A DNA stretch of 62,753 bases, the filler included, from Rhabdomonas costata (taxonomy: Eukaryota), in the NCBI GenBank assembly GCA_019059605.1. It is 13 parts of 13 records of this genome, joined end to end, with 100 filler letters (N's around TTAATTAATTAA, not from the genome) between each part and the next. Parts side by side here need not be neighbours in the genome. Positions count along the whole stretch, not along the records: positions 1 to 4,772 come from JAHMHO010000155.1; positions 4,873 to 9,639 come from JAHMHO010000156.1; positions 9,740 to 14,509 come from JAHMHO010000157.1; positions 14,610 to 19,356 come from JAHMHO010000158.1; positions 19,457 to 24,206 come from JAHMHO010000159.1; positions 24,307 to 29,050 come from JAHMHO010000160.1; positions 29,151 to 33,882 come from JAHMHO010000161.1; positions 33,983 to 38,712 come from JAHMHO010000162.1; 5 more parts are not named here. One strand, 5' to 3'. Both the position numbers and the translations under genes were made by a program. Positions 1 through 62,753 of this stretch are shown here, in pieces; within the stretch, counting starts at the first letter, position 1; the number at the start of each line of letters is the position of its first letter. The notes under the pieces were generated by a model that was given only the letters and a program-made list of their open reading frames with translations, had not been told where the DNA came from and searched no databases.

Positions 1-126
1 TGTGGTTGGGGTGAGTATAACTAGAAGATCCCTCCAAAAATGTGACGAGTAAATTGACGATCATGGACTTCTGTCGCAGCGAGTGGGAAATGTGTTATGT
101 CAGGTGATGGATGCACGCAAGCCAAC

Positions 127-1359
127 CTGCTGGGCAATGATTTCCTGGCGGGTCTGGTCGAGGAACTCCTTGGGGATCCCGCCGTGGTCCTGGGCGCTGA
201 TCAGCAGAGCCCAGAGCTCCCCCATGAAGGGAGCCGCGTGACGGCCCAGGAAGCCCGTCAGCTCGACCTGCATCTGCCGTGGGTCCGTGGTCTGTGTACA
301 AATGATGGGTGGCACAGAGTCAGAGATCGTCAGATGTGGTGGAAAGATGTCATCGTCGCATCCAGCTGGCGGTTTACCTAGCGCACTTGTCCCCGTTTTG
401 ATCCTTGACGTTGTGGACGGTTCAGGTGGTATGAATGGATGCACACCAGTGCAGGGGTGACACGGCAAAATTTTCCAGGGCTTGGACCAAAACCCAAAAA
501 CAATGTGTCGTCCAGAGACCAACCAGAGCTGGAAGACACATTTAGAGCAGTGGATATCATACGACGAAATGAACATGCGTGATCTGAGTGTCGGTGTTTC
601 GCCTGAGCAGCCAAAAAGGCATGTGCAAGATATCAAAACAGCGAGGCCCATGGCTGAGGTTACAGACACCTCCGCCTCCAGGTGGTTAAAGACGGTGCCT
701 GTGAGAATGTCGTCTTCAACGCCCAGCATTTCCCTGAGTGTCAATAATGGAAGAAAGGTGGGAGCAATCTAACAGCAGATTTTAACAGCGATAGGTGTGA
801 AACCGCTGCTGGTACAGCCTTAAAGAGACCAAAGCAAAAGCAAAAGGACCAATGACAGTTCCCTTTTCCCACAGTAAAGGTAAAACAAAACATCCAACAC
901 TCGTCCCAGGGGTGGCCGCTAATATGTTTTGCATTCCTTATAATAACAACAGCTCAAAATTAGCTCGACCCATCGACCCATTCCAACCATGCTTCGACCT
1001 TAGGACCGGGAGGCATCCGCGATGGTGCCTAGGTACCGCACGGCGCGACAAGCGGGCACGCGAACGTTATTCGGCGGGTGACCCAGGGCCGCATGCACTC
1101 CAGCTTCACCTTCTTCATGGACACGGCGGTGGAGAAGCAGGGCGGAAACTTCAGCTGCGACATCAGTTTCTGCAGTGGGACATGGGAAAAAGGAAAAGAG
1201 CAATTAACAACCACAGCCGGGCAACCGCATAGCTGAAGCCGTATAAGCAACACGAAAGTGCAACGCAGTAGAGGAAGGCGATGGAGGGTGGTGGGAAAAG
1301 CAGGACATGGATACCTTGTTCTTGTCCTTCCATCGCGGATCCTGCTCTAAGCTTGTTCC
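127..1359 (-). CDS. SRRM1: SRRM1/SRm160-type PWI-domain splicing factor (partial, at least 4 exons)
   Basis: GT-AG spliced exons join in phase: GTSLEQDPRWKDKNK|KLMSQLKFPPCF...VKLECMRPWVTRRIT|EMLGVEDDIL...|TTDPRQMQVELTGFLGRHAAPFMGELWALLISAQ. This matches the PWI consensus. The first exon is unresolved and the 3' end is off the contig. Confidence 0.9.
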
Positions 1360-2880
1360 CTGCAAGTTTAGAGAAAAAAGATTGACAACACGAACTCGAC
1401 GCAAGCAAGCATGCCGCTCAGCTGTGCCGACGGTTTTGACCAGTCTTAAGCCGAAGCTCTTGCACACTGGTGCCGTTGGCATGTCGGGTGTGAAAAATCA
1501 GCGTTCCAATGTCAGCCAACCATATAATAACATACCAGAAGTCATTGAAACACACAGCAAGCTAGGGAATAATAAAACGCACTTCAGTAAAAAAAAATAA
1601 TTCCGATAATCGAATCCCTAAAAACTTGACGCAGCTGCGATTTTTCTGGACCCTTCTCCTTCCCATAGAAACAACATTAGTTACATCGCATCACGTCAGT
1701 TTATCAGTCCCATCAAGCGAGTGCACGAGAGAGAGGAAGCGACCGCCCTTCCACTCCTGTTCCCAGCGGACAACAACCCTCATTCTTATACCCTCCGGGT
1801 CTCCATCACCACAAAGGAGGAGGTGGTTGAAAGGAGGAGGTGAGCAGACCACCACCAACACACTCCACTCACTGTGTCACACTGGGTGACGGGGGGTGCT
1901 CCCTGTGTGACACAGTATGCTTGTGCTCGGAAAAGGGGAAGATCACAGGCCAAAGAAGCCCTGAAAAAGATACGTGCGGAACTTCCACTTGGTTCGACTG
2001 ACGACCCAGTATGGGAGGAAGGGAGGAAGGAGCCAAGCATGATGCAGAGAAAGGTGGACAGCCGGCTATTCAACGCACATCAAACGAAGTGGTAATTGCT
2101 CAGACAGACCTTGCGTTTCCACCACTTTATCAAAAACGAGTTCGACCGAAGACCAGGGATGACAACGTTTCAATCCACAGCTGACACCCAAATATAAGTT
2201 GCCCAAAAAATAAGGGATTGAGTGGTCGATACAGGTAATAACCAGACATCTGCCTCAGCGCTTTTGACCGATGCCATACAGCTCTGTCTGTCTTGCTTGA
2301 AGAAATAGCGGCTGTAACGGCAAGAAGGCTCACCCAAATCCTGCGCCACGGGCTTTGCAAAACCTGTGATGAGGATTGGATTCATTCCCCTTTCACACTT
2401 GAGGTGGACCTCACGGATCCGACCACCGAAGTTAGAATTCATCGGCATAATTCGGTCCGCGATGAATTCCGATTCAGACCGTCCAATCCCTCCTCCAATC
2501 TTGGTGGATGGGACACAAAAATCTTCACAGTCACACGCGTGCGCTGCGAAACCGAAGGCTCGCGCACCAAAATCCGCCAACCAGAAACCCAACAAAACCG
2601 AAAAGGTCGTGATTTGAGGATCAAGCAGGGGTCCAAAGGCCCCATAATCTGACTTCACGCAAGACACAAAACTGAAATTCCATCCCCGGGGAGCAGTGTT
2701 GAAATGCAGAATCATGTCGGGACCGAGTCCTTCTCTTCAGAGTGAGCGGACATTCAGGCTCAACAGCCTCCTCTGCAGAGTGGTTATTTTGTGTGCTCTA
2801 GAGCAATCCTTTTGGCGCATCCATGGTGCGCTTTCACAGCGATGCGCTTCTTGCTTTTGCGCTCCATCGCCACTCGGCAC

Positions 2881-4710
2881 TCAGCGGTTGTTGGTATCCA
2901 CAAGCAACGGTGTGATGGCTTCTGCACGGGCGGCTGGGGAAGAAATGGTCCCCGCAGTTGCAGGTCTCCGCTGAGCCACCAGCACGACTTGGGCTCCCCT
3001 GACCCACACCTGCGTGACGGCTCGAACCTGCGCTTGGAAGGTGCGGCGGTGAGACGCCGATGCTCTGTGCAAGGAGAGGCATGAGAAAGAAATTAGTGTT
3101 TCCCCGCAATTTCAAGTTGTAGGAAAGATGAACAATCATCAAAACGCAGTAAAACAATGCGCCGACTCACAGGTCAAATCGGCTTTGCAAAGATTCAGCC
3201 ATTGTTTTGAAGACAGGTTCCGTGTGCCTCAGTTTCAAAAAAAAAAAATAGGAGAGACAGGGTAATATACTTTGAACCATTTATTAACCCCGCCATAGGC
3301 AAGGCAGAAACCGCGAAGACTCCCTTCCCAACACGGGTGATAGAAAAAGCGAAGAAGCAATCACGCTTCCCCTTTGGAAGGATGCATTGCCGATCACCTT
3401 TTCCCATTTAGGGGACCATTTTGGGCACATGACGGAAGGCTGAGGAATGCGCATTCATCGAAACCTATTGCGCGGTGCGATGTCCTTGGCGTCCTTCGTG
3501 GTCGAAGAAGGTGCGCTTGCATTCTTCAGAAAGACACGCGGAAACAAACGACGGAGCACCAGCAACATCCTTACCCTCATTCCAAAAATCTCATTCGCCC
3601 AGATTATAGGATAAAGGCGCCTTTGCCTCTATCACCAAGTAAGTTTTGCAAAGTTGACTTTGACACATAGTGAGATTCGGCGCCCTACTTGTCGAAAGCG
3701 GAACTCTCTCCCTCTCTCTCTCCCCGCAACTCTTCCCGAGTCGGGACTGCACTGTACCACAGACATTCGCTCAAAATCGATGCTTAATGATTTCCTGCAC
3801 AGTTCGCGCTAGTGGGTGCAGTGGTGAGACTGAGTGGACTTGGCACGTGCAAAAACAGCCAGGGGAAGTCTCCCTTGCAACAGAGCACCTTGAAGGAGCA
3901 ATGCCAGGTCTCTGTGGCGTCCACGACAAGCAGGTTGAACTGCTGGTCAAAGGCCAGTAAAAGGCCCTCCAGTTGTGGGTTGAGGTAGCCGCGCTGGCTG
4001 CGAAGCCTAATCCACACCCTGGTCCGGCACTCAACAAACTTCAGCAGTAGGGACAGGGGCCCCTGAGAAGGAAAAGAGTGACAGTGATCTGTCCAGCGCG
4101 AAGCGGAATTTTGAGAATCGCTGTCACAAACAAGCAAGAAAACGAAATCCACGCATTTTGGCTTGGACAGGAATAGAGCAAGTTATGTGTTCAAATGTGC
4201 TCTGCAGTAAAAATTGAGTCATTGATCCATAGCGAGAGCATCCGTGTGCCATAGTAAATGCTCTTCTTTGACTTTGGGCCAGGTGTGTTTGTTCGTTCGC
4301 GCTTGTGTATGTTTGTAAGATGAAAAGAAAAGGAAAAGGAAACTCACAATCCCACGTATGAAGCAGAGCGATGATGAAACGAAAAAGCTGTCCCTAACCT
4401 AAGACGCGCGCAGCCTGGGTGCTCGCGTGGAGAGTCCTGTTGCACTGTTGTAACAGCATGATGAGGTAGCAAGCGGTGTTGCTCTTTTCAATAGCCAATG
4501 CTCAAGGAGAGGGGCTCATTACCCCGAACTTGAGTCTGGGAAAAGGGCTGCCGCTCGTGAAAGGGACACGCACCTGAGCGAAGTGTCGCCCGAGTCTTTC
4601 GAAGAGCCCAAAGCTCGCTGTGCGGACCGTCCTCGCCACGCTCTCCTGCTGCTGCCGGTACCACTGCTGCGCGCGGGCGTGCTCCTCAAGGCGGCTACCC
4701 CTGCGCCATC
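2881..4710 (-). CDS. LSM11: LSM11-like (U7 snRNP Sm-like protein), 5' partial
   Basis: Exon ~3888-4062 reads GPLSLLLKFVECRTRVWIRLRSQRG...GLLLAFDQQFNLLVVDATE (Sm1). A linker exon lies at ~3474-3522. The last exon reads RAVTQVWVRGAQVVLV (Sm2) and ends in TGA at 2881. Phases are consistent, and GPLSLL plus a split Sm1/Sm2 is typical of LSM11. Confidence 0.72.
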
Positions 4711-4772
4711 ATAACATCAGACGAGATGGAATGCATAAGACTGGCAAAAAGGAAAACGAAGCGAAACCAACC

Positions 4773-4872
4773 NNNNNNNNNNNNNNNNNNNNNNNNNNNN
4801 NNNNNNNNNNNNNNNNTTAATTAATTAANNNNNNNNNNNNNNNNNNNNNNNNNNNNNNNNNNNNNNNNNNNN
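4773..4872. other. Artificial contig linker (44N + TTAATTAATTAA + 44N). Also at 9640, 14510, 19357, 24207, 29051, 33883, 38713, 43554, 48363, 53173 and 57966
   Basis: The same six-frame-stop spacer recurs every ~4.8 kb, and segment lengths fall from ~4770 to ~4690 bp, as expected for size-sorted concatenation. Confidence 0.98.
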
Positions 4873-6259
4873 CCCCTGAGCAGACCGCCCGGCGGGAGCT
4901 GAAGGAGGTTGGTGTGACTGCAGGGGCTCAGTGTGGATGGTCACGGCTTTGGAGAGCTTCAGCGTCTTTTGTCTTTCTCTCACCAAGTTCAGTTCCGCTT
5001 TGAGAGCTGTTGCGTGATCACGCTTGGAATGATCTCTAAATCTTGGAATGATTGATTGTTTCGGGTTCCTGTTTCCATCGCTACATTCTATTCTGTACTG
5101 TATTCTGTACTTTGGTTGCAGGTCTTGTGGATGGGACGGTGGGGATTTTGGGCTTCTTTCGCGGTTTGATGGAATTAATGCACAAGCGAAGTGCTTTGAG
5201 CTGGTATCCCGTTTCCTGAAATTCATATTTTACTGAAGTCCATGGGACGAACACGACCGAATTCGGCCGTTTTTTTGCGGTGCAGGAGACTGGCTTTGTG
5301 GCGGAGTCCCTGGTGTTGTTGGGGCATGTAAACTCCGATTCTGGCGAGCTCACTCAGACTGTGCCCGTGTTTGCCGCCTATGTTACGGAGTCGGCCCGCG
5401 GCCCGGCAGCAACGGAGCCCTCAGAGGCGATCGAAGCGCAGTTGCTATTGCCCCTGCAACAGGTTTTTTGCTCGTAACATGAAGTATCTGCCTGCTTCCC
5501 CACTTCGAAATGGGAAAGACTCCAACCTCTTTCGCCGATGGGAGCACGCAGTACCTGCCTAAGCGCATAAGTGCATGAGCACATGGACAACTTGTTTTTT
5601 GGGGTAAGTCTTATGCTCTGAGAATTTAGGAAGTTTTGGTGCTTAGCACTTGTTCAGGTTTACAGTGCTACACCCCAGCCGAGAGGCTCAGAACGGATTG
5701 ATTTTTTCGGGTGCACCCAGGTGTGACAGCCTTTCCTTGAAGGGCCAAAAATCTGCGTCGCCCGTGGCATGGTGTTTCTAAGAGTTTCTAAGAGTTACAA
5801 ATTTTAAACGTTGGTTACACGGTGGTTCGACCACTGTGTGCACTTTCAACACTGCGCGTGTTGCGGAGTCAACTGGGGCGGTTGGGATCAAGTTGGCTGC
5901 TGCCGCGTAGATTCGGGCATGCCGTTGCGCGCTAAAAGCCATCACATCGGAGGTTCTTGGGGTTCTTGGGTCGGACTCTCCAGCTTATTTTCACACTTGA
6001 ACTCATCACAGGACGCCTTCATACCGTATAGCGCGTGCCTTAAGAAGCAATACCTAAAAGGTTCATTGTATGTCCCAAACCTCCTGAACCCTTGACCTGT
6101 CTTCAACCTCATGGATGCCATCATATTTCTTCATGTTTCCCGCAGGTGAAGGAGGCGATGGTGACCGGAAAACTTTCACCTCCTCACGGTTACGTCAGCT
6201 GCAGGGACCCATATTTGAGCTTTGCTCTTCTGCAGTGCTTGTTGCGGAACCTATTGTGA
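4873..6259 (+). CDS. NUDIX hydrolase (ADP-ribose pyrophosphatase-like), 5' partial, 3 exons
   Basis: The Nudix box is split by an intron: PEQTARRELKE|ETGF, followed by LGHVNSDSG...SEAI. The last exon VKEAMVTG...RDPYLSFALLQCLLRNLL ends at TGA 6257-6259. Confidence 0.85.
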
Positions 6260-6713
6260 TGTGAGGGCTGTATCTATTACGATGGGGAAAACCAAGTGTT
6301 TCTTCCTTTTGCAAAATGTGTCCAGGTGCTTCAGGGGCTTCAGTGATCGCCACAAATCAGCTCATTTTGGAAACCCGAAAAGAAGTTCTGCAGCGTGCCT
6401 TGGAGGGACCTGAGCTAAAGCGGCTAGTGATTAGATGAGGTCCATGGCAAACGGAATGGTGCGTGTGTGTTGTGATTTGATTTTTCGGCACCCCCGGCAC
6501 CACAATAGACTTACTCATGTGGCCGTTTGTATTTTTGTCTCATTGTACCAAAACCAATACCAATACCGTCCGAACGCAAATTTCTATAATTTTTATATAT
6601 CCTCTGACACCATTCTCTTGTTTTTCTTGCCTATAGTTTTTTTCAAGTGCGCAAGACTGCCTGACTCGACTGCGGTTATATTGAGCTTCAGGCCAGGGTA
6701 CTTCAACTCGAGC

Positions 6714-7771
6714 ATGACTCAGCCTGAATTTTCAAAGGTCGCCGCAGCCTTAGCATTCTTCATGAGCAGGCGTTTCAAGATGCGCTGCAAACGTTCACCC
6801 CCAACCACGCTGCCACCTTCAAGGACGTTAGCAGTGACGAAAACAAGCATACGTACTATGATGTATACAAGCAATACGTCGCCATGGTCGATGACATGAT
6901 GTCAGCTCGCCTGAAGGCCCTTCTCGGCCCCAGCTTCGACCTGAACCAGTTCACAGAGTCCCTTTCCAAGAAGATGGAGGATCCCTCCACCAAAGAGTTT
7001 CTGTCGACCGAAGTTTTTGAGCTGCTGATTCACTTGACCGACTTCCAGAGTTTCAAGGACATGATGATTGGGGCTTACAAGGAGCAGACCGGCGATGTGT
7101 TCAAACTGAGCGAGAAGCAGGCCCCTGCATTGAGCCCAGAGCAGGCGGACGTGGTGAAGTCTTTGAAGGAAGCGACCAAGGTTCTGGACGCCGGCGGTGC
7201 GGCTGAGGGATGGAAGGTTGCCTCCAAGGGCCCCAACTTTGAGGTAGCCCGTAAGAAGGACCCCACTGGGTTTCCTGTGGATATCTGGCGGATCCGCCAG
7301 AACTTGGACGTCCCGATGGAAGGGATCTTGACCCTGTTGTCGGATCCCCTTCTGCGCCCCCAGTGGGATGATGACTGCCAGAGCGTGGAGATTCTGAAGG
7401 GCAAGGCAGGGGACGACGACGTCACTGTGCGGCTGGTGATGAAGGGGATGATGATGATGCCCCCGCGCGAGCTGTACCACCGCCGCATTCTTGCCCGGGA
7501 CTTCCCAGAGAAGGGTGCGGTCAGCGTGCTGCTGGCCCCGCACGATCCCGGAACCCCCCCTCCAGCAGGGATGTCCCGGGGCGTGTTCCGAGTGTTCAAC
7601 TCTGTCCTGCGCCCCGCTGACATCCCGGGGCGCACCCAGCAGACGGCCTTCGTGCAGATTGACATGGGCAAGATGCCGGGGTTTATCTCCAACATGCTGA
7701 TGGGCTACTTCCTTCCCCGTCTTCCGGCGAAGATTGAGGCTGGGTACCGAAAAATGGCAAAACCGAAGTAG
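6714..7771 (+). CDS. BART (ARL2BP/CFAP36-like) domain fused to a START lipid-binding domain. Intronless, with an apparent 1-nt frameshift near 6766
   Basis: The frame of ORF 6884-7771 extends upstream as QAFQDALQTF...DENKHTYYDVYKQYVAMVD, then LTDFQSFKDMMI (BART). The C-terminus has GWK...RPQWDDDC...PRE...QIDMGKMP (START/SRPBCC). Confidence 0.75.
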
Positions 7772-8583
7772 AACGGAGCACTTAAACACACCTAAGGTTT
7801 TTCTCTTCGTTTTCCTGGAAAGATGCACTTTTGCTTGTATTTTGCTTGTATTGCTTCAAGTGCCCGTTCACTCAGCGCATCACAGCACATCATTATCTGC
7901 TGCTTTCTGTTTTTTGTTGCCTGCTTCTCTTTCAGGAACCGCAGTGTGATAGGGTGAGGGCTCTTCTTGTGGTTCTTGTGGAGACCCTTCCCTTCTCCAA
8001 CCCTGCGTGATGTCGACTCGCCTTTGTTACGATCGACTCTTTGCACAAACCGCACCGGGAATCGTGCGCCGTGTTGAGACTTTCTTTTCTCTTAACAAAA
8101 GAATCCGAATGCGTTTCGCCCTTTCCTTTCTTTCTATTTCTTCCTTTCCCTCTATTTGTTGGCTAAACATTGCCTCGTGCATCAGGATATGTCAGACTTC
8201 ATGGAAAATTGATTTTTTCTTATTCTGCATTGCGTGGTTACTTTCGATTGGTCCGCTGGGATTATTCGCCAAATGGTACCCGACTGAAGTGAACATGGGG
8301 AAACGGTCACTGGTAATCATTGTTAACGGCCACTCAGCCAACGTCGACGTCAAGCCCCGAAATTGATGGTTTACTTGCTTTCGCGACTGGAACAAGCGAT
8401 CTTCTGCTGATGCAGGGAGGAGCGCCTTAGGTGCTTATTCTGCTTTCCTGACGAGGCTGGTCGTCTCATCTGTCACCTGCAGCGCTTGAACTTTGACTGT
8501 CTTTTTTTCAACCGTCGGAGCAGCTCTCCGCTGCGTACGTAAGAGGAGGGGTTGAGAGGGACAGGGCTGGTGAACTCAAAGAG

Positions 8584-8727
8584 ATGCCGAAGTTCTACTG
8601 CGAGTACTGTGATGTCTACCTGGCCCACGAGTCGGTGGGGGTGCGGCGCCAGCACCGCAAGGGCCGCAAGCATAAGGACAACGTGCGGGCTTACTACATG
8701 GGGTACGTGGAGAAGAACCCCGAAGTG
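8584..8727 (+). CDS. SNRPC: U1 snRNP protein C, first exon (matrin-type zinc finger)
   Basis: MPKFYCEYCDVYLAHESVGVRRQHRKGRKHKDNVRAYY followed by a GT donor at 8728. Confidence 0.9.
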
Positions 8728-9767
8728 GTGCGTCACTCGTGATCTGTGCTATTGATTGCCCTTCTCTTTGGTTTTGGGTCTGTTTTATCAAATTGTGTGT
8801 GCGTGGAGGGGTGTGCAAGAGAAGCGCCACAAGAGATGGTTGGGTTTCTGCACCTGTGTGAGAATGGATTTTTGTGCTTCCTATGGTGACTGGTCACGTT
8901 GACCCTCCCGCTCTCCTGCCACTGTGTTTGCCTGCAGGCTGGCTGGGCTGGCTGGCTGGCTGGCTGCTCCAGTGGAGATGCGTACGACCTTTTGCACACG
9001 TGCTCTGGTTTCCCTTACTATTCGAAGAACGGAATTTTTAAATTTCGATTACCTACCAAATCTGAATCCTTGTTCTCCGTAATTCTCATCGTTGAGACTA
9101 TCCTGACATTTTGTTTTAATTTCTGTTCACAGTTGAGTTTAATATACCTGATCATCAGCAAAGGTTTCGCACCTCCCCACCCCCAGATTTAGACAATGTT
9201 GGAGCTGAAAGAGACAGGTCACGTGGCCCAACATTGTCTCTTTACCGGGGGGAGGTGGGCGCGGGCAACTCCAACATAGTTTTCCACCCTGGAGGGATAC
9301 CGTGTAAGGCAAATGGAGGGCGCATGCGAAAAGGGAATTAAATGGGTACAGGTGATCACAGAAGTTTTGGCACATGCTGTCCCACAGGGCAGGAAAAAGC
9401 TGGGAAGGCGGCCTCGGCCTCACAGATTTAGAGGCAAGACCAGACACAAAGCAAAGAGACTCGCAGCGTCAGTGGTGTGCTGGTTTCAGAGGGGCTCGAA
9501 AAGTATTCCAATGGGAAAGGGGCCGCTAGCTTTGGTGCCCAGAAATGTAGTTGACCGCAAAGGCTGAGCGGCTTCCAGGCGACTCAGCTTTTCCTTTCCC
9601 GGCCCTAAATCTTCTTGCACGAACACAGACCACCCCCACNNNNNNNNNNNNNNNNNNNNNNNNNNNNNNNNNNNNNNNNNNNNTTAATTAATTAANNNNN
9701 NNNNNNNNNNNNNNNNNNNNNNNNNNNNNNNNNNNNNNNTTGTTGTGTGTCACGACAAGGTCCAGGC

Positions 9768-11485
9768 CTACTTTCGGCGTGTGGCCCACAAACCGGCACC
9801 CCGTCCCCTGGCAAAGGCCTCCGCCCTTGCCATGAGAGGGTCCCACCTGACCGCCAAAAAAGCCAAGAACACAAGGGAAGAGCGTAGCAAACGTCAGAAA
9901 CATATACATGAGGTACATCAGAAGGAAGAACGCACAAGCATTCCGTCGAGGAGTCCGAGGCCGGGAAGCAGCCAACCGGTCCGGTCCGGTACATCAGAAA
10001 CGCGAGAAAGGAGCACAGTGGTCGAAATGTCAGTAAGTCAAATGAAGCAAGAGAATGAGCCCCCGCGCTTCGGAGCGAGCACGCCTGTTGCTAGAAAACA
10101 AGGACGCTGTGATTAGCGCTAAGGTCGACCCACACCGTTTGACAAACTCTGCCAGCAAACGCGAACCACCAAACGGCTCTAACCAGATTGTGGTTTCTTT
10201 TTTTTTGGGGGGGGGGGGTAAAGAACCGAGAAGTCAGCTCAGAGGCGCTGTGGAAGGCGTAGCCGTCGCGGATGAGGTTGACGTTGAGGTTGCGGAATCG
10301 TATCGGCCAACCATACCGCACCATCCCGTGAACAGCCCCTCGCGGTTCCTTCCGCAGCAGCCTCAGATCCACCGTGCTCCCCAGAACCAGGCTGCGGACG
10401 TGCTGCACTGCTGCGTCGCTGTCCCCTTCCAGAGCCTTGAGCCTGGGCAAAACCGCATCCCGAAAAATGGCAAATATCAATACACTGTCTCAATCAAGGG
10501 GTTGAGTAACGTGGACGTTGCGACCAGGTGGAGGCCAATTCTCCTGGCGACGCCCTTTACATCTGGTTGTCCCTGCTTTTTTTTTGTGGAATGTTAGGAG
10601 CGCTAGTCCCTTCTTGCGGGAAGTATGAAGTGATCTCCATCGTGGATGAAACACCACACTGGACTGGAAGCAGCTGGGGCTCCTGCGAAAAAGGCTTATC
10701 CCAGCTCAACTCAGCGGAATCAAGTCCTCCAACCCCCCTCCCCTCTCTGCGTCGCGCCGAAGGCATTATGCCGCTGTCGCTTAGCGGCCAGCACCTGGAA
10801 CTAGCAACAGGCCTGCTCAGCAGAGCAGGGTTGCATCTCTCTCAAAGTTAAATGTGGACATGCTCAAAGTTCAATTCAAAGTTGAGTGGCATGAATGCAG
10901 CAAAAACCACAACAAGGATATGCTAAAAAAACTGGGCCAAACAAGAACCTCAAAGCTCAAACTTCAATTCAAACGTCTCACCTGTTCAACGGTGTGGGCA
11001 CAGTCCCACGTTTAATTCGGTTTAATTGAACTCCAGCTCAATTCTCCACTAAAAGTTTAACGCAACCCTGAGCCGAGAAAAAAGGATACGAGCTGAGGTG
11101 CCAAGTGAGAGAGCAGGGTAGGGTAGGGTAGGGCAGGGTGGGCATGCCCCGCCAGCTGGACAAGGATGGTGTTGGCCTCGGGCCTCCCACCCTTCTCCGG
11201 GGTCCAGGCGGCGCGGAGCAAGGGCTTGTGGGAGACCACCAACATGGACGGGCTCCGCACAGACAGCACCCTCACAAGAATTCGCGCGCGAGAGAGAAAG
11301 AAGATGTCATTCAGGTCCGCCGAGGTGCGAAACCTGCGGGTGAGGACGGAGCCCGTGTTCAGGGCAACACCCACCGCAAGCCCCACCACCGCCAGAGCGG
11401 GAACTCGGACGTATGCCGGAGCGTTTCCCCATACGTCGTCTACGTAGTCCATAACCCAGTCCAAGCTCTTCAGCATCTCGTTCAT
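9768..11485 (-). CDS. C3orf33/LCL3-like SNase-fold protein with an N-terminal TM helix, 3 exons
   Basis: TM helix, then RRFRTSADL...ILVQLAG|LKALEG...NLNVNLIRDGYA...|...RAEAFARGRGAGLW* (TAG at 9768). Intron 1 is GC-AG (11147-10443). Confidence 0.75.
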
Positions 11486-12112
11486 TGTGCCAACCACACT
11501 CGTCCAGAATATGAATATGTGAGAAAAAAGGCAATGCAGGCAAAGTTTGCCGAAGGGAACGAAAAGAATTAGGATCAAATAGGAAGCAAAACCGCAGCCA
11601 AAGGAAGCCGGGGAAAGGGAACTCATTCTATCCTCCGCACTCTTGTTAATTGTGGACGCGCACTTGCAACGGTGCACATCTCCAGAACTATCAGGACGCC
11701 GTTCACTGTGCCGTGCCTTGCCGTGCTGTGTTTGTTCCATTGCTTTGCTGGTGAAAAGGAGGATACTTCAAGACCCAACTGCAAACCTCATCTAGGAAGA
11801 AAACAGCGGCATTTTTCGGTTGGCAGTGAAAGAACCACAATCAACAGAACCTAAAAAGTTGGTACCACTTAAAACACCCCTTTCCCCTTTCACGGGGAAA
11901 CCACTGAAAAGCTGGAAGGCATTTTGTCCATAAGAATGTCCGTTGTTAAAATCAGGAAGTAACACCTTCCTCCGCCTCAACAACAAAAAGGTTCAAAAAA
12001 AGAAACCGCCTGAGCACACACTGCAAGCTGGCAGGCCGGCGAGCGGTACCAGCCACAATCGCGGATTTCGCGCACACACGCACACATTCACAGTTGGAAG
12101 CGCTCCTTGCTC

Positions 12113-12577
12113 TTAATGTGAATCGTTGGTCTTGACAAGGGATTTTCCAATGTTGAACTCCGCGAACATTGCGACGCCGAGGGCGGCGGCCAAGGAGCCA
12201 GCAGTCGTGGCTGGGACCAAGCGCACCCCCATCACCAGCCAGGCTGTCGGCGACCGAAGGCGGGGATGCCCCAGCAGGGTGCACCAGACCACAGCCCGCA
12301 CAGCATAGGCCGCCACTATGGGCCCAGCAAAGCCTACCACTAACGGGGGGATGAGCTTCAGAGCAGATCCAAACGACGGCAGCGGGTGAGGGGGAACACT
12401 CGGGGAGGCGCTTGCTTGGCTCTTTCGGGGGAAGGCAAGGCCAGCGCAGCAAGCGGCGGCGGTGCAAAAGCCACCCACCGATATGGCACGAGAGGCTGCT
12501 CTTCCATACATGGTAAACGACCCCTCACCGTGAAGATACTTCACCATCTCCCCCAGAGAGGAAAAATGGTAGTCCAT
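12113..12577 (-). CDS. Hypothetical small membrane protein (154 aa, intronless)
   Basis: Clean ATG-TAA ORF with three hydrophobic Gly/Ala-rich segments. GCTAATTTAG lies just before the ATG. Confidence 0.55.
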   Translation of the reverse strand: MDYHFSSLGEMVKYLHGEGSFTMYGRAASRAISVGGFCTAAACCAGLAFPRKSQASASPSVPPHPLPSFGSALKLIPPLVVGFAGPIVAAYAVRAVVWCTLLGHPRLRSPTAWLVMGVRLVPATTAGSLAAALGVAMFAEFNIGKSLVKTNDSH

Positions 12578-12750
12578 TCTAAATTAGCCACCCAAAAAGT
12601 CGCAACTGGTAAGCGAAGAAAATTCCGGGTAAGCGCCTTCTTTTTCAGGCTTTTTAAGTAAACCCTGATAATCAAGGTCAACAACAGAGCGTCAGCGTGG
12701 TTCTGTTGTTGGGTTACTTGTTGGTTTTTGTCTCAGCTGTACATCAAGGA

Positions 12751-12782
12751 TAACTCTAACCCTAATCCTGACCCTAACCCTT
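12751..12782 (+). repeat. Degenerate interstitial (CCCTAA)n telomere-like tract
   Basis: taactctaaccctaatcctgaccctaaccctt. Confidence 0.55.
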
Positions 12783-13350
12783 CAACTCAGCCCTGATAGA
12801 TGGAGAAGGAGCTTAACAGATAAAAATGGCTTTGTCCTTCCCACAGACAACTATGCAGATAGGTCTTTTCCAAGATAGTCCTAGTTTTCCACCATCATCC
12901 ATTCCTTGCCAAGTCATTGTTGGTCGGGTTTTCTTAGGAATGCTCGTTTCAATGTAGAACTGTACAGAGTGTCATACGGTTCATCGTGTGCACTGGTTTG
13001 CCGTTCGTGCACAGTGTGCAAGCGTGCATATTCTTTGTCGAAACTCCTCATGAAAAAGCGACCGGTTCACCCTGGGAGGACTCTATAACAAAACTCTTCC
13101 TTGCGTCCAATACTTCGCAAGTACCAGTTGTTCATTAACAACAACAAAAGAACCAGAAACGTACCAAAACAATTTGGTTCAGAGCAGATGATTATTCTGA
13201 ACCGAACATCCAACAAGATGGGCGCAAGGTTATTCCACCCAACTTAGCACCACCAAAGGCTAAAGAGTACGAGGAAATAGGGCAAGTCGGGCCAATTACA
13301 CGGCGGTGCCAGTCTCCCAACCCCCCAGTTCTTTCTCTTTTCGCAAGCTC

Positions 13351-14211
13351 CTACAGAGCGCAGAACCACGGGAAAGTCGCCATGATCGCGGCGCTATGTT
13401 GCCAGTAGGGGTCCAGGCTGACTTTGTGGGTGGACCTTTGGGCAGGGACCACAGCCAGCAATGTTTTCTTCGTGTATCGTTTCTTTGCGCCGCACTTTTG
13501 CCACTGTTCAAAGATTTTTTCGCGCTGTGTTGCTGAACACCTGACACGACTTGGAAGCAAACGCAAAAGCAACTTGCCAAGTTTCAAAGTGATAAGGCAG
13601 TGAGCCGAACCATGTGACCCAAAATGGATGGCAAGCCTTCAACAGAACAGAACTATAATAAAAAAAGACAGAGGTGCAAGGGCCAGGGCGTGGGTGTGGG
13701 TGTGCCTGATCGGGTTGGGGCGGTACTTCCACTCAGTCTCGCCTTCGGCATAGGTCGCCACATGAACAAGGTTGATCTCAGGGCACTTGCGGCGGGCCTC
13801 CTGGGAGGGTTCAGGAGGGCAATTTGGTTGAATTTTGGTTGAATTCGAATCACATGAGTCACACGCAACTTGTTTCACAGGCGGTGATGCAAAGGCTGGG
13901 TGGAAAACCAAAACATTAAATATCGCCTTTTGCACCGATTTTCAGCAACTAGAGTGCTTAAGCACATTCCAATTCTGTCTAAATGCATCGGTTCCATCAA
14001 TTCACAACTAAAAATATGCCAAGCCCTTAAGACATCCGAAGCCCTTTTAAGATGCAGCAACATGACGAAAGGAAGCTTGCACAAACCTGAACGGTGTCAA
14101 AACGGGCGACTCCCCGGGCACGGGCAGGGTAGTTAACCGCCACAAGGCCATTCCACTGCCGGACTGCCAAAGGCTGACCACTGTGGAGGATTCCCAGGCG
14201 CTTCTCTTCCA
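13351..14211 (-). pseudogene. POLH: DNA polymerase eta (Y-family) N-terminal fragment, apparently truncated
   Basis: VEEKRLG...PLAVRQWNGLVAVNYPARARGVARFDTVQ|EARRKCPEINLVHVATY...NPIR|STHKVSLDPY, then TAG at 13351. No SIDE motif exon is found before the next gene at 12577. Confidence 0.7.
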
Positions 14212-15096
14212 CTGGAAAAGAGTACAGTTCACAGAGAACCACTGCTAGCGGTTACACGCGTCAAAAACCTTGTTTTCCCTTGCATAGCCTTCTTTCATTC
14301 ACTTTTTGTGCGGTGCACCACACTCCCCGGGGTGCTCCCCAGGTGTCGGAAGTGTCGGAACTCAGAACGCCCATTTGGGTGAGAAGCGAACTGGGGTTTC
14401 GTGATAAATTCACGTCGTCCAACACAAAAAAACAAATGAACGCCTTTTTTTTTGCACCAGCGATAGTGTTGGTACAGTGCACTTGGAAGCAAAAGTCCTC
14501 AACAAACTANNNNNNNNNNNNNNNNNNNNNNNNNNNNNNNNNNNNNNNNNNNNTTAATTAATTAANNNNNNNNNNNNNNNNNNNNNNNNNNNNNNNNNNN
14601 NNNNNNNNNTTGTGTTGGTATTCAAAGTCAGCGCTTCACAACGATCATTGCATCGTTTGCTCACAGAGACTTAATTCTTCTCGGTTAGGTACGGATGCAA
14701 CACTTGCCAACATGAAAAAAACATGAACCAAAAAAAAAAGGTGAAATTGCAAATTTTTCACCCCCCGAAAACTCCTACTACGGTAAAAAAAAATCGTCCC
14801 AAGTTTGGCACAGCTTGCGCGCATCCCGCAGTCAATGAAAGCCAAGCGTCAAATTATTCAATGAACATGTTCACAACGATTCTGTGGGAGCCCGGACCTG
14901 CCGGAGCTTGGACTGCATGGCGCGCCTTTAAGGGATTTGAGTTATGAGTTGATGCCACACTTTGGCAGTGCAGGTTTGCATGATTTTTCGGTGACACACT
15001 GGCGATGGCACACATACAATAGAGATTGGGATTAGGGGAGTGAAGAGTATGAGAGTGGGAAGCGGGATCTGGTATCTGGGCCTTCTTCCTTTGCAG

Positions 15097-18000
15097 GGGT
15101 ATTTGTGATTACTTGGCCCAGTCAACGGCATTTGGGATTGGTGGGTGGGGAGAGATTGCAACTTCCCACACGAAAAAGGAAGGTGATCGTAGTCTTCACA
15201 AGCTTTACAAAGAATTGAAAGAGAAATACAAGCACCCTTCCCCCCACCCCCCAAAAAAGGTCCTGGACGCTTTGATGACCGAAAGCACGTCGTTTCACAT
15301 GAGCTGCCGGATCCGCCCGCTCTCCGACGAGGAGGTCTACCGCAGGCAGTACAACGTCCTGCGTGCAGACCCCGCCTCACAGACCGTGGAGCTGCTGGAG
15401 ATGCGCAACGAGCACAAGCTGCAGGTGCTTGCCCATAGAAAAGACGATGGAGCGAGACAGAAAACAGAGACAAGAAACACTTGCAAGGCCCGTTTTCTCA
15501 AGTTGTATCGTATCAAACGTCATGTATTGTCCGCGGCACCTCAAAAGTCACAACGGAAAAAGGGCACTCTAAATTAGGCACTTTCGGACGTAGAAGCTAA
15601 ATCGGGTGGTGAAAAACGTTTCACCTGGAGGAGTTTATACTTTTCTTGTTTATGCTTTCGGCCTCCTCCTTGTCTGTGTACCCCTACCTCTTGCGTTTGA
15701 GATGACGCGGGCCATATTTAATGCAAGCGTTTTACAGGCGATGTTTCCAAGTAAGCAGGCAGCATTTCTGTTGAAATAAAAGTGGTGGTGGTGGTTACAC
15801 GTATCGACAGCGCACTGCAAGGGCGATACAGTGCGGTGTTTTCCTCGGGTGGGAAGCTTGGGGGTTTGGAGAATTTTTCAACTTTTCTCAGGGAATAAAA
15901 TGACTCCTTGGATGTCTTTAAGAAATCGCCACGAACCCTTTTAGGAGACCCACCATAGTGGGTGAGAGATAGAGAAGGCAGAGACCAGGAGGACACTTTA
16001 CTCTTCAACGGATCAGTTGATTTTCGAATCCTTTTTCCTGCGCTTCTGCCTACCGCCTTGTGTTTTTAATGGCTGAGGGGTGGGTGAGCGCTGCAGAGCT
16101 TCGGTGAAACAAGAGGTTGCCTCTTCCGTCGTGTGATGATGGGCATGTGACTTACCCCGCATTTCTTGTGTCTCCGCCGTACTCTTCTTCGTTCAGGTTC
16201 ATTTTGACGAGGTGTTCGACTCCACGGACCCCAGCGCGGAGCATTATGGTACTTTTCCGTCCTTGTTGCCGTTTATCGATGGCATACACCGATGCCACCG
16301 GTTTGTAAACTCTGCACGCAGTTGCCAACTTCCCCACCTCGACCATCTTTCTGCGACAATGAGGTTTCGTAAGGTTTGCCTGATTTGCCCGTGTGGTGGT
16401 TTGGTTGTGGTGATGACGGCGGTGGTGGGGTGCCACAGCAAACCAGCGTATTGTATATGAGCGGGTGGGAAAGCCTCTGCTGGACTTCGCCGTGCACGGG
16501 TTCAACGTCACCCTGATCGGCTTCGGGCAGACGGCCTCGGGTTGACATTTTTTGCTCTTGTTTTTCCCCTCGCTGGCCACCTCCCTTCTCATCTGAGTAG
16601 CATTCCTGAAATTGGTTGTGTCTTCCCTCTCCTGCGCTACCTTGTTCAATTGAAGGCAGCATATTTTTGGTTTTTCTTCAGTCTTTTTTTGCCAGCATTT
16701 AACTGCCTCGTCAACACCGTTATTAAAGCTCTGTGACAGGGGGGTGTCGTGGAGCAGGAGGGTGGAAGTGCCATATGAATCTTTTGTAAGTGTACACTCA
16801 GATACACGTGGTGCTTGGTGGAGTGGCCATTCGTTTGATCTTTTATTGATATTTTTCTCTGCCTCGTTTCTTCTCTCTCTCTCTCGGATACACGCACCCC
16901 ATCGCGGGGGGATGGCTTAGGCAAGACCTACACCCTTGTCGGGGACAACGTGGACCGCGGCATTGTGCCCCGTCTGCTGACCCACCTCTTTGAGATCATC
17001 GCGGAGAAGCGCCACAGCTGCCCCCAGGAGTGCTGGAGGCTGGAAATGGATGCCATTGAGGTATCCACACACACGCACAGCTCCCCCTCCCCTATAGCCT
17101 TCCTTCAACCCCCTTTCCCTGCCTTCGCTTCTCGTAGCTTGTGGGTCACATCCTGCTGCAATAAAACGCAGGCTCAAACACACACACACACACACACACA
17201 CTTCAACCTGAGTGGACTTGGACCCACAGTCCTTGTGTTGTCTTGCGACCTGGTGTTTGTGTTTATGTTCGCGAAAGGGATGGAGCTTCGGACCCACTTC
17301 AGAGCCACTTGCACAGCATGCGCCGGGTTGTTGTGCGGCACGGTATAGTGAGACAGTTCGCACCCCTACTTCTGGCGTTTTACTTTTGAGTTAAGTTCTG
17401 TAAGTTTTCTAAGTTTTCCAAGTGCGCATCCGTTTTTGGATGGTCGGAACGAAGTTTGACCCCACCAAAGGTGTACAACGAGCGGATCTACAACCTGCTG
17501 GAGGGGATTGACAATGAGGACGGCGTGCTGCGGATGGCCCCCGCGCCGTGCCACCCCTTGGCCTCAAGGCCCTCGCGGTTCAACCGCGGCACCTTCGCGG
17601 ACATGGAACGGGAGCAGCTCGCCCGGGGCCGCCGCGGCAGCACAACGGCCTCCGCCACAGCGACAGGCACCGCGAAGCGGGGGACATCCTTTTCCCGTGC
17701 GGTGAGTCGCCCAACAACCCCAGCTTGACCGCTTTTTGCAGTTTTCGGGACTTTGTGGTGAGACTGCCAGGCCATATCTGTAGAACTCCAATTGAAAAAA
17801 TTAAGTCAAGAAGACCGATGCTGTGTGACGCATTGGAGACTGATTTGCGAACTTCGCGCTTCCAACGTTTTCGGTATACAGAAATAACCGGCACTCGGGT
17901 TCTAGTTTTGGAAGTGAGTCTCCCCAGGCGCATTTCTTTGCGGGTGTCACATGGGTGTTTGGATGAATAGCAGCCTGTGTTACCTCATTTTAGCAATTAT

Positions 18001-18970
18001 ACTCATAACTTTTTCGCTTTGACCAGATTTTTTCTGTATAACTCTGCCTGTGCAGGGAGTGGGCCGGGCCTCTGAGCGGGGCTCCGTCGCGGGGCGCTCG
18101 TACAGCCCCTCAGTGTCCTCCCGGCGCAGTGGTGCTGGGGGCGGCTATGGCTCCCGCGCTTCCGTTGGCTCCGCGGCAGCCCATGCCTCAGGGCATGTGT
18201 AGCTTTCTCTTATTCTCGGAACCTTCTTTGTTGCTGCTGAACATGGCAACCGGGTACCGTCTCTCACGGAATAATACCTCAGTCAACATGGCACAAGGGT
18301 ACGAAAGGCCTCCCCTCTGTCGTTTCTTTTCCTCTTTTTATATTCTTTTTCACCTCTTTTCATCATTTGCGAGCTCAAGTTTGTGAAGTTTTTTTTTGTC
18401 TTTTTTGAGAAACGAGCAGGTATCGCAATTGCAGCGTGCACATGTCGGTGAATGCATGTCTCCCAATGCGGTGCGTGTGGACAGGCGCGACGTGCACTAA
18501 AACCTCAAACCTCGTCCAAATCTAATAACGGCACTGAGGAGAACATCAAAACGATAATGCAAGGTCGATGAAGAGGAAGAAGGACAAACACACGCTCGTC
18601 AACCCACAGTGGTTACCAACAGTCAACCTGGCAACAGCCAGCGCGCAATGCGCCAACACACACGCACACGCACGCATGCATCCACGCACGCACGCACACA
18701 AGCATACGCATACACTCTGCGGTGCGCTGCGGTGCAATGTGGGGATGGAATGTGTGCAGGGCTGTGCGCAGCCGCTCAACCTCCCGCAGCCGGTCCAGCT
18801 CAGTGGGGGGTGGAGGTAGTGGGGGCAGCGGCGGTGTGGACGTGGGCGCGCGTGAGGAGGACCGGTACGTAATCAAGGGAGGGCTGGCGGTGCCCTACTA
18901 CATCTGTGGGTTGCAGCCCATCCCCGTCACTGACGTAAACAAGGTGTTCAACCTTCTGGCGATTACCCAG
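15097..18970 (+). CDS. Kinesin motor protein (partial, at least 7 exons)
   Basis: CRIRPLS, VHFDEVFD, GFNVTLIGFGQTASG|KTYTL (P-loop), RGIVPR, E|VYNERIYNLL. Exons at 15097-15424, 16197-16248, 16439-16540, 16921-17060, 17471-17701, 18056-18192 and 18760-18970 join in phase. Confidence 0.92.
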
Positions 18971-19463
18971 GTATGCCTATGGAAGGGTGCACGTGTGTAG
19001 GGGGGGGGGGTTGCTGCTGCCTCATCCTCGTCTGCGGTGGGAAATCCTACATCTCTTCTCGTCCTTCTTATTCTCGATCCCCCTTTCTCATTTCCTTCTT
19101 TTTTTTCCACTCACTTTACACATATCCCTCTGCATATAGTGCTGCCTTGTCTTCTGCGGCAGTCTTATCAGTCCACAAGTCTCCTCAATTCTCTTTCGCC
19201 TTTCGCATTGTGTATGTATGTATGTGCACTCTACGTGATTCATTAGTCAGTAAAAGTTCAGTGGCGATGGAGAGGGGGTCTCTGTCAAGGATGAGCTCTG
19301 AAGTCCCAGTCAGTCTGAGCTCCAGCGAAAAGAAACTGGCTGAGAGGAATCGGCGGNNNNNNNNNNNNNNNNNNNNNNNNNNNNNNNNNNNNNNNNNNNN
19401 TTAATTAATTAANNNNNNNNNNNNNNNNNNNNNNNNNNNNNNNNNNNNNNNNNNNNTGTGTGG

Positions 19464-19519
19464 GGGCTAAGCCGAAGCAGGCCTGGGGTATATACAACAG
19501 GCCTGCTTCGGCTTAGCCC
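19464..19519. repeat. Perfect 22-bp inverted repeat with a 12-nt loop at a contig start
   Basis: gggctaagccgaagcaggcctg ... caggcctgcttcggcttagccc. Confidence 0.95.
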
Positions 19520-19830
19520 TCTCACACGTTCTGCACTCTTCTATCTCCAAACTGTTGTTTGGGAAAAATTTCCGTGAAAATCTGGAATATAAACCAGTGT
19601 TTTCATGTCTTTGAAAGCTGCGTGGGTGGCGTGGGTCGGGGGCCCTTATTCACTCCGAGCCTGGACCAGCCGGCGTTGAAAGTGACCAGGCTGTCGTTCA
19701 GCGGGTGGGCTCAAGAAAAAAAAAGAAATACACTGCAATTTTTTACTATCCGCTGGATGGAAGCTGTGTGTGCGCTTCTTCAGATTTTCCTTGTTTTTGT
19801 CAACTGACTTATTGCTCAAGCCTTGGTGAA

Positions 19831-22800
19831 ATGAATCCCGGTGTCCTCGCCCAGGAAGACGCTGTCGTGCAGTTTCATTTCTCAGACTTCTCTTGGGAGG
19901 AACTTCGCCTTGAAAACCGTGGTGTACTGGTTGTTCCTCCTACTTGTGTTTAATGGCTACTTTTAGTCCTGCACCTCCAAGAAGTTTGCTCCTTTGCCCC
20001 CCCCCCACGAGCTTTTGTTTTTACCTGATTCCAGGATCGACTGGAAGCCTCATTCCCGACCTTGACGGAAGACGGTTTCACCGAAGCGTGGGAAACTCAT
20101 TACCGTCTTCATCGTGGAAAGGTTAGCACAATGTTTTTTCTTCATCGGTGGGAGTATTGCTCCTGGGGATGAAACTACGAAATTAAAAAGCAAAGCGGCA
20201 CGAACCCCTGCCGCTAGATGCCGAAAGCCCACGAAACACCTTTGGTGACGATTGGGGGAGGGGGTTAGTCCTTGGGTACCGGGTGTTTCAGCACGTTCAT
20301 GTACAGCACGACAAAAATCTGCTCCATTGTCGTGACGACATGATTCCATAAAGGTTAAAGCTAAAATTCCCTGCCGTTCTGGAGGGTGGAGATGAGCATT
20401 GCAACTGCTTCAAGTTGACTCAAAAAGCAATTTTGTGAGTTTCATGGGCAACTACCAAGTGGCGAAGCTACAGTTTACGGTTTCTTGCGTTTACAAACTC
20501 AAGCACATTCTATCTTTTGAAGCGTGAGAAAGCGGCATCTAGGGGCCTCCATGCTTCTGCTCAATTTCGAGCTCGGAATTTTGGATGGCGTCTACCTCCT
20601 GGGTCGCTTCTTTCTAGCAACGGCGAGCATCTTCGGGTATTCACTGCTTTCCTTCTGTTTCCGTTTTTTGTGTGGTGTTTATTTGCAGTTTTTCCCTGTA
20701 AAAAGCTACCTCCATGCGGCCTTTCCTGAGCTGGACACAACGCAGCGACTGGCAGTCATGGAGGCTGGATGCGGAAGTGGAAGTTGCTTGCTCACACTGC
20801 TGCGCAGGTGACGTTCGCAAGCTTTATGGATATGAACCACCCAAAAATATATGCGTGGGTGGTTGAAAGATTTTTTTGTCTACGGTGCACTTGTGAGACC
20901 ACTTCACTGTTTTGGCTCTGTATGTAATCAGTGTTTCCTTTGGGTTTTTACCCCCCCCCCCCTTCATCCCTTGTCCGTAAAGCAATGTCCTTCACTATAA
21001 ACACGTGCGGTGTGGAAAAACCTCCTCATAGTCCCGACCCCGACGGTAGCATTTGCTGTCGGCGGTCCGATAGCCGAAGCTATCGAGCTCGACCAATCGG
21101 TTGGGTTGGACAGCATTTGTCAGACTGCCGATAATGCTCCGTCGGAGCGTCGGCCGGTGCTTTTGCTGAGTATTTCAAGTCATCGAAGATAAACCTAAAA
21201 CCCTTTCACAAACCCACCCCGCCTACCCACCGCGCACCGCGGCGCCTCTTCCTAAATCTCTTAGTTTTTTGGCCAGCTCTTTGTGGTGAGTGAGCGTTCA
21301 CTTCAGGACACAATATCCACCCATTTTCCATCTGTAGCATTTGCTATCGACCCTCAAGCTCAATCAAGATTTGCTGATAACCGCACACTGACTGTTGTTT
21401 TCCCACAAACTCTGACCACCCTGCTCGGTTCGCCCCCCCCCTCCCCCGAATTCCAATTTCTTTGTTGCTTCTTTTTGGGGGGCCTTCCGTCCCAGCGCTG
21501 CTGCGTTTTGGCAATGTGGGCAAAAATGACAGCCAATGGTACTCCTGCCTGGTTTTTGGCCGAAATTCATTTCTTACTTTCACTTTTCAAAGGCTGTTAA
21601 TCATGAGTAAACACGTTAATGTTCTTCTGCATTTAGCTTCAGCCCACATTATCACATAAGCTTCAGCCCACAACACCAATACCAGGTTTTGGTTTTAAAA
21701 AACAGTGCTATAGAGGATATGACATGATGACCTTTGTCTCAGGTTTCCCCAGCATCTTTACTTTGCATTTGATCTGAGCCCATCTGCTCTTGAACTGTTA
21801 CGCGAGCAAATTCCACCGGGCCCGCCCACTTCCGTGCACATTTTCGAGTGGAACGTGGCCAGACAAGATTTCCCTCTCGAACCAATAGTGCTGGACTGCT
21901 GCCTCTTGGTGCCTGCGCGACCTCTGCTCTCTCTCTCTCTCTCCTCTCTCTCCTCTCTCCTCTCTCTCTCTCTCTCTTACCCTCGCACATAACCCACAGT
22001 GCAGCCAATGTCCCGTCACCCCGCACCTCGCACATCCGCAAATCCAGAGCCCGACCCATCCTCCGATTCCACATGCGAAGCATCCCATAAAAAGTCGACC
22101 TCCACCCCACAGTCCCAAAGAACCCGACGAAGAGATGGTGCCTTGCTGACGATGACCCAACCACTCCGCCAGGGTCGAAACACCAGTCACTTCAGCAAGA
22201 CGTCAGATCATTCAGTAAGACATCAGATCAGCCAGCTGCTCAACCCAGAGTTCACCCCTTTTACCTCACTTACACTCTCTATCTATCTTGATCCTGCTCA
22301 ACTCATAATTCACCTCTTTCACCTCACATACAGACACATTCTCTTGAACCCTTTCGCGTTCCAACACTCCATTTTGTTCAAAAAATCGTTTCATAGGTAT
22401 TTGGACGTGGGGTTGCTTTCAAAGTGGACGTCTTATTGGTACTTTCTTTTCTCATCTGCAGATCTTCGTGCTTTCATCCTGCATGTCCTCGACGTGGCCC
22501 GTCATTCTCAGAAATCTCCGTGCTCTGCTTAAAGCTGAGACTGGTGTCATTATGTTCAGAGATTATGGGGTCCTGGACATGGCACACCTGCGCTTTTACC
22601 ATGGTGGATCTCCCCAGGTCTTCTTGCGATTCGGCATTTTCCGTCGTCTAATCTGCGCCCTTTGTTCATCAGGCCGCGAGCTTGGTGGACCAAAACGTTC
22701 AGGAAGTTTCGCTTTCGGTGGGAAAGGCACTTGAGCTCCATTTTGTGAGACCTTACTTCAAGACCTTACTTTTTGAATTTAACACCGTTTGACGTCGGTA

Positions 22801-23372
22801 AACCGTTTAACCGTTACAACATTGGACGTTTTGTATTGGGTGGATGTGGGAACGTTGCCTGGGGGGTTGTAGTAATCCGTAGCATACCAGCAGTTTTGAA
22901 CCTCATCGTTTGAAGTTTTTAAACGACTTAACGTCGATGAACCGCTTGACACCCCACCACCACCAAAAAGATGAATCTGACCCTTATGAGCTATTCAAGG
23001 TTTGCTCAAGGTTAAAGTTTTGCTAGTCTCTGTCGGCTGGCCCGAAGTTCCTGAAAATTTGTGAATTTGCTTTGCTTTTTTGGTGTTTTCGTTCCTTGGT
23101 TTTCGTAACTTCATTTGTGGCAGATGGAGCCTTGCACTTATCGCCGGGGTGATGGAACACTGGCCCACTATTTTGAGCTCAAAGAGACTGAGGAATTATT
23201 TCGTCTAAGTGGCTTTGAGCCCGTTCGGCTGAGTTACCACTGCGTTGAAAATCGCAATCACAAGTCAGGACAGACCCTGCGGAGGGTTTTTGTGAACGGA
23301 GTGTTCCGCCGCTCGGACAGCGGAAAGTGTGGAGACACATGCACCGAGAATGGCTTCAAAACAGATACTTGA
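19831..23372 (+). CDS. METTL6: METTL2/6-family tRNA m3C methyltransferase, about 6 exons
   Basis: AWETHYRLHRGK|FFPVKSYLHAAFPEL, MEAGCGSG (SAM motif I), FAFDLSPSAL, IFVLS, FRDYGVLDMAHLRF, YRRGDGTLAHYF, VENRN...RRVFV. TGA ends at 23372. Confidence 0.88.
21922..21976. repeat. (CT)n microsatellite in an intron. (CA)n tracts also at ~17177-17200 and ~26185-26218
   Basis: Direct inspection. Confidence 0.9.
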
Positions 23373-23812
23373 TTTCCGGCGCTGGAACGTTTCCGATGTG
23401 GGGTTGTTTTCGGTTGGTGCCGCGCGCGGTGATCTGTAACATGCTACCCAGCGATAAGGAAGGGAAACGGCTGGATAGTGTGGCAGCCTTTTCTTGTGGA
23501 AGCACACCGAAAAGTTGTATGCACACTGCAAACCCCAAAACTGAATGCCTGGGATAGCTGAAGCCGAAGCATTCCGATACACCTCCGGTTCTGGGGTCTA
23601 CCCTTTGGTGTACCAGGCAGACCCTCGAAAACATGCTGGTTGAGTGGGGCTGGGGGGCCCAGAAACCTTTGAATTGAGCTTTGAATTGAATTGAATTTTT
23701 GGGAATTTGGGGTTTGGTTGAAAAATCTAAATCACGCTTCCGCTGTACAATTTCATTCGTTGCACTTCGGCTTCCTTTGTTTTTGCCGCAGGTGTGTTAT
23801 TGAATCTTGCAA

Positions 23813-24148
23813 ATGCAGCCTGTCACTTCTGAGCACTGCAGCAGGGCTCCACATGCCGAATCTGCAGTGCCCACTCCCTCTCTCGCGGCCCGTGCGGCTG
23901 CGGTCTCGTCAAGGCAGGCCGTGCTGCGCCAAAAGCAGAGCTGGCAGTCCCAAGCCTTGGCGCTGGCCCACCGCGTGGCAGCGGCCGTGAAGGATAGAGA
24001 TAGAGCTGTTCTAGCTTTGAAGCAGGACAAGCAGGTTGTGGCTGAGCTGCTGGATTGTCTCCCTGAGGCTGCCGAGGTGCTCCCTCCAGGCTCCACCCAA
24101 CATCTAGCGAGAACGTGTGAGTGCTGTATTACACTCTCTAATGGGTAG
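23813..24148 (+). CDS. Hypothetical protein, first exon (helical/coiled-coil-like)
   Basis: Ala/Gln/Leu-rich ORF (QSQALALAHRVAAAVKDRDRAVLALKQDKQVVAELL) downstream of a pyrimidine tract-CAG at ~23770-23791. No family recognised. Confidence 0.45.
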   Translation: MQPVTSEHCSRAPHAESAVPTPSLAARAAAVSSRQAVLRQKQSWQSQALALAHRVAAAVKDRDRAVLALKQDKQVVAELLDCLPEAAEVLPPGSTQHLARTCECCITLSNG

Positions 24149-24329
24149 GGCAAGAAGCTGCGCAAAGGAAAACAAAAGAGACTCCACAAGGGCTCCACAA
24201 CCAACANNNNNNNNNNNNNNNNNNNNNNNNNNNNNNNNNNNNNNNNNNNNTTAATTAATTAANNNNNNNNNNNNNNNNNNNNNNNNNNNNNNNNNNNNNN
24301 NNNNNNGTTTTTTTGGTGAACTCTTGCAG

Positions 24330-24569
24330 GGTACTTCAAGCTCCGGCTGGTCCGGCTCTCGCTGCGGGTGCAGACCACGGATTTCTCGCTGCCTCAACTG
24401 CTGCGGCTGTGCACGGCCTACCTCACGGTGGAGGTGGGGCTGTGGGTGGCCCTGCTGAGGCAAACCGACCGAGTCGCGCTACTCCGTCACAGCCCTGGGC
24501 TGCTTTCCGTGCCAATCCAGGAGCTGTGCCACCGGGTCAACCGGCTGTCTTCGTTGGACGATTACTCCG
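24330..24569 (+). CDS. Internal exon of an unknown gene
   Basis: GC-rich open frame (YFKLRLVRLSLRVQTTDFSLPQLLRLCTAYL...) bounded by ttgcag and GT. Confidence 0.5.
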
Positions 24570-24624
24570 GTGCACATACCGCGATCGTTCTTCTTTCTTT
24601 CTTTCTTTCTTCGTTTTTTGTTCG

Positions 24625-24739
24625 CATACAACTATACATATACGTATATACGTATAGTTGTATGTATACGTATGTATGTATACATATACATACATACATA
24701 CCGGTGTATATACAACTATACGTATATACGTACATATAT
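24625..24739. repeat. Degenerate TA/TACG/TACA satellite, partly self-complementary, abutting the transposon end
   Basis: catacaactatacatatacgtatatacgtatagttgtatg... Confidence 0.85.
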
Positions 24740-25877
24740 GGCATAAGTAAACTAAACGGGCCATAAGGAAAAGCACGGAAGCACATCAAGGGTTACTGAA
24801 AGTAGCCATCACGTATGCAGCAGAGCAGTGCAATGAAGGGATCCACATCATCAGGGAGGTTCCTACGCCACTGGTACTCCTTGACATTGGCCTCGAGGAG
24901 GTCCCCATGCACACGTCCCCATGCACACACCCTCTCGAACGGAGGAAGGTCTTGAGGGCACCCCAAGTTCCATCAATTCCTTGGGTCGAGACAGTCCTGA
25001 GCTTACCATGGAGCCGTTCCTTACGAGTAAATTCCCCACTTGAGTGATCGACGGAAGACCAGGAGAGGCCATATTCCTTCGAAAGAGACTCATACGCCCT
25101 GGCACCATCGGTAAAAAGATAGGAGCCCGGAGCAATCTTGTCCACTAAAGGGCGGACATCGCGAATGGTTGGGGGACCGAACCTCCGTTCGTCAGAGTCC
25201 TTTTGGACCTTTTCATAGGCCTGTATGAAGATCCTACCCGTAGATCTGTCATACAGACCTCTGAAGTCACCCTTTACATCAGTGTCGTGGCCATGTAGGC
25301 CCTTTCTCTTCCTCCCTACCTCACACTCATCGACCTCGACCTCCAGGCCTTTACCCCCAAAGGCGGTCACATCAGAATGAGCAGCTTCCCAGTTGAGGAC
25401 ACACAACCTGAACCTTTGTGACCAGGTGGCCACAGTGGGGCGGCTGACACCCAGCATATGCACCGAGCGAACCCCGGCACAGTCATGGGCCCAGAAGTAA
25501 GCCAAGAAAAGCCATTGCTTCAAAGGCAGGGGCGAGGACTCAAGAATAGAGGATTATTTGCCATAAATCTTCTTTCGACACTTGGTACACCTCCGGTAGG
25601 AAGAACTGCCATTTTGGCAGACCTCACCCAAAGGGCCACCACACTCACAAGAAGGATCTCTCAGTACACCATAGCTCTTCAAAAACTTGCGTAGTTCGGT
25701 TTCATCAGCACATAAAGCTTCTAAATCAAACAAAGAGAACATGGCTGTAGAAAGAGGGGCAACACTCCCTAACCCCAGGAAAGTTGCGGGGGGGACTCCG
25801 TCCTACAGATGTAACTCGTCCTAACCCCCTGTTTTTCTCAATACTTTGTCCTATGGCCCTTTTAGTTTACTCCTGCC
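24740..25877 (-). mobile_element. Merlin/IS1595 (ISXO2-like) DNA transposon, about 1.14 kb, with ~36-bp imperfect TIRs
   Basis: Left end GGCATAAGTAAACTAAACGGGCCATAAGGAAAAGCA; reverse complement of the right end GGCAGGAGTAAACTAAAAGGGCCATAGGACAAAGTA. The TIRs enclose a DDE transposase. Confidence 0.92.
24793..25742 (-). pseudogene. IS1595/Merlin transposase, inactivated
   Basis: Zn ribbon CECG...CTKC, VEVDECEVG, FTDGARAY, VDHS, STQGIDGTWGALK, EYQWRRN. There is an in-frame TAA at 25554-25556 and a 14-bp tandem duplication at 24901-24928 that causes a frameshift. Confidence 0.9.
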
Positions 25878-26188
25878 ATATAAAAATATATCTATCATAC
25901 CTCGCGCTGCTCATTACCCCACTCCATCTCATTTTCACTTTTGTCCGTTTTGCAAACTCCAACGCAGGCCGTCACCTTCCTCATTGGGGTCTTCCGAAAT
26001 TCTCCACTGGGACCTCCGAGAAAGTGCTTCGAGAAAAGAGGACGATGGATATAAGGACCAGACAAGGAACCGCCAATCCTTTTGAGCTCTCGCCTACAGT
26101 CAACATAAAACACAGGAACAAATGGGACCCTGGTGTAGGCAGAAAAGCCAAGAAAGAGGGACCGGGGAGGCACAAACACAAACGCACG

Positions 26189-26219
<31 letters not shown>

Positions 26220-28516
26220 TTCAGCACCGCAAGGGTTCGCCCGTCATGAGGATCCGCTTCGAGGCTAACCCACACGTGGGCTGTGTCCGTGACGTCCACA
26301 CGATAGCGGAACACGCTCTGCCAAGCAAAGGCGGCAAAGTGATATCAAAACAATTTTTGCTGTCATAAATTTCTTCAGCCGATAGTTTTCCTGCGAACAG
26401 TATGACGGCTACATGAATCTAAAGCAGACTACACCTCCAACGGAGAGTTTTCACCACGGCACATCGCACCAGAAAGACCCATTGGCATAGCGATAGGTTC
26501 GCATACTATCTCAATCTCAATCTCAGTTTTGGGCTAACAAAGCGGCACTCTTAATCACATCAAACAATTATGGAGGGTATCGGCTGGAACACGGCTCTGA
26601 CCTCGCTCTCCTTAACGGGAGGATCAGGAGACCTCTAGCAGGGCGAGTTGCTCCACGAACAGTGCAAACGGGAGCGTGCGAAGGGCGGTGGAGCCGGAGC
26701 CGAAGACCAGCCCGTGGTACAGAAGCAGTGGAGGGGCACGTCCGGGGACCCACCTATTGGATGAAGGTACGCGCCACAACGCAAACGCGCGAAAAAGACA
26801 CTGCATCATTTGAGCGGTCGTGCGTCTATCCTGCAACCTAGAGCATGCCCGAATTATCGCATTGATGTTGCGGAAAAAGTCGAAAGGTCATGTTTGTGCC
26901 ATAACTCTTGGAGAGATGGTGCAGAATCGCCACCATCCTCATTCTCCTCATCGTTTCAATGCCGTGTTGTTGCTTACGTCCCAGTCTGGAGTGGCTGTCT
27001 GTTGGAGAAAGTTCAGCAATCATTAAGACCAGACTCCAAGTCAAAAAAACGTCGGATGCACTGTCTTTGTCTCGACAGCTCATACAACAAGACGCATGCG
27101 CGCTGTGGAATGCTGCGAATCGCGCTTCAGTGCAATGCCACTTTAATTCATGTTAAAACAGGTATGCGTGCTCTGTGCTGAAAGCAAAACCATCCTGCTC
27201 ACCAAGTTCGCACCAATTGAGCAGCAGAAGTGGGCCTTCTTTAGGACTTCATAGCGGTTTAGCGGGTTTTCCGCACGGGGGGTGGGGATCTTGCATGTGC
27301 TGCATAATGCCGGTGACATTTCTTAGTTCTGAGAAGTAAACCACCAGAAACATTGCGAACGAGCTCGTTGCTATCCCAAAGCACCTGTTGATTTGTGTTT
27401 TTTTTCACAGCCACTTTTAAAAAATTTTGTCTGAATTTGGGTTTCAGGAGGTTTCCAGGGGAGAAGCTGGTGTTGGGTATGCACTGGATTGGTCACAATC
27501 ATTTTTTTGGGTTCGCCAAATAAGTGTCCAAGGAGATAAACAGCAACACAGCAAGCAAAACCAAGGGCGGTGTTTTCTGCCTGCTTAGCCCGTGCTCCAC
27601 AGTTCTGTTCCGCAGGGCGGAAAGGAAAGAATGCAAAAGTGGCTGTGAGGGCACGCGCGGCAAACCCTCGTTCTTGCTGCCATCTGAGATGTCCCGCCCG
27701 AGCGCCGTGGCGGAGCTGCGGTTGCACGGCCACCCCCCGCTTCCGAAAGGCCTCCCGAAGGTCTGAAAGAGTGTTCTCAGCGCCTTCGGGAAGGGCCCGG
27801 CTGTAACCTGCACCACACCACACATACCCAAGAGATTTGACACGAGCACACCATGCTAAAATCGCGGCATTATTGCATGTTCCCCCCCCCTCCCGTCAAG
27901 CGCTCTAACACGTACATGCATCTCTAGAAAAGCATCTAGGATATTGAGCGCGGAGCCTCAGCAGTGCGGCCCAAGACATCGTGGAAAATGTCACAGGGAG
28001 CATCTAAACTTCAGCCGGAGGATGTGCAAACCGCAACCTCTCCACCTCTCCACCTGTGCAAAATCTTCCATTGGAATCCCACGGGCGCGTGCATGGACAC
28101 CTAACCCACAGCATTCTCACGGAGGGGGTTGGGGACATAAAGGCACTTGCTCACAGCTTAGAAAAGCAGGGCATGCACTTGATACGAGGTGTCTACGAGG
28201 TGTGGGAGGCAGGGAATCTCCAAAAAACGCAGAATCGCATGTTCTATCAATTAATAATGCGGAGATTCATTTGTGCAACTGCGAGAGAGAGCCAACTGAG
28301 TGCACCTTCAAACATCAGCATCCCCGTGGGATCGTTGATGTACGTCAGCCGCGAGGTCTGCGAAGGGTTTTGGGCATGTCTCACTAGAACGGTGACCGTA
28401 AGGAAGGGCCGGGAATGGAGCAGGCAATGCTCCAGGAAGTCCCGCTGCATAAGGGGCAGCGGAAGCTCCAGGCTGGAGTTCAGCACTGCATGTAGGCAAG
28501 GGAATATGTCACCCAT
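26220..28516 (-). CDS. Possible exons of an unidentified gene
   Basis: GC-rich coding-like blocks at ~26220-26320, 26625-26755, 27650-27810 and 28300-28516. Frames and joins are unresolved. Confidence 0.3.
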
Positions 28517-29150
28517 CAGACTGCTCGAAACATGAGCACACCTTCGCGGAGCAGTGGTTCACCTCCCAATTGTAGAAACAATGCTAATGCAATGCAAAAG
28601 ACGTTGAAACGGGGCTCTTTGTCTTCGGGGCTTTTCGAAAAGCATCGGGTTACGACCACCTCGTCATCAAGCCTTTTGGCCACGACAAGGAGACATTCTT
28701 CTGCAACCGCAAGCTATATTAGAGAACTTAAGTTGCAAAAGGTCAAAACTTCATAAAAACAGTAATGGTAAGACAAGCCCGAGGAAGCCGCGGACCATCG
28801 CGCATGATTCGCAGCATGTTGGCGAAGAGGTAGCGGTGCTGTCGTCCACCCACCACGGCCAGGGAGTGACCTGCGCATGTGCACGAAGCAATGCGATGGA
28901 TACAGCTGCGACTGAAACAATCGCAGGCAATTTCATCGATTCGTCCACATGTTGTGTGTTTTGCAATTGACGGTCATCCGTAAACCCTGCTTCGAGACAC
29001 TGGACGCTGCTGACAAGGTTGCCGAGTATTTGTGGGTTGGTGCGCCTGTANNNNNNNNNNNNNNNNNNNNNNNNNNNNNNNNNNNNNNNNNNNNTTAATT
29101 AATTAANNNNNNNNNNNNNNNNNNNNNNNNNNNNNNNNNNNNNNNNNNNN

Positions 29151-31157
29151 GGGGTGGGTTGAAGAGGGACTAATCCCCAAAGCTTGCTCGGAAACCAGAG
29201 CCGATTTGGGTGCACCCTCCGCGGGCTCACCCGACCTCACCTCCATGGAATTTGCATGTGCATGTGAGCCAGCCTCAGGTTCGTGGTCATCCCTCACACC
29301 TGAATTACGTACCACAGTGCTCTCAGCCGCAGATCGAGTGGGCGGCAGGGATGCATTGCCCCAATGTGGGGACGGCGGTTCTCTGGACGGACCATCCGGC
29401 TCTGGTGCTGCCTCCGTGGGATCAGGATCCACAGGGAGTTTCGGTTTCTGCACCCGCTGAGTCTCATGAGCAAGATGCCGAAGCCTCTCCCGAAGACTCT
29501 GCTTCTCAGAGGCCGAGAACTGCACCCCGTCCACCTTTGGCTCAAAGGGAGAGAAGCGAAGCAGGGTATCCGGCAGTTGACTGCCAGCAGAGGTCGGTTT
29601 CTTTGGGGGAATAAGACTGGCTATTGGTGGGACGCTGGGTTGAACTGGCGCAGGCGCCACCTGACTTCGTCGTGCAGGCAGTGCTTCGCTTCCACTGGAC
29701 ACAGCCCCGTCTTTGGCAAATGACCCCGCAGAAGATGTCGAAGTCGAACCCAAGCCTTCCAAAAGGAATCCGTATACATGTCCGGCGTCTGGAGCTTTTG
29801 ACGACGTTTCAGATCCATGTGGTGCGTGATCTGAATGGTAGCCACCCCGCGTTTCCTCTTTTGTCCCCTTCACAGCAATATTGTGCGAGCCGAATTCCGA
29901 CTCCTTGGGCTGCACCTCAGACAGCTTTTCGGATGGGGGAGCCGCGGGTGGCGGAGGGGGCAACGGGCCAATTTTCGACTGCTTGGATTTTGCCTTCTTT
30001 ACAATCTTGACTCGAGGCTGAGGGGCAATGTTGGGCAGAAACTTCTCGATTCGGCTCCGAATAGAGGCATTTGTGGGAGTTTGCTCTTTGTCTAGGGCAG
30101 CGTCTTCTGGCTCAGCAGATGCTGCAACTTTTGCAGGCTCAGGCGCTTTGCTGGGCGTCAACTGAGGAGGAGCGGAGGCGATCACTTGGGGCTTGAGCAC
30201 AGGTGGGGGCATGGGACGGCACGGTACAGGCATGGTGGGAGAGGTTGGGAAGAACGGCGCGGGTGGGACGGCGCTTACTGGGAGGACAGGGACAAAAACC
30301 GTTGGGCTCACGGGGAACTGCAGTGGCGCTGCTGCGTGAAAATTCACCGCTGACACGGCAGTTTGGCTCGCAATTACAGGGTCATGATGTAGCGATGAGC
30401 AAGGGGGCCAGAGGGAAGAACATGATTCACTCGCAGTTTGAGATGGAGGTGCGGTAACGGGCAGAGACCCAACACCAGTCAAGGCGACCGGGGAAGTTGG
30501 GGTGCCCAGGTGCACGTAGTCACGTTCGGATGACACTGCGGTAGCAGCAGGTGGCAGCGTGGCAACACTGAGTGCTGGTGCAAACAGGGGCACTTGGCTG
30601 CTGTGCCGAAGCTCCCCAAATGCCTCGAAACAGCTCAGCACAAGCGCATAGGTGCCTTTGTCATTGCCCGGCTCCGTGATCGTTATACGGAGGTAGCGAA
30701 AGAATTTCCCTTGAAGAGGCACACGGAAGCACCCCCGCTCCCGGCCAGGGGCCAGTGTGGCATCATTGACGTGGATACTGATGGTTTCCCAGTGGGAGCA
30801 GTCCCAAGATCCCTCGAGAACCCAGTTCCTCATGAAATACGAGGTCGGCATGAACGCCCGGTGGGCCATGGCATAGGCTTCCAGGCGGACACGGTAGTCC
30901 TTGAAATCGAGAAGCACCCACGACCCAGGAGCGTTTTCTGTGTAGAAGATCTGCTTGTCGTAGATGTTGTCGACAACCATGTCCATGGTCCCCCGCTTCA
31001 CTGAGGATGCCTGAACCTCGACCACTTGCGCGGTGTGGGGGTTCTGCCACGGATGCTGACCCCCACCCGTGCCCAGGTAATGCAACAAGCCCGTGTTGGC
31101 ACTGCCATGTTCGCTGAGGGACAGCGTGGCTGACTGGAGCTTAACAGAAGTGGCCAT
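29151..31157 (-). CDS. Intronless protein with an N-terminal HECTD1-type SUN/discoidin (galactose-binding-like) domain and a long Pro/Ser-rich tail, 3' partial
   Basis: GLLHYLGT...WQNPH...VQASS...SWVLLDF...RNWVLEGSWD...W...HVND...FRYLRI...LSCFEAFG. The frame stays open for more than 660 aa. Confidence 0.85.
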
Positions 31158-32156
31158 TTCTCAGAATTGACAAAGAAAGCACAGACAACGGAACAACCAA
31201 CAAGCTGCAAAACAAGAGAAGACCACAGTACACCAAGACACACAGGTTTGTATAGGTGAGGGAGTCGGCTGTGACTTAGACAATGGTAGCAGGACGACAG
31301 AAAGCCGGCAATTTTCGCAATGATGATAGACTAATATAATGGCATGAGTATCTTTTCGCCAGAAGTGTGCAGCACAGAAAACCTCACCACTACTGGAAAG
31401 TTAGAATATTGCCGTCCTCCTTCTGTAAACTGAACAGCGTGACTTAATAGCAATGGCAGAGGCAGATTGGAAAATGCTCTGTGGCGTGGGTTAAAGTTTG
31501 CTTTATGTTCCAAAGTGAAATGTTCACAGGTCGAAAGGAAAAGGCACCATTTCACAGGAAAAGCAGAAAAAATATATATCCCTTGAAACTTCAATGCAGT
31601 TCCACGGCACGCCACAGCCTCAGCTGTCGGGAGTACTCAGTGAGATTAATTGACGTTGGGGGGGGGGCACGAATGAAAGTGAAAAGAGATTGTGCCAGCA
31701 AAAATAAGCCGGGATGTTTGCACCGAAACTTCAGCGTAAAAATGAGAGTTATTGCTCACACAAATTAAACTCGCCGTCCCTGGCAGTTTTCGAATTTTTA
31801 TTATTCCACACCTTTCTGCTATTTTCCTACGATTGCAACTTATCGCCGGCAGCGTGTACATTTCCACTACTTTTGATTTATGCCATGAAATTAGAAGTTC
31901 TCGTTGGCTGCAGAAAGCCAAGCGAAGAGTATGGAGACCCTCTGCGTTAAGGCGATGAAACTGGGAGGAAGCTCTTTCAAGTGGCACCAACATCTGGTTG
32001 GCTATGCCGCCCTCATTCACAACCAAAGAGCATGTCTCGGGCAATGACTCAGATCCACACGCTTTTTCACGTGCACACGAGACTAAAAAAAAAAGCAAAT
32101 CATCGCAAACCCTCCAATCAAAATGTCGACGCCTCCTTCCGAAAAAGAAGCGCTGG

Positions 32157-33617
32157 TTAATAGTAGGGTGTCCGGGGGTTGTTCAAGGGGTTAGGCCGGA
32201 ACTTGTACGCCAGCATCATGCGCTTCTTGTACAGGCTGTAGATGTCATCATCAGGGCTGGGCTCGGTAGAGCTCTGCTGCTGCTCTGCAGGGGTGGAGCC
32301 AATTCCAGGTCGGCGGGAGGGCGCCCTCGCGTCGGCTTTCGATGACGAACCAAGGCCACTACTGCCGCTGCTGCTGCAACTGCTGCTACTGCTGGCTGCA
32401 ACAGGAGTGACGCGAGGAGCAGCGTCTCCAGAGGAAAGCGGTCTGTGGAGGGCGCGGCCCAAGTGATTGCACACCCCTGGCGACTACTAGGAGTGTCCAC
32501 CCGGATTTAATGTCTTTAGGAAAACCAACGAGCACGGGAAGGCTGAGGATACCCATTTCCTACCCATGGTCAGTCGCACGCACAGATACACGTTCTTTCT
32601 CTTGAACGGGTTGAGGGGGTGCGGCCAGGAAACAAAGGCAAAACAGCTGAGGTCCGTGGATCACACAGACGAGAGGGAGAAGAAGAAAGAGACCAGAATT
32701 CAACCTAATTCCAGGACGCCAACTCATGCATGTATATGTGAATTGTATGTGTGGGCTTGCGAGAAAGAGGCGAAGCTCTTGACCCTTGGGGTTCCGATGG
32801 GAGTTTTTGCTGGGGGTCTATAATGCACATCGAAGAAACCGCTTCTGAGGGAGTATGTTCTGGCTCTTCCTGTAGAACTCCGCCATCACCTCCTCGGGAA
32901 TGAAGTCCTGTAGGTGGTGCCCGCCCTCTCCTCGGATTGCGGGCTGTGGGGCAGTGGCCATCTTGCGGGCCTCCCTGGCCTCGTGGATGGCGTCCAGCCG
33001 CCCCAGCTCAGACAGGCTGCTTAGCCGCTCCGCGGTCACCGCCGCGTCAGCGGCCTCCGGGCGCTCCACCGCCGAGGGAGGGACCACGCAGAGCCCGAGT
33101 TCTCGCGCACACTGAGAACCATAACGGGAAACAGAGAAGCTCCCCAACAGCGTTTTTATTGAGGCGGAATGTCGGAGAAATGGGTCTTTGGAGGCCATCT
33201 TGGGGGAGGTTTTGAGGATCAAACAAAAGGAAGGTGTGTGTGTGTGTGGCTGGAAATCACTATAAATCAGACATCAGATATCAGACATCAGGTCGCGATG
33301 TGGTTCTGGTGAGGTTGTGACCCATGGGGTTGCGAGCCCTGCCAGATCCAGACCCCAAAGGGAGCGCAGAAGGGCACCCTACCCCACACATCAACATGCG
33401 TTCCCACTCGGAACCAAACATCCACAATTAAACCTCCTCAAACCCAACCTTGTATCCATTCTGCACAGCATTCAGGGCTCTGCGGAAGCTAGGAACATTC
33501 CTTTAGGTTTGCCCGAATCTCTTTCACTTTGAGCTTGTAGTACACGTACTCCAAGCTGCTTTTCTGCGACAGCCACCTCAGGCGGGGCTCGGACTTTCGT
33601 CTCTCTCGAGTCATCAC
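32157..33617 (-). CDS. SUGP1: SUGP1/SF4 homolog, C-terminal part (5' partial)
   Basis: [18 protein letters not shown] and the diagnostic terminus [30 protein letters not shown]. Confidence 0.88.
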
Positions 33618-33787
33618 CTAGGCGGAAGAAAAGAAAGTGCGTGCCTATGTGAAGATTTTGAGTACAGTACCTGCCGACAGCCACACAAAAGCACACCGAG
33701 AGTGGCGCAGCAAATGGACTTGACGCCACAAGGAGACGTGGGTACTACGTTCTGGGGTTAATAATAAACTAAAAGGGGGATAAGTTA

Positions 33788-33877
33788 GTGGTACAACAAC
33801 AATTCCACGAGGGGTTTTCGGGGGCACGGGTAAGTGTTTGCTCACGAAAACCCCTCGTGGAATTGTTGTTGTACCAC
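33788..33877. repeat. Perfect 33-bp inverted repeat with a 24-nt loop at a contig end
   Basis: gtggtacaacaacaattccacgaggggttttcg ... cgaaaacccctcgtggaattgttgttgtaccac. Confidence 0.95.
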
Positions 33878-34074
33878 AAACCNNNNNNNNNNNNNNNNNN
33901 NNNNNNNNNNNNNNNNNNNNNNNNNNTTAATTAATTAANNNNNNNNNNNNNNNNNNNNNNNNNNNNNNNNNNNNNNNNNNNNGTTGTGGGGGGGGGTAGG
34001 TGAAAAATCAAATCAATAGATGAAAGGGGTGAAAAACTATGCTTCACGGCGCTAACATGCACGCATCTTCACAC

Positions 34075-37000
34075 CATCTGCTGGACTTGGAACTCGATAT
34101 TGTACAGCAGCTCGTGCTGCTTGAAGGACTCCTGGTCGAGCTGTGCGACCTTGGCCTGCATGTTCTTGTTCTGGGCCTGAGACCCATCGGGCGCCGAGGT
34201 TTGGGCGGGTGGCGGATTGAAGAAGAAAGAAGAAACACAACTCCCGAGCCGAAGAAGAGAGGCAGCGATACTTGCAGCCAGGGGAGGAACGCAGCAGCTC
34301 TGTGGTATGCATCGGGAGGCTGCCCTTGGGTCGCCAGAAAAGGGCCCGCGATGTTTCTTGGTGCAAAGCAACATTTCTTGCCAAACCAGATTCTCGACGT
34401 GCCACCTACTGCGGATTATTCTATACGGAGCAATCACAAAAAATGAAATCATAAGCGCTCGCTCAGTCTCTCGTCCCGCCATTATCGTCTCATCTTCACG
34501 GTCACTGCTGTTAGAGAGTGGGCGGCGGCTGATTGGCCCTTTCGTCTTCATGTCGGATATTGCATATACCTCCAATTGTGTGAGTTTGGGAGTTATGCAA
34601 ACCAGTGCATAATCAATTTGAGCTTGGTCCCCTTTGCTTCTTGTTGGCCATATGGTTACACCAGCCAGATGCTCACCAGATGCAGTGGACTGCAGGCCCA
34701 CGCTGAAAGCACAGTTGCACCTGCGCTCCAGAGATTTCGGCGAGGTAGTTGGCCTCGGTCTTGCGCACAGCAAACAGCTCCTGGGACTTCTGGTAGTTCT
34801 CGGCCTTCAGTGCAGTCATCTGCTTCTCAAGCTGCATTGACAACGAAGCACGGATCAGGCAATTTATGGCACACATCATACATATGCTCCCATGGCCCGA
34901 TTGAAACACCGTCATATATTCAGAAAGAAGAGCCACAGGCAGACAACAAACTGCAAAAGTTTCACCGCGTGCTCTGTGCCAAGAAAAGTATCAGCCATGT
35001 ACGGGAACATTCCGAAAGGAAACAACAATGGTGTTTGACGTTCGGTAGATGCCCATTCAACGCTTTCAAACCTCCATGAGCCAGTCCAGAAGGCGGTAAC
35101 TATGACGGCGGGTCGCCAAAAAGGTCCCAAGGGGAAAGGACCGGCCCCAGGCGAGCAAGAAAGAGGGGCTTCTCCCACTTTAAAGTCACGGCACACCTCC
35201 CTGAAGCTGTCCTCTGTCTCCGCCAGCATGTCGCTGACCAGCTTGGCCTGCTTCTCCATGTCCCCCGCAGCCTCGGCCTGAAAAACCACAGCCACAATTG
35301 GAAGGGTGGAGCAAGGAGCCTCAGCCTGAGACGAGGGTGTTTTATGCCAACGAGCCTAGTTAGGCATCGGCAGAGGGGACCGCTCGTTGTCAAACGTAGG
35401 CCTCGGGGTTCCCGCGGCTGTGGCGGGTCTGCTTGGCTGGCGGTGATTGTGAGGAGGCATGTTCTTGGGGGTTTGGGGGGTGGGCATCATCATAAGTGTC
35501 AATACAATAAAGAGCATTGGAAAGCCAGAATCCACTCGACGGGGTCTACAGACGCTGCCACCTCCTCCACAACCCGCCCCCAACCGCATCAAACACACGG
35601 TTACCCAAATCTCCCAAGCAACCATCCCAACAAAAATCCAAGGGGCCAAGGACTGACCTCCTTCTTCAGCTTCAGAGTGGTGCGCTCGTTGTTGGCCATC
35701 ATCTTCGCGTGCTCGGTGTTGCGCTGCTGCAACTGCTCATCCAGCGCGGTCCGCCGGCTCTTGCGCGCGTTGAGGTCCACAGTGGCTTTGGCCAAGGTGT
35801 TCTTCACCACTTCCAGCTCATCATCGAGCTCCCTGACAGCATATAAAACCGGACCATTGGAGAAAAAAGGAAAGCGTGTCCGTTTTTCCGACTTTCCCAT
35901 CATACCCATATTGACAGACGAGATGCAAACGAAAAAGGACGGAACCGCAGATAGAGTCTGCGAATTACAGGGACAAGTGCACAACAAGAAGCAAATGCAA
36001 CTGCGTACATTGCCAAACTGTAGAGTGGAGCAACCATACGGGAGGTGGTTGTGGCAATCGAGCGCGCTGATCAATGATAGCCGAGCGGCTGGTGATCCTG
36101 GGACGATTACGAGGCAGCAGGGGAATAAGAAGCTAAGAAGAGGCTAAACGTTTCTAGAGGTCGAAGCCGAGCAAGCCCGGGGTCTTTTGTTCACGTATAC
36201 TGTGGGCCTCCCGAAACACCCCATGCAGCCTCAGGCCTGTACCCACCCGTGCCTCATGGCGGCTCTTTCCTCAATTTTTCTGAAGAGGCTTGGACGGGGT
36301 TCATCGAGTCCTCATCCCGTGGAACAGCTTTACGAAAAACTAGGAGGGCGCGGTAGTCTCGCACCTCAGGTGCTGAGAGATCAGGAAGTTGTCCTGGCGG
36401 TACTTCGCCAGCACACGCTCCTCCTGGGCGATCTTGTTCTCCATCTCCTTGTTGTTCTGCACCTCGATGTTCAGGAAGGCCGCGCGGTCCTGAAGCTGCT
36501 CCGTGCGCTTCTGGTGCCAGGCCTTTCCTGGCAATCCCATACCCGCACCATCCCCATATAGCTACTCTCACTTCCTTCGAGTCGCAAAATCCGGAAACGA
36601 CAGCAGCTGATGAATCTTGGCTCACATCGCAACGTTATCTTAACAGAACGAGCGGTTTGTGCATTGCACCCAAGGGGGACGGACTCAGCGCTCCAAAAAC
36701 CCACTCGCACCCTCCACGGCACCACACCCACAGCAAAGTCAAACCACGGTAGGATTCAGCGGCCTCACTGAGACCTATTTTCGCTCTGATTTGTGGGGAG
36801 TCCTTGCCAATCAACCACTGTCTTGATGTATCCTGCAAACCTGTAGGAACATGGCCATGGCTGAAGATCGCTATTGAGACGGACGAAAAGCGGGGCAGAC
36901 TCCAGTGTGTATACAGAATAAATGCGGGGAGGGAAAAGGCCTACCTTCGGCGAACTGCTCCCCAGCCTTCTTGATGGCCTCGTCTCGTCGATGCATTGCC

Positions 37001-38384
37001 TGAATGGCTTCCTCCCACTGCTTGATCAAGTCCTGTCCACATAACACGGTAGGGCTGCTAGCTTTGCTGGATGCCAAGAACACTACAGATTGGTCTTAAA
37101 AGCAGACGGTTTAAGACAAGGGGTTGACGGTGACTGAGCCATGGAAAAGTCCGGATACAAACCTCGCTCAAAATAACATGTTGCAGTATTCCCAATGGTA
37201 AGCACGTTTCGTCGAGAACAACATGAAATATGAAGACCACGCGAATAAACTATTTTGGATGAAGCCCTCACCCACGGGGATGGGCCTATCAGTCAGGAGG
37301 GTTGCTCTGCGAAGCACAACTCCCCACGACTGTGGTGCTGTGCATATCGCGAACAGCGCTGTGTGCTTCGCTCTCACTGGTACTGCTTAGAAGCTAAGCT
37401 GCGCTGGGCTCACGGTAAGTAACCTGTCTCTCGGCGTGCAGCGCTCTGAAGTCCTCCGCGGTCTTGTCCAGCTCGATCTGGGTGGTCTGGGTCTCAGTGA
37501 TCTCCTTTTCGAGCTCCTTCTTTTTCACCAAAACCTGCGCAACATGGGAAAGTAGCCGGGGGACCCCCATGGGCTCAGAACGCGCTGTCACTGACATGCT
37601 CAACATTCAGGACGGTCAATCCAACCACCCCCACTTCCTTAGGCGAAGACGCATTTCCTAAGGATGCACTAAAACACGGTTTTAGCTGGATATGACGCCC
37701 AGGGTAGCACGGTATCGATGAGAACCGTGAAAGGCATGGCTCGGAAAGAAGCAGATGCACTAGAGCGTTGCCATTCCATCAATTATGATAGTCAGAACAC
37801 ACACAATTTGGACATCAAACTTATGGTTCACTGAACACTAAAAATAACTGTACACATTTGGTTTTAAAGTAAGAGGAACTCCACTTCACCTTCCCTGCTT
37901 CCAGCCGTTGCATACATTGCGGGAGAGCTTCTCGAGGGTCAAAGTGAGCTCCTTGACCTTCGCATCATCGGTGCGGTGGTACTTGAACAAAGAGAACGCG
38001 TCGTCCTCCTTCTGCTTCCTAAAAGGTAACAGGTTGCATAACCTGATGTCGTCACAGCAAGTCGTGCCCATAGCTAAAGTTGAACTCAGGGTTTTGGCTT
38101 CAGCTTGGAATGCAGTTGTAGTGAACACTCACTGTTTTAACGGTTCTCTGCTATGACTTCAAACAGAAGGGGTACTTGGTTCTTCTTTGAAGTTGACAAC
38201 CTCACGCGACACCCCAAAGGACGCATGGTAGCCTTCGGTCTCTAGCTCATCCACAGCACAGGGCAGCAAACCGGGCAAGGTCCCATTGCTCCAGCTCCTC
38301 CTGGTTGAAGCTCATTTGGCTCTTGAACTCATCCATTTTCAAGTTGCCCTTGAAAATGGCGTTCTGAATGTCGTCGAGCTTTTC
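34075..38384 (-). CDS. CCDC39: CCDC39/FAP59 axonemal 96-nm ruler protein (internal part, 9 exons)
   Basis: QNAIFKGNLKMDEFKSQMSFNQEELEQW, KQKEDDAFSLFKYHRTDDAKVKEL, ETQTTQIELDKTAEDFRALHAERQ, QWEEAIQAMHRRD, KSQELF, ELLYNIEFQVQQM. All joins are GT-AG and in phase. Confidence 0.93.
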
Positions 38385-39339
38385 CTGAGAAAGGAACCAA
38401 AAGCAAGGAAGGGAGAACCGGAGCTTAGAGCAAAAGAGTGAGCCCGAATAAAAAGGGAGTAGACAGATAGCATAACTATGAAGCCAGTAGCAACGCTACT
38501 GTGCTATTCCCTTTCCGCAAACAACACAACTGTGAAAACTCTTTCTTCTTTTGCCTCAGTCTACCACACAGCCTGCTTTTCTTCCACTTCTTGCCCCCTC
38601 ACTGTATCTCACAGTCTCTATTTTCCCACGCATCCTCTCTTCATTTAGATTCTGCTCTAAGTGCAAACTATTGCCGAATCGCTTTCCTTCCATCCAGGAT
38701 ATGAACAAACACNNNNNNNNNNNNNNNNNNNNNNNNNNNNNNNNNNNNNNNNNNNNTTAATTAATTAANNNNNNNNNNNNNNNNNNNNNNNNNNNNNNNN
38801 NNNNNNNNNNNNGGGGGTGTGGGTTCCGACAATTTCCGAGAAAAAAAGCAGAGGACAGAAATTCAGCCGTGCTGGAGGAGGAGCGGGTTGAAGTGGGAAT
38901 GGTCTCATCCTCACTGCAGGCAATGCAGCATCCAGTCCTCACCAGTGAATTTTTCGAAAATTGTCGGAACCCCACATCCACAAACAAGGCCAATCACAGA
39001 AGAAAGCACGCTGCCTTCCACAAAAGTTGCACACCACGGAGGTTGCGCTGTCCACCTGCTCGGCGCCGAGAAACGCTTTCCAAAACAGGTCCGGGCTCCA
39101 CCGCAGAAGCCTTGACTCAGAAGAGCTCCCGCTTCCCGGGAACATCGCTCCGAAATGTCCTCGCAGGGTCAAGACGACAGAATTATTCTGGTATACCTCC
39201 AGAACAACTTTGGAGAAAGGAGAGACGATACGCTCGCCTGTGAGATGAGAGAATTTGCCGTCCCCAAGTCGAAATCAGTGACAAAACACACCGATGCGCA
39301 AACACCCCACACACGAAAAGGCGGAATTTTCATCCGGTT

Positions 39340-39756
39340 TTATTTGGGTACCGAAATGAAAAAGTGCATCGCTGAGCGCCTTCCACTAAGTCTTGAGAGT
39401 GTGCTCACAGGACGACCGTACTCAGAGACGCGGCAAACCACAAACCACTTGCGCTCACCAGCAGAAACAGACAGCGAAGTCAAAGCCCACTTTAGGCGGG
39501 AAGACTTACCCGTCTGTCCATTCAGAGTCTCGTGGAGGTCTATGTTCATCTCGATGGAAGGAGGATGCGAAGAATAAAACTCATAACCACGAAGCTGGCG
39601 TCGCAGCCGATCGGCCGCCATTGCATCCAGCCGAGCGCAACCGCCCATCATTAACACCCTCGCCACCTCCCTGGGATGAAGGTAACCCAGACAAACCCTC
39701 CACAGCTCACTCGGGATGCGCAACAATTGGCGAGCCTCGGCAGATATTGCACTCAT
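39340..39756 (-). CDS. F-box-like protein (first exon or ORF)
   Basis: MSAISAEARQLLRIPSELWRVCLGYLHPREVARV fits the LxxLPxELxxxIxxYL F-box pattern. Confidence 0.5.
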   Translation of the reverse strand: MSAISAEARQLLRIPSELWRVCLGYLHPREVARVLMMGGCARLDAMAADRLRRQLRGYEFYSSHPPSIEMNIDLHETLNGQTGKSSRLKWALTSLSVSAGERKWFVVCRVSEYGRPVSTLSRLSGRRSAMHFFISVPK

Positions 39757-42553
39757 TTCACGAAAAGGGCCAAGCGAGCGATCTGCAGCAGAAGAGAACG
39801 GAGAACTGAATTCGCTGGCCACGGGAGAGCCACGGAAGCCGTGACAAATAGCAAAGTTGAAGGTTAAGGGCACTCGGCCTGCACCATCTGAGAGCCAATC
39901 GCCTGAAGCTGTGGGCAAGTCCTTTGTCGGACTCCTACGCCTGTGTTACGCCTGGGGCCTGCTAGCATAAGAACTTAATCACGGGAACGGCACTTAATTT
40001 TGGTTGTTGCTTGTGGTTTTGATAATTAAAAGCTAAACATAGATTTTTAAACCTTAAAATAAACTTAAATGGAGTCCCATATTAATAAGCCCGCTGTTTA
40101 GGTCTCAAAAGAATGGGCAATAACACCACCCGGACAAACTGCACTGACGTTAAAGCAGCATGAAGCGTCACTACCACCCCTCTCGGCTGGTTCGTGTTGA
40201 ACCCGATTGATTTCCAAGTCCCATAAACGGAAACGCTGTCGAGTCTATTCGGGCAAGAAAAAGGAGCAGCACAATATTGTACTGCCTCATTCTAAAGTTG
40301 CAAACAACGTTGTCTTGCAGTCACTGAAGGACCTGCTTGCCATCGAAGCACACCCAATCCGACTCCATCGCGCGCGATTCCCAAAAAAGCCAGTGGGGAA
40401 CAATCAAACAGCGAGGGTCTAGAAACAAACCGGTTGCAAAGCCAAACATTGTGCAAAATCGCCGGAACTCTACCAAGGCAAGAACACTGCCAAGCATGGC
40501 ACAAAAAACAATGCTTACAGTACGAAACTCCAACGGAGTACGGGTGGGGGAGAAGGATTCAAACGAAAAAGTTGAGAGCGACCAGCCCAAACAAGGGTTA
40601 CCAGGGTAAACTCACGGGCACTGCCAACAAAAAAGTCCAGAGGTCTGTTCAGCCGAGCGGTCATGAACGCAGGGCTCAAGAAACCCAGGAAGATGGATGG
40701 GAGACGGGAGGCACGGGAAAGTTACACAATGACACACCACCCAAGGCACTCGAGAGTTGGGGCAGGCGATGGCTTCACGACCTAAATCGCATCATGCCGT
40801 GAACAAAACGCTCTGCCCCGAGATTGGGTCACCGCACACAAAAAAACCCAAGGGGAAAACCTTGTCTGTGTATGTGTGTTCTGTGCGGGGCGCTAAAGGC
40901 TATGAGCGAGGAGGTGGGCGGTCAGTGTCCTTCTATTCACCTGAAGTCTCAAAGCAAGCTGCTCGGCCCAAAGGTGGCAGCGATTGGACGATTGCGTGCA
41001 CCCAAATTGCCCACCCTCCTCATTCTACGATACGCCGCCAGCGTACCCGCCAAAGCAGTCAGTCCACATCCTACACGGTCAGCACTTGCGAGTTGTTCAT
41101 CTCGTTCTGAGAACAACGGGAAAACCCATAGCACAGATCCCCCCGATAAAAAATAAGAGCACTGGAATAGGCAAGGGGGAGTGTAAAACGTCCTTGACTT
41201 TAAGAGGGTGGCCCAGAGAACACGTTTGTACAATACAAAACGTACCGAGATCGCGCGATTTCATCCGCTTAGTGTCACAGAGGTTGGGGACAAATGGCAG
41301 AAGTGTCAAGATAATCTGAGACTGGTTGGAGGACGGCAAGCCACGCATTGCAAAAAAACAATGAATGAGTGAATGAATAAATGAGTGGTAGCTGCCACCA
41401 CTCTTGCACTATCATCAAATGGGGAAGAAGCAGAAAAGAAACGTTTGCCGGGTTCAATCATTCCATCAGTGCACCANNNNNNNNNNNNNNNNNNNNNNNN
41501 NNNNNNNNNNNNNNNNNNNNNNNNNNNNNNNNNNNNNNNNNNNNNNNNNNNNNNNNNNNNNNNNNNNNNNNNNNNNNNNNNNNNNNNNNNNNNNNNNNNN
41601 NNNNNNNNNNNNNNNNNNNNNNNNNNNNNNNNNNNNNAGTGCACCAGACTCCACACCTGTACGTGTGCCAAGCATGCTCGCACCACAAGAGCACACGGTC
41701 TGTACGAGGTCTCCAGCCTTTTCTTGTAGGGAAAGGCTCCAATTTGTCTCGCTGTGGCAACTCTTGGCTCCTTCGGCCTCTGGCGCACTCGGAAATGCTC
41801 TTTGTGGGCGCCCCACCCTGCCACTCGTACACTCTGTTTGCCAGCACAAACAAAGGTATGCATACCCCGCGGCGACAGATGGCCTTGTACCCGCGAGCGT
41901 AACTGTCACACCGCTCGGCCATCCCATGGCTGGGGCTTTGGGCAACACCAATGCCTGCAAGCACGGCAGGAGCTCTTTCAACTGACAAAAGGGAGAGCTA
42001 AACTGAAGCACAGGCCAAAACCAAATCGCAGCGCAGTTCCGGGGTTCCAACGCATGAATGCAAAACTGCCGTTCTGGGAAACGGAGGAGGGGGGATAACG
42101 GAAGAGGATGTACCCCAAGGAAGCACCGCGGGATTAATGTGTGGGTTTAATGGCCCTGCTTGTGGGGTGAGCCCCCTAGGTGGCGCACTCATCGCGACGT
42201 CAACCCTATTTTCCTTTTTTTCCTTTTTGTATTTTCTTGGACCCGGACTTTTCAACGCCTTGTCTTTACATTTTGGTAGCGTTATTTATGCTCGAAAAAA
42301 TCAATTTTATACAAAATAAATGGCGTAGAAAGGCTCACACAAACGTAAGCACAACAAAATCCACCAGGTTCTTGACGAGCTCCAGAACTTTGGCGGGCAA
42401 GCAGTGTATGGGGGGACAAAAATGAAAAACTTCTGACCCTTCGACCCCCGGGGTCATACCCAGGTCACTGGAGAAAAGTCAGTGATGGCCAAAGAAATTT
42501 TCTTTTACGATTCTTTCCTTCGTTTAGGGGCAAGCACGTTTTTATAGGCTTTT

Positions 42554-43419
42554 CTACGAACGTGAAGAGCCAGAGAGAGGCTCTGCGAAATGCCAGCTGC
42601 ACACGCACATCAAAGTCAAGAAAGGTCCCCCGCATGCCTCAGCCTCAGACACTGTCATGTGTCGCCCTGTAGAAGTATTCAGCACTCGGAGCAGCCTCTC
42701 CATCGCGGTCAGGAACGAAGCGCCGCGGGGCCATGCCGAATGAAAGACGCAATGTCGTAGGGGCATATCTACGATCTACAAAAGCAGCGAAGCAGAAGAA
42801 GGCACCCGACTGTGTGCAGCTAGCATGCATAAGCAGAAGCGTATATCAACACTGATGGGTCCCACCAAGAGATTATGTTTACCGGTGGTGAGCCGGTATC
42901 CCACATTCGTCGGACAGAGTGAGTGCGTGAGAGTGCCTCCGTGCCAGCACGCAGACCGCGCGCTTCTTAGGTGATATATCTTTGGACAACTTTCCTTTCA
43001 TACAGGTTCTTGCCTTCTGCGTTTCCTTTGCCTCGTTTAATCTCACAAACACACACACACACACACGAACAAATAAACCTCCCCTCCCCACACACACAAA
43101 AAAACAATTGCATCTCAGGGTGAACCGTCAAGAGTCCTCCATTCACAGCAGCGGCGGGAAGGGGGGAGGCTTAGAAGAAGGAGAGTGACATCGTGGGCGT
43201 TGCCTCACAAAGAAAAGCGTCAAAGGAGAGGATGCGCACCACATCAACGAGAAGTGCACAGCAAACTGCTGGTAACCCCCCATCCACGTAGAGCACAACG
43301 CGCTCCATAAGGGCGGAGGGTTTCTGAGCGGACAACATCCTTCCAGAGGCCCCCCCGCCTGAACGGCACGAGGCCATGGCGACCAGCTCTCCCGCCGGGG
43401 ACCAGGCCACTGCCTCCAC
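42554..43419 (-). CDS. Exons of a possible WD40/beta-propeller protein (may continue to ~40300)
   Basis: VEAVAWSPAGELVAMAS and AWPRGASFLTAMERLLRVLNTSTG. The gene structure is unresolved. Confidence 0.35.
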
Positions 43420-44799
43420 CTGCGCGACGGCACATCGGAAACGTGCACATCTGCCTCAAACACATGGGGGGGGGGTCTTGACATTGCAAAGCTGACGAAG
43501 GAAAAACTCAGAATAGTATATCACGCCAACCGCGGGGACAATCCAAACCAGTTNNNNNNNNNNNNNNNNNNNNNNNNNNNNNNNNNNNNNNNNNNNNTTA
43601 ATTAATTAANNNNNNNNNNNNNNNNNNNNNNNNNNNNNNNNNNNNNNNNNNNNGGTGGGGTGGCCACCGCGATCAAGCAGAAGGAGGAGACGAAGGGGGA
43701 GGCGAGCTAGGGGTCCTGCCAGGGCAGTCGACTAGTTATTGTCGACGGGTGTGCCCAGCCGCAGACGTCTGGCCGGTTGGAGATGAAGCGACTTTGCTTT
43801 TTGTTTTTGGAACAAATGGTTTAGTACTTGGATGCAGTTTCTCCTGGACTGCGAAGGCGGTGCGTATAACGGCGCTACATGTCATGATGGGATGATGTGT
43901 TTCAACAAAAAACGGTAACGGTCCGCATGGCCGCGGGACTTAACGCTTCGGAGACCAAATAGTATATTATGGAGGCTTGTCTACACAAAGGGCGCGGGGT
44001 GCGCTTCTCAAAAATTGCCTGTCTTATGTTTGCTTGGGCTTGGAGCCTGCCCGTTGGCCACCAGGTTGCGGGTTCGACTCTTCGTTTCTTGGCCCCCGGT
44101 TCGCTTTGTTCGCCGGTGTGAACCCCATGCCGCATGAGCTTGGGGGGAACACCATTCTCCACGTCCGACCAACCCGGGCACCAACGGAAGGGAGCCTATT
44201 CTGATCTTAGCCACCCTTCTTAAATCAAACCAGTCGGCCAGGTTTCTGCAATGAAGTTTCGGCCGTTTTGGTGCCCATTAGCCTCCCGAGCCGGACCATG
44301 ACTGGTGGCCCGTTGCCCGGGTTGTCGTTGCACCCTTGTTCTTCCTCGGGCGCATGAAAATACCGGGAAATCCAAATGGACGATGTCCGTTTACTCGGTC
44401 CCAGTGGTCGCCGCCGCTATTGCGGCGCCGGCCTCGGAAGAAAGACCTGGAACAAGAAGCCCAAGATTCCCATGGTTAAAACCCCCCAGGGGTAGCACAA
44501 GATAGCAGCTTGCGCCGTTCGGCACCAAGTGTCTCATAATATAATAACGATCGTAAACCACGAATCTCACAGAAAAGTATGCGACGTATTTCGACTCGAG
44601 TCGTCCTGCCCCAAGAAATTGCTATCGTCTTCGTCCGTATGGCGCTTGTGCCATATTGGCCCTTACCCACATCAAGTATGTGCTTTTGTTTTGTGCTGCC
44701 ACCCGCCGCGGGCACGAGAAAAAATTTGATTTTTACCCAGCGGGAATGCTGATTGCGGATTGTGTGGTTTTTGTTCCTTACAAGCGTATTTTTTCCGCT

Positions 44800-47700
44800 C
44801 GGGCAGCAGAAATAAGAATTCTGTGGTTCTAAGTTTTCCGGTAACGTCCTTAAAATTTTGCGGTTTTTTCCGCCAAGCCGTTTAACGCGGTGTTTCGTTT
44901 AACCGCAGATGTCACCAATCTTACCGTTTACATCATTTTGTATTGAAAATTTTTGTTTTAGAGTGGCCTTGGTACCAATCAGCTGTGCCAGCCCGCTTTT
45001 ATTCAAGCATTTTGCCGTGAAAACGTTGCAGGCAATTTAACTGGGTAAAAGCCGTAATAATTTCACGAAGAGCAAAATTTACAAAGCAACAAAGCAGAGT
45101 ATTCAGGTTAAATGCTGGATGTAAACCGGCTATTTCAAGGCGCAATTCCTCCTAGCAGAATTTCATTGTTAAGACTTTTCACATGCATATAAGCTGAAAA
45201 TTTTTCAACGATAGCAACATGGACCACTGTCTAATATTCTAAAGTTCCCGATTACAAAGAACGAAAACTTTGCGGTAATTGCGGGAAATTCCACAAAATG
45301 ATAATTCCATAGCGTTTATAACGCAGTGAGTCTGAAAACTATACAGTGGTTTAAAACATTTAGCTGAATATGATCGCACACCAAATCCAAACACAATAGG
45401 CAAATCGGTGTGGTAATGTGGGACGTTTCAACTCATCTTATTTTACACAACCTACAACTGCTTTGCAGTAGGCGTACGCGCCGTTTTATTTGCACTATTT
45501 GATTATTAAAAGTTTGACACTGTGTTTAGCATGCATCAGTCCACAAAATGTCCTACTATGCACAGAAATATTTGGCAGAAGAAACTCCCACATTACTTTT
45601 CTCCGAGACAGTTTATTTGGGAACCATTTAACAGAAACTGTGTGCCACGCCGCCACATTGTCAGTCCACATTATTACTTTCTTGCCAGTGCATAAAATGC
45701 ACTTCCAAAGCACATTGATTTTGAGTAGTAACCACATAAAATGTTGAATACTGATGCCACATGTTTAATCTGGAAGCTCTGTTACAATGAGCCCAATTTT
45801 AAATCTAAGTTATTTGCTTTACAACAATTTGCAAGTGCAAACCTATTGCAAGCAAGTAATAACGTGTAGAATTGACAAACACGTGGTCCTCAGCTTGTAA
45901 CCTCAGAAAAACCTCGCGCATTCCGGACTTCTCCTCCTCGTTGGAATAAAGCCAGAATATGAGTTATAATCTGGCAGCTCAAGTTTAAAATCTCGCGATG
46001 TATGAGGTTGCGCCCTGATAAAAAGCATCAATGCTAAAAAAGGTTCATATTCACAAGAGATTATAGCACTCATATGTTCCCAGTTGTATGTTATTTTGAT
46101 AACAGTCGTAACTGATTTCAACCACAAAAAAGAGTTATACTACCAAATCCTCAACAGCAATATTGGTGAAAGCTTCTGACAATTTGTTCTCATACCAAAA
46201 GACGCCAGCTTATCCGCACAACGAGTCCGATGAGTCAACGGCACAGTTCCGGAAGCAAATGATCCACAATAGGCGGAAGTGCTACCACACGCATCTGTCA
46301 AAAATGCAAAACTGCAGGATGATCGGTGTGACTACCTGATTCTGTCGTTCGCTGGTCTGGAAAAATGGAGACATCATGGGATGCACACTTACCAAAAATT
46401 TATCTCCAGTCCCTCTATCACACCGCAAGAAATGTGGTTTTCAGACTGCCTTCCAACTAACTTTCCACTATGATCCACTATTTTGACTGAGTTGGACGAG
46501 CAGCTTTGAATAGCTGCTGCAAAGACTCTGATAGAAGTCTTTGACAATTGGACAAGCTTAAAATACCAATTTCTCTAACTTTAACCATTACATAAGTGGC
46601 ATTACTTCTGCAGTGAAATACGCACCTAGATGGCACGTGCCACGCTACATAACACGTGAGAAAAATATACCTTGTCCTATGGGATTGAGGGTTTTTGTTC
46701 ACAAACAGCAACTTACAGGACACCATAAAGCCAAAACATTGAAAAAAACACAAAATAGCAATGAGAGTACACTGCTTAAGTAAAGCGATATAATTTTACC
46801 AGGAAAGATGACAAGAATTTAAAGTCAGGTTGCAGCACATTACTTATAATTATACTGTCTACACGTAACTATCTGCAATATGAGTTCATTATTGCTTTGA
46901 AAAGGAAATGAGTAATTCTATGGTTTCACTGAGATCTCATGCTAACTGCAGATTGCAAGTCATTGGAAGCTCAAAATGTAATTGCAGCAGCCAAAATCAG
47001 TGATACTTTTCTAGTAGAGTTCAACGTTGTTGTACTTGCTGATTGTTTATGCAAACCATGCATTAAATTTGAATTATACAGGTGATTTATTTCCAGTTTG
47101 ACGACTCGTCGTACCATTGCTTCGACATTTGTAGCTCTGCATAGATATCACAATTGCATGAGTTTACGTTCTTTATTATTTGTTTTCTCTGACCTCCGTT
47201 ACAGAATACATGCACATTATCAACTGCAAGTTTTTATATCATCCGGCAAATTCATGGAAACATAGTATGAGTAGAAAACTGCCATTTGTGACAAAAATCC
47301 AAAAGCTGACTAGCTGATGCAGTCCATCTGTAATATTGGTTCTGATTGATGTGAACTTAAGCATATATGATGCTATGAAATGTATTGTGTACACTGAAAA
47401 TGTTATTTTATGCAGTATTTCACATTCATTAGATTTCAATGTCACTAAAAATGGAAAACTGATTTTTGTGCTGAAGTTTAATAACGGTATGTTTTAGGAA
47501 AGCCACGGAGGTCCAACAAATTTAAATGCATCTCTGCAACGCGGCGTAGAAAGTTCAAAACAATCTTCAATAATACCTGACTTATTGCAATCGGCAATAG
47601 CGGCAAAAAAGTACCGCGTGCTTCACTGCTTTTGTATTATATATTTTTGCTAGGCAGCAACGGTACCCCAGCAAATGGTTGGTACAAATGTTCTGTTTGG

Positions 47701-48300
47701 CATTGCTTTGCCGAGGAGTTTCACTTGGCTGTTTGCCAATGATGCTATGGTGTGGTGCTGTGTGTTACTGTGTCTGGGCTTCATGTTCACTTGTTGATGC
47801 GGTGCACGATGCTGTGTTAGTGCTGGAAGCAAGGTGTTAGAACTTTACATGACAGTTAGCAAATTAGAAAACCGAACTACAGTTTAACGCAAAATTCATG
47901 AGTGTTAACTCTGCAGGTTTAGTACACGACAAAGCTTTGCTTTTTTTTGATTTTTTTGGGAGGTGTGAAATCCGTCTCAGAAAAGGAAACCTGCCACTCA
48001 ATTTCCTTTAGAAGCAACTTGACAATAGTACCTCGTAAATGTTTGAGGTCCAAAAAGCCACAGTTCAAATAAAACTATTATGTAACAGTATACTAGAAAT
48101 AAGTATCTTGTGCTCTAATACTAACATTATTATGTACTTTATATAATATTTTTTTGGATGACTTGATAAAACACATATGCAAACTTTAGTGAGTTATTTG
48201 CATGAATGCGGGTAAATAGCGATTTTGGAAAACGGCCAAGGAGATTGCATTGACATTTTCAAGTAGCAGGACCTAACCTCCTCCGCCAGAATTGAAGGAG
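44800..48300. other. AT-rich segment with no long ORF or recognisable gene
   Basis: Visibly lower GC than the rest of the window. The longest ORFs are under 100 aa. Confidence 0.7.
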
Positions 48301-48827
48301 GCAGGGCAGCATAAGCGTCAAACGCGACTCCAGAAGAAGGAAAACGTCATGTACTCAAACAANNNNNNNNNNNNNNNNNNNNNNNNNNNNNNNNNNNNNN
48401 NNNNNNTTAATTAATTAANNNNNNNNNNNNNNNNNNNNNNNNNNNNNNNNNNNNNNNNNNNNGGGGGGCATTCTGTTTCTCCTTTTCAACACACCAGCTC
48501 GCTGTGGGTGGTCGCAACCCCGGCCAAGTGTTGTCAAAGAAGGGAAGGAAAAAACCCCAATACGGTCCCGTATCGCTCCCGCCCGTGTGGCGACCGCAAA
48601 CGGTAGCGACGTGAAAAAACCACTTCGAACTCCACCTTTCAGCTCACTTTTTTCACAATTTCTACGACGTTTTCCGGCAGGAGCGCTTTCTTTTAATATT
48701 TTTAACGTTTTTTCGAATCATCTTCTGCCATCTTCAACAACTGAACACACAAAAAAACGGACACCAACAGAACAAAAGCAAACAGAACCGAGAGAGTAGC
48801 CCCATCCGCAAGTGGAACAAATGAAAC

Positions 48828-50620
48828 CTGGACAAGTTCAGCAGGATGGCCCCCTTGTGCATCCTTTGGATCTCTGTGGCTCTAATCAGCCCAATGGTTT
48901 GCTCCGTCTCCGGGACGTGCAAACTGACCACGTCCGACGCCATCAACAGCTCCCCCAACGAGGACAAGGGAGTGGCTGTGCCGATCGGCATCACGTTGGC
49001 CGTGTCGTAGAAGAAGACCTAAAGTTGACCCCACCCACAAAGGCCACTGGGATCCGAAGGACCGGCTGAAAAATTTGTTTTTTTGGGGTCGGATAAGATG
49101 TGCCATGAGTGTGAGTGTGAGGGGATTGGGATTTTGTGTCAGCCCTCAATACATGAGTAACACATGAGGAGCACATCTCTACACTACTGCTGGCCTATGG
49201 GATTGGTGTTGGAGTGAACCCGCGAGAAAGTATTAGTTTGAGGCGAGGAGCCCGGAGCAGGCAGTAGGGGCAGGAGACAATAAGGCATCGTCAAGAGGAA
49301 AATTGTTGCCGGCCCCCCCAGCCTTATGAGCACCCTCGCGCCTCCAACATCACCATTGCACAATTTTCAAAATCCTTTCCCCACAACGAGAGAACATGTC
49401 AAATAGTCAACAGTGGGGGGGCTAGCGGAAAGGAGGCAACCTGTCGTCGTCACATAAGTGCATATGCTGCACTGGCCGCTCACCATGATGCGACAGAATT
49501 TGCATTTTTCCATATACCTCTTTCGTGGATGGACACAACAGAGCCAGAGTGCTGGTACAAGGCAGGGCACTGGCTTAGCAACTGCGAGACACACACCTTC
49601 ATCCCCACTGCCTCCGCGAGAATGCCGAGCTGGGTCCCGATGTGACCATACCCCACAATCCCCAGGATCTTGCCCCGCACCTCCAGGCAGCCCTCCGCGG
49701 TCTTCGTCCACACCCGGTTGTGCATATTACGGATGTGGTCAGGAACCCTAGGAAGAGGTCACAAACCCAAGAAATTTGCGGATGGGGCTGCCGCAGAAAA
49801 GGAGGCGGATCGGCCGAATGCTCGTTCCATTGTTGAGGAGGAGGGATTCCAATCAAGGACTGAAAAAATGAGGAAATAAGAATCATAAATACACGCACGC
49901 ACGACGCACTTCCGGCTGAGAGAGATGATGTGGGAGAGGGTCAGCTCAGCCACGCTCCGGCTGTTGGAGAACGGCGAGTTGAACACGGGCACCCCAAGCG
50001 CCTCCGCGGCAGGAAGGTCTGTCTGGTCCGTGCCGATGCAGAAGCACCCCACCGCCTTGAGCCGCTTAGCCGCAGAGAGCACGGCATGGGTCAGCCGAGT
50101 CTTCGACCGAACCCCTTTTGTTAGAGAGTGGAAATAAAAGCACAGGAATATAAAGTAAATGAAGGGAGATCAAAATAGGAAGGGAAAGGCAGCACACACT
50201 AATTTGTTTCTGTGGATATACGGTTCCATATATCCCATTTAACCGTCACACCTTGGGGAGAGTACTTTGAGATACCACTGTCGTTCTTCTTTGATTGAAT
50301 ATTAATATTAACAGGGATGTGCGGCATACAAAAGCCATCGTGAATACAACCAGGGCAACTTCAACAAAACCACCCCGTGGGGGTCAAAGGTGGTGGAAGA
50401 CCACTGTCTTCTGTAAGGGTGAAGAGTCTCATATGCAAGTGCTGGCATGGCGTGGAGAGGAGAAAGCAATGCACCACGGGACACAACCAACGAGATGGAC
50501 ATCGACGATCTTTTCCAAAAGCTGTGTTTCGCCCAATGCACCGGTCAGGGACTCCACAGCGAAGCCCTCCTTCCGAAAGATGTCCGCCGCCGCCGAGGAA
50601 ATGCTCTCCAACAGCAAAAC
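48828..50620 (-). CDS. serA: D-3-phosphoglycerate dehydrogenase (E. coli SerA/yeast Ser3 type), partial, 4 exons
   Basis: [79 protein letters not shown]. Confidence 0.95.
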
Positions 50621-51439
50621 CTGCGGTGATGCACCAGCATCCGTTTCCAAAATGCAAAAAATCTATCTTTATCGGGACTTAGGAAGTGCTGTCCAGAAGT
50701 TGTGCGGCTGAACACCGAGGAGCAAGGTTGGATGACTGACTTAGAAGGCTGACGAGACAGAGGCCCATGCAGCTATGACACTAATTCATAGTACATACCA
50801 ACAAAACTAAACGAAAGCAAAGATTTGAAAAAGGACAGAACGCATCCGAGACCGAAACCAGCTGGGTCATGGATGTTAGGTAGGAGTGACAAGCGAATTA
50901 AGCAGAGAGAGGGGGGGGACAACAAGGAAAGCCGCGCGGTAACTATTCAATAGCGGAATTAAAAAAGCGGAAGGGTAGGAGGGCCATGAACAGGACAATA
51001 ATAATAGATACTGGTACAGTAAAAGAAGAACAGTATGTCAAGCCGAACTGAAGTGCATGCGGGTAACAACAGAAGCACCATGACAACAGCAGTTCAACAT
51101 TGATTGATTTGGTGAAGGGAATGAGGAGACAAGACAGTATCTCTCTTATCTCTAATTCACTAAAACGAGACTACAACGAGAACGAGAGATTTGTTCAAAG
51201 CTGTCGGACTCGTTTTTCTTTCCACTCAAGCGTACAGTAGCACATAACAGAATCTTTTTGAATTGAGAGAATTGCATACGCTATATCGATATTGACAACC
51301 TGATTAACAATGAAGCAGGTCGGAGGGGTGACGTACACCACACACAGAGCCCTGAGACTTTAAAAAGACGCTTTCTTGAGGATAACAGAGACACTTGTCG
51401 ATCGAATCTGAACCTTGTCTTGGGACATGTACTGTTATG

Positions 51440-52971
51440 CGTCCTCTTTTCTGCCTGAACTTGTTCGCTTGAAAAGAGACGCTGCGAATGGGGCGCAAAA
51501 GAGGGTGTTCCTCTTTTGATGAGTTCCGTTCAGTACGTTGGCCACTGGACTGAGCTTCCTTGTGGCTCTTAAAGTGTTTTGAACTGTGATAAGGCGACAA
51601 AGGAGTCGCCTTGCTGTTGCGGAAAGGCAGACTGGCACCGTGATCCTAAATCAGTAATTTGCAGTGCTCCCCCCACAAAAGGGGTAAAAACACATGCATT
51701 AGACACAAGAACTCGGCGCTCTCTCAACATATAAACTTCACGGCGGTTAGCATTGCTCATATATTCAAAATCGCAGATGACCATGCTCCAGGCATGAAGA
51801 CCATCAAAGAAGGACGAAATCTCCCTCAACTTCCAGTCGAGTCGGGTTCTCTACCAGAAGCAACCAGCGCAAACACTGATGAAGGGAACCGAAACTTCGG
51901 TCCGAGGTCAAGAAAGGTCCCTACAACCGGTTGCGTGCGCGCCCACCGATTATACCAGAAAGAAGGCGAGAGAGAGGTTAGGACGGCCTGATGCAGTTCG
52001 ATGAAGGCACCTCAGCACTACTATTCGCAAGCAGAGAACCACCCTCCCGCCAGCCTTGTTGCTGGGATGGCAGAAACGGGGGAAAAAGGTTGCTGCACCG
52101 AACTCACAAGGAGGTTTGGAGCAGCTCAATGGTGCACATAGTCTACATGGCTCCCACGACATTCCCGAAAAGATGACAGACATTTCAGACTTCAATCCAT
52201 CTGGGCACTTTTCTGGTGCAGCAAAAGCTCGTTCAGTGTCTACCGAGCCTGAGGTTAACTCTGATTTCGGGACTGTGTCCCCGCTGTGTCTTCTTGCTGC
52301 CGTAAGGCTACCCTGAAGCGCTGGACAGGTCCATAAATCAAGGTCTCTTTCAGAGTGATGTTTCTGAGGAAAAGGGGAGTGAAATCAAAGAGACAGGTGC
52401 TACGTAATAGTACAATCACGTACACCTCAGCAAGCGAGCATGGAGAGGGAAGGGGTTTCCGAGGGAAGAGTGTCCTCACGCCAATGAAGATAAGGAACCT
52501 TGGAACCCTTGTTTTCAGACAGGAGAAAATCATATGTTCTTTACTATTTGGTTTTCCCTCTTGCCAAGCAGCAGATCAGCAAAGTTGGTCTTCCAAAAAG
52601 TTAGAGTACAATGCAGTGGCCAGAGGCCAAAGGCCAAAGGCCAATGGACAGTTTCCGTCATGTTCCACATGTGTTCACGACGCATTGCGCAAGAGCATGT
52701 GATTGAGCTTTGCATTGAGTCCGCAGACAGGAATGAGGGCCTGGGACTTGGGCTTTCCCGCCTTGAAACGCGAACATTTGGCCTGTTCTTCCGGGATGGG
52801 CGCGGGACGCTTAACGGGCAAGGCTTGGACATTGACGGGATTGAAAAGGATAGCAAGAATTTCAGCGAAAAGGTTTTCCAATGGCAGAACCCGCTCGTAC
52901 AACGTGGAGAGGGGCATCGGTCCGCCTTCCGTTGTTGCGAGAGACTGATCCGCTTCATTTGGGACGGGCAA
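51440..52971 (-). CDS. Candidate upstream exons (SerA N-terminal extension or a separate gene)
   Basis: Coding-like frames at 52675-52971 (MPLSTLYERVLPLENLFAEIL...), 51690-51830 and ~51450-51600. Strand and joins are uncertain. Confidence 0.25.
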
Positions 52972-54032
52972 ATTACATCACAAAATTTGCACACATTTAT
53001 TATTTATTCACTCCAGGCATGGTGAAGAAGATTTAAACGTTAATAAATCCCCTTGTTTAATAACACAGCATCATACTGTACAGTGACTCCAATGTGCAAT
53101 GGGTTGTAAAGAGAAATTAGATGAGATCGAGATGAGATCACCCAATTGTGTGTCGGGCTTTTCCCCACCCAANNNNNNNNNNNNNNNNNNNNNNNNNNNN
53201 NNNNNNNNNNNNNNNNTTAATTAATTAANNNNNNNNNNNNNNNNNNNNNNNNNNNNNNNNNNNNNNNNNNNNATACTTTCGTTTTTCAGCATAGGCTGGC
53301 TCAATGGTAACCCTCAGCCTAGAGTCTAAAGAGATTGTGGGAGCTGCAACTCAACCTTGTATATGCGGTTTGTTTGTTTGAAACAATTGAATTCTCTGCT
53401 GGATGCTGGCAAGGAGAAATGAAAAAATTAGTGAAGAGGCGGAGGCCAGTCTGCGGCGCGGCCGAAGCGAAGCGAGGCTCGAAAAAAATGTGAACCGGCG
53501 CACCGGTAACCTTGGTTCACTTTTGCAAGAAGGTCGTTTGCCGATACTCTTATTTCTTCACCCGACCACCATCTTGTTTCATGCCCCCACCTGCACACTG
53601 GAGCCGGGTTTACTACACCCCTCGGGGCCTTACGGCCCCGAGATAGTCGCTTGCTGCAACTGCCATTGGGAATTCCGGTGGCATTCAGCCACGGGAGCGC
53701 GTCAATGCCTTCTGAACCACACCGGAAGACATTCGATGGAGGGATGGGACGAGGTTCTGCGTCATTTTAAACCTTTAGGTCAATTGCAAATGCGAACCAT
53801 GAGGGCAGAACACACGACGAGTCCATTATTTTCTGGCTTTCCAGGAGGATTTCCCACGCCTACAGGCCTGCGTACCGACCGACAGCTGAAGGAGCAGAGC
53901 GCAGCAATTTCGGCGGTTCCAAGTCGAGCCTTATATGTGATGTCGAGGCGTGAACATATAATGAGCCGAGCCGTATGAGAACGATACATGGGGAGCAAGA
54001 CAGCACCAAGGAAAACTCAGGCGCTCCCAGAC

Positions 54033-56254
54033 CTGTGAGACCAGCTCGCCGCGGTTGGCTGCGGTGACCGTATGTAGCCGCACCCCAGGCACGCGCTTGG
54101 CCTCCTCAATAAACCCCCCGCCGTGCAGCGCCACCGTGGCAAGAAGGGCCACCCCAGGGTTAGCCAGAATGGCCCTCATCGCCGCTGAGCCAAAAAAAAC
54201 GGACAATACTTTAGTTTGTGGGGCAAAGAATGCAGAAACGGGTGCTTTCAGCCACGAAAGCGATCACACAAGACGCTTCTGGTTCCGGCGGTCTGGCTAA
54301 CCTGAATTTCTCCAGGAAAGCAGGACAAAAAAGACCCAGCCTAACCTGAGTCAGGAAATAGTGGGCATTACAGTGCCTTCTGCTTGAGCCTAACTTCCGG
54401 AGCAACACAAATGCAACAGGAGATCCTGCAAATTTCGAAAAGGCCGAATGACCGAAGATGCCTCCCCAGAAGAGCTAGAAGACCCCAGAACCCACCAAAG
54501 CCCAAGACCACGCCCACTACCCATCATGCCGCCAAGGATCGTCCCATCTCGCCACTTGGTCCATATTTGGTTTTCTGCTGGTAGTCCGGCTCCGGTGGAG
54601 CCGGTTCACCTGAATGAGGCAACATCGCCTTCAAACGCGTAAAATTCGAGTCTGCACAGCTGATTCCCCATTATTGAAGGAGTCTGGACATTCTGGCCAC
54701 CACCTTTGCCTGGCTGCCGGGGTCAGAAAAAAGAAAGCACTGATGGAACGCTGGAGAGAGAGCGAGCGAGCGAGAGTTTCGACGGAAAGGCGAAAAACCT
54801 ACGAAGCGAGTGGAGAACAGCTCCATTTTCCCAATCTCGTCAATGATGTACACGGTTGGGGCAACAGCTGCGGTGACCCCCGCCACCTCCCTCCCCACTT
54901 CCCTTCATTGGAACCGATGACACAAACTCACACTCACAACGTAGGGAACACTTCGCCCTCATTGTTTCACCACAACACCATCGTGCGCTCGTTCACCCAT
55001 TTTCTGCGGGGCAGGCGGAGATTCCTGTCTCATTGTGGGATGTCCCACGGCTCACAGCATTGAGGATCTCAGTGCGAGAACTAAGGCAGCGTGCGTTGTA
55101 TGCATTTTTTTCATCTATCTATCTTTCGGTTCCTTCTGTGTTCCTACTTTCAGCTCTCTCTGTGCCCCAAATTCATACTTTTGCACACATACATCGAATC
55201 GTTGACCTGGCAGTGCGGGCAAACCTGGGCCACTCACCTTCGCCAGCCCTGCACGAATCCTCTCCAAGACAGGGATCGCCACGTTCTCAAAGGAACTCAA
55301 GTCAACGACATATCGCCCAACCTCAGAAGAAAACATGGAAATTGGAAATTGGAAAAATCCCATGATAGGCAGACGACGGTTCTGGTCCAGCTTCTCGCAG
55401 TCTGTGTGTGCATGTGTGTGCTCGCACAAAAAGTCACAGGTCTGCTGAGCTGAGCCTTCGACCTCAGATTTTTCTGCACTCTCGTTCTCTGCCATCTGCA
55501 CGTGTGACATTGTGACATGTGAAACTTGTTGCCTCCTAATTCGTCGACAATCCAAGTCGGATGAATGGAATTTCGGAATATTCCGATTTTCAGAAGGAAA
55601 AAATAAGTGCGCTATTACAATTTTACAATGTGCTCTCTGTTGTGGGATTCATTGGGATGTGCATTTTGGCAAAGAGCTTTGTTCAACTGTTCACAAAAAA
55701 ACAAGAGAAGAATTAGAAAAAACCGGGAATCCAAGCTTACTGGTTGGATTTCTTGCTTTGGTGTAGTGAGAGCTGTCACCCAATTACCCCTATTTCTTCT
55801 GAATTGGCGGGCATCGACATTTGGCAGTTGGGGAAGAAGCAGCAACACCCGAGGCCCTTGGTGTTCCCCGATTCTAGCCAAAGGCGCTGTGACCCGCTTG
55901 TCCAAAGTGACCACGTTGAAGCCCACACGGCCTCCCGAGCCCCGCAGCTCCTTGAAAGGCACCCCACACCGATTCACCTCTTTGCAGCAAATTAAACTCC
56001 ATTACTATTTCGTTTCCCTCGACTCCAAGTTGGCCACCCTACATGAACCAACCAGGAAAAAAATGCACAACGCACGTCAAACTCGAGTCTGCGGATCCCA
56101 TCCTTGGAATTCTAGTGGCATCGCCAAAAAGGCACACCGTCGTGATGAACCCGTCCATGGCAACGGCGGGGTGTGCGGTACAAAGGTACTCCCCAACCTT
56201 TAGTAACAGTGTGGTCTTTCCAACTCCAGGGCTTCCGGTAACGAGCAGGGCCAT
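54033..56254 (-). CDS. NTPCR: NTPCR/THEP1 (C1orf57-type) NTPase, at least 5 exons. A last exon may lie at ~53780-53860
   Basis: LLVTGSPGVGKTTL, GFITT|ELRG...RVGFNVVTL, |VGRYVVDLSSFENVAIP, YIIDEIGKMELFS, LLATVALHG...VTAANR. Confidence 0.92.
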
Positions 56255-56991
56255 GCTTCCAAAAAAAAAAGCAGTCTCTAATACGCCAAAAAGACAGCTG
56301 CTTCAGTGTGGAGGGGGCGTCAAAGCGGGCAAATGATATAAGGTAGAACGAAGCGGATCTTGAACAATAAATAACGCTGAGGTAAACCGCAGTGAAAAAG
56401 TCGCATATCTCACGAAAATCTTACGGACCTTGATGTGAGCCAGATGTGTGTGAAAAATGGCGTCCATACTGCGTTTTTAGTATTCTTCTTTCCTTTCACC
56501 TTATCGGTGAATCAGCGTGCGTAAAAAAGAAAGTACGTAGGGTTGTTATACTGCTTTACAATTTACTGGCAACCAACTCATTATGTATACGAGGCGATGA
56601 ATGCCTGCTGAATTTGAACTTCAAAGAACGCCAAAAGTGAGGAGATGCATCTTTCCCTTTGCTTAATACTTTGCCAATAACTGTGAACCACGGGAGTGAG
56701 GCGGGCACGTTCGTTAGAAAAAACTAAAGATCGGCCAAACCCAATGTATTTCGGTGTATTTCAGTGCGGGATGTGTCAAACAGCCAATGTTTCCCCGGAT
56801 GTGCTCGAGAACTTCCCACAGCTGAACCAAAAAGCCAAAACTACACCGGATCCCACGCAGGTGCACCCCTCTGAGGCAGGCAAGGTTGATATACCTCAGT
56901 AGACCAAAAAAACAAACAGTCAGAAAAAGGGCGAAGACGAAGTCCAGTGGGGAGGGTACGGGGCATGTTCCTATTTTCTTGTACAACTCCT

Positions 56992-57907
56992 TCACTGCAG
57001 CGAAACTCTGCCCTCCTCGGTGATCTGATAGCGCCGGTTCTTGAAGTAGTGGGAACGGAATTCAGGGTGTTCGGCCCCGTCCTGTGCCGACTCTTCCAGA
57101 GCGGTCAGAACTGCCGTCTGAGGTGAATGCAAACAGCAGAATAAGAGGGCATTTAGCACAAAAGGAACTGGTGTGTCACTCATTTATTGCCACCCCGAGA
57201 CAGGGCACAGACCAAGAAGAACAAAAAACCGCGAAACTGCAAAATATGCGGAAAAAAGGAAAGTGCATGTCAAGCGAAAACTCCATTTTTTTTTCTGCTT
57301 CACAAAGCGGTTTTGCAGGCAAGCGTCAAAAGGGTTTCCGTCTCCTCCAGCAGGCACTGGCGGTGTCAGCTGTGAGAACCCACAAACCCTACTTCAGAAG
57401 CAAAATTGCAACTTGGGGTTGCTTAATGCACTCTTTCTGTAACTTAGCGCGATGCACAGTGAAACATGACGTTCGATGACAACGACAGCCTTTTTGTGGC
57501 ACGGTTCAAAAAGAAAAAAGTGTGAACGAACTTTCTCGTCAAGAAGCTCGCGCGTAATAGCTTTGTAGTTCTCGCCATGCTTAGCCGCAGTCTCAGCAAC
57601 AGCCTGCAGCTTGACCCTGTACTTCCCTTCTTCCTCCTTGGTCAGTGGTCGCCCATCCTTGGGATGCGGCCCCTAAGTGACAAAAACAAGGAGCCAACCG
57701 CAAACAACTCATTTGCAAGGTTTTGTGCTCTCCCATCCAAATGAAAGCTACGAATCACATTTTGACGGCTGGTGAAAGCAAGATGCGTTCAATTTATTTG
57801 TGGGACCGATCCGTCACATGCCCACCCCCCTTAGTCCCCACGGCAGCAATTAATTTCGGGCTGCCTTCGGCCGCGGGCGCGAGATGATCTCCATGCCTTT
57901 CGGGTCC
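56992..57907 (-). CDS. Hypothetical protein 3' end with a weak SURP/SWAP-like pattern
   Basis: In-phase exons DPKGMEIISRPRPK|GPHP...KLQAVAETAAKHGENYKAITRELLDEK|TAVL...SHYFKNRRYQI...*. Confidence 0.5.
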
Positions 57908-58183
57908 CTAAATCTACATACACGAACGCTTCCATCCGGCTCGTGCTACCCAGTTAAACGAGCAGNNNNNNNNNNNNNNNNNNNNNNNNNNNNNNNNNNN
58001 NNNNNNNNNTTAATTAATTAANNNNNNNNNNNNNNNNNNNNNNNNNNNNNNNNNNNNNNNNNNNNGTGTGTACTTGACGAAGGTAACTTGTGTTTTACCT
58101 CCTCCATGATTATGCTTGTGTGTAGCCGAGCAGAACGTGCACTGCTTGGTTGCTGGGGTATTTTTGTCCCTTGTGCTGCGCAG

Positions 58184-60095
58184 GTTGAGAAGTCCATGGT
58201 TCCTGTGGGTCCCACGTTCACTATAACAACTGAAAGCGCGAAAGCTGCAGACAAGCTGAGAAAGAAGGGCAAGAATCAGAATCGAAGCTTTGAGAAGTTT
58301 GTGTTGACTGCGGCTTTCGTCCGAAACTTTTTGTTTGGAGACTTTGTTTTATTGTCTTCGCGCGCTCTTTCCTGAGTGGAAACATGAATACAATCACAGT
58401 TTACCAACAAATTTTCCTCGCAGTCAGCAAGCTTTCCTCAACTCGATTGCTGAGCAAGGGCAACGCGATGCTTTTTTCGCAAAGTCTGGGGATGGCACAG
58501 TGGCCGAACTCCTCCAGAACGTGCTTCCTGTGGGGGTACAGCACCGAAATTGTCCGGTTTGCCCCCCGCCCCCAAGTGAACGGTTGGTATCTATGGAGCA
58601 CTTTCTTTCATGTGGACACCTCTTAGTAGTTTTCAGCTTTTTTCCTTCCGTCGCGGCACGCTTTCATCTTTTCAACCCCATGTTTGCACGATTATCCTAT
58701 ACATCCGATTATTCTCCTCGGGTTTCTCCAAAACTACAAACTGCTTCACATGCCCTCTTCACTTTCCCACCAACTTGTGTGTCGTTTTTTATTCAACCCA
58801 CTTCCTCCGCTTCTTCTTTTTTTTTTTTGTAAATTGTCTGATTTCTTCCGAACCCCCTCCCGTTGAAAAACTCTTGTGCCTGTGCCTGTGCCTGTGCCGT
58901 GAATTTCGAAAGTACGTATTCGACAAATCCATTTCTCTGGATTTGCATCCCCGGCCCGGATTTGGATATTTCGGGTTGATGATCATCATAAACTTTGGGC
59001 CAAAAACTGAAAAAGACGTCCAGACTGCAAAAATTCTATCGAGTTCCCTTTAATGCGAGGGCTGAACTTCGTTTTAAATCCTGTTCTTCTGCAGGAATAC
59101 GAAGAGATCCTTGTTCCATGTGCTCCGGCTGCTGCGGCAAAACCCTCGGAGCTGGTTCCAGTGACCGAGTTTGATGACTGGGCTCAGCTAGCTTTCCAGG
59201 CAAGCTTTGCCGTATTATGTTGCATGTTGTGTCACGCTGCATTGCTTCTTTTTTTTTGACCTTCCTTTCCTGAAAAAGTGCTCACTTTTGCGGTGTCGTG
59301 CTAATTTGGCTGAAATTTAAGAATTTTGACGTCCCCCACCCCCCTGTGACGTGTGTGAAAGTGTGAGGCGCATAATTGCTCAACCTGGAGAAAATGTGGC
59401 GTTGGAGGCGGAGGGCTCGGTAAACAGCTAGCCGGAGGTCAGGGTGCCACTGGACCACTGGACCACCTCAGGTGAAGGGCAGGGCCTGTTCGGGATGGTG
59501 GAATGATATCCAGAGACAGCTATCTCCATCCATTTTTGCGATTTTTGGTTGTGTTTTGTCTCCCGCAGAACATCACCAGGCTTAACGCGGTACAATCGAA
59601 GGTGTTTGACGTGGCCTTCCGTTCCAATGACAACATGTTGATCTGCGCGCCCACGGGGGCCGGGAAGACCCTGATTGCGCTCATGGCAATGCTTCACTTG
59701 ATCGGCCAGTACATTCATGGTGGGAGCATTCGAAGCGGTGCTGTAACTATATTCATTTTTCCCTCAACCCCCCCCCCCCTCCCCTCTTTTACCCTGCATT
59801 TTTTTTGTTCTTGTGCGTGTTTCAGAGGAGTTTAAAATCGTCTACGTGGCCCCTATGAAGGCCTTGGCTGCTGAGATGGCTGCAAACTTCCAAAGCCGAC
59901 TGGCGCCCTCCAACATCAAAGTCAACGAGTGGACAGGAACGCGTAACCCCTTCCTCGCGTTTGTTATTCTGCAGACCGAGTAGGTTCAGTGCTTTGGAAT
60001 CTTGCATTGCCGTCATCTTCACTTCCAGGGGATATTCAGCTCACTAAGAAGCAGGTTGCAGAAACCAACGTCTATGACACCACTCCGGAAAAGTG
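58184..60095 (+). CDS. ASCC3: ASCC3/Slh1 Ski2-like helicase (partial, 6 exons)
   Basis: [76 protein letters not shown]...TTPEKW. The N-terminal [16 protein letters not shown] segment favours ASCC3 over Brr2. Confidence 0.82.
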
Positions 60096-60329
60096 GTATG
60101 CCTCCTGTTGTGCTTTTCTTCTGTTTCGCTTGGTTTGTCCTTAGACCCCCCACATGGTTATTGCTGTCTTCCTAACACAGCAACTCGAAATCGAAATATA
60201 CATTCTTGAGTGTAATCATTTTTTCGCCTCCACCCATCCCTTTTTTCGCGGGCAAGTGGGGGTCGCCTTCAGGGCGGCCCTCTTCTCTCTTGTCTTGTTT
60301 TTTTGCACTTTGTTGTCCTGCTGCTCTGT

Positions 60330-62753
60330 TCCTAAGCAAACACCCGGTCACCCGGTCCCTGTCACCAAACCACCAAATGGCGGAAAACGCCCGCAGGATC
60401 TCCCTCTCGGTGATGTTGTCCCGCTGCAGCCGCTTGCAACGGGTCCTGGGGACCCACCTGCTGCGCCACCGCGTCCACTTTTCAGCTGCCCTGTCCCTGG
60501 CTGTCCGGGCGGCAACAAGGGCTGGCGCTCTTTCCAGTCGGTGCTTAACCACCTGGAGAAGATCCACTTGCAATCAGTTGGTGCCGTCCCGGAGGCTTGG
60601 CTGAACTTGGCTCATCTTCTTCCCGCACCCAGGCCCGACGTAGATTCAGCTGCTGCTCCCTCCTTGTCCGACTCTCTCCGCCGCGGTCATCCAAGCGGTT
60701 GCCGAGCGCAATGCTGGGAAGGGCGCTCGACTCCTGTTCTCCAACTCTGCCCCTTCCGCCGACGTGTTCGGCGCCTTGCAGGCACTACACCCTGCAGGTG
60801 CGGAGGTCCTACCCGGCCCAATTCCTGCGGACGATGTTGTATGCCTGACAGAGGACGCCGTTTCGGACGCCGCGCTGTCCTTTGCCCCCGGTTCCTGAGC
60901 GGGGGCCTCCGGGCTCCGACCCACGCACCTGCGGGAGTTGCTTACCTGCGGCCCGTCCCAAGTGCAGCGCGCGCTTCTGCGTGCGCTCACCCGGCTGGTC
61001 AACCTTTTTGCTAAAAGTATTAGACGAACTACCCGGGCGAGTCCCCGCGAGTTTAGCACCCATTTTCGCCAGCGAGCGCTTGATCGGGCTGGGAAAGGAA
61101 GGTGGTGGTGTCCGCCCAATTGTTGTGGGCGAAACTCTCAGGAGGGTGGTGGGAAAAGCCTTGCTTGTGGACCAGTCACAGTTCCTCACCTCCGTCCTGG
61201 CCCCCGGTCAGGTAGGTGTTGGTATACCCAACGCGTGTGAGCTGATGGTCCACGCGGTACGTGAGTGGAGTTCAAACAACTTAGGAAGTCTTTGCTTAGT
61301 TCAGCTCGACTTGAACTCCAACGCCTTCAACTCCCTCCGCAGAGATGTGTTTCTCTCAGAGATTCGCAAGCGCGCGCCCACTCTGGCCCCTTGGGCTGAC
61401 TGGTGTTACTGTACCCACACACCCTTGTATACGGGGTCTGGAGTGATTCTTTCCCGCCAAGGTGTGCAGCAAGGGGACCCACTTGGCCCCGCTTTCTTCT
61501 CTCTGGGCACCCTCTCCATTGTTGAAGCAGCCCAGTTGCATGCGCGTTGGGTGTGTGGTTTCTCGATGACGGCCATCTGATGGGCACAGCTGCGCAACTC
61601 TCTCAAGTTTTTTGAGCAGCACGGCCTCACACTCAACTGGGATAAGTCGCGGGTTTGGGGGGATGCTTCGCTGTTCCCTGAGGGTTCTCTTTTGCATCGC
61701 CTCTCTACCGTCCCGCTCTCTCAGGGTCCTACGGTTCTTGGCTCCTATGTCGGGCCTTCTACTCATTTCGAGGATTACAGCTGAAAAAAGTTGGCGGGGC
61801 TTGAGGGGTTTTTGGACCGTGGTTGCGCTGCAGTGCCCCCAGACTGCTTTGAATTTACTGCGCTCCTGTCTGGGTGCTTGCAAATTGTCTTAAGCTGCAC
61901 GCACCATCCCTTTCGCCCTCCTCGAACCCGTTTTGCGCACGTGTTCGTTCTTTGTACGGGATGCCCTCTGTCAGTGTCTCGGCTCCCCCATTTCAGATGG
62001 TCAGTGGGCCCAAGCCTGCATCCCCCTTTCAAGTGGAGGGCTCGGCCTTATTGATCCGCCAATGGCTGCGCCCTTCCTTCCCTCGGACCCAGGGAACGGG
62101 CTCGGTTGCTGCTTCAGTCGACCTGGAGCAGTCGTGCGTCCCAGCACCACCTCACCCTCTGGGACACAGAGGGCCCCGCTCGGTAACGGTTTCGCCGACA
62201 ATGCCAGGCCCAACCCCACGCATCCGTCTGGCTGAGCGCACCCCCAAGTGCCGCTCTCGGCCTTCTCTTTGCCCCGACCAACATCCAGCTGCTGTGCCGG
62301 CACTGGCTCGGGGTCCCCGTGTTCCCCTCCCTGGAGGCTGCCATCTGCCTGCGGTGCCCAGGGAGATACACACGGCGACCACGTGCTGTGCTGCGCGGCG
62401 CTTGGTCGGTACGCCCGGCACACGGCCCTGGTCGACGCCCTGGTGAACATTGCGGAAGCCGCGGGCTTCGCGAGCAGGGTGTGGACTGCTCCCGACAACG
62501 ACCCGGGGACTTTGTCATCATCGGATTTGACCACGGGGTCGACATGGCAGTTGACCCTTCGGTGGTGCATCCCCTACAGCTACAGGCAGACTTCACCAAG
62601 GAGTGCGGCGTGGTCGCTGCCCGCCGTGAGCGGCAGAAGGCGACCAATACCTCGCCCGGTGCCACAACGCCGGCGTGCGTTTTGCGGCGGTTGTCGGAGA
62701 GACCACTGGAGGATGGGGCCCCTCCTCCGTGGGGTTCCTCCGACCACCACCAC
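60330..62753 (+). mobile_element. CRE-clade-like non-LTR retrotransposon (C2H2 finger - RT - restriction-like endonuclease), frameshifted, 3' end off the contig
   Basis: CPVPGC...LNHLEKIH, LIGLGKEGGGVRPIVVGETLRR, NAFNSL, GVQQGDPLGP, FLDDG, GGLGL, C..C..HVLCC..YARH, RPGD...D.SVVHP. The 5' boundary is approximate. Confidence 0.88.

Follow-up and report, generated by a model that had tools for sequence, protein, structure and literature searches.

In trypanosomatids, a pyrimidine tract followed by AG is the acceptor expected upstream of each open reading frame (ORF). Trypanosomatid polycistronic units consist of functionally unrelated genes on one strand, and the neighbouring genes of Rhabdomonas costata described here are likewise unrelated and co-oriented; the trypanosomatid units are nearly intronless, dense and up to hundreds of genes long, whereas the R. 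costata genes carry many cis-introns. In the SL2-type operons of nematodes, leader trans-splicing frees the downstream cistrons of one precursor, in which spacers measure about 100 nt. In nematode genes outside operons, the leader replaces a short 5′ outron.

For Euglena and Diplonema, directional gene clusters have been published before. One review ascribes polycistronic transcription to all euglenozoan groups (PMC8061765). In a preprint, directon length is about 4 in euglenids versus about 2 in Heterolobosea and Jakobida, the longest same-strand run in Euglena gracilis comprises 58 genes, and Rhabdomonas goes unmentioned (0 occurrences) (10.64898/2026.07.29.740908). As portrayed there, E. 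gracilis resembles the present case as an intron-rich euglenid with same-strand neighbours above chance and leader trans-splicing; its directons were described genome-wide on a contiguous assembly, whereas at most nine pairs, on 4.7-kb contigs of a plastid-less genus, are at hand here. The authors of the E. gracilis genome, by contrast, thought it unlikely that polycistronic transcription is extensive (PMC6366073). Another example is Diplonema papillatum, for which unidirectional arrays are described, with a leader on essentially every mRNA, introns and many transposons (PMC10161547). It shares same-strand arrays, introns and transposons with the DNA analysed here and differs in its array size of 5-120 genes, in having spacers that sometimes exceed 10 kb, and in that the arrays were shown on contigs >50 kb; array length is invisible at the present contig size. 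For R. costata itself, the literature search found a single paper joining the species, the spliced leader and the genome; it did not examine gene order, does not use the word "polycistron" (0 occurrences), and reports at least 10 nt of the leader at an end in only 15.3% of transcripts under a strict search (PMC8219788).

The DNA analysed (62,753 nt, hereafter the window) comprises 13 unlinked contigs of 4688-4772 bp, separated by spacers of the form N44-TTAATTAATTAA-N44, and the original prediction was right to compare genes within each contig only. Because the contigs measure about 4.7 kb, one to three genes are visible on each; contigs of this size reveal close neighbours only and never long arrays. 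Pfam was searched with the 440 stop-free ORFs of at least 70 aa and with 148 of the 294 shorter ORFs retained by a codon-score filter, short exons rarely reaching significance, and 45 chosen blocks were scanned again at a threshold of E <= 1. A codon log-odds model, trained on Pfam-validated stretches only, was mapped over six frames. Plausible acceptor matrices were learned from 23 inferred cis-introns by EM with a coding term and intron-only matrices. Many of the long ORFs in the window are compositional junk. A tRNA scan of the window returned 0 genes and an Rfam search 0 RNA families. The features located are given in Table 1.

Table 1. Features of the window, with positions counted along its full length and the evidence for each.
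Feature	Position	Strand	Evidence or remark
PWI-domain exon, SRRM1-like gene	103..357	-	Pfam PWI E 1.4e-16 (ORF 103-768); codon log-odds 34.9
Sm-fold exon	3856..4065	-	Pfam LSM E 1.3e-4, just under cut-off; PDB SmE E 3.5e-4
BART + START ORF	6728..7771	+	Pfam ARL2_Bind_BART 7.7e-19, START 5.5e-8; TAG stop 7769-7771
Spacer, 812 nt, BART-START to U1-C	7772..8583	+	sense-strand T>A skew +0.24
U1-C first coding exon	8584..8730	+	Pfam zf-U1 1.1e-18; ATG 8584 aligned to zf-U1 profile position 1
SNase-like membrane-anchored gene, two coding blocks	10208..11497	-	lead-level; codon log-odds 31.1, 14.9
ORF12577, 153 aa, unsupported gene call	12119..12577	-	AG 1 nt before ATG, 8/15 pyrimidines
DNA polymerase eta-like (POLH) gene, two N-terminal exons	13681..14212	-	Pfam IMS E 9.5e-5
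Kinesin motor gene, contig 4	15257..18970	+	Pfam Kinesin on two exons; six coding blocks
METTL6-like methyltransferase gene	19831..21989	+	motif I exon 20701-20808: PDB hits 5/5 METTL6, E 0.016-0.023
ORF23813, unsupported gene call	23813..24145	+	codon log-odds 15.6; good CAG acceptor 21 nt upstream
Contig 6 exon	24323..24571	+	97.6% identical to EukProt Rhabdomonas costata RCo004918, residues 185-267
Open frame, F5/8 type C / Sad1-UNC-like	29151..31157	-	Atlas 0.98, 202 shared features; ATG 31157 to contig end
Spacer, 999 nt, SUGP1 to next ORF	31158..32156	-	sense-strand T>A skew +0.165
SUGP1 (SURP, G-patch) gene, three mapped exons	32160..33617	-	named SUGP1 hits from E 3.6e-7; tblastn of P0003
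CCDC39 gene fragment, fills contig 8	34072..38495	-	seven ORFs hit Pfam CCDC39, collinear
ORF with F-box-like motif	39343..39945	-	motif by eye only
WD40-like exon	43174..43455	-	PDB hits 9/9 WD40 / beta-propeller; best CIAO1 E 0.0033
Contig 10	43654..48362		coding signal absent, 42% G+C, without strand skew
D-3-phosphoglycerate dehydrogenase-like (SerA) gene	48836..50623	-	Pfam 2-Hacid_dh 1.8e-19 and 2-Hacid_dh_C; four coding blocks
NTPCR (NTPase_1) gene	54018..56254	-	five exons collinear with profile
Spacer, ~740 nt, upstream of NTPCR	56255..56994	-	
Exons of upstream gene on NTPCR strand	57010..57907	-	codon log-odds 13.0, 12.8 only
ASCC3/Brr2-type helicase exons	59566..60100	+	Pfam DEAD 1.6e-8; third exon by eye
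Complete 27-nt spliced-leader copy	60200..60226	+	24/27 positions as in published R. costata leader (PMC8219788)
Dead non-LTR retroelement headed by leader copy	60227..62753	+	Pfam RVT_1 4.1e-5; frames read

Two general claims of the original prediction were borne out. A euglenozoan-like genome had been proposed, and both the leader copy (24/27) and the contig 6 exon (97.6% identity to R. costata RCo004918) identify the source as a euglenid, most likely R. costata or a very near relative. The genome is also intron-rich, with nine coding blocks, many of them short exons, in 4.4 kb of CCDC39 and five collinear exons in NTPCR.

All nine neighbour pairs that had been named do lie on one strand, with both partners database-supported in only three: the Sm-fold gene followed by the PWI/SRRM1-like gene on contig 1, BART-START followed by U1-C on contig 2, and SUGP1 followed by the F5/8C-Sad1/UNC-like ORF on contig 7. 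The Sm-fold exon had been named LSM11; its best solved-structure matches are to SmE (E 3.5e-4), and LSm11 reaches only E 2. One further pair, POLH and the SNase-like gene, has a lead-level partner; the latter gene scores 0.85 in the Atlas to the C3orf33 cluster (SNase in 11% of members) and E 0.84 to SND1 in the PDB, has no Pfam family, and its first exon was uninformative in the solved-structure search. In three pairs a partner is recognised by eye or codon score (METTL6 with ORF23813, WD40 with the F-box-like ORF, and exons 57010-57645 with NTPCR), and two pairs hang on an unsupported partner, namely the NUDIX-like exons and ORF12577. Neither Pfam nor the solved-structure search yielded a family or a useful match for the NUDIX-like exons; the homologue search with ORF12577 returned only itself, and it has no Pfam family. 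Likewise, Pfam gave no credible family for ORF23813 or exons 57010..57907, and none at E <= 1 for the F-box-like ORF. Elsewhere, no POLH exon was recognised downstream of the two mapped, the other METTL6-like exons were empty in Pfam (E <= 1), a second of them also in the solved-structure search, and the SUGP1 C-terminus gave no useful structural match. The 669-aa ORF on contig 7 consists of an N-terminal F5/8 type C / Sad1-UNC-like domain and a low-complexity tail; no homologue of similar length was found, and the domain had no useful solved-structure match.

Under random orientation, all-same strands would arise with a chance of 1/8 for the three firm pairs, 1/128 for seven and 1/512 for nine. 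Same-strand sharing is far above one half, at 9/9 pairs, in a small sample with contig 6 ambiguous. No opposite-strand gene was demonstrated in the window, contig 6 being the possible exception: the remainder of RCo004918 is absent from the window, and the DNA to the right of 24571 has the opposite skew. On contig 4, kinesin is the sole gene recognised. In the six-frame codon-score map, the opposite strand has no coding block of its own scoring above 12 bits apart from antisense shadows, two borderline blocks in kinesin introns (12.1 and 12.0) and a 13.6-bit block in the contig 13 retroelement. A 355-aa ORF at 35080-36144(+) was considered as a nested opposite-strand gene and rejected as an antisense shadow of CCDC39 exons.

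Firm neighbours form distinct cistrons: SUGP1 has its own stop codon (32157-32159), U1-C starts at profile position 1 and NTPCR starts on its P-loop, onto which ATG 56254 opens directly; the start codon of the BART-START ORF lies further upstream than 6728. Neighbours are separated by 812, 999 and ~740 nt, the last being the distance from the NTPCR start to the end of exons 57010..57907. These spacers of 0.74-1.0 kb, and the single leader type known for R. costata, are unlike nematode SL2-type operons with their ~100-nt spacers and dedicated second leader.

Non-coding DNA in the window carries more T than A on the sense strand. With exons masked, (T-A)/(T+A) on that strand ranges from +0.04 to +0.155 within validated genes' introns and from +0.147 to +0.238 across the three spacers, and gene-free contig 10 provides an internal control at -0.004. 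The contig-wide strand asymmetry continues through the spacers. The sign of the validated gene is kept in 83/94 windows of 300 nt outside validated exons, windows that are autocorrelated and of which many fall in the validated gene's own introns, outside the neighbour's territory. The expected sign occurs in 29/38 windows inside validated genes and 7/15 in contig 10, and by mean skew 10/10 contigs match the strand of their validated gene. Opposite skew is found in contig 6 and in 650 bp upstream of kinesin, and every spacer contains a 100-200-nt dip in which the skew falls to zero or changes sign. As a homology-free call of transcription direction on short contigs, the skew offers a practical gain that is small but real.

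It had also been predicted that start codons follow acceptor-like signals. All five strings are present as placed; their frequency is not clearly above chance, since 192/748 sense-strand ATGs (25.7%) have an AG after at least 10/15 pyrimidines within 25 nt. The AG precedes the ATG by 1, 2, 1, 10 and 21 nt at 12577(-), 31157(-), 56254(-), 19831(+) and 23813(+), respectively, and what begins at position 57907, after "tttag", is an exon and not an ATG. Among 2865 sense-strand AGs ranked by the learned matrix, those at 12577, 31157, 56254, 19831 and 23813 fall in the top 27%, 0.8%, 28%, 82% and 5.5%, so that 2/5 lie in about the top 5%. An AG with at least 10/15 pyrimidines within 25 nt precedes 4/6 examined starts, against the 25.7% background. 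Three starts were fixed independently of the AG signal, and in two of these, NTPCR and F5/8C, an AG preceded by 12/15 pyrimidines lies no more than 3 nt before the ATG (AG within 3 nt and at least 10/15 pyrimidines, background 33/751). NTPCR shows a T10 tract and AAG 1 nt before its ATG, and the F5/8C ORF a GAG 2 nt and a CAG 47 nt before its own. The best-fixed start, that of U1-C, lacks a pyrimidine-rich AG in the 25 nt upstream; the spacer before it contains several pyrimidine runs, and its candidate acceptors lie 60-100 nt away from the ATG. The AG-before-ATG pattern may thus be taken as weak evidence of trans-splicing, and the named AGs are putative trans-splice acceptors.

The leader copy stands on contig 13. 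The last 17 nt of the leader copy are identical to the published leader, and an exact 17-mer is expected ~7e-6 times in the window; a euglenid leader ending in TTTTTTCG is thereby present at 60200-60226. The copy, the single one in the window, is followed by CC and not by a GT donor. Its candidacy as an SL RNA gene was dismissed on account of the missing donor and the helicase intron upstream, and no SL RNA gene (leader exon, GT donor and Sm site) was found in the 62 kb, a result that carries no inference on the whole genome. The retroelement behind it encodes a reverse transcriptase together with a zinc finger and, at the C-terminus, a nuclease-like motif, the last two recognised by eye, and is broken by several frameshifts and stops; the solved-structure search with the reverse transcriptase gave no useful match. 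It occupies the helicase intron, which begins near 60101, in the sense direction, and is cut by the contig end at 62753, where neither its 3′ end nor a target-site duplication is visible. A complete leader at the head of a retro-copied element, lacking a splice donor behind it, means that a trans-spliced RNA served as the template. Dinoflagellate relic-leader retrogenes are retrocopies that similarly begin with a complete leader and lack a donor behind it; the present copy differs in belonging to a Rhabdomonas-type genome, in lying inside a helicase intron and in being cut off by a contig end. A sense, leader-headed element in a host intron fits the release of internal RNAs by trans-splicing.

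The layout matches that reported for Euglena gracilis, diplonemids and kinetoplastids. On the strength of these sequence features, the intron-rich genes of the window are probably arranged in same-direction runs with spacers of ~0.7-1 kb that RNA polymerase II reads through and leader trans-splicing resolves; neighbours would then be co-transcribed. RNA polymerase II would pass through several neighbours, the 27-nt leader would be trans-spliced at an AG ahead of the start codon, freeing and capping each downstream message, and cis-introns would be removed as usual. Separate transcription of each co-oriented gene appears unlikely; on that view every spacer of 0.7-1 kb would contain a promoter, and the leader, where used, would do no more than replace a short 5′ outron. 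The spacers (812, 999 and ~740 nt) are roomy enough for ordinary UTRs and promoters, so spacer skew may reflect UTRs only; yet the skew in all three equals or exceeds that of introns. The dip in each spacer is what a terminator-promoter gap might give, although it is within the noise of 100-nt windows. The low share of R. costata transcripts with leader at an end, 15.3% (PMC8219788), and the doubts about extensive polycistrons in the E. gracilis genome paper (PMC6366073) favour separate promoters, whereas reviews and the 2026 preprint treat euglenids as polycistronic (PMC8061765, 10.64898/2026.07.29.740908). Separate promoters by themselves also leave the shared strand of all neighbours unexplained.

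More improbable still is that the pattern stems from a small sample and from gene calling, orientation being near random, the first search strand-biased, and some partners non-genes or pieces of the neighbouring gene. ORF12577 has no relative, databases lend no support to the NUDIX-like, F-box-like or ORF23813 calls, the window abounds in junk ORFs, and the three firm pairs alone would agree by chance at 1/8. The six-frame codon-score map is unbiased, however, and confines opposite-strand blocks above 12 bits to shadows, kinesin introns and the retroelement; skew agrees in 83/94 windows and, by mean, 10/10 contigs, and directional bias is reported in relatives (PMC10161547, 10.64898/2026.07.29.740908).

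R. costata is a euglenid that lives freely, lacks a plastid and carries many cis-introns in each gene. If the bias is genome-wide, the directional layout known from Euglena, diplonemids and kinetoplastids extends to a second euglenid lineage that is deeply separate, which would support an early origin of directional architecture in Euglenozoa, before intron loss. A bolder proposal is offered tentatively: nearly all neighbours in R. costata might lie in one-directional, continuously transcribed units marked by T>A skew that continues without a break through introns and spacers and is absent from gene-free DNA. Were this true, kinetoplastid-style units would predate intron loss and genome compaction and date to the euglenozoan ancestor, and compositional skew alone could map transcription units in fragmentary euglenid assemblies.

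The leader copy also suggests that positions 6, 7 and 10 of the leader in the sequenced strain may not be as published. Such a difference would be the reason why only 17/27 nt were matched in PMC8219788.

Genes of Rhabdomonas costata appear to lie in true directional clusters whose mRNAs receive a spliced leader, probably from shared precursors; we consider this reading reasonably likely. The window is not a single locus but a set of 13 contigs of 4,688-4,772 bp, arranged by descending length and separated by N44-TTAATTAATTAA-N44. Because these are separate 4.7-kb contigs, statements about neighbours are limited to the one to three genes on each piece, and arrays and genome-wide statistics lie beyond this scope. 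The original prediction of a euglenozoan-like, intron-rich genome was right, as seen from a leader match, an exon of a known R. costata protein (see table) and two multi-exon genes, CCDC39 (nine coding blocks within 4.4 kb) and NTPCR (five exons, in the same order as in its Pfam profile). The leader copy is identical to the R. costata leader over its final 17 nt, with mismatches at positions 6, 7 and 10; in sequence of this size, an exact match of 17 nt would arise by chance about 7e-6 times.

Genes were sought by Pfam scans of both strands, covering 440 stop-free ORFs (70 aa or longer), 148 of 294 shorter ORFs passing a codon-score filter, and 45 selected blocks at E <= 1. A codon log-odds map was trained on Pfam-validated stretches only, and further homology tools were applied to partners of importance. 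The original observation is borne out in part: all nine neighbouring pairs that had been proposed as same-strand are indeed co-oriented, but only three are firm, and the others are lead-level or have an unsupported partner. Among the latter, database searches with the NUDIX-like exons gave no match, and a homologue search with ORF12577 returned only its own entry. The Sm-fold exon, formerly named LSM11, is more SmE-like, since SmE is its best solved structure (PDB, E 3.5e-4, versus E 2 for LSm11). The firm neighbours are plainly distinct cistrons, judging by the stop of SUGP1 (three exons, mapped using a Chasmostoma protein) and the ATG of U1-C at profile position 1; likewise, NTPCR starts on its P-loop. 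The anticipated spacing of about 0.4-1.5 kb holds, with measured spacers of 812 nt (7772-8583, BART-START to U1-C), 999 nt (31158-32156, SUGP1 to the F5/8C ORF, the open frame downstream of it) and ~740 nt (56255-56994, before NTPCR).

Features of the window, with supporting evidence and, for gene pairs, their standing
Feature	Location	Strand	Evidence or remark	Standing
Complete spliced leader, 27 nt	60200-60226	+	24/27 positions as in the R. costata leader (available text of PMC8219788)	
Second TTTTTTCG	~60241-60248		14 nt past the leader copy	
Retroelement	60200-62753	+	Cut by contig end; 3' end and target duplication outside view	
ASCC3-type helicase, three exons	59566-60100	+	Upstream of leader copy, same strand	
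R. costata exon	24323-24571	+	97.6% identity to residues 185-267 of the 408-aa EukProt R. costata protein RCo004918	
ISXO2-like transposase ORF	24789-25553	-	Weak; E 0.0018, below cut-off	
Contig 10, gene-free	43654-48362		4.7 kb, 42% G+C	
Sm-fold exon then PWI exon	contig 1 (Sm-fold exon 3856-4065)	-	Pfam LSM 1.3e-4; PWI 1.4e-16	firm pair
BART-START then U1-C	contig 2 (BART-START 6728-7768)	+	Pfam 7.7e-19 and 1.1e-18	firm pair
SUGP1 then F5/8C-Sad1/UNC-like ORF	contig 7	-	SUGP1-named matches from E 3.6e-7; Atlas 0.98 for the downstream domain	firm pair
POLH N-terminal exons then SNase-like blocks	contig 3 (POLH region 12578-14509)	-	IMS 9.5e-5; Atlas 0.85, PDB SND1 E 0.84	lead-level pair
METTL6 then ORF23813			METTL6: 5/5 PDB matches, E ~0.02	one partner supported
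WD40 exon then F-box-like ORF			9/9 PDB matches are propeller proteins; F-box by eye only	one partner supported
Two unnamed exons then NTPCR			Unnamed exons: codon score only	one partner supported
(CT)n microsatellite, 29 copies	21922-21977		METTL6-like gene region	
AG before ATG	12577	-	Matrix rank top 27%	
AG before ATG	31157	-	Matrix rank top 0.8%	
AG before ATG	56254	-	Matrix rank top 28%	
AG before ATG	19831	+	Matrix rank top 82%	
AG before ATG	23813	+	Matrix rank top 5.5%	

If orientation were random, agreement among all pairs would have a probability of 1/8 when only the three firm pairs are counted, 1/128 with seven pairs and 1/512 with all nine. A run length of about 4, the value given for euglenids in the available part of a 2026 preprint (10.64898/2026.07.29.740908), corresponds to a same-strand probability of 0.75, at which nine of nine would be expected 7.5% of the time; moderate and extreme bias therefore both fit and are indistinguishable. 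The unbiased codon map shows no free-standing opposite-strand gene among blocks above 12 bits on either strand. Opposite-strand blocks of that size are mostly antisense shadows of real exons, the remainder being two borderline blocks in kinesin introns (12.1 and 12.0) and one 13.6-bit block inside the retroelement. A small-sample or gene-calling effect would draw on the 1/8 figure and on the unsupported partners, but it has the lack of a free-standing opposite-strand gene in this map and the asymmetry of the non-coding DNA to account for, and we hold it to be quite improbable.

This asymmetry is a new and independent line of evidence. On the sense strand of non-coding DNA, T exceeds A: with coding blocks masked, (T-A)/(T+A) is +0.04 to +0.155 in the introns of five validated genes, +0.147 to +0.238 across three spacers, those of two firm pairs and the one ahead of NTPCR, and -0.004 in contig 10. 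When the sign in 300-nt non-coding windows was compared with that predicted from the validated gene, agreement was found in 83/94 windows outside validated exons (10/10 contigs by mean), 29/38 windows in introns of validated genes and 7/15 windows of contig 10; these windows are autocorrelated, many coming from introns of the same gene, such that a binomial figure overstates the case and contig-level agreement is the fair summary. On this result, every contig is read in a single direction along its whole length, which falls short of proving one continuous transcript. UTRs alone could fill spacers of the measured lengths, and the skew dip of 100-200 nt found in every spacer is within noise. Genes that are co-oriented and transcribed separately would accommodate these observations; we regard separate transcription as rather unlikely.

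Leader trans-splicing is established in euglenids, R. costata among them (reportedly Frantz et al. 2000, as cited in PMC8219788). In the window, the leader copy is followed directly by CC, with no GT donor. Downstream, ~150 nt of untranslated sequence precede a zinc finger, a reverse transcriptase (Pfam RVT_1 4.1e-5; the other domain names were given by eye) and a C-terminal nuclease-like motif, in reading frames that shift and are interrupted by several stops. Upstream, a gtatgc donor near 60100 closes the last helicase exon. The simplest reading is a dead non-LTR retroelement, copied from a leader-bearing RNA and now sense-oriented in a host intron. As read from its sequence, this element would show that the leader of the organism gets joined to polymerase II transcripts and that an RNA within a larger transcription unit can serve as a trans-splicing substrate, a trace that does not bear on the paired genes. 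A literature search yielded, by title, no paper on leader-bearing retrotransposons in Euglena among the records available. A true leader difference at position 10 would give the 17 nt that, in the available text of the R. costata transcriptome paper, is the longest leader part matched exactly (PMC8219788). With a strict search, the leader was seen there at an end of just 15.3% of transcripts; gene order is not addressed in that paper. The second TTTTTTCG may be a relic or may have arisen by chance.

Acceptor-like strings before start codons, which had been offered as a sign of trans-splicing, are present as quoted but carry little information. An AG preceded by at least 10/15 pyrimidines lies within 25 nt of 192/748 sense-strand ATGs (25.7%) and within 3 nt of 33/751 (4.4%). 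Four of the six starts examined have such an AG within 25 nt; U1-C, the start best fixed by homology, has none in that range, and plausible acceptors for it are found 60-100 nt before the ATG. Besides the originally proposed sites 1-2 nt from the start codon, alternative candidates stand 21 nt (23813) and 47 nt (31157) before it. Three starts were fixed independently of any AG signal, and at two of them (NTPCR and the F5/8C ORF) an AG with 12/15 pyrimidines before it is <=3 nt away, which by the 4.4% background would be unusual (~0.006), with two cases only. The named AGs were also ranked among 2,865 sense-strand AGs with an acceptor matrix obtained by EM from 23 cis-acceptors, whose borders were inferred from sequence; its pyrimidine tract is weak and 10/23 sites are not YAG. 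The pattern is compatible with trans-splicing near the start codon and stops short of demonstrating it. The 23 cis-introns inferred measure 106-772 nt, have a donor close to GTGTGC and belong to CCDC39, NTPCR, kinesin, SerA, SUGP1, ASCC3 and POLH.

A polycistronic trans-splicing mechanism is a plausible candidate for R. costata. In the parts available of the relevant literature, nuclear genes are described as transcribed polycistronically in all euglenozoan groups (PMC8061765), "omnipresent polycistronic transcription" is ascribed to Euglenozoa (PMC7052976), and the Diplonema genome is arranged in unidirectional arrays of 5-120 genes (PMC10161547). Mean run lengths are given as ~2 in Heterolobosea and Jakobida, ~4 in euglenids and ~6 in diplonemids, and the longest same-strand run in E. 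gracilis as 58 (10.64898/2026.07.29.740908). The available text of the E. gracilis genome paper takes the contrary position that the sparse genome "likely precludes extensive polycistronic transcription" (PMC6366073). Since the organisation is already in print for relatives, the R. costata clusters are a new instance in another euglenid, and not a new kind.

Contig 6 (24307-29050), flagged as a possible exception, does raise real doubt, as the 4.4 kb to the right of its left-end, + strand R. costata exon are oppositely skewed; however, no opposite-strand gene is demonstrated there. The other 325 residues of RCo004918 are absent from contig 6 and from the rest of the window. A strand switch, a chimeric contig or an intron-borne transposon could each produce this pattern. 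Skew is likewise reversed upstream of kinesin, over 650 bp. Contig 10, without strand skew, is unlike all other contigs of the window, and coding signal was found on neither of its strands.

The polymerase eta-like gene shows two N-terminal exons only; no others were recognised, either in the 1.1 kb leading up to ORF12577 or past it. A truncated pseudogene, a chimeric contig or short exons that were missed may account for this. In the METTL6-like gene region, the microsatellite lengthens an open frame artificially. BART (ARL2-binding) and START (lipid-binding) domains share one open frame, and the ATG is apparently just upstream in a different frame, which probably reflects a small intron or an indel from sequencing.
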